From positions 1-35,920 of the IMG/VR virus record IMGVR_UViG_3300026831_000002: a stretch of DNA of 35,920 nt; one strand, written 5' to 3'. The stretch comes from a virus (lineage: Duplodnaviria > Caudoviricetes). Numbering within the stretch: position 1 is the first letter of the stretch; every line of letters starts with the position of its first letter. The notes beneath the pieces are model-generated. The model had not been told where the DNA came from. It did not search any database and was given only the letters and a program-made list of their open reading frames with translations. Both the position numbers and the translations under genes were made by a program. Positions 1-35,920 of the stretch are shown here, piece by piece.

Positions 1-351
1 ATTATATGGTTTATTATCGTATTCTACCTTGCATTTGTTATAAGACATAATGCTGTCAAATAGCCTCTGCCTCTGTTCATCATATTGGCCTATTGGAAGG
101 CCCACGACTGAATAAATATCTTTTGCTCCATTTAGGATAAAAGCATAAATCAAGCTCACCATATTAATTTCAGTATTAGTCTTATCAACTTCGCTCGTCA
201 TCGTTCCAATTCCAGGATAATAATTCTTACCGTCAATTGACAGCTTCTTTCCACCAGTAATGCTTTTATCTGTTCTTGATATGGCGCTTTTAAATTTGTT
301 ACCTCTGTGATCTTTAGTTGAATCATACCCAACGTCTATGCCTAATAGCAT
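1..351 (-). CDS. parM: ParM/StbA-family actin-like ATPase, 5' part (runs off the window edge; not in the ORF track)
   Basis: Manual translation from ATG 351: MLLGIDVGYDSTKDHRGNKFKS...VVGLPIGQYDEQR. GIDxGxxxTK phosphate-1 motif and GLP motif of actin-like partition ATPases; SD GAAAGG upstream; open to base 1. Confidence 0.85.
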   Translation of the reverse strand, partial: MLLGIDVGYDSTKDHRGNKFKSAISRTDKSITGGKKLSIDGKNYYPGIGTMTSEVDKTNTEINMVSLIYAFILNGAKDIYSVVGLPIGQYDEQRQRLFDSIMSYNKCKVEYDNKPYN

Positions 352-366
352 CCTTACCTTTCCAAA

Positions 367-470
367 TTTATATCAATTGATATAAACTTTATCTTTGCTC
401 TTGATATATACTATGATAAATTTATCCAAATAGTACCTGATTTAAAAATATTTATATAAATTTTATCTAG
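367..470. promoter_or_regulatory. Palindromic AT-rich sites upstream of parM; candidate parC/operator region
   Basis: Perfect 20-bp palindrome TTTATATCAATTGATATAAA (367-386), GATAAATTTATC (415-426) and further TTTATC copies. Confidence 0.45.
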
Positions 471-487
471 TATTATTTTTTCACATA

Positions 488-511
488 ATAAAAGCACCGC
501 CGAAGCGGTGC
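488..511 (-). terminator. Intrinsic terminator of cI
   Basis: Minus strand GCACCGC-TTCG-GCGGTGC followed by a T-run, just after the cI stop. Confidence 0.85.
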
Positions 512-515
512 GTAA

Positions 516-947
516 TTAGTCGTGCATACTATCATCTTGATTCACGTGTAACTTATTAACAGATTCTAAAATTCCTTCGTATTCAATTAAAATATTTGAA
601 AAATGATTTAAAAATTCAGTTTTTTCATTTTTATTATAGAAATTATCCAATATAGTTTTTATAACACTCTTATACCTGGAGTCACATAGCTTTAATAATT
701 TATTTAGTTCGCTCTCTTCATAATTTGAAAATTTATTCTCAATTAAGTCTGATTTTACAATTCCAAAATAATCAGCAAGCAATTGTATTTTATCCATCCT
801 CGGCATTTTCTGAGCAGTACACCAACTATTAAATGTGGACAGCCCTATGCCAAGTGTTTTTGCTACTTCTTTCTGTGTCTTATCGTGAATACCCAAATAG
901 AGATTAAGATTACCGCTAAATATCTTTTTGTTTACATTTTCATTCAT
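516..947 (-). CDS. cI: CI-like XRE-family HTH repressor
   Basis: N-terminal HTH (TQKEVAKTLGIGLSTFNSW...PRMDKIQLLADYFG); divergent from a cro-like gene; SD GGGAG. Confidence 0.85.
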   Translation of the reverse strand: MNENVNKKIFSGNLNLYLGIHDKTQKEVAKTLGIGLSTFNSWCTAQKMPRMDKIQLLADYFGIVKSDLIENKFSNYEESELNKLLKLCDSRYKSVIKTILDNFYNKNEKTEFLNHFSNILIEYEGILESVNKLHVNQDDSMHD

Positions 948-982
948 TATATATATCTCCCATAAACAATCATATACAAAAT

Positions 983-1071
983 ATACACCATAAGCAAATA
1001 TAGTGCAAATAAAAAATAATATAGCGTATAGCGTACATTGATTGACAAATGCACTTTATGTAAATTACAAT
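983..1071 (+). promoter_or_regulatory. Early lytic promoter with overlapping 17-bp operators
   Basis: TTGACA (1042-1047)-18-TACAAT (1066-1071). ATACACCATAAGCAAAT (983-999) and ATGCACTTTATGTAAAT (1049-1065) resemble the palindrome at 1304-1320. Confidence 0.65.
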
Positions 1072-1108
1072 TTATATACAGTACCAAATAAATAAGTGAG
1101 GTGTTAAT

Positions 1109-1300
1109 ATGACAAAGATATCACTGGCGGCAGCCAGAGTAAATAAAAAACTAACACAAAAGCAGTTAGCTAAAAAAATTGGTGTTTGTAACTTGACGGT
1201 TATAAAGTGGGAAAATGGTAAATCGTGCCCTAGCGGAAAACAGCTACAAGAGCTGAGCCGGTTATTTGATATACCTATGGATATGATTGATTTAGACTAA
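1109..1300 (+). CDS. cro: Cro-like HTH regulator
   Basis: 63 aa, LAAARVNKKLTQKQLAKKIGV...IKWENG XRE HTH; divergent from cI. Confidence 0.85.
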   Translation: MTKISLAAARVNKKLTQKQLAKKIGVCNLTVIKWENGKSCPSGKQLQELSRLFDIPMDMIDLD

Positions 1301-1303
1301 TCG

Positions 1304-1320
1304 ATACACTTTAAGTGTAT
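1304..1320. promoter_or_regulatory. Symmetric operator downstream of cro
   Basis: ATACACT-TTA-AGTGTAT with perfect inverted arms. Confidence 0.6.
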
Positions 1321-1347
1321 TTTATATATAAATAAGGTGGTGAAATT

Positions 1348-1539
1348 ATGATAATAGAAAATCCGGTTTACGGTAAAATTAAAATACCTGATAGCAAAGA
1401 AGAAATTCAGAAAGAAATTGAGAAAACTGAATTGATGCTTTGTGACGATGTATATTCAATTACATTCGGACAGGCTTACATAGATGTATTAAATGAAGGA
1501 TTGGACACGTTTAGACAGAGGGAGGAAACACAGTGCTAA
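1348..1539 (+). CDS. Hypothetical protein
   Basis: SD AAGGTGGTG; overlaps the primase start. Confidence 0.6.
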   Translation: MIIENPVYGKIKIPDSKEEIQKEIEKTELMLCDDVYSITFGQAYIDVLNEGLDTFRQREETQC

Positions 1540-3704
1540 CTTTACAAGAGTTATTGACCTATTTTAAGGTATCAAAAAAACTGAATGAAACCTCTTATCA
1601 ATGTAATTGCCCTGTCCATGGAGACGGAAAAGCAAGTTTGACTATATCAGAAAATAAAGGGAAGTTACTCCTCTTCTGCCATGCCGGATGTAAAACCGAG
1701 GACATTTTAAATGCTGTAGGTCTTACATTTAATGACATAGGAGATTATGCGCCACCACAATGGAAAGAACGGTTAGAATATTCCAAGGGACGTAAAATTG
1801 AAGCTATATATAATTACTGTGATGCTAATGGAAAATATCTATACTCAAAAATTAGACTTGAAGGTAAAGAAATACTGCATGCTGTAATTGACCAAAAGAA
1901 TGATACATATTCATTGGGGCGTGGAAGTAAGCACACGGTATTATATAACTTGCCAAAGCTAATTAAGGCTATTGCTGATGGATACCCGGTGTATATCGTT
2001 GAGGGTGAAAAAGATGCTGATACATTAAATAGACTAGGATATACCGCAACCACTCCAGGAGGATGCAGTGATTGGAAGAAAGAATTTGCTTCGTATTTTA
2101 CAGGGGCCAAGGTCATTATTCTACCGGACAATGATGTTCCGGGACTGGAATTAAAAGACCGTATCTTGCATGATTTAAAACATTATGCTCACTCTGTATT
2201 TTGGACTTTAACATCACGAACCGAAAAGGGAGATGTTACTGATTATATCGTCAATGAAAATCATCCCAAAGAAGACCTTAAATCGTTGATATTATCAGCT
2301 GAGAAAACACTTGCTCCATGGATTTTCATAGAAGGTAAAGACGATAAAGCCAAAGAAAAAATAAACGGAGACATTCTAGCTGATAGCATAAGTAAATCTC
2401 TGCATTATGTTATAGTAAGGCGCCCGGAGGAGGACAAAGACGATTTTTATATTTATGAAAACGGAGTTTACAACAAATGTAACAGAAATACCGTCAGATC
2501 ATTCATAAGAAATTATATACCAGTGGGACTGGCAAGTGATAACCTGATAAATAATGTATATAATCTTCTAACGTGCAAACGAGGTCATATTTGCGGATAT
2601 CAAGACCTTGATGCGGATGAATGGTATATTAATGTCAAAAACGGATTATATAATGTCAGAACAAAACAACTTGAACCACATACACCTGACAAACTCATAA
2701 CAATACAGTTAAATTGCGAATATCATCCAGAAGATCATACTATGCCAAATTTCACACATTATATCAATGACTTATGTGGAGAAATAGATAGCGGAGTTGA
2801 TGAACAGAAAAAAGCTGTAATTCAAGAATATATGGGTTTAACATTATCAAATATAAGGGTAAGCCGTATTAAAAAATGTTTGGTACTTTATTCGCTACTC
2901 GGAAATTCTGGTAAAACCCAAATATTAAATTTAATCGGAGAATTGCTTGGGACCAGTAATACAATTAATGTACCACTACAGCAAATGAACGAAGCTTCAA
3001 AATTTTCTCTTGGCAGCATAGTCGGAAAACGGTTAATCAGTGTTGGAGATCAGACAGGTAGTGATGTTGAAGATAGTGCAGTATTCAAACAACTTACCGG
3101 AGGAGATCCCGTAAAGGTTGAGCCAAAGAATAAGCAACCGTTCTCGTATATCTTTAATGGGGCTATAGCAATATCATGTAACAACCTTCCTAACTTCCAG
3201 GATGATAAAGGTGGACATGTATTTGAAAGACTATGTATCGTTCCTTGTACCAATACTATACCACAGGAAAAACGTGACGGAGAATTATTGGACAAAATGT
3301 TATTGGAACGTAACGCAATATTCAATTGGTTTATTGAAGGATTGCATCGACTTATAGAAAATAAATATCAGCTTACAAAATCTACTGAATGTGATAATGC
3401 TATTAACGATTACAGAGATAAGTTAGACACCATCTATCGATTTATCCATGAAAATTACAGCATTACTGATAATAAAATGGACATGATACTGAAAACTGAT
3501 TTTGAGGATGCATATACCCAATGGTGTAAAGACAATGATTTTACTGCCATTAATCGAAGAGGTATCAAAGAAAGGATGGAAAAGAATGGTGTACCGTTGA
3601 ACAAGGATTCAAAAGGATATTGGAACTACAGAAATATTGTTAAGGGGAGTGAAGGTTTTATGAGCACTGAAAATTTAGACCAAGAAGAATTACCTTTTAA
3701 ATAA
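1533..3704 (+). CDS. Primase-helicase (Zn finger + TOPRIM + D5-like SF3 helicase), P4/plasmid type
   Basis: CPVHGD...CHAGC zinc motif; VEGEKDAD and DND TOPRIM motifs; GNSGKT Walker A; FKQLTGGD. Confidence 0.9.
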   Translation: MLTLQELLTYFKVSKKLNETSYQCNCPVHGDGKASLTISENKGKLLLFCHAGCKTEDILNAVGLTFNDIGDYAPPQWKERLEYSKGRKIEAIYNYCDANGKYLYSKIRLEGKEILHAVIDQKNDTYSLGRGSKHTVLYNLPKLIKAIADGYPVYIVEGEKDADTLNRLGYTATTPGGCSDWKKEFASYFTGAKVIILPDNDVPGLELKDRILHDLKHYAHSVFWTLTSRTEKGDVTDYIVNENHPKEDLKSLILSAEKTLAPWIFIEGKDDKAKEKINGDILADSISKSLHYVIVRRPEEDKDDFYIYENGVYNKCNRNTVRSFIRNYIPVGLASDNLINNVYNLLTCKRGHICGYQDLDADEWYINVKNGLYNVRTKQLEPHTPDKLITIQLNCEYHPEDHTMPNFTHYINDLCGEIDSGVDEQKKAVIQEYMGLTLSNIRVSRIKKCLVLYSLLGNSGKTQILNLIGELLGTSNTINVPLQQMNEASKFSLGSIVGKRLISVGDQTGSDVEDSAVFKQLTGGDPVKVEPKNKQPFSYIFNGAIAISCNNLPNFQDDKGGHVFERLCIVPCTNTIPQEKRDGELLDKMLLERNAIFNWFIEGLHRLIENKYQLTKSTECDNAINDYRDKLDTIYRFIHENYSITDNKMDMILKTDFEDAYTQWCKDNDFTAINRRGIKERMEKNGVPLNKDSKGYWNYRNIVKGSEGFMSTENLDQEELPFK

Positions 3705-3728
3705 CCTTATATATAGTTTAGTGACTAT

Positions 3729-3966
3729 ACGGAAAGTTTTACGGAAAGAAAACGGAAGAAAAACGGAAACAGAAACCCAGTAAAATCAAGGCTTACGGAA
3801 GAAACGGAAATATATTTTTAATTAGATAAATATTTTAAAAATATATTATAAATATATATGATGTGAAAAAAATCTTCCGTTTTTCCAAAATTGCCAACAA
3901 ACCATGTAAAATCAATGGTTGTAGCCACGGAAAGTAGGTTTTCAAAAGTTTCCGTATTTGTCCGTA
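3729..3966. repeat. Iteron-type replication origin
   Basis: ACGGAA at 3729, 3741, 3752, 3763, 3795, 3804, 3927; inverted TTCCGT at 3875, 3950; AT-rich core ~3811-3870; directly after the primase-helicase. Confidence 0.75.
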
Positions 3967-4031
3967 AAGTAATATTTAATAATAATTGATACTATTTTTT
4001 TGGAGATTGATGATATTGGAGGTGAATTATA

Positions 4032-4253
4032 ATGTGTGAATACTGTTCAGACGGTGAATCAATCAGCAATAGAGAATATTCAAATAAAACCGATGCTTAT
4101 GTTGAATTTGATGCTTCTATTGACGGAAATGTATTAAATATAGTTTGCTGTACCAATATAGGTACAATGTCGCAAGGTACTACATATTTAGAGAAAGATA
4201 TAAAAATTAATTACTGCCCGATGTGTGGACGCAAGCTAAATAATGATAAATAA
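4032..4253 (+). CDS. Small zinc-ribbon protein
   Basis: CEYC...INYCPMCGRKL; SD GGAGGTG. Confidence 0.7.
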   Translation: MCEYCSDGESISNREYSNKTDAYVEFDASIDGNVLNIVCCTNIGTMSQGTTYLEKDIKINYCPMCGRKLNNDK

Positions 4254-4330
4254 TACCGCTGTCAAGGAATAGTACCAACTACTCTTCTGTTTTGACAGCA
4301 ACAACTAAAAAATTAAAGGAAGTGAATTAT

Positions 4331-4843
4331 ATGGCAAATTCAGATTTTAAGAACCCAATAAAATCATCACCCGAAGAATTGCGTAAATCAATGCAAAAGT
4401 TAAAGGTAATATATGATTGGCCTAAGATAAATTTAGACAGTGATACAGAAGTTGAGGAACGTATCAGTCTATATTTTAATTACAGCATGCAACAGGGATT
4501 AAGGCCAACGATTGAGGGATTGGCTCTTTCTATTGGCATATCTCGTAACTCACTATGGGAATGGGAAACAGGCAGAAGCCGCGCTACATCCAGCAATTCC
4601 AGAGGTGACATCATAAAAAAAGCGAAGGATTATATAGCATTTTTGATGTCAAATGAGGTCATGAATGGCAATATCAACCCGGTTACCTGGATATTCTACG
4701 CTAAGAATTATTTTGGAATGGTTGATAAACAGGAAATTAATGTATCAGCAAATAACCAGCTCGCCCCAACAATGGATTTGGAACAGATCGCCGAAAAGGT
4801 TAAGTCTGACGTGGTGATTGATGCAGATTGGAAAGAGGAATAG
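4331..4843 (+). CDS. terS: Terminase small subunit (P22 gp3-like)
   Basis: PTIEGLALSIGISR...WE HTH and IFYAKNYFGMVDKQE motif; start moved to ATG 4331 behind SD AAAGGA. Confidence 0.75.
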   Translation: MANSDFKNPIKSSPEELRKSMQKLKVIYDWPKINLDSDTEVEERISLYFNYSMQQGLRPTIEGLALSIGISRNSLWEWETGRSRATSSNSRGDIIKKAKDYIAFLMSNEVMNGNINPVTWIFYAKNYFGMVDKQEINVSANNQLAPTMDLEQIAEKVKSDVVIDADWKEE

Positions 4844-4947
4844 ATACATCGCTTGACAGCAAACAGCCTAACGCAAGCCAGAACATGACGGATAAGCGCA
4901 TAAAAATAATACAACGATTGCTGCTATCAAATATAATTAACCACACA

Positions 4948-4981
4948 AAAATAAGGACCCGGTCAATTCCGAGTCCTTTTA
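4948..4981. terminator. Probable bidirectional terminator between terS and the resolvase
   Basis: AAGGACCCGG-TCAATT-CCGAGTCCTT flanked by A and T runs, between convergent genes. Confidence 0.65.
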
Positions 4982-4993
4982 ATTTATCTATAT

Positions 4994-5701
4994 TTAATTA
5001 AGTTCTTCCAATATCTCGTTCTTATATTTATAAAAACTTACCTTAGATATCCCTATCAGCTTCCATGTATCCTCATTGGTTAATGGTCCGCCAAAAGTAT
5101 TGTTGTATTTTTGGATTTGTTCCTTGGCCTTAATAGACTTTTGGGTTAGCAGCTTCGTGCCCTCAACCGCTCCTATCTGCTTGCCATTCTGTCTTGCAGT
5201 TTCAATTCCCTCTTTGGTTCGTTGGTGTAGATCGTCTACTTCCTTCTGTGATTGCTCAAATGCAAGCCTAATCTGTTTCTCTGCTAACTTACTGATGTAC
5301 TTTGATACTACCGATAGAATGTCGTTTACTAATTCATCCGCATCCGTATCGTTGGTTGATATGGATAACTTAATTTGTCCATCGGCTAGGCTTCGGTAAC
5401 TATCAGTATTAATGGTCTGTTCTTTTAGAAATATCAAATTGATATTCTTATTATATAATTCCATGTAGGTAGTAAATCCTTCATCTGCGTTTCTGCTCAT
5501 TCTGGATACGCTATCAAATACGATGGTATCATTAGGCTTAATCTTCTTTAATAGCTTATTCCATTCTGGCCTGTTTAATATCTTAGTGCCTGTGTATATC
5601 TCCTGCCTTATATCTGCTGCTGGGTACGATTCTCTGATGTTTCTTATCTGCCGTTCAATATTCTGCTTACTTGTGCTGATTCTACAATATCCATATATCA
5701 T
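4994..5701 (-). CDS. Small serine recombinase (resolvase family)
   Basis: YGYCRISTSKQNIERQ catalytic Ser motif; DSVSRMSR; RTKEGI..AR..GK.IG; C-terminal HTH. Confidence 0.92.
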   Translation of the reverse strand: MIYGYCRISTSKQNIERQIRNIRESYPAADIRQEIYTGTKILNRPEWNKLLKKIKPNDTIVFDSVSRMSRNADEGFTTYMELYNKNINLIFLKEQTINTDSYRSLADGQIKLSISTNDTDADELVNDILSVVSKYISKLAEKQIRLAFEQSQKEVDDLHQRTKEGIETARQNGKQIGAVEGTKLLTQKSIKAKEQIQKYNNTFGGPLTNEDTWKLIGISKVSFYKYKNEILEELN

Positions 5702-5715
5702 ATTATCATCCCTCC

Positions 5716-5830
5716 ATAGTCCTAAATCTAACGACCGTTTGTTTTATGACTATAGTATAATGCTGATTTCAAACAAAGTCAATATACTTTTAGTACTTTT
5801 TTCTATAACATTAAATTTAGTACTGTTATG
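5716..5830 (-). promoter_or_regulatory. Resolvase promoter and candidate res site
   Basis: 38-bp imperfect palindrome ATAGTCCTAAATCTAACG-AC-CGTTTGTTTTATGACTAT (5716-5753); minus strand TTGACT-17-TATACT; TTTAGTACT twice (5789, 5816). Confidence 0.6.
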
Positions 5831-6073
5831 TGATAGCCGCAAGTAAACACCCGGGTGGGGGTCTAGACGGAGCATGGCGCCCGGCACACCCTCAGTCGTC
5901 CGAGTATCCGAAAAATATAAAAAGCCTTTATTACTACCCGCGCCTACATAAATTTAAACCTCGTCCTCAAATGTGAAGTCTCTAAATTTTTTTCAAAAAA
6001 CAAAAAGGGTTTATGGTTAATCACAAAATATAGTGCGTATTCAATTTCATTATATACATATAGCCCACTTTTA

Positions 6074-6103
6074 TTGACACTTACATTCTGACTATTCTAT
6101 AAT
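6074..6103 (+). promoter_or_regulatory. Consensus sigma-A promoter
   Basis: TTGACA-18-TATAAT upstream of the small-ORF cluster. Confidence 0.75.
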
Positions 6104-6186
6104 TATTGTAGAAGATAGAACAAGGCCAATTTGAGCAATAATTATCTTCTGTTTTGTCGTATAAATAATAAAATGGGAGGTGGATC

Positions 6187-6474
6187 ATGCCAATAAAATC
6201 CGAACGTACCACCAAATTAATGTACTCGCTTGACGGCAATGAGTTTAAAAAATTTAGCCTTGACGATATTCCTAGTGAGTCACAATTAGAAATCACGACA
6301 CTTGCCGATTCTCCATGTCCATCAGATATATTATATAATCCTTATGAACATACATTGACTTTTGATATTAATACTTCACATCCGCTAATAAGCAGGATAT
6401 TACATATACTTTATGGCAAATCAAATAATTGGTTGAGGATGCATGGGTATCCGATGATTAGAAAGGTTGGGTGA
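6187..6474 (+). CDS. Hypothetical protein
   Basis: SD GGGAGGTG; C-terminal NNWLRMHGYPM. Confidence 0.7.
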   Translation: MPIKSERTTKLMYSLDGNEFKKFSLDDIPSESQLEITTLADSPCPSDILYNPYEHTLTFDINTSHPLISRILHILYGKSNNWLRMHGYPMIRKVG

Positions 6475-6478
6475 TATA

Positions 6479-6658
6479 GTGAATTGTATTAAATATATAA
6501 TACACTACTTCTTTGGTAAACATCAATGGAAACTTGGAGCAAGATTTTACTACGATAAAAATGGAAAGCAAACTGACGATGAATATGTTTTTGTTTGCCG
6601 CAGATGCCCTAGAGAAAAACATATTAAAATTTACCGCGCCGAAGGAGCTGCCAAATGA
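6479..6658 (+). CDS. Hypothetical small Cys/His protein
   Basis: GKHQW...CRRC; GTG 6479 is the better-spaced start (track start is 6467). Confidence 0.55.
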   Translation: MNCIKYIIHYFFGKHQWKLGARFYYDKNGKQTDDEYVFVCRRCPREKHIKIYRAEGAAK

Positions 6659-6870
6659 AGCATTACATAATCTGGTTAAAGTCCGGTGAATGCATCACTG
6701 GTGATATATCCGATGAAACAGTGAACAGACTATGTCTTGACGGCAAAAGTGTTTTAAAATTTGAAGATACGGAAGGTTCTATTGTTGTAAAGCGTAATCG
6801 AATTGAAGCCATTGGAATTAATAATGCTATTGAAACCAATAAGTGTGGATTTAAGAAAGCCGGTGATTAA
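6655..6870 (+). CDS. Hypothetical protein
   Basis: SD AAGGAG; ATGA overlap with the previous ORF. Confidence 0.65.
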   Translation: MKHYIIWLKSGECITGDISDETVNRLCLDGKSVLKFEDTEGSIVVKRNRIEAIGINNAIETNKCGFKKAGD

Positions 6871-7167
6871 ATGAATATAATTAATGATATTGCTATGAAA
6901 TTTGCAAAACAGTATGATGAATTTTTTAGTAATTGCGTAAAGCAGTACGAATTTGACATAGATAAGCTTAAGCAATCAGTTGCAACAAATCGTTGTGTAA
7001 GCCATGGAAATAACCGTCATTATTTTATTGATGGCAAATACGCTTTTAGTATTAGACAAGACGCTGAACTTTTAAATGAAGATGATTCATATAAATACAA
7101 CGTGACTTTAAAATCATTTTATGATGAAAGCATGGTTAATTATCCGATAGCGAAAGTTGGTGATTGA
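6871..7167 (+). CDS. Hypothetical protein
   Basis: Abuts the previous stop; GAAAGCCGGTGA SD. Confidence 0.65.
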   Translation: MNIINDIAMKFAKQYDEFFSNCVKQYEFDIDKLKQSVATNRCVSHGNNRHYFIDGKYAFSIRQDAELLNEDDSYKYNVTLKSFYDESMVNYPIAKVGD

Positions 7168-7413
7168 ATGTTCAGCATGACCAATTCAGACTATATAATA
7201 TCCGTCAACAACCACACCTATTCCGCTGACCTGCAGCACGTAGAAAGTTGTATCCGTATTGGTAAAGAAGCCATGAAAGGTAAGAACGCCATTATTGCTG
7301 TCAAGAAAGGCAATATTGTGATGTTATTAAGTGAAATTTATAAAAGTAAGCAAGAACTTAACAAAACTATGGCTGAGTATGTGAAACAGGGGTTTAATGT
7401 GTATATTGCTTAG
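7168..7413 (+). CDS. Hypothetical protein
   Basis: Abuts the previous stop; GAAAGTTGGTGA SD. Confidence 0.65.
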   Translation: MFSMTNSDYIISVNNHTYSADLQHVESCIRIGKEAMKGKNAIIAVKKGNIVMLLSEIYKSKQELNKTMAEYVKQGFNVYIA

Positions 7414-7428
7414 AAAGTCGGTGATAAG

Positions 7429-7962
7429 TTGGCAAATAAATATGAAATTCTAGGTCAATATGTTGTTGTGAAACTTTCAAATTGTGATGACGAAATGCTT
7501 TGTAACGCATCGGATTGGGATAAACACAAAGGCATTACATGGAGAAAAAGTCCAAGCGGTTATGCCTATGCAGTATCATCGAGAAAGACAGGTCGCAAAA
7601 CAATATATTTTCATGCAGAGATAGCCAGCGACATAGGGGTTGCGTATGTTAAGCATAAAAATTCAAACAAGCTTGACAATCGAAGAATAAATTTTAAGCC
7701 AAGCAAAATCAAATGTAAAATGATATGCGATGGCAAGCGAAGAAGTGTTTTAAATATTACAAGTAAGACAGCTAAAAACAATACTAGCGGTTGTAAAGGT
7801 GTGTTTTATGATAACAGTTCCAAAAAATGGCGATCGTTCATTCAAATAGACCACAAATACATATGGATTGGTTCATATTTGCATAAAATCAACGCAATTA
7901 AAGCAAGAAAGCAAGCAGAAAAGATATATCACGAACCTTTATTACAGAAAGCCGGTGAATAA
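7429..7962 (+). CDS. HNH endonuclease with C-terminal AP2 domain
   Basis: VKHKNSNKLDNRRIN HNH-like motif; NTSGCKGVFY...KWRSFI...IGSY...AIKARKQAE AP2 domain. Confidence 0.8.
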   Translation: MANKYEILGQYVVVKLSNCDDEMLCNASDWDKHKGITWRKSPSGYAYAVSSRKTGRKTIYFHAEIASDIGVAYVKHKNSNKLDNRRINFKPSKIKCKMICDGKRRSVLNITSKTAKNNTSGCKGVFYDNSSKKWRSFIQIDHKYIWIGSYLHKINAIKARKQAEKIYHEPLLQKAGE

Positions 7963-8532
7963 ATGATGAATATGAAAATTTATTTATTAGACATAAACAC
8001 AGAAATGACACAGGCATGGAAAACATTGTTCGATGGCATAGAAAATATTGAAGTTGTAAACCAACCATTTGACGGCTTCATGAAAAGTCACCTTTATATT
8101 GATTGTGTTGTATCTCCCGCTAATTCATTTGGATTAATGGATGGCGGATTTGACTTGGCAATTACTGAATATTTTGGCAATAAACTACAAAAGAGAGTTC
8201 AGAGATATATCATCAAACACTATTATGGCGAACAGCCAGTCGGCACAAGCATAGCCGTTGCGGCCAATGAAAATGTTTTACTGATACATACACCGTCAAT
8301 GAGATATCCGCAACCAATTATTGATAAGACAGTAATTTATAATTGCATGAGAAGTACTTTGATTACAGCCATGCAAAACAATGTTGGGTGGATTGTTATT
8401 CCCGCTTTTGGTGGATGCACGGGCAGAGTTTCACCAGATGTTATAGCCGATATGATGTACAGAGCCTATGTACAATTACTTAATCCACCAGACGAATTAA
8501 ATTGGGATTATGTAAGAACACAAATAATATAA
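7963..8532 (+). CDS. Macrodomain (ADP-ribose binding/hydrolase) protein
   Basis: DCVVSPANSFGLMDGGFDLAI, HTPSMR and IPAFGGCTG macrodomain motifs. Confidence 0.88.
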   Translation: MMNMKIYLLDINTEMTQAWKTLFDGIENIEVVNQPFDGFMKSHLYIDCVVSPANSFGLMDGGFDLAITEYFGNKLQKRVQRYIIKHYYGEQPVGTSIAVAANENVLLIHTPSMRYPQPIIDKTVIYNCMRSTLITAMQNNVGWIVIPAFGGCTGRVSPDVIADMMYRAYVQLLNPPDELNWDYVRTQII

Positions 8533-8535
8533 TCA

Positions 8536-8586
8536 TTAACCCTTGAATGCCATCGAGCATCACACACAGAAAGAAGTGAACTCATG
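8536..8586 (+). promoter_or_regulatory. Com-box plus RBS-occluding hairpin of terL
   Basis: TTAACCCTT-GAATGCC-ATC-GAGCATCAC; GAG(CA)TCAC pairs with GTGA(A)CTC covering the SD next to the ATG. Confidence 0.7.
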
Positions 8587-10224
8587 GTATCTGAACAAAC
8601 TAAAAACTTAATAGCTAAACTCAAACAATCAGACCTAACCAAATTTGATAATCTTAATCTCCTATTTGAGATTTGTTTGAATATATTATCCGAAGATCAA
8701 GAACTGGCGTTAAAAACCGCTAAATTTGTGAAACATCATGCTGCTCTGACAGCAAGTAACCCGAAGTTTTTCGAACTGTATAACCGATCTCTTCTATTCT
8801 TGGCTCCGTATTATTTGGATGAATATATTCTGTATATGGAGAAAGACCGGGCTCCAGAAAAGAGATTCTACCTACCAAGGCGAAAAGTATTAAAGACAGT
8901 TGTAGATGATTTGCAAGATTTAGAGGATAGAGAGATTGATTTTTATGGTTTATCTCTCCCTCCACGTGTTGGAAAGTCTACAATTTGTATTTTCTTTCTT
9001 TCATGGGTGATTGGTAAACGTCCCAATAGTCATAATGCAATGGGTGGACATAGTGGAATTTTGGCAAAAGGATTTTATGGAGAGTTGCTCACGCTTATCA
9101 ATTCACCGGATTACCATTTTGCAGAAATATTTCCAACCTCCAAGCTAGAATCAAAGTCAGCGGATGAGTTTACTGTCAACCTGGACAAGCCTGATCGCTT
9201 CGCTTCATTTACCGCCAGAGGTATAGACGGTACATGGACAGGTGCAATAGATATATCAAAAGATGGATATTTATATGTCGACGACCTTGTTCGTGACCGT
9301 ACAGAGTCATTAAGTCCAGTCAGATTAAATAATAGATATCAAGATTACCTAAATGTCATGGTTGACCGTAAAAACGATGGTTCAAGGGAATTAATGGTCG
9401 GCACAAGATGGTCAATACAGGACCCGCTTGGAAAAATTGAAGAAGAAAAGAAAAATAATCCACGATACCGCTTCAGAAAGATTCCGGCTTTAAATGAAAA
9501 GAATGAAAGTAACTTTCAGTATGATTATGGAGTCGGATTCTCAACTAAGTACTTTCTGGATGTTAAAGAACGACTTGATAACAATGAATGGATGGCGAAA
9601 TATCAACAGAAGCCATTTATTAGAGAAGGATTATTGTTTCCTGAGGATGAACTTAAAACATACAATGGAGTATTACCGGAAGTTGGACTTGTTAGAAAAA
9701 TTGCAGTATGTGACGTTGCTTTTGGCGGTGGAGATTCGCTTTCAATGCCATTCGCGTATGAGTACGAAGACGGAAAGGTTTATTTGCCAGATTGGATTTT
9801 TAACCGCGGAGATAAAAAGATTACCGTTCCGATAGTAGCTGGAAAAACTTTGTATCACAAACCAAGTCAAGAACATTTTGAAGCAAACAATGGCGGTGAT
9901 ATGTATGCCAACTTAGTCGATGAGGAATTGAAGAAAGTCGGTTTTAAAACAAATATATCAAGTAGCAAAGCACCTAATACAATTAGTAAGATGGCAAAAA
10001 TAATTCAGTATGCGCCAGATATAAAAGAGAGATTTTACTTTTTGGACGAGCAACATCGCTCTGGAGAATATCAAGAAGGTTTTGAAGAATTAACAATTAC
10101 GGTCCAGGTTGGAAAAAATGAACATGATGATGCTGCTGATTCAATGGCGCAACTTGCAGCGTTTCTTGACGGCGGTTTTTCTGTTAAAACAACAATTATA
10201 GATAGAAGTCAATTGGGAATATAG
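8584..10224 (+). CDS. terL: Terminase large subunit
   Basis: PPRVGKS Walker A, YLYVDD Walker B, GTRW, CDVAFGGGD nuclease motif, HDDAADS. Confidence 0.93.
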   Translation: MVSEQTKNLIAKLKQSDLTKFDNLNLLFEICLNILSEDQELALKTAKFVKHHAALTASNPKFFELYNRSLLFLAPYYLDEYILYMEKDRAPEKRFYLPRRKVLKTVVDDLQDLEDREIDFYGLSLPPRVGKSTICIFFLSWVIGKRPNSHNAMGGHSGILAKGFYGELLTLINSPDYHFAEIFPTSKLESKSADEFTVNLDKPDRFASFTARGIDGTWTGAIDISKDGYLYVDDLVRDRTESLSPVRLNNRYQDYLNVMVDRKNDGSRELMVGTRWSIQDPLGKIEEEKKNNPRYRFRKIPALNEKNESNFQYDYGVGFSTKYFLDVKERLDNNEWMAKYQQKPFIREGLLFPEDELKTYNGVLPEVGLVRKIAVCDVAFGGGDSLSMPFAYEYEDGKVYLPDWIFNRGDKKITVPIVAGKTLYHKPSQEHFEANNGGDMYANLVDEELKKVGFKTNISSSKAPNTISKMAKIIQYAPDIKERFYFLDEQHRSGEYQEGFEELTITVQVGKNEHDDAADSMAQLAAFLDGGFSVKTTIIDRSQLGI

Positions 10225-10234
10225 GAGGTGTTAT

Positions 10235-10669
10235 ATGGTAACGCGTGAAAATTTATCTGATCTTACATATCTGCAACAGGCTATCGAAGACTTACAATCA
10301 AAAATAAAATATCTAGAATCCCATCCTCCGCTTACTCAATACGGAAAGGTTTACGGCTCTGACAGCAATTTTCCTTATACTATCCGTAGTTTTAATATAG
10401 AAGGATACAATGGTTTAAACGAAGATGCATGGTTAAAACGCCGCAGAAAATTAGAAGAAAGTTTGAAAAATAAATTGTGTGAATATGAAAAAAAACGTAT
10501 TGAAATTGAGGAATTTATTAATAATATTCCAGATATGACAACGCGACTTATGTTTTCATACCTGTATGTTAATGGAATGAAGCAAGAAGAAGTTGCTCAA
10601 AAGTTGCATTTTGATAGAAGCACTGTTTCTAAACGAATATCTAGTTATTTTGATTGTATAAAACGGTAG
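10235..10669 (+). CDS. Late transcriptional activator (ArpU/RinA-like, sigma region-4-type HTH)
   Basis: IEEFINNIPD...YLYVNGMKQEEVAQKLHFDRSTVSKRI. Confidence 0.75.
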   Translation: MVTRENLSDLTYLQQAIEDLQSKIKYLESHPPLTQYGKVYGSDSNFPYTIRSFNIEGYNGLNEDAWLKRRRKLEESLKNKLCEYEKKRIEIEEFINNIPDMTTRLMFSYLYVNGMKQEEVAQKLHFDRSTVSKRISSYFDCIKR

Positions 10670-10671
10670 CT

Positions 10672-10704
10672 TTCACCCCATTCACAAAAATATCGTGGTA
10701 CAAT
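10672..10704 (+). promoter_or_regulatory. Probable activator-dependent late promoter
   Basis: Tandem TTCAC (10672, 10681) in place of a -35, plus extended -10 TGGTACAAT (10696-10704), right after the activator gene. Confidence 0.6.
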
Positions 10705-10764
10705 AAGTATAACAAGAAGTGTAAACAAGCACACCTCATTCATTTTATATCTTTCCTTTCGCAG

Positions 10765-10810
10765 AAACAGCCGTCTTATCTGATGATTTGATGGCTGTTT
10801 TATTTTATTT
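10765..10810 (+). terminator. Intrinsic terminator/attenuator in the late leader
   Basis: AAACAGCCGTC...GATGGCTGTTT followed by TATTTTATTT. Confidence 0.75.
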
Positions 10811-10829
10811 CAGAAATTAGGTGAATATT

Positions 10830-11066
10830 ATGCAAAACTATTTTGATTTCAGATGCAAACAATGCAATAAACTACTCGGTCGCGTTACCGGAGATTCGGA
10901 AATAGCCTGTCCGCGTTGCGGTGGCTTAAATCAGCTTAAGTTTGCCAGTAAGGGCATTACTTATAGTCCAAAGCTGAAAAAGCCTCAGAATGGTCAAAGC
11001 ACCGAGTATAAATCACAATTAGATAGAATATCAAAGAGAACTTCTTCCGGTGTTACGTTCCGGTAA
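10830..11066 (+). CDS. com: Com-family zinc-finger regulator (Mu Com-like)
   Basis: FRCKQCNKLL...EIACPRC matches Mu Com as recalled (IRCKNCNKLL...EIRCPRC); ATG 10830 behind AGGTGA. Confidence 0.8.
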   Translation: MQNYFDFRCKQCNKLLGRVTGDSEIACPRCGGLNQLKFASKGITYSPKLKKPQNGQSTEYKSQLDRISKRTSSGVTFR

Positions 11067-11085
11067 GTGGTTCTTTTATTTTGTT
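11033..11085 (+). terminator. Terminator-like hairpin over the com stop
   Basis: AAGAGAACTTCTTCCGG...CCGGTAAGTGGTTCTTTT plus T-rich tail. Confidence 0.5.
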
Positions 11086-11123
11086 ATCAATCGGATGCTT
11101 ATTTACGGCATGTCTGAAAGCAG

Positions 11124-12698
11124 GTGGTTCCACTGGAAGATTATTATAAGGGTCGGGCAAAAATTTATACCGACGAAAAGCAAATAAATTATAAAAATGT
11201 CATATCGGTTCTGAACGATGCCTTAATATATCATCAAAAGAATTCGGAGCAAATCAGGTTTTTACTGAATTATGAAAAAGGTATTCAGCCAATCCTTGAC
11301 CGTACAAAGAATATTCGATCTGATATTAATGAGAAAGTGGCTATCAACAATGCCTCCAAGATCACTGATTTCAAGATTGCATATGAATTCGGTAATCCAA
11401 TTACATACATTCAAAGGTCTAAGAAGCAAGTACCGGAATCTGATTCCGATAAAGACGACACCAGAATAACCGCACTGAATGAAATGCTATTTGAGGAAAG
11501 TAAATCCTCTAAAGATGTTGAACTGGCTCGGTACTTTAAAATTTGTGGCATCGGATACCGAATGATTAAGGCAAAGCCGAAAGTTTACGGTAAATCGGTT
11601 TTTGATATTATCACACTCAACCCAGCAACGACGTTCATCGTATATTCCAATGACATTTATCAACATCCTATGATGGCAGTTACATATTGTCCGCAGAAAG
11701 ACGGTAATACGGTTTATGGATGTTATACAGATGATACTTATTTTGAAATAGATAATGGTACAAAAATAATTAATGGAACTGATATTAAAACCGATCCTAA
11801 ATGGTCTATTACAAATGGTAAAGGCGTAGCAAATATTCCGGCAATTATTCCAATTGTTGAATATGTAAACGACCATGACCGAATGGGATGTTTTGAAAAG
11901 GTTATCCCGATTATTGATGCGATTAATGTTGTTAATTCAGATAGAGTTAATTCAATTGCTCAATCTGTTCAAAATGTAGTATGGATGAATAATTGCGAAC
12001 TTCCAGAAGGAGTAACAAAGCTTTCATCTGATGGCGTATTGCAAACCAAAAGTCCGCAAGGCGTACAAGCAAGCGTCCAATACCTTGACAGCAAAATCGA
12101 TCAGTCAAGTACTCAATCGCTTGATGATGCGCTGATGTCTCAGCTGATGGAAATTGCAGGCGTTCCGCAGCGTCAAGAAAATTCCGGTGGAGGTTCAACT
12201 GGTTCAGCTATGAACTTGTCGAGCGGTTGGCAGTTTGCCGAAACTATGGCCTTGGAAACAGAAAGTATTTTTGAACAGTCAGAACGGCAATCAATCCGAA
12301 TTATGTTGGAGATCATTAAAAAGTCTACTGATATATCAGAAGAGTTTGCAGATATCGTAAATTTGAATATTTCAGATATAATGATACGTTTCAGTCGTAA
12401 CAAGATTTATGACATGGCTACGAAGTGTAATGCGTTGTCGACACTGATAAAAACAGGGGTTGACCCTAAACACGCAATCGAAACCGTTTCATTGTTTACC
12501 AATCCGCAGGCAGTATATACGGATAGTAAGGATTCAATGGAGAAAATTCAAAAATTACTCACTCAACCAAAGCAGACAGCATCAGCCGGAAATAAAGACC
12601 CTGTCAGCAATAGCCTTGACGGCAATGGTTCTAATCCAGATAAAATCTTACCAGATATGTCGGATCAACCGCAGAAATCACCACAAAGTCAAATATGA
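11124..12698 (+). CDS. Portal protein (SPP1 gp6-like); exact start uncertain
   Basis: 524 aa; NNASKITDFKIAYEFGNPITY, IPIVEYVN, GCFEKVIPIIDAIN; position before scaffold and capsid. Confidence 0.9.
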   Translation: MVPLEDYYKGRAKIYTDEKQINYKNVISVLNDALIYHQKNSEQIRFLLNYEKGIQPILDRTKNIRSDINEKVAINNASKITDFKIAYEFGNPITYIQRSKKQVPESDSDKDDTRITALNEMLFEESKSSKDVELARYFKICGIGYRMIKAKPKVYGKSVFDIITLNPATTFIVYSNDIYQHPMMAVTYCPQKDGNTVYGCYTDDTYFEIDNGTKIINGTDIKTDPKWSITNGKGVANIPAIIPIVEYVNDHDRMGCFEKVIPIIDAINVVNSDRVNSIAQSVQNVVWMNNCELPEGVTKLSSDGVLQTKSPQGVQASVQYLDSKIDQSSTQSLDDALMSQLMEIAGVPQRQENSGGGSTGSAMNLSSGWQFAETMALETESIFEQSERQSIRIMLEIIKKSTDISEEFADIVNLNISDIMIRFSRNKIYDMATKCNALSTLIKTGVDPKHAIETVSLFTNPQAVYTDSKDSMEKIQKLLTQPKQTASAGNKDPVSNSLDGNGSNPDKILPDMSDQPQKSPQSQI

Positions 12699-12710
12699 TA
12701 CCAATAAACT

Positions 12711-12745
12711 AGACAGTCGATAAAATTCGGCTGTCTTTTCTTTAT
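12711..12745 (+). terminator. Terminator after portal
   Basis: AGACAGTCGA-TAAAAT-TCGGCTGTCT followed by TTTCTTT. Confidence 0.75.
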
Positions 12746-12824
12746 GTTTTACCGGAGAGAACCGGATAAACGCATTTGAAAATTTAGATTGACAGAGAAG
12801 TCATTAAAACGCAGGAGGTCAACA

Positions 12825-13406
12825 ATGAAAGATTTAAACAAGTCGATTCTACCATATAATTTGCAGTTTTTCGCAGAAAACCCGGAGCCAACACCTGCGC
12901 CGGAGCCAACTCCCGAACCTACTCCAGATCCAACACCTACGCCGGATCCAACTCCTGAACCGCAATTATCAGCAGAAGAACAACTTGCAAAAGTATTGGC
13001 AGAAAACAAGCGACTTAAAGCAGCAACCGACAAGGCTACATCAGAGGCTGCCAACTATAAGAAACAGTATCGTGCAACTCTCACGGAAAAAGAACAGCTT
13101 GATATTGAACGAGCAGAACGCGAGGCGCAGCGTGAAACAAGAATCAAAGAGCTTGAACGCGAAAGTTCAATTAACAAGATGGCAAAGAGTTTTATAGCCA
13201 TGGGATACACCGAAGAAAACGCTGTCAAAGCAAGTGAAGCGCAACTTGATGGTGATTTTGACGAGTTCACACGCATTCAACAGTCTTTCTTGACAGCAAG
13301 GGATAAACAGAAAGAATCCGAGTGGATGAAAAACGCACCTACTCCACCGGCTGGAAACAAAGAAAACATAGAAGACCCGTTTCTTAAAGGGTTTAATTCA
13401 AAATAA
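12825..13406 (+). CDS. Capsid scaffolding protein
   Basis: ATG 12825 behind GGAGG; NLQFFAE motif, Pro/Thr linker, coiled coil, DPFLKGF C-terminus; precedes the capsid gene. Confidence 0.85.
   Translation: MKDLNKSILPYNLQFFAENPEPTPAPEPTPEPTPDPTPTPDPTPEPQLSAEEQLAKVLAENKRLKAATDKATSEAANYKKQYRATLTEKEQLDIERAEREAQRETRIKELERESSINKMAKSFIAMGYTEENAVKASEAQLDGDFDEFTRIQQSFLTARDKQKESEWMKNAPTPPAGNKENIEDPFLKGFNSK
12882..12962 (+). repeat. 12-bp-period Pro-Glu/Asp-Pro-Thr coding repeat
   Basis: Encodes PEPTPAPEPTPEPTPDPTPTPDPTPEP. Confidence 0.85.
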
Positions 13407-13423
13407 TCTAGGAGGATGATTAT

Positions 13424-14479
13424 ATGTCAACAAATTATGCAGAGAAATATAGTTCCAACGTGGACGAGAGATTTACTCTTGGCTCATTTACAAACAGTTT
13501 GGTAAATGGTGAATATGACTGGATCGGTGTTGAAACCGTTAAGGTTTATTCCATTCCTACAGTCGGCATGAACGACTACTCTTTGAGTGGTACAAGCCGT
13601 TACGGTACACCGTCAGAGTTAGGTAACGAAGTACAGGAAATGAAGGTTGCCAAGGACCGTTCCTTTACTTTTACCATTGACCGCAAGTCTTATGACGACA
13701 CTCAGATGACAATGGAAGCTGGCAAAGCGCTCAGCAGACAGCTTAACGAAGTTGTTATCCCAGAAGTTGACGCATATCGTATCGCTGCTCTTGTAGCTGG
13801 ATCAAAAGTAGATCATATCGTTTCCGGTTCTGTTGATAAGACAACTGCTTATGCAGCATTCTTAAGCGTGCAGGAAATTCTTGATGATGCAAAGGTTCCG
13901 ACTGCTGGACGTATCTGTATTTGCAAGTCTAAGTTCCATAATTTAATCAAACAGGACGAAGCCTTCACAAAGAAAGGCGACATGGCAACCACTATCGCGA
14001 TCAATGGTATGGTTGGCGAGGTTGACGGAGTTCCGGTTGTTAAGGTTCCGGCTTCTTACTTCCCTTCAAACGTTGATTTCGTTATTACAAATCCGATCGC
14101 TATGCCTTCGCCTGTTAAGTTACAGGAATACAAAATTCACACTGACGCGCCTGGTATCAGTGGTTGGTTAGTTGAAGGTCGTATCCGTTACGATGCATTC
14201 GTACTGAATGAAAAAGCTGTTGCAATCGGTGTTCATATTGCAAAGACCTTATCATCTATTGCAATCACAACCGCACCGACTAAGACATCTTATACATCTG
14301 GTCAGGCATTTGATCCGGCTGGTATGGTTGTTACCGCTACATACTCTGACAGCACAACAGCCGCTGTAACCGGTTATACCTTCTCTCCTGCTACACTTAC
14401 CGCATCCGGTAATGTAACTATTACATACAAAGAGAATGGTGTTACCAAGACTGCTACACAGGCCGTTACTGTAGCGTAA
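13424..14479 (+). CDS. Major capsid protein with in-frame C-terminal Ig-like domain
   Basis: Position and capsid-like motifs (DRSFTFTID, VIPEVDAY, GWLVEGRIRYDAFVL); tail LSSIAITTAPTKTSY...FDPAGMVVTATYSD is a bacterial Ig-like domain. Confidence 0.9.
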   Translation: MSTNYAEKYSSNVDERFTLGSFTNSLVNGEYDWIGVETVKVYSIPTVGMNDYSLSGTSRYGTPSELGNEVQEMKVAKDRSFTFTIDRKSYDDTQMTMEAGKALSRQLNEVVIPEVDAYRIAALVAGSKVDHIVSGSVDKTTAYAAFLSVQEILDDAKVPTAGRICICKSKFHNLIKQDEAFTKKGDMATTIAINGMVGEVDGVPVVKVPASYFPSNVDFVITNPIAMPSPVKLQEYKIHTDAPGISGWLVEGRIRYDAFVLNEKAVAIGVHIAKTLSSIAITTAPTKTSYTSGQAFDPAGMVVTATYSDSTTAAVTGYTFSPATLTASGNVTITYKENGVTKTATQAVTVA

Positions 14480-14493
14480 TTAAATAAATAATC

Positions 14494-14531
14494 GTCGCGT
14501 CGGCTTCAATCGTGAGGTCGGCGCGACCTTT
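14494..14531 (+). terminator. Long GC-rich hairpin after the capsid gene
   Basis: GTCGCGTCGGCTTCA-ATCG-TGAGGTCGGCGCGAC; short U tail. Confidence 0.65.
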
Positions 14532-14549
14532 AGAATATGAGGTGAAATC

Positions 14550-14879
14550 ATGCCAATGTTTATTAAAAATGGTCTTGTGATGGAAGTCAGTGATGTATGT
14601 GCGAACTTATTCTATAAGCAGGGATGGGAGCCATATGTTGAAATTATCACGGAAAACGCAACGATGGACACTCAGCCTGACAGTAAGATTTTTCCCGATA
14701 ATACCGTCAAGGCCGATACCATTTCAGATACGCCAGAAACTACTAAATTAAGCCGCCGGGAAGTCATGAGAATGACAAAGGATGCATTGTCGTCTACAGC
14801 AAAAGAGCGTGGTTATACGATAATCTCTGATAAACGTACCGACATGATTGAAGAATTTTTGAAACAGCAAGGCGAGTAA
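14550..14879 (+). CDS. Hypothetical head-region protein, possible HeH/Rho-N-like C-terminus
   Basis: SD GAGGTG; MTKDALSSTAKERG...KRTDMIEEF. Confidence 0.6.
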   Translation: MPMFIKNGLVMEVSDVCANLFYKQGWEPYVEIITENATMDTQPDSKIFPDNTVKADTISDTPETTKLSRREVMRMTKDALSSTAKERGYTIISDKRTDMIEEFLKQQGE

Positions 14880-14893
14880 CAGGAGGTGTTCTT

Positions 14894-15238
14894 ATGGATG
14901 AATTATTATCCAATCTCAAAATATATTTAGGAGCCGATTATGATGAATCCAAAGATGGTAATAAACTCTCAATCATGCTGAACCAGGCTCTTGCAAAGGT
15001 TGTGAATAAACGTTATCCATTTGGATCCACCGAAGCGCAGAAAACAACTGTTTTGACAGCGTATTCCGATGTTGTGTTTGATGTGGCCTTATTTATGTAC
15101 AACATGCAAGGTGCCGAGGGCGAAAAATCACATTCAGAAAATGGTGTAAATCGCTCCTATCAATCCATAGATGATTTACTTACCGGAATCGTTCCGGTTG
15201 CAAAATTTACAAGTGCGGATGCAACAGTAACCGTATAG
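14894..15238 (+). CDS. Head-tail adaptor
   Basis: YNMQGAEGEKSHSENGVNRSY motif; position. Confidence 0.85.
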   Translation: MDELLSNLKIYLGADYDESKDGNKLSIMLNQALAKVVNKRYPFGSTEAQKTTVLTAYSDVVFDVALFMYNMQGAEGEKSHSENGVNRSYQSIDDLLTGIVPVAKFTSADATVTV

Positions 15239-15252
15239 AAAGTTGGTGAACG

Positions 15253-16023
15253 ATGAACTGTATCAAGATAGAACTTCCAAGAGAACTCAAAATGATTGAA
15301 CTTCATACGCTTGCTGACTTACATATGGGTGACGCACATTGTGACTATGAAGAGATTCGCCGTCAAGTAAAGGCTATAGAGTCTAATCCTAACGCTTTCG
15401 CTATTTTAAACGGAGATTTAATGAATAATGCAACTAAAACATCAGTATCCGACTGTTACGCAGAACAATTAACACCTATGCAACAGATAAGTAGAACTGT
15501 TGAGGTTTTAAATCCTATTAAAGATAAGATTCTTGCTATGGAAAGTGGAAATCACGAAAAGAGAACTTACAACAAAGAGGGTATAGACTTATCTGAAATA
15601 GTCGCAAGAGAACTTGGAATCGCTGATAAATATTCCAAGTCGGGAAATTTAATTTTTGTGCGTTTTGGTTGGGATAAGCAGCATCAAAGAAAACAGTGTT
15701 ATGTTGTTTATGCGAATCATGGATCTGGTGGAGGCCGTAAAGAGGGTGCAAAGGCAATTCGTCTTGCAGACATGGCTTCTATAGTAGATGCAGATGTGTA
15801 TATTCACTCTCACACTCATTTGCCTATGATAATGAAACAGGGCTTTTACCGGGTGAGTCCTTCTAATAGCTGTATATGTAATGTGACAAAGTTATTCGTC
15901 AATACCTCTTCTGCCTTGGATTATGGCGGTTACGGAGAAGTATACGAGTTTAAACCAAATAGTAAAGACACGCCAATTATTTACCTTGATGGCACAAGAA
16001 AGAAAGCCGATGCAAGGTTGTAA
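15253..16023 (+). CDS. Calcineurin-like metallophosphoesterase
   Basis: DLH.GD, GDL, GNHE, H, HTH motif set. Confidence 0.88.
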   Translation: MNCIKIELPRELKMIELHTLADLHMGDAHCDYEEIRRQVKAIESNPNAFAILNGDLMNNATKTSVSDCYAEQLTPMQQISRTVEVLNPIKDKILAMESGNHEKRTYNKEGIDLSEIVARELGIADKYSKSGNLIFVRFGWDKQHQRKQCYVVYANHGSGGGRKEGAKAIRLADMASIVDADVYIHSHTHLPMIMKQGFYRVSPSNSCICNVTKLFVNTSSALDYGGYGEVYEFKPNSKDTPIIYLDGTRKKADARL

Positions 16024-16042
16024 ATCTTAAGGAGGAACGTCT

Positions 16043-16639
16043 ATGTTAAAAGATAGTGGAGAACGTCGAGAATTTGAAAGTGGGGCTGTCAGAGATATAT
16101 CAGAGGGAAAAGGCAGATGCGATTTACTTCCGCTTGAAGCCATTGGAACTCATTTAGAGGATAACATTTTAATATCCATAGACAAATACATAAGAAGCGG
16201 TGATATAGAATTTTTATGGTTTGCAATTGAGCAGTTTTCAACCAATCATTTTACTGATTTATATACCGGTCTTCTAGAAGTATCTAAACAGTATCAAGAA
16301 GGTGCGAAAAAATATGCAGACAGGAACTGGGAAAAAGGAATGCCGGTTCACTGTTACATTGACAGCGGTGTTCGTCATTATCTGAAAGTACTTAGAGGCG
16401 ATACTGATGAACCGCACGACAGAGCGTTTATTTGGAATATGCTTGGTGCAATATGGACCCATACAAATAAACCGGAATTGATTGATTTACCATTTGTTGA
16501 TAATTCAAAATCAAACTCATTTGTTCATGATAAAAAGTTTTCTGACGATGCATTACCGCGACTTTCTCATTTCGAATTTGGCACACACAACCACGGCTCT
16601 GTTCTTTCGATTAATCACAAGGCGGTGCCTAATGAATGA
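16043..16639 (+). CDS. dATP/dGTP diphosphohydrolase-domain protein (DUF5664-like)
   Basis: GAVRD..GKGRCDLLP; GAKKYADRNWEKG...DSGVRH...DEPH. Confidence 0.8.
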   Translation: MLKDSGERREFESGAVRDISEGKGRCDLLPLEAIGTHLEDNILISIDKYIRSGDIEFLWFAIEQFSTNHFTDLYTGLLEVSKQYQEGAKKYADRNWEKGMPVHCYIDSGVRHYLKVLRGDTDEPHDRAFIWNMLGAIWTHTNKPELIDLPFVDNSKSNSFVHDKKFSDDALPRLSHFEFGTHNHGSVLSINHKAVPNE

Positions 16640-16958
16640 TTATAAAATATATGCTGTGGATTTTGATGGTACTCTTGCGAAAACAAAATATCCAGTGATT
16701 ATCAAGCCAATCAAGCGCATTATACGCCTCGTGAAGCGATTAAAACGCAAAGGCAATAAGATAATCCTCTGGACTTGTAGAAGCGGTGAGAATCTCGATA
16801 ATGCTGTCAAGTGGTGTACTGAACAAGGTATAGTGTTTGATGCAGTCAACGAGAATTTACCGGAAGAAATTGCACGATGGAATACTGACCCTCGCAAAAT
16901 CGGAGCTGACTATTTCATTGATGATAAAAACAAATTTATATTTGGACTAATACGATAA
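16632..16958 (+). CDS. Minimal HAD-superfamily hydrolase
   Basis: AVDFDGTL, LWTCR, K..ADYFIDDK; start moved to ATG 16632, overlapping the previous gene's end. Confidence 0.85.
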   Translation: MNDYKIYAVDFDGTLAKTKYPVIIKPIKRIIRLVKRLKRKGNKIILWTCRSGENLDNAVKWCTEQGIVFDAVNENLPEEIARWNTDPRKIGADYFIDDKNKFIFGLIR

Positions 16959-17102
16959 CTACCTTGACAGCAAGGGTTGTAAGGCTGAAATAAGCCATTG
17001 TTTAGATACGCATAAGTGTTTCTACATAAAATGAAATTTAAGCCGCGTATGAGGTTCATGCACGATTAAAAATAATAAATAGAAAGATAGTGAGGTAGAA
17101 AG

Positions 17103-17507
17103 ATGATAGTAAAATACAAGAGTGATGATGTATGGGGTTATATCGACCATGTAAGACAGGTTGCAACAAGGGAATATGATGGCAATGAATTGATTCGTGA
17201 ATATGAAGTTGAAGTCAATAAAGAAGAAAGAGAAGATATCGCAAGTGTTTATGATGGAGATAAAAGAGTTGTTGACGGAGTTGCTACATCGAATAAAGTG
17301 TTCTTAATGATATCTGAAAAAATTGAAGATTTAACCACAGAACTTAATGCACATGCGGTCAATCTCATTAAACCTAATTTTAACCCAGCCTATGCAATAT
17401 TGCTATATCTCGAAGATACCAAGGACTATGATGCAATGGTTTTGATAACCAATCAGAAATGTTACTTGATGAATGATGAAGGTAAAACAATTGAGAGGTT
17501 GGTGTAA
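17103..17507 (+). CDS. Hypothetical protein
   Basis: SD GAGGT; C-terminal YLMNDEGKTIERL. Confidence 0.7.
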   Translation: MIVKYKSDDVWGYIDHVRQVATREYDGNELIREYEVEVNKEEREDIASVYDGDKRVVDGVATSNKVFLMISEKIEDLTTELNAHAVNLIKPNFNPAYAILLYLEDTKDYDAMVLITNQKCYLMNDEGKTIERLV

Positions 17508-17510
17508 TCT

Positions 17511-17885
17511 ATGCGTTCACTTGAACGAAATAAAATCCTCTTTTATTATGCCCTATACAAAGGTATGGCGCCCGTTTTAGACGAGAACGGCAACGACACG
17601 GGTCAAACTGCTCCTTCATACGAAAATCCTGTAAAATTCAGAGCCCGGGTATCACCGAATAAAGGCGAAGCGAACACAGAGGCATTTGGTCTGACAGCAG
17701 ATTACGATCGGGTGATTTCAACTACCGATACTCTTCCACTGACTGAAACAAGTGTGTTATGGATTGATACTCTTCCGGTGCTGAATGAAGATGGTTCAAC
17801 CGCAACACCAAATGATTACAAGGTAACTAAGGTTGCACCGGATTTGAACCAGCATCAATATGCTATCAAGAAGGTGGTGAAATAA
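17511..17885 (+). CDS. Head closure/stopper-like protein
   Basis: Size, position and motifs (G..NTEAFG...DY, DYKVTKV). Confidence 0.7.
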   Translation: MRSLERNKILFYYALYKGMAPVLDENGNDTGQTAPSYENPVKFRARVSPNKGEANTEAFGLTADYDRVISTTDTLPLTETSVLWIDTLPVLNEDGSTATPNDYKVTKVAPDLNQHQYAIKKVVK

Positions 17886-18130
17886 TGAATAAAGTAAAAA
17901 TCATTGATAGTTCGCCAAGTGAAACAAAAATATTTATTGATGATGTTGAAATTCAAGGCATCGTTAGATATCAGATATCAAACGGAGTTAATGAACCAAG
18001 GGTATTGAAACTCGAAATGCTTGTTGATGATGCAGAGGTTGAAACAGTCGATAAAACGAAAATTATGGCTAAAGAGTTTGCTAAGTACGCACGTGAGTTC
18101 AATAGAAAATTTACAGTATCCGTGGTGTAG
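17885..18130 (+). CDS. Hypothetical protein
   Basis: TAATG stop/start coupling; SD AAGGTGGTG. Confidence 0.6.
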   Translation: MNKVKIIDSSPSETKIFIDDVEIQGIVRYQISNGVNEPRVLKLEMLVDDAEVETVDKTKIMAKEFAKYAREFNRKFTVSVV

Positions 18131-18133
18131 ATT

Positions 18134-18640
18134 ATGAAGCAGATTAAATTCGGTCTATCCATTAAAGAAATTCAATCAGCCATCCAACAGCTCGAACAAT
18201 ACAAAAAATCACTGTCTGGAAAATGTGAAACTTTGGTTAGGCAGCTTTCTGAACATGGATATGAGGTTGCTAAGGCTATTCTGGAGCAACACGTATATTC
18301 TGGTCGAACACTTGGTAGTATCCGAATCGAGGATATCTCTGACGGCAACATAACCCGAATGAGCATTGTTGTAGAAAGTGATGCAATCCTGTTTTTGGAA
18401 TTTGGCGCAGGAATCAAATACTCTTCCACCATAAATCCTGAAGCCGCAGAACTCGGCATGGGACCAGGCACATATCCAGGTGAAGGACACTGGGATGATC
18501 CTAATGGTTGGTGGTATAAAGGTGACGATGGCGAATGGCATCATTCATACGGTATCGAAGCGGCAATGCCAATGTATAACGCAAGTAAGGCTATGGTAAA
18601 AGATGTTGGAAAAATTGCAAAAACAGTTTTTAAATCATAA
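18134..18640 (+). CDS. Neck/tail completion protein (HK97 gp10-like)
   Basis: SGRTLGSI, FLEFGAG, GWWY...G..AAMPMYNA. Confidence 0.75.
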   Translation: MKQIKFGLSIKEIQSAIQQLEQYKKSLSGKCETLVRQLSEHGYEVAKAILEQHVYSGRTLGSIRIEDISDGNITRMSIVVESDAILFLEFGAGIKYSSTINPEAAELGMGPGTYPGEGHWDDPNGWWYKGDDGEWHHSYGIEAAMPMYNASKAMVKDVGKIAKTVFKS

Positions 18641-18657
18641 AGTCGGAGGAAAATCAT

Positions 18658-18894
18658 ATGAATTTTGGAGAAGCATTAGAAGCATTAAAACAGGGCAATA
18701 GAGTTGCAAGAAAAGGTTGGAATGGTAAGGGAATGTGGATAGCAAAAGTCACGGATTGTGAAATCCCATATCGCGGCATAGGACTTGTTAGATTAAATCC
18801 ATTTTTTGTAATTAAAAATGTGAATGAAACAATGAGTACATGGGTTCCATCGGTTAATGATTGCCACGCAGATGATTGGATGATTGTTGAATAG
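18658..18894 (+). CDS. tad2: DUF2829 / Tad2-like anti-defence sponge protein
   Basis: MNFGEALEALKQGNRVARKGWNGKGMWI...WVPSVNDCHADDW family signature. Confidence 0.8.
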   Translation: MNFGEALEALKQGNRVARKGWNGKGMWIAKVTDCEIPYRGIGLVRLNPFFVIKNVNETMSTWVPSVNDCHADDWMIVE

Positions 18895-18905
18895 GTGGTG
18901 ATACC

Positions 18906-19304
18906 ATGATAGATATCGAAAGCTTACAATTTACCAGAGTTAAATCAGCTGTAGTTGCTTCATTTTCAACATGTGAATGCCAAACAGTAGATAATTCGGC
19001 TACGAGTCCAAAGTTTCCATATTTGCAATTTTCACAGAAAGACAATCCAACATATGCGCCTTCGATTGACGGCGGTTCTAAAGAAAATCATGTTCAACCA
19101 ATGATACAGATTGATGTATATACCACTGATACCACATTGAAAGCAAAACAAATTATGGCGGTTGCTGATACACAGATGCAGACAGATGGATGGCAAAGAA
19201 TATTCGGTCCGCAACCTTTGTCATTAACTTCTCCATACAGATTTACCGCAAGATATCAAGCAATAGTAAAGCAAAATGCACCGAATAATTTTACGGTGAT
19301 TTAA
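18906..19304 (+). CDS. Tail terminator-like protein
   Basis: PKFPY...QIDVYT...RFTARY; immediately before the tail tube gene. Confidence 0.75.
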   Translation: MIDIESLQFTRVKSAVVASFSTCECQTVDNSATSPKFPYLQFSQKDNPTYAPSIDGGSKENHVQPMIQIDVYTTDTTLKAKQIMAVADTQMQTDGWQRIFGPQPLSLTSPYRFTARYQAIVKQNAPNNFTVI

Positions 19305-19319
19305 TATAACAAAAAACTA

Positions 19320-19373
19320 TTAACCCCGAGAGCCTCCGAGTTCCACATATAAAATAAGGAGGCTATTTTTATG
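19320..19373 (+). promoter_or_regulatory. Com-box plus RBS-occluding hairpin of the tail tube gene
   Basis: TTAACCCC-GAGAGCC-TCC-GAGTTCCAC; AGCCTCC (19331-19337) is complementary to GGAGGCT (19358-19364). Confidence 0.72.
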
Positions 19374-19784
19374 GCAGGAGAAATCAGTTCATATGGAGTT
19401 CACTTAATGACTTCAACAGACGGGACAGCATACACAAAACTTGTTGACATTAAGGACTTCCCAGACTTAGGCGGTGCACCGGAGGCATTAGATATCACAA
19501 CTTTATCTGATGCAATGACAAGGAGCATCAATGGTATTCAGCAGTTAAAACCGTTCGAGTTTACAGCTAACTATACCAAAACCGATTACACGGCATTAAA
19601 AGCAAAAGAAGGAACAACAACCAAATTTGCTCTCTATTTTGGTAGTGCCGGTGATGGCGCAGATGGTAAATTCGGTTGGGAAGGTCAGCTTTCCGTATGG
19701 CCAGTTGGTGGAAAGGTCAACTCCGCACTTGAAATGAAAATTTCTATTTCCGCATCTACGGCTATCACACAGATCACGGCGTAG
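19371..19784 (+). CDS. Major tail (tube) protein
   Basis: PDLGGAPEALDITTLSD...EFTANY motif; position. Confidence 0.88.
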   Translation: MAGEISSYGVHLMTSTDGTAYTKLVDIKDFPDLGGAPEALDITTLSDAMTRSINGIQQLKPFEFTANYTKTDYTALKAKEGTTTKFALYFGSAGDGADGKFGWEGQLSVWPVGGKVNSALEMKISISASTAITQITA

Positions 19785-19793
19785 TTCTAAATC

Positions 19794-19830
19794 GGCTGTC
19801 ATGGTGTCACAGCCTTGACAGCTATTTCTT
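19794..19830 (+). terminator. Hairpin after the tail tube gene
   Basis: GGCTGTCA...TGACAGCT followed by ATTTCTT. Confidence 0.5.
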
Positions 19831-19868
19831 GAAAACAAAATTTCAAATTATCTTAGGAGGATAAAAAC

Positions 19869-20249
19869 ATGAGAGTCAATGGTAAGGAATATAGAATTCC
19901 AGATTTAAGTGATTTTGATACAGTTTTGCAGTTGGAAGAAAAGGGAATTAACTTATTGGAGTTAGTTACAACCACCCAGGACAGAATTAAAACCGCTCCT
20001 TTCGCTACAATCCGAGATGTGTTGGCTTGTCTTATGATGTCTAGTAAAGAAGAGGCTACACAAGAAATCAAAGATCACATCAAAAATGGTGGAAATCTTA
20101 TGGATTTAATGCTTGAAGTTGTAGAAGATATTAACGGCGTAGCAACGTCTGGTGAAAAAGCGGGTTTTTCGAAAGCGGAGAAAAAAACTCCGCAGAAGCG
20201 GAAACCGAAGGCTACAGCAAAAGAAGCAATCAAGGAAGCTCAGAATTAG
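19869..20249 (+). CDS. Tail assembly chaperone (gpG-like)
   Basis: Between tube and tape measure genes; SD AGGAGG; slippery G-GGT-TTT at 20162-20168. Confidence 0.8.
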   Translation: MRVNGKEYRIPDLSDFDTVLQLEEKGINLLELVTTTQDRIKTAPFATIRDVLACLMMSSKEEATQEIKDHIKNGGNLMDLMLEVVEDINGVATSGEKAGFSKAEKKTPQKRKPKATAKEAIKEAQN

Positions 20250-20617
20250 TTCAATCTTATAGAAGTTTAACAGATATCATACATAAAATTTGGCTTCCTG
20301 AGGCAATAGCAATCAAGGTTCCATATGAATCATTTGGAAGGCTTAATCCGAAAAAATTAGAGCCATTTAGAGATGCTTTTAAGATAACACAAGACGAAGT
20401 CAGGTTTAATTTATGGCTGCAAGGTTTATATTTCAAGATGTCAGTTTTATCGGCGCTTAAGGGAGATGAAGTACCATATCCGGATAAGCCATTAGATTTG
20501 ACGGCGAAGCGCAATAATTCGGAAACACAAGTTTCAGAAACAGCCAATAAAGCCATTCAGTTCAGTGCATGGGCCGATATGTATAACGAAAGAGTTTTAC
20601 AACAAAAGAACCAATAA
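19869..20617 (+). CDS. Tail assembly chaperone -1 frameshift product (gpGT-like)
   Basis: The -1 frame is open from 20168 to TAA 20615-20617 (...WLPEAIAIKVPYESFGRLNPKKLEPF...WLQGLY...YPDKP). Confidence 0.8.
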
Positions 20618-20624
20618 TCAAGCC

Positions 20625-20673
20625 GAGAACCCTATGAGTTCCACTTTAACATAGAAAAGTGGTGAATGTCATG
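20625..20673 (+). promoter_or_regulatory. Com-box plus RBS-occluding hairpin of the tape measure gene
   Basis: GAGAACC-CTAT-GAGTTCCAC; CCACTTT (20641-20647) is complementary to AAAGTGG (20656-20662). Confidence 0.7.
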
Positions 20674-23600
20674 GGAATGGAAGTTGATCGTCTTGAAATT
20701 CAGGTACAAGCCGAAGCATCAAAAGCGGCTGCGCAACTTGACAAGTTAATATCGAAACTTGGGAACGTATCATCTGCCTTGACATCAGTCAACACAAGTG
20801 GATTGCGTAATTTTGCATCTGGGGTTAATCAGCTATCTTCTGCTATGGAAAAAATGAGCGGAGTAAAAACCACAGATTTTAATAGAGTCACAAAGGGTAT
20901 TGAAAAATTAAGTACGATTAACGAATCGGCTTTATATAAATCGGCTAACGGAATTAGAAATTTTGCTAATTCATTGAATGGTATTAGTTCAGTTTCGGAT
21001 GATGCTGTCAAGATAGGTGAAATAGCTAATAATATTTCAAAGCTTGGCGGTGCAAAGGTTGAAAAGGTTGTAACTACTCTTCCACAGTTATCAATAGCTT
21101 TCAAAGAGTTTATGACTACGCTCTCAACCGCTCCGAATGTTTCAGAGAACGTCATTAGAATGACTAATGCTATGTCTAGCTTGGCTTCTAATGGCTCCAA
21201 GTTTAGCAGTACAGTGAATGGCTTATCTCGTGCCGCTAAAACGCTTACACGGTCAAATAACGAGGCCACTACATCTACTAATTTATTCGGCATTTCTCAC
21301 AGGAATGCAATCTCTCCTGTATCATCATTGACATCACAGGTAAATAAACTTGTTGGTGCATATTTCACACTGAGATATGTGCTTGGCGGCATTACTGGTT
21401 CTATTAATAAGTCCATGGACTTCAATGAGACTATCAACCTATTCCAGACTTCCTATAAAAAAATAGGTGAAGAAGCCGCTGTCAAGAATGGTATGGATTG
21501 GGGAAGTAAATCCGCTGATGCATATGCAAAAGCATTCATTGACCGTGCTCAAACATTTAACGATAAACTGACACAAGCTTTAAGCCTTGACCCGAATACC
21601 ATGATGAATTACCAAGCTGTTTTTGCTCAGATATCAAGTGCTATGGGATTGACAGCAAACACAGCTGAAAACATTTCGGAATCTTTTACCATGTTAGGTA
21701 ACGATATTGCATCATTATGGAATATCAATACAGCTGATGCAATGCAGAAATTACAAGCCGGATTAACAGGACAAGTTCGCCCTCTCCGTGAATTAGGTGT
21801 TGATATTACCCAAGCAACCCTACAGTTGACAGCATATAAATACGGAATCAAAGACTCCGTCAAGGATATGAGCCAGGCTGAAAAGGTTCAGTTGAGATGG
21901 TTAACCATCATGGACCAGTCTTCTGTTGCGTTTGGAGATATGGCAAAAACAATCAACTCTCCTGCTAACCAGTTGAGAGTTTTAAAACAGCAATGGGAGA
22001 ATTTGTCCCGTTCCATTGGCAATGTATTCATGCCAATTGTTACTACGGTTCTTCCATATATAAACGCAGTAGTTATAGCTTTACGTAACATGATTGATAC
22101 TTTGGCTACGGCTATGGGTTATGAACTACCTGATTACACCGATAGCAATATTTATACTGATGTTACGGGAAATATTAATGATGTTACTGACGCTACCGAT
22201 AGTGCTACAAAGGCAAATGAAAAGTATAAAAAATCCATTATGGGATTTGATGAATTAAATATTCTTACGGATAACGGTTCGAAATCCAAGTCTAGCACTA
22301 CCAATACCGGCGGTGGAAACCCTGTTCTTGATGATGCCATTGGGAAAAAGACCGATTCTTATATTGACAAATGGAACGATCAGATTGCGGAAATGAAAAA
22401 TAAAGCAGAGGATTTAGCTGCTATTATCCAACCAAAAATTGAAAAATTTGTTGACTTTTTAGGGCAAATTTCTCCACTTCTCGAAGGAATAGGTATTGCT
22501 TTTGCTGCTTATGAAATCATTACATGGTTTTCTAAGCTTGCAGATAAAATAGGTTTATTGTCCATGACTCCAGCTGGTGTAATTGCTATAGCTATAGGGG
22601 CATTAGCGGTTTTAGTTTTGGCTATAAAAAAACATAACGACGACTTAGTTAAAAGCGATTTAGCAAAAAGATTCGGAGATATAACTCTTTCGCTTCAAGA
22701 TATGAAGGATATAGCGGATGATTTAACTTCATCTGATTATACTGCAAAAATAGATGTCTATGTAACTGAAAAAGCTAAACTTGAAGATATGAAAAAGGCT
22801 ATTCAGACAGATATCAATACGTTAGAAAAATTAGGTTGGAAAGTTTCAGTTGGACTTAAGCTGACTAAAGAAGAACAATCTACATATTCATCAACAATTA
22901 AAAAGTTTATTTCTGATACAGAAGATTACATTGACCAGCAAAATTATGTAATTGATTTGGCTATTAATGCTGTTATCCAAGACGACGAAAAATTCAACAA
23001 AGAAATGACATCGCTTGTTGATGAGTATTTCAACGGATCCAAGGATAAAATGGAGAGACTTGGTAAAAGATTACGAAATACCATGGACAACGCCCTTGCT
23101 GATGGTGTAATAGATGCAACTGAGCAAAAGACCATTAATAATTTAATCAAGGAAATGAACGAGGTTACAAGCCAAATATCCGACGCTCAATTTCAGGCAA
23201 AATTGCAGATGATAACCGTTGACGGTGAATTGACTGCAGATAGTTTTAAAGGATTAACAAAACAGATTCAAGGCGCTATCGACAATAAGGTAAAATCAGA
23301 GGGTGAAGCTTACCAGACTGCATTAGTAGGAATTAACGTAGCGTATAAGGCTAAGATGGACGATGCTAAAAATGCATCAGAAAAAGCTAAATTACAACAA
23401 CAATGGGATGCAGATGTTAAAGAACTTGGTGAACAATTTTCTCAAACAAAAGCAACAATTACTTTAAAGGGAATGACATTTTCACTTGGTACACTTACCA
23501 AGAATTATCAATCCGAATTAAAAAAAGCAATCCCAGGGTTATCAAGTATAACCGTTGATACTATTAGTCCAATGTTGTACGAATCATTAAAAGGTTTAGA

Positions 23601-24948
23601 CTCTTCAACCGCAATGAATCAGGTTGTTTTTGACATGATGACCAACTATCAGACGGCGTTATCAAATAGCGGAATGAGTGCTGCATCAAAAGAAGGATTG
23701 CAGCAAATGCTTGATGCATTAAAGCCATCTACTAAGCAGTTACAGAAAATTTATGATGATGCTCTCAAAGCCGGAACTCAGGTTCCAGATGGAGTAACTG
23801 AGGCATTAACGAATGAAGCAAATCTCGGTGCTATTTCTGGAGATATGGATGCGATGGCGTTTTTAATGGGTCAAAAGCTTTCTACTGATCCTAAGTTTTT
23901 GGAATTGTTATCAAAAAGCAAAGATGCCGGGGTAAAACTTAACGGGCATCTAATAGAGGGATTGAAAAGCAAAATACCTGATTTAAAAATACAAGGTGAG
24001 AAATTAGTTTTTAATGTTCAAAATGCTGTTGATAATGCTTCTTCATCAACAGAAACCCAAACAAAATTATCTGCATCTGGTAAAAATATTGTTGATGGAG
24101 TAAATAAAGGAATAACGAAAAACAAACCATCTTCTGACTCTACAATAAAGAAATGGGCGCAAGGTATAAACGGTATTTTTGATGCCACGGCTTCGTCAAG
24201 TACTTATAAGGGGTATGGAAAAAACATTGTTGATGGGTTAAACAATGGCGTTAAGGATAATCAGAATAAATCTCAAAGTCCAATCGAAACATGGGCTAAC
24301 AGTATTGCCGATTGGTTTAAGGGAGTTTTTGGAATACACTCACCTTCCACTGTTGCGCATGGTTGGGGTGGAAATATTGTTAGTGGATTAGTTAATGGAA
24401 TTCAAGATAAATGGACTAACGGATTAAAGAGTTTTCAGAAATGGTTATCCGGCATTCCTGGAGATATCGCCGATGGTATTGGCAGTTTATACAGCATAGG
24501 TAAGGATTTAATTGGTAGTTTTATTGATGGATTTAAATCGATTTCATTGCCAAAATTAGATATCGATCTTGGATCAAAAACTGTAAATATCCTTGGTAAA
24601 GATATAAAAGTTCCATCGCTTGATATAAAGTTACGTGCAGTTGGTGGTTTACCTGATATGGGTGAAATGTTCGTTGCTCGTGAAGCAGGTCCAGAGTTAG
24701 TTGGACGAATAGGTCGCAGTAATGCTGTTGTGAATAACGACCAAATTGTGCAGTCAGTGAGTTCCGGTGTTGCTAATGCGGTAGCTGAAACAATGATTCC
24801 TATATTGATGTCAAACGGAAATTCAAGTGGTGGTAATACAACTGTGAGAGTTCCAATTTATCTTGGAAAAGAGCAACTGGCAGAGGCAGTTCTTGACGGC
24901 ATAAACAAACGAAACAGAAGGTTCCAAACTTCTGTAAGTTACATATAG
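20671..24948 (+). CDS. Tape measure protein
   Basis: ~1425 aa helical Ala/Ser-rich protein; FGIHSPS and AREAGPELVG motifs; start moved to ATG 20671. Confidence 0.93.
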   Translation: MGMEVDRLEIQVQAEASKAAAQLDKLISKLGNVSSALTSVNTSGLRNFASGVNQLSSAMEKMSGVKTTDFNRVTKGIEKLSTINESALYKSANGIRNFANSLNGISSVSDDAVKIGEIANNISKLGGAKVEKVVTTLPQLSIAFKEFMTTLSTAPNVSENVIRMTNAMSSLASNGSKFSSTVNGLSRAAKTLTRSNNEATTSTNLFGISHRNAISPVSSLTSQVNKLVGAYFTLRYVLGGITGSINKSMDFNETINLFQTSYKKIGEEAAVKNGMDWGSKSADAYAKAFIDRAQTFNDKLTQALSLDPNTMMNYQAVFAQISSAMGLTANTAENISESFTMLGNDIASLWNINTADAMQKLQAGLTGQVRPLRELGVDITQATLQLTAYKYGIKDSVKDMSQAEKVQLRWLTIMDQSSVAFGDMAKTINSPANQLRVLKQQWENLSRSIGNVFMPIVTTVLPYINAVVIALRNMIDTLATAMGYELPDYTDSNIYTDVTGNINDVTDATDSATKANEKYKKSIMGFDELNILTDNGSKSKSSTTNTGGGNPVLDDAIGKKTDSYIDKWNDQIAEMKNKAEDLAAIIQPKIEKFVDFLGQISPLLEGIGIAFAAYEIITWFSKLADKIGLLSMTPAGVIAIAIGALAVLVLAIKKHNDDLVKSDLAKRFGDITLSLQDMKDIADDLTSSDYTAKIDVYVTEKAKLEDMKKAIQTDINTLEKLGWKVSVGLKLTKEEQSTYSSTIKKFISDTEDYIDQQNYVIDLAINAVIQDDEKFNKEMTSLVDEYFNGSKDKMERLGKRLRNTMDNALADGVIDATEQKTINNLIKEMNEVTSQISDAQFQAKLQMITVDGELTADSFKGLTKQIQGAIDNKVKSEGEAYQTALVGINVAYKAKMDDAKNASEKAKLQQQWDADVKELGEQFSQTKATITLKGMTFSLGTLTKNYQSELKKAIPGLSSITVDTISPMLYESLKGLDSSTAMNQVVFDMMTNYQTALSNSGMSAASKEGLQQMLDALKPSTKQLQKIYDDALKAGTQVPDGVTEALTNEANLGAISGDMDAMAFLMGQKLSTDPKFLELLSKSKDAGVKLNGHLIEGLKSKIPDLKIQGEKLVFNVQNAVDNASSSTETQTKLSASGKNIVDGVNKGITKNKPSSDSTIKKWAQGINGIFDATASSSTYKGYGKNIVDGLNNGVKDNQNKSQSPIETWANSIADWFKGVFGIHSPSTVAHGWGGNIVSGLVNGIQDKWTNGLKSFQKWLSGIPGDIADGIGSLYSIGKDLIGSFIDGFKSISLPKLDIDLGSKTVNILGKDIKVPSLDIKLRAVGGLPDMGEMFVAREAGPELVGRIGRSNAVVNNDQIVQSVSSGVANAVAETMIPILMSNGNSSGGNTTVRVPIYLGKEQLAEAVLDGINKRNRRFQTSVSYI

Positions 24949-24965
24949 GAAGGAGGGTCTTATAT

Positions 24966-25337
24966 ATGGCATTGTTAAAAATAAATGGAACAGCAATTAA
25001 AGACCCTTCTTCTCATTCATGGGGAATATCAGATGAATCCAGTGAGGAAAGCGGACGTTCCACTAATGACGGAAAAATGAATAAAGATGTAGTGGCACAA
25101 AAGATAAAACTTTCACTTTCATGGAATAATCCAACCGGAGAAGAAGCGTCAAGCATTTTGAAAGCTGTAAATTATACAACTGTTGGTTCAATGTTTTCAG
25201 TTACATATCTTGACACTATGGAAAATGCATACTTAACCAAAACTTTTTACGTCGGTGATAGATCTGCCCCTATGAAGTACAGCAATATCAGAGGCACAGT
25301 ATATTCAACATTATCATTCGATATTATCGAACAGTAA
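24966..25337 (+). CDS. Distal tail protein-like
   Basis: Follows the tape measure; SGRSTNDGKM, TFYVGDRS, FDIIE. Confidence 0.75.
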   Translation: MALLKINGTAIKDPSSHSWGISDESSEESGRSTNDGKMNKDVVAQKIKLSLSWNNPTGEEASSILKAVNYTTVGSMFSVTYLDTMENAYLTKTFYVGDRSAPMKYSNIRGTVYSTLSFDIIEQ

Positions 25338-25351
25338 GAGGGTGATACATA

Positions 25352-27514
25352 ATGGTAAATACATCAACTGAATATCAAAATAAAATATCTGGTGATAGAA
25401 AATTTTATCTGTATGCAGATATCACCCTCTCTGACGGCACGGTTTTGAATTTGGATGATACTGACATCATGCAGGGTGGAATGGAATTTGAAGATGCTGT
25501 CAGTGGAACAGAATACTTTCAGGTTGGCGCGGCAATTATCAATAAAAATACTATCACTCTTAATAACTACAAGGGTAAATTTGATAATTACGATTTCACC
25601 GATGCAACCGTTGTTCCTTATGTTGGGCTGCAGTTATCTTCTACCGTGGAAAAATTAAAGAAGGGTTATTTTACTGTTGACGAACCGAACGCCGTAGGGA
25701 ATATAATAACGCTTGAAAGCCTTGATAATATGGTTAAGTTTGAAAAACCGTTCAAGGATGTAGCATTAATCTTTCCTACTACCGCAGGATTTGTTCTGAC
25801 AGCAATCTGTAATTATTGTGGGGTTGAAATTGCTACACCAGAGTTCACAAATTACGATTTTACAATCCAATCAAGGCCAATTGATGAAGCTATCTCCTGC
25901 TTGGATATGGTTTCGTATATTGCTACGATTGCCGGTTGCTATGCAAGATGTAATATTGATGGTGCATTGGAACTTAAGTGGTACGACTTGACTGTATTTG
26001 AGTGCCAGAACAGTGTTGATGGCGGTTATTTCGACCCTACTACACAGGCCAATTATCAAAGCGGTACTGCAGTTGACGGTGGTAATTTTGTAGATTATAC
26101 AACCGGATCCAGTGTTGACGGCGGTACATTTCTACAGTCAAAGAACGTACATCATTTATTTGATTTTGGTTCATCTCCCACTGTTGCGGTTGACGATGTT
26201 GTTATTACGGGTGTTCAAGTATCAGACAACGCAGAAACTCCAAATACGGTGTTGTTTGGTTCAACTGGATATGTAATAAGCATTACAGGAAATCCACTTG
26301 TACAAAGCCAAACAGACGCGCAGACAATAGCAAATACCGTTGGTGCCAAGATAGTCGGAATGAGGTTCAGACCTTTGACAGCAAGTATTTTGAGTAATCC
26401 AATGATTGAAGCTGGCGACCCGGCTTACGTTTCAGTTAGAACAAGCCGTGGATACAATACATATCAGACATTTATAACCAGTTTGTCGTTTAAGATTAAT
26501 AGTCGCGAATCCATTTCATGCAATGCTGAAACTCCTTCACGAAATAGTTCAACCAGGTATTCAGAAACAACCAAGGCAATTGTTGAGGCAAGAAAAAAAG
26601 CTGAACAAAAACTATCTGATTATGATTTGACGGTACAACAGCTAACTAATTTAATCACCAATGGATTCGGAATATATAAAACCGAAATCAAGGATGATAA
26701 CGGTGGAATTATCTATTATATGCACGACAAACCGTTAATGTCGGATTCAAGTGTTAGATGGTTCATGACCTCCGAAGGAATGATTGAACAGAACCAAGTA
26801 AGCGGTCAATGGGTTACTGTCAGCGGAACTGATAAGCACGGTAATGCGCTTTACAATGTTTTGTATGCAAGAAAAATTAGTGCAGATTATATTCGTACCG
26901 GTAAGATATTCTCTGATGATGGTTCAGTGCTAATTGATATGGCTTATGGGGTTGCTAACTCTGATAATTTGAGTTTCATCGATAATATTCAAAGTGGTTT
27001 TCCTCTCGCGATGCCATTTAATATAGATGATAATGTATCAAAAATTAATAAAGTTTTGCTCAAATATACTCAACAAAATTTTAGAACCTATTCAGACATA
27101 ACGGATTACGCCGGGAGTTCGGTTGTATCAAGTCGAACTGGTGGAGTTGATGTGTCGACTGGATACGCTTTTCCGAGTGATATATCCACTTCATCGGCAG
27201 ATGGAAGTACGGGAACTCATTCACATACCATATATCTATATCATAAACATGCAGGTGGCGGTCATTCGCATGATGTAGATTTACCAGCGCATTCACATAG
27301 TTTAAGCTTTGGCATACAAGAACAGGCAATATCTGATTATAACATTGATATTTATGTCAATGGAACGCAAAGAGCATCAATCTCAGACCAACAAGGTATC
27401 ATTGATTTGACCGCATATATCACGGCGGCCGGATGGCACACAATAGAACTTCGGAGTACAAGCCTTAAACGAGTATCCGCACAGATTAATATTAAATCAT
27501 ATATTAAGAGTTAA
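25352..27514 (+). CDS. Baseplate hub/central tail spike protein
   Basis: Position; NPMIEAGD hub motif; VDGGxF repeats; C-terminal HxH motifs. Confidence 0.75.
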   Translation: MVNTSTEYQNKISGDRKFYLYADITLSDGTVLNLDDTDIMQGGMEFEDAVSGTEYFQVGAAIINKNTITLNNYKGKFDNYDFTDATVVPYVGLQLSSTVEKLKKGYFTVDEPNAVGNIITLESLDNMVKFEKPFKDVALIFPTTAGFVLTAICNYCGVEIATPEFTNYDFTIQSRPIDEAISCLDMVSYIATIAGCYARCNIDGALELKWYDLTVFECQNSVDGGYFDPTTQANYQSGTAVDGGNFVDYTTGSSVDGGTFLQSKNVHHLFDFGSSPTVAVDDVVITGVQVSDNAETPNTVLFGSTGYVISITGNPLVQSQTDAQTIANTVGAKIVGMRFRPLTASILSNPMIEAGDPAYVSVRTSRGYNTYQTFITSLSFKINSRESISCNAETPSRNSSTRYSETTKAIVEARKKAEQKLSDYDLTVQQLTNLITNGFGIYKTEIKDDNGGIIYYMHDKPLMSDSSVRWFMTSEGMIEQNQVSGQWVTVSGTDKHGNALYNVLYARKISADYIRTGKIFSDDGSVLIDMAYGVANSDNLSFIDNIQSGFPLAMPFNIDDNVSKINKVLLKYTQQNFRTYSDITDYAGSSVVSSRTGGVDVSTGYAFPSDISTSSADGSTGTHSHTIYLYHKHAGGGHSHDVDLPAHSHSLSFGIQEQAISDYNIDIYVNGTQRASISDQQGIIDLTAYITAAGWHTIELRSTSLKRVSAQINIKSYIKS

Positions 27515-27551
27515 TGAGATAGCTTAATATGATTTTTACACGAGCAACCAG

Positions 27552-27606
27552 TTAACCTCTGAACGCCTTGAGCGTCAAATTTTTTACAAAAGGAGTTGAT
27601 ATTATG
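27552..27606 (+). promoter_or_regulatory. Com-box plus RBS-occluding hairpin of the tail fibre gene
   Basis: TTAACCTCT-GAACGCC-TT-GAGCGTC; GTCAAATTTTTTT can pair with AAAAGGAGTTGAT (one mismatch, G-U pairs). Confidence 0.62.
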
Positions 27607-28455
27607 GCTATACAGACAAGACGAGGCAATGCTATTGATTTTAATTCAAATAAAATGTTGCCAGGGGAGCCAGCTACCGTAATAGATGGTGGGAAAATTA
27701 AGTGGTGTGTATCACCTGGAAACGTAAAAACTATTGCCACGGTTGAGGATATGGCAAGTTCTATTTCGGATGCTGACCAAATTATTATTGATGAACTTAC
27801 CGCAGGAGCAAATGCGGCTGCAAATGTCGTTGAAGGCGTGTTAGATGGCGTTAATCATATCATCGATGATAATGGTACATATTATCAGCTTAATTCTGCT
27901 GATGGAGGTATGTATTTAAAAGAAATAGCACCAGATACAAATCCACCAGCTTCAACTACTATTTTAGATAATATAAGTAGTTTGCAAACAGACGTATCAA
28001 ATCTAGATGCTAATAAAGTTGCTAAAGCTGATATTGTTCAAACCGACACTGTTAACGATTCATCAAAAGTCCCTAGTTCTGTAGTTACATATGGATTAGG
28101 TCAAGAAATAGATGCTATAAATAACAGATTTATCGAAACAACGGAGAGCGTATCTTTTTCCTTATCAGGAGCAACCATAACCGGAACTGGTACATTAAGA
28201 AAAAATGATTATTTTGCTCAGTTTACTAGCGGATATGCAACATTTTCTGGTCTAACCGCAGGGGCATGGAGTACAATTGGAACTGTTTCAACTGTGTTTT
28301 GTCCAATTACACAAGTGACCATTACAATAAGTATATTTTCAGGATCAACGCTTGGATATGCTTTTGTAACTATAAATACAATGGGTAAAATTCAAATCAA
28401 TCCATCGTTGGCAACGTTTAATTGCTATATGCCAAGCTTTTTTTACTTCACATAA
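27604..28455 (+). CDS. Tail fibre/receptor-binding protein
   Basis: MAIQTRRG N-terminus, coiled-coil middle, beta-rich C-terminal head; ATG 27604 behind AAGGAG. Confidence 0.7.
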   Translation: MAIQTRRGNAIDFNSNKMLPGEPATVIDGGKIKWCVSPGNVKTIATVEDMASSISDADQIIIDELTAGANAAANVVEGVLDGVNHIIDDNGTYYQLNSADGGMYLKEIAPDTNPPASTTILDNISSLQTDVSNLDANKVAKADIVQTDTVNDSSKVPSSVVTYGLGQEIDAINNRFIETTESVSFSLSGATITGTGTLRKNDYFAQFTSGYATFSGLTAGAWSTIGTVSTVFCPITQVTITISIFSGSTLGYAFVTINTMGKIQINPSLATFNCYMPSFFYFT

Positions 28456-28486
28456 AAACATTTTATTTGCAGGGAGGAAATAAAAC

Positions 28487-28822
28487 ATGTCAGAAAAAAT
28501 AAAATTATCAAGCGGTAATGAGTTTAACCTTTTGCCTATGGGAATTTTAGAAAAAGATAGTATAAGATATTTTACTGTACAGTCTACAATAACGTCAGAA
28601 CAACTCAAAAATGAATTTTCTGATGTTGATGATATTCAGTACATTTTGGAAGATGGTTCAACCTATAAGACATATACAGACTGCATTGAGCTGTGGTTAA
28701 TCACAGAAAATCTTATTGACGGTACATACACAATTGGAATTTATTACAATCAGTTAGAAAAGGACAATAAGGCTTTGCAATCGCAAGTTGATGCTTTGAC
28801 AGCAAGTGCGCAATTAGCGTAA
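28487..28822 (+). CDS. Hypothetical tail-associated protein
   Basis: SD GGGAGG; acidic with C-terminal coiled coil. Confidence 0.6.
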   Translation: MSEKIKLSSGNEFNLLPMGILEKDSIRYFTVQSTITSEQLKNEFSDVDDIQYILEDGSTYKTYTDCIELWLITENLIDGTYTIGIYYNQLEKDNKALQSQVDALTASAQLA

Positions 28823-28873
28823 AACTCGGGATTGCTATAAACAATAAACAGATATATTTTGAGGAGGTATAAT

Positions 28874-30283
28874 ATGGCCGTTGGAGATAAAATATATATA
28901 GCAACAAAGGCACAGGTTGATAATGTACAAACACAGGTTAACCAGTTAGTGGTATCAGGTGATTCTTCTCCTGCTGCAGCACAGGCACAGGTAGGAGCCG
29001 ATGGAACGGTATATGGTAGCTTAAAGACCAGGCTTGATACTGAACATAATAAACATAGTTCGGAGTTGGCACAAATTGCGTATAACATCACAACGTTTGG
29101 GGCTAAATGTGACGGGGTAATAGACGACACAATTGCTTTCCAAAATGCTCTTAATCAAGGCAATGTAATCGTACCAAGAAATACTAATATTAAGTTAGGC
29201 ACAATAGTATTGCCGAATAATGGTAGAATTATTGACTTTAACGGGGCGACTATAACGGCTATTTCGTCTACTTTATTTCAAACAGGGGATCTTAATGTTA
29301 ATAGTTATTACGGCTATTTTACACTTAAAAATGTTATTATTGAACCACAAATAGCTGGTACGCTTATTGATCTCATTAACTGTATTAATATAAAATTTGA
29401 AAATATTCGCATTCCTCATATACTAGATAATAGTATTTATATTAATATAGTAAATGGATTTAATTGGGAATTTGACAGAGTATGGATTGGTAATGGCAAT
29501 GTAAGTAAAGCAATTAATTCATATGGCATAAAAGCAACTTGTGCTTCCAGTGTTAAAGTTGGTGTTAATAATATTACTAATTCTAATATTAAAAACTGCT
29601 TAATTCAACAAATTTCCAATGGTGTGTATATTGACCCGACAAATGGTAGCATTGATACAGTATCTTTTAATAATAATGGTTTTAGTTCGTGTGATACTGG
29701 TGTTTATATTTTGGGACCTTCTACTGGTGCTAAAGTTATTAGCTTGCGCGACACAAGAGTAGAAAATTGTACAATCGGAATTCGTAACAACGGAATGACA
29801 ACAGTTGAAAACTTCCATTGTTATAACACGACCACGGCTATTCAAAATGATGCAAACGGAAGATTAAAAACATTAGGAACTATTAATCTAAATTTAACAG
29901 CAGGTCAATATGGAATCGTAAATAATGGATATGGATTATTTGAAGATTCATGGATTGCTTATAATTCTGGAGTTTTATTCATTCTAAATACTCATACAAG
30001 ACCCTGGAACCCTCTTGCTGTTACAAATTCAGACCGAGTATTTACAGATGTTATTGATCCAATTTTTAACACGATTATTAATCAAAGCGTCTACTTTGAA
30101 TTTACCGACCTTCCAACAACCGGAGTGGCAAATGGTACGGAAATAATCATGTATGCTTCAGGAAGTTGGAACCCATTAGTATCAACAGGTGTTTACTATA
30201 ACGGGTTTAAATACGGAGCTTTGCGTTTAAAATTCTTAGGCGGAAAATGGTTGATTATTGGTGATAGTACAGTAGCAGGTTAA
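28874..30283 (+). CDS. Tailspike with pectate-lyase-like beta-helix (putative depolymerase)
   Basis: NITTFGAKCDGVIDDTIAFQNAL motif then Asn/Ile/Gly-rich repeats; ATG 28874 behind GAGGAGG. Confidence 0.8.
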   Translation: MAVGDKIYIATKAQVDNVQTQVNQLVVSGDSSPAAAQAQVGADGTVYGSLKTRLDTEHNKHSSELAQIAYNITTFGAKCDGVIDDTIAFQNALNQGNVIVPRNTNIKLGTIVLPNNGRIIDFNGATITAISSTLFQTGDLNVNSYYGYFTLKNVIIEPQIAGTLIDLINCINIKFENIRIPHILDNSIYINIVNGFNWEFDRVWIGNGNVSKAINSYGIKATCASSVKVGVNNITNSNIKNCLIQQISNGVYIDPTNGSIDTVSFNNNGFSSCDTGVYILGPSTGAKVISLRDTRVENCTIGIRNNGMTTVENFHCYNTTTAIQNDANGRLKTLGTINLNLTAGQYGIVNNGYGLFEDSWIAYNSGVLFILNTHTRPWNPLAVTNSDRVFTDVIDPIFNTIINQSVYFEFTDLPTTGVANGTEIIMYASGSWNPLVSTGVYYNGFKYGALRLKFLGGKWLIIGDSTVAG

Positions 30284-30327
30284 TTCATACTTGGTTACAA
30301 CTACGAACTAAATAACATTTTAAAATT

Positions 30328-30381
30328 AGGAGCCTTCGGGCTCCTTTTAAAGTTCAAGGCATCCATAAGGGTGCCTTTTAT
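30328..30381 (+). terminator. Tandem intrinsic terminators before the lysis genes
   Basis: AGGAGCC-TTCG-GGCTCCT-TTT and AAGGCATCC-ATAA-GGGTGCCTT-TT. Confidence 0.8.
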
Positions 30382-30415
30382 AATACAAAAAAATAATATG
30401 AAAGAAGGAAAGTAT

Positions 30416-30874
30416 ATGAACAAAGTAAAAACATTATTTACAGCATTCTTCTCAGCTCTGGCCGGATGGCTGGGGATACTTGCAATACCAGTATTAGTAT
30501 TAGTCATTTGTAATGTAATTGACTATGTTACCGGATTGGTAGCAAGTAAGTACAGAGGGCAGGCAATTAACAGCTATACGGGATTCCGCGGAATTGCTAA
30601 AAAGGTTTGTATGTGGTTACTGATCGGAGTGGGAGCTATGATTGACTGGCTGATAATCTATGCTGGGCAGTCGATAGGCATTGCAATACCGGTTAACTTT
30701 TTGATTGCCTGCATCGTGGCAATCTGGCTAATAGCAAATGAGATTATATCGATACTAGAAAATGTGGTGGATATCGGAGCTCCGATACCGCCTTTTTTGT
30801 TGCCTATAGTTAAGAACATTAAGAAGCAGGTTGAAGACAAGGCGGCTGTTAAGGAGGACGGAACTAATGAGTAA
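30416..30874 (+). CDS. Holin (toxin secretion/phage lysis holin type)
   Basis: IDYVTG, S..GFRGIAKK, NEIISILEN...G.PIP motifs; hydrophobic segments. Confidence 0.9.
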   Translation: MNKVKTLFTAFFSALAGWLGILAIPVLVLVICNVIDYVTGLVASKYRGQAINSYTGFRGIAKKVCMWLLIGVGAMIDWLIIYAGQSIGIAIPVNFLIACIVAIWLIANEIISILENVVDIGAPIPPFLLPIVKNIKKQVEDKAAVKEDGTNE

Positions 30875-31574
30875 ATTAACAGGGAAGGGCCTGGCAGACT
30901 TTTGCCATACCAAATTAGGCACCCCGTATGTTTACGGAGCAAAAGGCAGCGATGGAAAGCTGACTCAGGCATTCTTGAATATTTTGATACATTGTTATAC
31001 TGCTATGTTTACCAATATCTATATCGTAAAAGCGAAACGGTTTATTGGTAAGGTATGTACGGACTGCTCCGGCCTCCCTTGTTGGTACACTGGTAAGAAC
31101 TTGGGCTCATATCAGTTGTACAAAACGGCATCCGAACGGCATCCAATTTCTACAATCAATCAGGCACCGATCGGAGCTATTCTATGGGAGCCTGGGCATG
31201 TAGGAGTATATATTGGTAATGGTTACTGTATCGAAGCAAAAGGTATCGATTATGGTACTGTTGAATCCAAAGTATCCAAGACCAAGTTTACTCATTGGCT
31301 GCTATTTGAATACATTGACTATGATATGCCTGTAAGCTCACACAAGGTTCAGAATCCATACAAAGAGCCGGTTACTCCTGTACAGTTAGGATGTATCGGT
31401 GAAAATGTCCGCTGGGTTCAATGGGAGCTTAATGATGCCGGTATCAAAGTTGACATTGATGGGGAATGCGGACCGATTACTGTAAAAGCTATCAAGACAT
31501 TCCAGCAGAGCTGCAAGATAAAAGTCGATGGTAAAGTCGGACCGGCTACCGCAAAAGCTTTTAAAGCAGATTAG
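30867..31574 (+). CDS. Endolysin: NlpC/P60-like peptidase plus peptidoglycan-binding domain
   Basis: GTPYVYG, DCSGL, GHVGVYIG; VRWVQWEL...DGECGPIT..AIKTFQ...VDGKVG. Confidence 0.88.
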   Translation: MSKLTGKGLADFCHTKLGTPYVYGAKGSDGKLTQAFLNILIHCYTAMFTNIYIVKAKRFIGKVCTDCSGLPCWYTGKNLGSYQLYKTASERHPISTINQAPIGAILWEPGHVGVYIGNGYCIEAKGIDYGTVESKVSKTKFTHWLLFEYIDYDMPVSSHKVQNPYKEPVTPVQLGCIGENVRWVQWELNDAGIKVDIDGECGPITVKAIKTFQQSCKIKVDGKVGPATAKAFKAD

Positions 31575-31591
31575 TTTCGACGTCGAAACAG

Positions 31592-31628
31592 AACCCCTCA
31601 TTGTCATATAAGACTTTGAGGGGATTTT
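31592..31628. terminator. Hairpin between convergent genes
   Basis: CCCCTCA...TGAGGGG followed by ATTTT. Confidence 0.6.
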
Positions 31629-31629
31629 A

Positions 31630-32160
31630 CTATTCGGCCTGTTCTATATCAAAATCTATTCCATAATCGTAATAGTCTAACTTATTTCCATTGCTATCAA
31701 CTGGTTTAAATTCAACATTCTTTTTTTCGTTCACTTTAATTATGCCAATATTTGTTTTATCTTCATAAATCACATTATAATTTTCATCCATATAAAAGAG
31801 ATGGACCGTAACTTGTAAATTAAAATCATATACATTTCTTAATCTAACAATGATAGAATCATTAGATTCAACAAAATCAAAGATAAGATTATTATATGCG
31901 TCATCAATATTATACGTAGGTTCTACCACTGGCTCATCATGTTTGAATTTACTGATGTCTTGATCGGGTTTTACCTTCATTCCTTCAGGATAAACAATTT
32001 TACCACCTACCACATATGGGCTCCTTGTCTTTCCACGGCCATTATCGGAATAATCTGATGTATTGTGCTGCTTTTCCATAGAAAAATCTGTCGCAGCATA
32101 TGTCTGTATTGGAGTCGTACAAATTATTGATAATAATATTATAGCAATTATCTTCTTCAT
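31630..32160 (-). CDS. Secreted moron protein
   Basis: Signal peptide MKKIIAIILLSIICTTPIQTYA; SD AAGGAGG; beta-rich C-terminus. Confidence 0.75.
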   Translation of the reverse strand: MKKIIAIILLSIICTTPIQTYAATDFSMEKQHNTSDYSDNGRGKTRSPYVVGGKIVYPEGMKVKPDQDISKFKHDEPVVEPTYNIDDAYNNLIFDFVESNDSIIVRLRNVYDFNLQVTVHLFYMDENYNVIYEDKTNIGIIKVNEKKNVEFKPVDSNGNKLDYYDYGIDFDIEQAE

Positions 32161-32259
32161 AATATAACCTCCTTTAAATTAATTTAATTATAAATCCATA
32201 ATCTGTTATTGTAAACTAATTTTTGTAATTCAATTACATCTTTTGTTTATGATTGTATT

Positions 32260-32347
32260 TTACACCGTTTTTAGTGTAATTAATATGGGTATATTCGCCA
32301 AATTTAGTGCAATATTTTTATGCATATTTACATTGATTTCGGTGTAA
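32260..32347. promoter_or_regulatory. Three 20-bp palindromic operators
   Basis: TTACAC-N8-GTGTAA (32260), ATTCGC-N8-GTGCAA (32293), TTACAT-N8-GTGTAA (32328). Confidence 0.65.
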
Positions 32348-32386
32348 ATCCTTGGTACAATTAGTTTGAAGGGGGAGGGGATTACC

Positions 32387-32599
32387 ATGGGAAGAATTGT
32401 GTACGATAAACTTTTTAAGGTTATGAAAGAAAAAGGAATCAATAAATTTGATTTGAGAAAACAAAAAATTATCTCTGAAAGTACGTTGCAGAATATTAGA
32501 GATGGTCGCGGCATAACCACTGATGCAATCGGTAGGCTGTGCAAGGCTCTTGACTGTCAACCAGGGGATATCCTGGAATACATAGATGATGATAAATAA
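32387..32599 (+). CDS. Small Cro/C1-type HTH regulator
   Basis: YDKLFKVM...ISESTLQNIR...LCKALDCQPGDILEY; ATG 32387 behind GGAGG. Confidence 0.85.
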   Translation: MGRIVYDKLFKVMKEKGINKFDLRKQKIISESTLQNIRDGRGITTDAIGRLCKALDCQPGDILEYIDDDK

Positions 32600-32752
32600 A
32601 GAACCCAATGCATCTCTCTCCAAATACACAGGGCTCTTTACTCTTCTATCATTTATCTAAGTTAAATCCAAGAATATTGTAACATTGATGGGGTTATTTG
32701 TAAATTGGTGGGAATGACGAAAATTCAAAAGGGAGTTATACAAAATAAATAG

Positions 32753-33223
32753 TTATAAGTGATATTTAAATATTATTAACAATATATCTAATAGAAAAAT
32801 GCCACCATATATAGGTATTAAAGATTTGGTTATCATTGCCCTAATAACGTATGGCTCATGTTTTTCCTTTTTGCTTCCATCAAGAAGCCACATATCTTTT
32901 TCATATGGATTAAGATTATATAGAAATTCACTATTTCCCTCTAATCTCTTAGTTATAACCCATTCATATTTCCATTTGTACAGTTTTTCTTGTTTTATGA
33001 AAAAGGCATCTAGATACCAAAATGCTAAATCAATCAGCAAAACAATCAAGCAAATATAGAACCTGCTGATATTTTCAGGTAACAGCGCAATAAACGCTAT
33101 AATTAATGTCAATAACCATCCTTTTAGCATGAATGAATTATTCGCCATTCTAGTAATGCACGATTGAATTAAGTCTATTTCTTTATGTAATTCTTCATTC
33201 GTAACTATTTCTTTTTTATCCAT
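32753..33223 (-). CDS. Membrane protein, candidate effector of the TIR module
   Basis: IQSCITRMANNSFMLKGW, FWYLDAFF..QEKLY; about three hydrophobic segments; ATG 33223 overlaps the end of the TIR frame. Confidence 0.75.
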   Translation of the reverse strand: MDKKEIVTNEELHKEIDLIQSCITRMANNSFMLKGWLLTLIIAFIALLPENISRFYICLIVLLIDLAFWYLDAFFIKQEKLYKWKYEWVITKRLEGNSEFLYNLNPYEKDMWLLDGSKKEKHEPYVIRAMITKSLIPIYGGIFLLDILLIIFKYHL

Positions 33224-34017
33224 AAATACCCCCTGGTTTAGGTAAATATTTATCATAAAGATATATTAATGGATGTAAAGAGTTTTTATTATTATTTTCC
33301 CATTCCGATAATTGATTCCAGTTTAGCGGCTCAAGATCGTCAAAGCTTACTTCATATTCAAAAACAGGAAACGCTGTATTGGATTCAGCTATGTTATCAT
33401 GAGCAAATGTAGCTCTTTTCTCTACTTTTCTATGCATTTTTAAATATTCTGGAGTGATTTTTCTTATAGTTTTTATTGTAGATAATTCGTTATATCCATG
33501 GCGATTCGGTTACTTTAAATAGAGTATCTTCATTTTTTTTAATTGAATTATCCGTATTTAAAAAGAATACACATTCGGATTTATCAATCATAGTATTCAG
33601 CGCTATGGCCAACATATTATGTATATGACTTGTGGAATAATTTCTTTTAGTGTAATTATAAGTATCTCTTTGATGGTTATAACAATATCTTTTATCTATG
33701 CTATTAAGTAATTTATCACAATACCCCCAAACACATGAGTCAATAAAGCATTCTAGATTAAAATTATCTTTTAACCATCCTGCCAACTTAATAGCAAGTT
33801 GCTTATCTTTGCTTGAGTGACTTATAAATATATCAGCTTTTATTCCTGGGAACCAATCAAATTGCATTTTTGTAGCATCAATTGTTCCATCGGGCTTAAT
33901 ATATTTCTCAATTTCGTTTTTTATAACATACTCGTTGCTATTATATATCTTGTTGCCTGAATCAAGTAATGAGTAGTTTAGAAAACTGTCAATTTTTAAA
34001 CTGAAAGCAGTATACAT
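33216..34017 (-). pseudogene. TIR-domain protein, frameshifted at ~33490
   Basis: DIFISHSSKD, FIDS.VWG, CVFFLNT, SPWI then TAA; the shifted frame continues ELSTIKTIRK... in frame with ORF 33216-33437. Confidence 0.8.
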
Positions 34018-34039
34018 ATTTAACCCTCCCTTCCCCATA

Positions 34040-34067
34040 ATTCTACCACTTTTTACCATGGTGTCAA
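34040..34067 (-). promoter_or_regulatory. Sigma-A promoter of the TIR operon
   Basis: TTGACA-16-TAGAAT with extended TG. Confidence 0.65.
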
Positions 34068-34160
34068 TATGGATACTGGAATTTACATAATAAATCAAAA
34101 CAAACAAAAAAGAGACCTCCGTAATGGAAATCTCCTTCATGTAATGCCTTGGTGGCTAGT

Positions 34161-34350
34161 GCGGTTACTTTGCGGTTACCGCTACATATGTCTAGTATGC
34201 AAAGCCCCTTTCTATCGGCATTCTCGACAGCTCGTAGGGGAATCGAACCCCGAGAAATGACGATTAATAATTGTAATTTTTATTGTATTCATCGTTATTT
34301 GATTGATTTTGCGAGCTGCTATTTTGCGGTTACTCGCGGTTACTCGGTTA
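34161..34350. mobile_element. attP-like site: tRNA 3' fragment core with arm repeats
   Basis: Minus strand GGGGTTCGATTCCCCTACGAGCTG (34228-34251) is a T-arm plus 3' acceptor strand; GCGGTTAC at 34161, 34172, 34326, 34336; adjacent to the integrase stop. Confidence 0.8.
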
Positions 34351-34355
34351 AATTA

Positions 34356-35543
34356 TCAGATAGAAACTGCTTTTCTTATCTGCTCCATTTTTGTTTCACT
34401 GTTCTTGTTACTATAATAGTAAAATTTTCTTGTAGTAGTTATATCAGCATGTCCCATTTGCTCCATGACTACGCTATCATCACAATCATTGTCGATTAAG
34501 GTTGTCCCATATGACCGCCTTATTTTATGCATTGATTTTGTTTTAATTCCTATAGCTTTGCACATTCTGGATAGTGCATCATTATAAGTCCCAGTTAAAA
34601 TTCTTTTTCTGTCTTTCTCAAATAAATATTCTCCGAATGGATTTTTCTTATGTGCAATTTCTAAGGTTTCAATTGCTGAATCTGTAAGATAAAGGTTTCG
34701 ATATCCGGCATCTGATTTTGTAAATTCCACAATTTCGTGTACGCACGTTCTTGATATCTCGTCCTTATACTTTATTTCCATCCTTTGAATTCGAAGTCTG
34801 TTATGATTATTTCGGTCGGAATATTTTAAAGCCGCCAATTCTCCAACTCTAATGCCAGTCTGAAACGTTAGCAATAATCCCAAATTTTCTATTGTTGGAT
34901 TTGACTTTAAATATTCAGTGGCTTTTACGATTTCATCTTCTAAATAAACCTGATCTTCCTTATTCTTTATTTTTTTATTAAATATTTTCTTTGGAAGTTC
35001 CAAGTCTTTCATAAAATATGAAATACTAATATCTGTACATTTTTTCTTTTTTGCGTGTTTAAAAATTCCTAGAACCAGTGTGCGTAAGCCTGCATATCCT
35101 TTTTGGCTTAATTCGTTTTTTACAATAGATTCCTTGATGAACATTTCTAACTCATCATCCATTATCGAACGAATTTTTCTATTCTCTATATCAGAACCAA
35201 CGAAAAATCGTTTATAGTCATTTTCATATCTATCATACGTTCCTTGACATATTTCTGTTGATTTTAATTTACAGTCAATCCAGTCAAGGTATACTTCTTT
35301 TAACGTAGGTTCTTCCTCGAGGTTTTTATAAAATTCGCATACTGAATCTTCTATTTCTTCTTTGCTGTTTTTCTTTTTTAGTGTTCGGTTGCTGTCATCC
35401 AAGTGGGTATACCACTTTCCGTTTTTACCTTGCCAAATATTATTAGGATGTAATGATAAATAATATTCGCGCTTTTTCATCTCAACTTTTTGTTGCATAC
35501 TAGACAGGTCAATCATATCATGACTAATCGCGTATTGCAACAT
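34356..35543 (-). CDS. int: Tyrosine integrase
   Basis: TGIRVGEL (R), TKS (K), HKIRRSY, QMGHADITTTRKFY catalytic motifs. Confidence 0.93.
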   Translation of the reverse strand: MLQYAISHDMIDLSSMQQKVEMKKREYYLSLHPNNIWQGKNGKWYTHLDDSNRTLKKKNSKEEIEDSVCEFYKNLEEEPTLKEVYLDWIDCKLKSTEICQGTYDRYENDYKRFFVGSDIENRKIRSIMDDELEMFIKESIVKNELSQKGYAGLRTLVLGIFKHAKKKKCTDISISYFMKDLELPKKIFNKKIKNKEDQVYLEDEIVKATEYLKSNPTIENLGLLLTFQTGIRVGELAALKYSDRNNHNRLRIQRMEIKYKDEISRTCVHEIVEFTKSDAGYRNLYLTDSAIETLEIAHKKNPFGEYLFEKDRKRILTGTYNDALSRMCKAIGIKTKSMHKIRRSYGTTLIDNDCDDSVVMEQMGHADITTTRKFYYYSNKNSETKMEQIRKAVSI

Positions 35544-35594
35544 GGAAAAATCTGTGTTAATAATAATCTCCCCTTGACTATCAGATTTATATGA

Positions 35595-35626
35595 AAGCCC
35601 CAGTGAACATAATTACACCGGGGCTG
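35595..35626 (-). terminator. Hairpin upstream of the integrase
   Basis: AGCCCCGGTG...CACTGGGGCT then TTC; weak U tail. Confidence 0.5.
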
Positions 35627-35647
35627 TAATTATTCATGTAATACATA

Positions 35648-35881
35648 TTAATAGGAAGATTTTCGTTCCTTTCTTGTTTTCTTCCTCTCTGCCCTCTTAT
35701 CCCAAAACTCATTAGGTTGTTTCTGCAGCTTATCGCAATTCCTCCGAATGCATCTATGTATATTTAGTTGTTTAACAGTCAGAAATCCACGATGATATTT
35801 GCAATACGCTACTGGCTTGCTTTTGGTATGGTTGCCGTCAATGGTTGTCCAGGTAAATTCAGTTTGTTCCAGTAGAATCAT
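35648..35881 (-). CDS. Hypothetical basic Cys/His protein
   Basis: YCKYH...HRC...C; AAGGAGG present but abutting the ATG, so the start is uncertain. Confidence 0.6.
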   Translation of the reverse strand: MILLEQTEFTWTTIDGNHTKSKPVAYCKYHRGFLTVKQLNIHRCIRRNCDKLQKQPNEFWDKRAERKKTRKERKSSY

Positions 35882-35920
35882 CCTCCTTGACAGTGGTTTT
35901 CATGTGTTCAACTAAATTGG

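Follow-up and report, generated by a model that had tools for sequence, protein, structure and literature searches.

Predicted Com-type RNA hairpins in four gene leaders of a temperate soil phage

The locus and its predicted Com protein

The window analysed here is a 35,920-nt stretch of DNA (positions 1 to 35,920 of IMG/VR record IMGVR_UViG_3300026831_000002; Duplodnaviria, Caudoviricetes) from a temperate phage of a soil metagenome, which also occurs in a Mobilitalea genome bin, on one of its contigs. The record is ~62% complete, and 47 ORFs were scanned in the window (Table 1).

The com ORF lies between terL and the portal gene, with a GGTGA Shine-Dalgarno sequence (SD) 5 nt 5′ of its ATG, and was assigned to the Com family, as a first-pass annotation had proposed, by profile search (PF10122 Zn_ribbon_Com, 30.1 bits where the cut-off is 22.9, E 3.2e-7), by six-frame search (30 bits) and by PHROG search (phrog_6417, 'translational regulator'). 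The cysteines of its N-terminal CxxC...CxxC (C9, C12, C27, C30) are invariant among aligned relatives, the four-Cys ribbon aligns with Mu Com, and a conserved C-terminal tail (...SKRTSSGVTFR) is shared with P0002-P0005 and the Com of L255. By profile and cysteines the product is a member of the Com family, and RNA binding is predicted for it. No Mom or methyltransferase family was matched among the 47 window ORFs of this ~62% complete record, in line with the earlier observation that no mom gene is recognisable. The com gene itself sits behind a terminator-like hairpin, read from the sequence and missed by a consensus terminator scan because its loop is longer than 8 nt; this position was counted against the reading of Com as a switch. 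The ORF between terL and com (PF07374, 24.1 bits; Sigma70_r4_2 weak; phrog_36) encodes a candidate late regulator, on which a rival promoter reading is based.

For the tape measure gene, the listed GTG start at 20659 was replaced by the ATG at 20671. The 283-aa gene had been called a tail fibre; this name is positional only, since no Pfam or PHROG family matched it, and its neighbours are a tail protein (25352-27514) and an appendage-like gene (28859-30283).

Table 1. Positions of genes, boxes and predicted structures in the window
Feature	Position	Strand	Details
Serine invertase	4994-5701		
Com box 1, terL leader	8545-8561	+	GAATGCCATCGAGCATC; TTAACC at 8536-8541
terL inhibitory structure (predicted)	8547-8590	+	AUGCCAU (8547-8553), GAG, UCAC with GUGA, CUC, AUGGUAU (8576-8590, AUG included)
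Large terminase gene (terL), predicted target 1	8584-10224	+	phrog_38, E 2.3e-55
DUF1492/sigma-70 region-4-like transcriptional regulator	10235-10669	+	Between terL and com
Terminator-like hairpin directly 5′ of com	10766-10815	+	AAACAGCCGUC...GAUGGCUGUUU + U-rich tail
com	10830-11066	+	78-aa Com-family zinc ribbon; C9, C12, C27, C30
Com box 2, tail tube leader	19328-19344	+	GAGAGCCTCCGAGTTCC; TTAACC at 19320-19325
Tail tube SD-sequestering hairpin (predicted)	19331-19364	+	AGCCUCC (19331-19337) with GGAGGCU (19358-19364)
Major tail (tube) protein gene, predicted target 2	19371-19784	+	phrog_158, E 2e-15; Pfam Phage_tail_3 below threshold
Com box 3, tape measure leader	20625-20642	+	GAGAACCCTATGAGTTCC; N4 loop; TCAAGCC instead of TTAACC
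Tape measure inhibitory structure (predicted), part 1	20631-20675	+	CCUAUGA (20631-20637) with UCAUGGG (20669-20675, AUG included)
Tape measure inhibitory structure (predicted), part 2	20631-20675	+	CCACUUU (20641-20647) with AAAGUGG (20656-20662, SD)
Tape measure protein gene, predicted target 3	20671-24948	+	phrog_1535, phrog_58 and others
Com box 4, fourth-gene leader	27561-27576	+	GAACGCCTTGAGCGTC; TTAACC at 27552-27557
283-aa gene, predicted target 4	27604-28455	+	Tail/baseplate region by position

Com boxes in four leaders

The four bipartite boxes described by the first-pass annotation agree with the record in sequence and coordinates. All are intergenic and lie 22-28 nt 5′ of an ATG (8584, 19371, 20671 and 27604). 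Scanning the whole window with GARNRCC-N2-4-GAGNNYC gave 4 matches on the + strand and 0 on the − strand, against a mean of 0.04 in 300 dinucleotide shuffles (0/300 reaching 4); the enrichment near start codons that had been anticipated thus covers 4/4 matches, and the concern that the motif might be as common inside genes was not borne out, as it is absent there. A literature-type pattern that was not fitted to all four sites (GARNNCC-N2-3-GAGNNYC) gave 3 matches in the window against a shuffle mean of 0.07. Single half-sites showed no enrichment over dinucleotide shuffles, Rfam gave 0 matches at gathering score in the window, and in the 4.8-Mb genome bin holding the phage GARNNCC-N2-4-GAGNNYC gave 21+21 matches, against 19+18 for a reversed-pattern control. 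The hexamer TTAACC, noted earlier in front of three boxes, has 13 copies on the + strand of the window, three of which (8536, 19320, 27552) precede a box by 2-3 nt; the model of a Com switch gives no account for the conservation of this flank.

The Mu Com site given in the first-pass annotation is correct, the same letters being found in the Mu com-mom record AF083977 (GAATGCCTGCGAGCATCC directly 5′ of mom, with 4 nt between its end and the mom SD). The terL box had been placed at about three positions from this site; a difference exists, but it is confined to the 3-nt loop, and all 14 non-loop positions are identical. In the available text of Nowacka et al. 2019 (PMC6483171), the SELEX motif of H. 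sputorum Com is bipartite GAG(N)2CC, the target is a 3-4 bp variable stem with an invariant closing C-G pair, and Com contacts CC(N)2-3GAG in the loop, with a GA footprint. Compared with the motif as given there, boxes 2 and 3 are exact instances of GAGNNCC...GAGNNCC, whereas boxes 1 and 4 begin GAA/GAAC, as the Mu site does, and their second halves end in UC, not CC; the loops of boxes 1, 2 and 4 (N3, N3, N2) fall within N2-3, and that of box 3 (N4) falls outside. Judged by sequence, all four boxes agree with the Com target established by experiment as far as that text describes it, the box 3 loop excepted.

Hairpin stem and predicted inhibitory structures

All four leaders share the motif G-A-[4-nt arm]-C-N2-4-G-A-[complementary arm]-C, and the stem is fully paired (4/4 positions) in every box, although the search pattern itself demands no pairing; by our own arithmetic, full pairing would arise by chance at about 0.1 per site. 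Covariation was evaluated on 15 model matches from 11 sources, in which 60/60 cells were paired and 14 were compensatory (3.4±1.8 in shuffles, 0/500; slid controls collapse), a count that leans towards structure because a structure-aware model had selected the matches and aligned them. The stems include G·U pairs, which favours RNA over a DNA palindrome, and the hairpin covariation proposed in the first-pass annotation was recovered. A covariance model scored box 1 at 27.1 bits and box 2 at 25.9 bits (both in the seed), and when built without boxes 3 and 4 it placed box 4 third (16.7 bits, E 0.1) and box 3 fourth (15.5 bits, E 0.2) in the window.

By itself, the small Com hairpin is predicted to be weak (-1.5 to -3.5 kcal/mol). 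Minimum free energy (MFE) structures of the box leaders, predicted crudely on 75-nt pieces, range from -12.5 to -19 kcal/mol and hide the SD and/or AUG using box nucleotides (terL, -13.1 kcal/mol vs -6.9 with the box hairpin enforced; tail tube, -12.5 vs -6.4; tape measure, -19.0 vs -9.3). It had been claimed that each box pairs with its own gene's SD; this pairing is predicted in all four leaders, with the amendment that the pairings also cover the AUG in 3/4. The loop of box 2, CCUCC, is the anti-SD sequence. Box-to-own-start duplexes ranked 1, 3, 2 and 7 of 34 for boxes 1-4, so that the start region of its own gene is a better predicted partner for each box than the majority of other start regions. 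The predicted unpaired fraction was 0.35 in the box leaders and 0.48 in 33 other leaders (Mann-Whitney U test, p=0.025; n=4), a modest difference in accessibility. Box-SD pairing is retained in relatives with other sequences (AGCGCC:GGCGCU in L018, GAGCGCCA:UGGUGCUC in L210).

Occurrence in other phages

Strict hairpin boxes were matched 12 times in 15 com-carrying loci, always on the gene strand, and never in 83 com-less loci (990 kb), so that the motif was not found to be as common in com-less phages; a further 77 com loci held 78 matches on the gene strand vs 2 on the other, with a box ≤200 nt upstream in 62/71 terL genes. These counts are not independent events, because the Com-positive loci belong to few clades only. 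Boxes in tail tube leaders are present in two other lineages (L014/L021 and L255), and in 37 tail tube relatives whose leaders were read no such leader or box was found at the tail tube. For the tape measure box and the fourth box, all further copies of the phage are identical and give no comparative support. The computational tests proposed beforehand all came out in favour of the Com reading.

Interpretation and alternatives

A Com zinc finger is encoded together with four Com-type hairpins, and Com is therefore predicted to switch on the translation of assembly genes. We consider it about 65% probable that the boxes are RNA hairpins of the Mu Com type, bound by the phage's own Com, which would activate translation of terL, tail tube, tape measure and one tail-region gene. 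As long as Com is lacking, each box would pair through its 5′ arm and loop with the SD and/or AUG of its own gene, in competition with the small Com hairpin, with which this inhibitory structure would share nucleotides. Once made, Com would clamp the small hairpin, especially its CC...GAG loop (in box 2 the anti-SD CCUCC), and the SD/AUG would be freed, as Com does at mom. The boxes are far from com (2.2 kb upstream for box 1; 8.5, 9.8 and 16.7 kb downstream for boxes 2-4), and Com would therefore act in trans, one protein gating four dispersed morphogenesis genes. The interpretation of gated morphogenesis genes in the first-pass annotation is supported, at the level of sequence and folding predictions. 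It had also been argued that terL, lying upstream of the late promoter, would stay untranslated until Com is made; no promoter for this argument was identified in the window.

Com might bind the boxes with a different outcome, such as antitermination, mRNA stabilisation or processing, or even repression, which we regard as rather unlikely. In a short-Com clade, a box at the com 3′ end serves as 5′ arm in an intrinsic terminator whose arms covary (AGAGCGCCA/UGGCGCUCU+U5 in L018, GAGCGCCA/UGGUGCUC in L019, AGUGCCA/UGGCACU in L189, AGUACC/GGUACU in L014), and Com-type hairpins could therefore plausibly control read-through; in the window, however, no terminator-like hairpin with a U tract lies 3′ of any of the four boxes, and the predicted pairing partner of the boxes is the SD/AUG. 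Repression is disfavoured by the distance of 22-28 nt between box end and start codon, at which bound Com would leave the ribosome site accessible. It is barely credible that the boxes have no function and resemble Com sites by chance or as relics, or that the serine invertase recombines at them, even though the motif is short, a DNA invertase gene is present in the phage and the Mu invertase gene gin adjoins com-mom. Four matches stand against 0.04 expected, the boxes keep a fixed distance from start codons, their stems covary, and they are missing in com-less relatives. Inversion sites of the hix/gix form have a dyad of the AACC-NN-GGTT type; the boxes are four direct repeats without such a dyad, and inversion sites are therefore not supported.

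Decidedly unlikely, in our view, is a DNA-level reading in which TTAACC and box are late promoters or operators read by the DUF1492/sigma-region-4-like regulator, with TTAACC as an ECF-like -35 element (AAC) and GAGCGTC/GAGCATC/GAGTTCC around -10. The position of TTAACC 2-3 nt 5′ of three boxes is far beyond chance, the gene between terL and com codes for a sigma-like regulator, strand-specificity suits promoters and RNA elements equally, and the site 4 spacing AAC-N16-CGTC resembles that of ECF-type promoters. An AAC-N16/17-(CGTC/CATC/TTCC) arrangement can be read at the sites, and a sigma-70 scan of the window stayed at shuffle level. Against this reading, the box tracks com and not the regulator: among 11 Com-positive loci without a DUF1492 homologue (at phmmer-level sensitivity, in fetched DNA of partial loci), 10 have a box, L196 being the exception. 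The boxes of relatives lack TTAACC, Mu and the short-Com clade have this box motif within the com coding sequence, and the -10-like tetramers vary by site (CATC, TTCC, TTCC, CGTC). Complementarity between spacer and -10 is not needed by a promoter, whereas covarying arms with G·U pairs are seen here. A combined model may also hold, with TTAACC in a promoter and the box as the mRNA 5′ end.

Relation to known systems

As in Mu com-mom, a PF10122 Com protein is encoded, a hairpin with the same conserved letters is predicted directly 5′ of a structure that hides the SD/start, and activation would proceed by a structural switch. The Mu system has one target, a DNA-modification gene directly downstream of or overlapping com in one operon, whereas the present phage has four dispersed predicted ones, namely core morphogenesis genes plus the 283-aa tail-region gene, and no box hairpin was found at the 3′ end of com in the window. 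Hairpin and inhibitory structure abut in Mu but would share nucleotides here; the host is of low-GC Firmicute type, Com carries the additional conserved C-terminal tail, and three boxes carry the TTAACC flank.

In the accessible parts of earlier reports, com-like genes precede DNA adenine methyltransferases in FluMu/Pnm1/B3 (PMC3299994) and, in Pseudomonas, LlpA bacteriocins, tailocin cargo and a tailocin lysis enzyme (PMC6240691, PMC4684702), with candidate Com sites at the 5′ end of the gene downstream. A Com homologue is thus re-used for non-mom genes, as proposed here, but as one com directly 5′ of one cargo gene rather than with several dispersed sites, and no terminase, tail tube or tape measure is among the targets in the parts accessible; what Com may regulate more widely 'remains to be explored', in the words of these authors (PMC3299994, PMC6240691, PMC4684702).

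The predicted control of assembly genes would be a role without earlier description for Com, the new elements on the com-mom switch theme being four targets, a trans-acting Com and core morphogenesis genes. Late activators of Gram-positive phages of the RinA/ArpU/LtrC/DUF1492 type reportedly work at the DNA level, on a single promoter upstream of terS, and gate packaging and morphogenesis late in infection, and a DUF1492-like gene adjoins com here; the element in this phage, in contrast, is an RNA-type hairpin at four leaders and tracks com, not DUF1492.

Four boxes in late-gene leaders

The four box strings named in the first-pass annotation are all present where it had placed them, in the leaders of terL, the tail tube gene, the tape-measure gene and a fourth gene (boxes 1–4), ending 22, 26, 28 and 27 nt 5′ of ATG 8584, 19371, 20671 and 27604, respectively. 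The pattern proposed there, GARNRCC-N2-4-GAGNNYC, has 4 matches on the + strand of the window and 0 on the − strand, against a mean of 0.04 in dinucleotide-preserving shuffles, none of 300 reaching four. GARNNCC-N2-3-GAGNNYC, a pattern derived from published work and not from the boxes themselves, has 3 matches against a shuffle mean of 0.07; single half-sites were not enriched in the shuffle comparison. As natural background, the 4.8-Mb genome bin in which the phage is also present was scanned with the loose pattern, giving 21+21 matches against 19+18 for a reversed control, a rate at which about 0.16 matches would be expected per window strand. All four boxes lie outside genes, in intergenic leaders, which account for only some 5% of the late region. 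The TTAACC noted before three of the boxes is there as well, 3 of its 13 +-strand copies standing 2–3 nt 5′ of a box; no consistent pairing partner and no promoter geometry was found for it. A gathering-score Rfam scan of the window returned no match.

Features of the window and of relative loci, with predicted leader pairings
Feature	Position	Strand	Remarks
Repressor/Cro-like genes, primase			first in gene order
Small-terminase-like gene, invertase			after primase, with the HNH and Macro-domain genes
HNH endonuclease gene	7429–7962		adjoins Macro-domain gene
Macro-domain protein gene	7963–8532	+	PF01661, E 5.9e-11; phrog_2613; directly upstream of terL leader
terL	8584–10224	+	leader pairings AUGCCAU:AUGGUAU + GAG:CUC and UCAC:GUGA
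DUF1492/sigma-r4-like regulator	10235–10669	+	between terL and com
com	10830–11066	+	followed by portal gene
Scaffold, major head, adaptor genes			after portal
Non-structural genes	15253–16958	+	between head-tail adaptor and tail genes; 144-nt gap after
DNA-repair-exonuclease-like gene	within 15253–16958	+	phrog_7339
Pyrophosphohydrolase-like gene	within 15253–16958	+	phrog_18716/801
Phosphoheptose-isomerase-like ORF	within 15253–16958	+	phrog_1238
Major tail (tube) protein	19371–19784	+	then chaperones; leader pairing AGCCUCC:GGAGGCU
Tape measure	20671–24948	+	leader pairings CCUAUGA:UCAUGGG + CCACUUU:AAAGUGG
Fourth gene	27604–28455		leader pairing GCC/UUG/GUCAA with UUGAU...AUGGC
Tail proteins, holin, endolysin			after tape measure
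Leftward cargo genes, integrase			last in gene order
Terminator-overlapping Com boxes (relatives)	L018 5333–5390; L019 3440–3500; L189 4245–4300; L014 ~13700–13790; L253 2536–2600		
Second-motif arrays (relatives)	L018 5394–5477; L210 6336–6437; L157 5467–5533; many others		

Match to the Mu site and to the selected Com motif

In the Mu record, the 3′ end of com contains GAATGCCTGCGAGCATCC, which stops 4 nt short of the annotated mom ribosome-binding site (SD) and 14 nt short of the GTG; the terL box, whose likeness to it had been pointed out, equals this site everywhere except in three loop letters. RNA selection with the H. sputorum Com zinc finger (Nowacka et al. 2019, PMC6483171) yielded a bipartite motif in which one GAG(N)2CC stands on either side of a 3–4 bp stem of variable sequence, with an invariably C-G closing pair, Com binding mapped to the loop CC(N)2-3GAG, and a GA dinucleotide protected by Com. 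The form common to the four boxes is G-A-[NNNC]-C-N2-4-G-A-[GNNN]-C, and by sequence they are the published motif; they had been spotted without knowledge of the selection result.

The exact Mu-type pattern, GAATGCC-N3-GAGCATC, was searched in IMG/VR as a source of new targets and was uninformative, since its 121 loci (80 of them fetched with flanks) are roughly at chance level by a rough estimate for 14 fixed bases. At 21 of the 121 a Com ORF covers the site, i.e. a Mu-like com-mom arrangement.

Hairpin structure and covariation

The arms of boxes 1–4 (AUGC/GCAU, GAGC/GUUC, GAAC/GUUC and ACGC/GCGU) differ at three positions and are complementary in all four cases, one via a G·U pair; the pattern itself demands no pairing, and a match would pair fully by chance about once in ten (own arithmetic). 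A covariance model (CM) of the box hairpin, seeded with five sites (boxes 1 and 2, Mu, and the relative loci L018 and L014), ranked the unseeded boxes 4 and 3 third (16.7 bits) and fourth (15.5 bits) in the window. In 15 CM matches from 11 sources, 60 of 60 stem cells pair, which bears out the hairpin covariation proposed earlier as a check; three of the four stem pairs change on both sides, and 14 cells are compensatory against 3.4±1.8 after shuffling (0/500), a count that leans towards structure because the CM itself chose and aligned the matches. Covariation collapses in slid-register controls. G·U pairs in the stems of the matches (UG:3, GU:2) argue for an RNA element rather than a DNA palindrome.

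The fifth-best CM match (30327–30346, 11.7 bits) was set aside as an ordinary terminator after gene 28859–30283. Two successive terminator-like hairpins, GGAGCC/GGCUCC+U4 and GGCAUCC/GGUGCC+U4, stand at 30327–30380 (+) between that gene and the holin gene, and since the listed holin start, GTG 30371, lies inside the second, the actual start is probably further downstream.

Predicted leader folds

Minimum-energy folds predicted for the four leaders pair box nucleotides with the start region of the gene concerned, in line with the earlier claim that each leader masks its own SD by a different sequence. These folds are at −12.5 to −19.0 kcal/mol, and at −6.4 to −9.3 kcal/mol with the Com hairpin enforced; the Com hairpin alone is predicted at only −1.5 to −3.5 kcal/mol. 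The predicted unpaired fraction at −16 to +4 is 0.35 in box leaders versus 0.48 in 33 others (MWU p=0.025, with the tape-measure start set one base off), and the duplex of each box with its own translation start region ranks 1, 3, 2 and 7 among 34 start regions, for which the rank-sum chance is about 1e-3 by our own estimate. The box motif and its pairing are established, as is their exclusivity with the inhibitory fold, which is itself a prediction.

As proposed for mom, Com would clamp the small hairpin together with its CC...GAG loop, and so free the SD and AUG; in box 2, this loop is the anti-SD sequence CCUCC. Repression is the less likely outcome compared with activation, since each box stops 22–28 nt before the start, clear of the ribosome site.

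Co-occurrence with com in relatives

Relatives were fetched via terL (19 loci), the tube protein (80 loci) and a Com alignment (80 kept of 436 IMG/VR relatives), and Com was marked in the fetched loci by a small purpose-built HMM. The expected tracking of com by the box held: the strict hairpin box occurs 12 times on the gene strand and 0 times on the other in 15 Com+ loci (224 kb), and is absent from both strands of 83 Com− loci (990 kb). With the loop widened to 2–8 nt, the counts (gene strand/other) are 6/4 in the same Com− loci and 78/2 in 77 further Com loci (1.25 Mb); none of these co-occurrence counts are independent events, because Com+ loci fall into few clades. Among the 77 further loci, a box stands ≤200 nt before the start of 62 of the 71 terL homologues, so that in this phage group the terminase leader carries a Com hairpin as a rule. 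No such description was found among CC-licensed PMC papers and bioRxiv.

Boxes in terL leaders were seen in L018, L210, L212, L215, L257, L261 and L270, and in a large GAGCACC...GAGUGCC clade. Tail-tube leaders carry boxes in two other lineages, L014/L021, where the gene downstream has 40% identity to the window tube protein (E 1e-30), and L255, where gene order is that of the window (terL, 143-aa ORF, com, portal). Within the window's tube family, 0 of 37 relatives read (of 80 fetched loci) have a tube-leader box, the upstream stop codon lying inside the SD with no leader, and the strict regular expression has no match at a tube leader in all 80; this tube family as a whole thus does not share the tube box. 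Comparison with relatives bears on the terL, com-3′-end and tube-leader boxes; for the tape-measure and fourth boxes, no relative was informative. Strict-pattern matches number zero in 66, one in 9 and two in 2 of the 77 Com loci, so that four boxes in one phage are unusual and most Com loci have few.

In short-Com relatives, the Com box at the com 3′ end, or its 3′ half GAGNGCC, doubles as the 5′ arm of an intrinsic terminator. Where the box stands inside the com 3′ end as in Mu (L018, L019, L189, L014), the 3′ half-site supplies this arm, and the terminator arms covary (AGAGCGCCA/UGGCGCUCU, GAGCGCCA/UGGUGCUC, AGUGCCA/UGGCACU, AGUACC/GGUACU), which suggests Com-controlled read-through into head genes in the short-Com clade. 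The terL leaders of the dominant com clade (L256, L258, L263 and others) contain three GAGNNCC half-sites and a GCAC/GUGC hairpin with a 10-nt loop; GAGUGCC can be sequestered in two alternative ways (CGUAG/CUACG or GUGCC/GGCAC), and an SD hairpin, AGAGCC/GGCUCU, comes after. This arrangement looks like a multi-hairpin, attenuator-like leader.

The Com protein

The com product (78 aa), assigned to the Com family in the first-pass annotation, has a PF10122 zinc ribbon (30.1 bits, cut-off 22.9), and a mom gene is as lacking as had been stated, Mom or methyltransferase families being found in 0 of 47 window ORFs scanned. Four Com homologues (P0002–P0005, 68–87% identity) are on short contigs. The window Com is one of a long subfamily whose C-terminal motif is conserved (...RTSSGVTFR, window 10951–11066), the motif being common to P0002–P0005 and the L255 Com (...RETSSGVRF, L255 10100–10198) and missing from Mu Com and from 45-aa Com proteins. 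A terminator-like hairpin (~10766–10815) precedes com, leaving only ~24 nt to its ATG, and no promoter could be placed. A degenerate box-like string at the com 3′ end (11026, GAATATCAAAGAGAACTTC) was rejected as a Com site because it cannot form the hairpin.

Alternative readings and significance

Chance similarity is excluded by the four matches against 0.04 expected, and hix/gix-like invertase sites are likewise rejected, the boxes being direct repeats that lack a dyad. A DNA-level late promoter read by the neighbouring DUF1492/sigma-like protein would explain both the TTAACC flank and the strand specificity, and site 4 is readable as AAC-N16-CGTC, which we take to resemble the ECF promoter consensus; however, boxes stand in 10 of 11 Com+ loci without a DUF1492 homologue (phmmer), those of relatives lack TTAACC, and a promoter has no need of complementary arms or of G·U pairs. 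Scans of the window for sigma-70 promoters and for terminators stayed at shuffle level. A combined model, with TTAACC as promoter part and the box as 5′ end of the mRNA, may hold. Com-dependent antitermination is plausible where the box of a relative overlaps a terminator, but no terminator follows any of the four boxes in the window.

Late-gene control in tailed phages is usually presented as transcriptional, through late activators, sigma factors or antiterminators, and Com is the textbook protein that activates translation by mRNA remodelling; to our knowledge, its control extends only to a single adjacent cargo gene. In the known systems, com lies directly upstream of mom in Mu, of a DNA adenine methyltransferase gene in FluMu, Pnm1 and B3 (PMC3299994), and of LlpA bacteriocin, tailocin cargo and tailocin lysis enzyme genes in Pseudomonas (PMC6240691, PMC4684702), where the general role of Com is left for future exploration. 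The window resembles Mu com-mom in that its protein is of the Com family and its RNA sites fit the published definition, but its predicted targets are not adjacent to com and include no DNA-modification gene, and whereas other known Com systems have one com and one cargo gene directly downstream, there are multiple sites here. A further-reaching reading, held tentatively at a probability of roughly 0.45, is that Com proteins, beyond serving as private switches of mom-like cargo, would be widespread trans-acting, RNA-level master regulators of late genes in Firmicutes phages, hundreds of them gating terminase translation (62/71 terL leaders, 436 IMG/VR relatives), with a four-leader regulon in this phage covering packaging, tail tube, tape measure and a distal tail gene. 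On this reading, Com would match late sigma factors and activators at the post-transcriptional level. If Com does gate terL, tube, tape measure and a tail gene here, this would be the first Com regulon with several targets and the first Com control of core virion genes; PF10122, a large family in Firmicute phages that is mostly unannotated, would gain a testable function, and Com specificity could be studied on four natural variants of a single 17-nt protein-RNA code whose stems covary.

Phage and further features

On gene content the phage is a temperate siphovirus; the record (35,920 bp, 36% G+C) is ~62% complete by CheckV. A 44-kb contig of a Mobilitalea sp. genome bin (G019 C70, L231) is identical to the window over the overlap, with zero differences; it stops at window position 17671 and runs 26.5 kb past window position 1, an extension with no additional box by the loose pattern. 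Identical copies are also on other metagenome contigs. The INPHARED phage set gave no DNA match (megablast) and no Com-protein match (tblastn), and scanning genome_contigs and metagenome_contigs through the portal brought up nothing but identical copies and relatives at ≤45% identity. The Macro-domain gene may have a counter-defence or ADP-ribose-processing role.

A second RNA motif, independent of Com, stands at 12752–12765 and 12790–12803 (+) and consists of N4-AGAGAA-N4′ hairpins, each then followed by UAAAACGCA/AAUCGCA; it has no Rfam match in the window. Its 4-bp stems covary heavily (CCGG, UGAC, GUGC, GGUG, AGCG, GGAC and others), and tandem arrays of 1–4 immediately precede the SD of whichever scaffold/head gene comes after portal or com, with 27 gene-strand and 0 opposite matches in the 15 Com+ loci and 52 and 4 in the 83 Com− loci. 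The motif implies that TTG 12789 is not the scaffold start, which would lie slightly further downstream, behind ...acgcaggagg.
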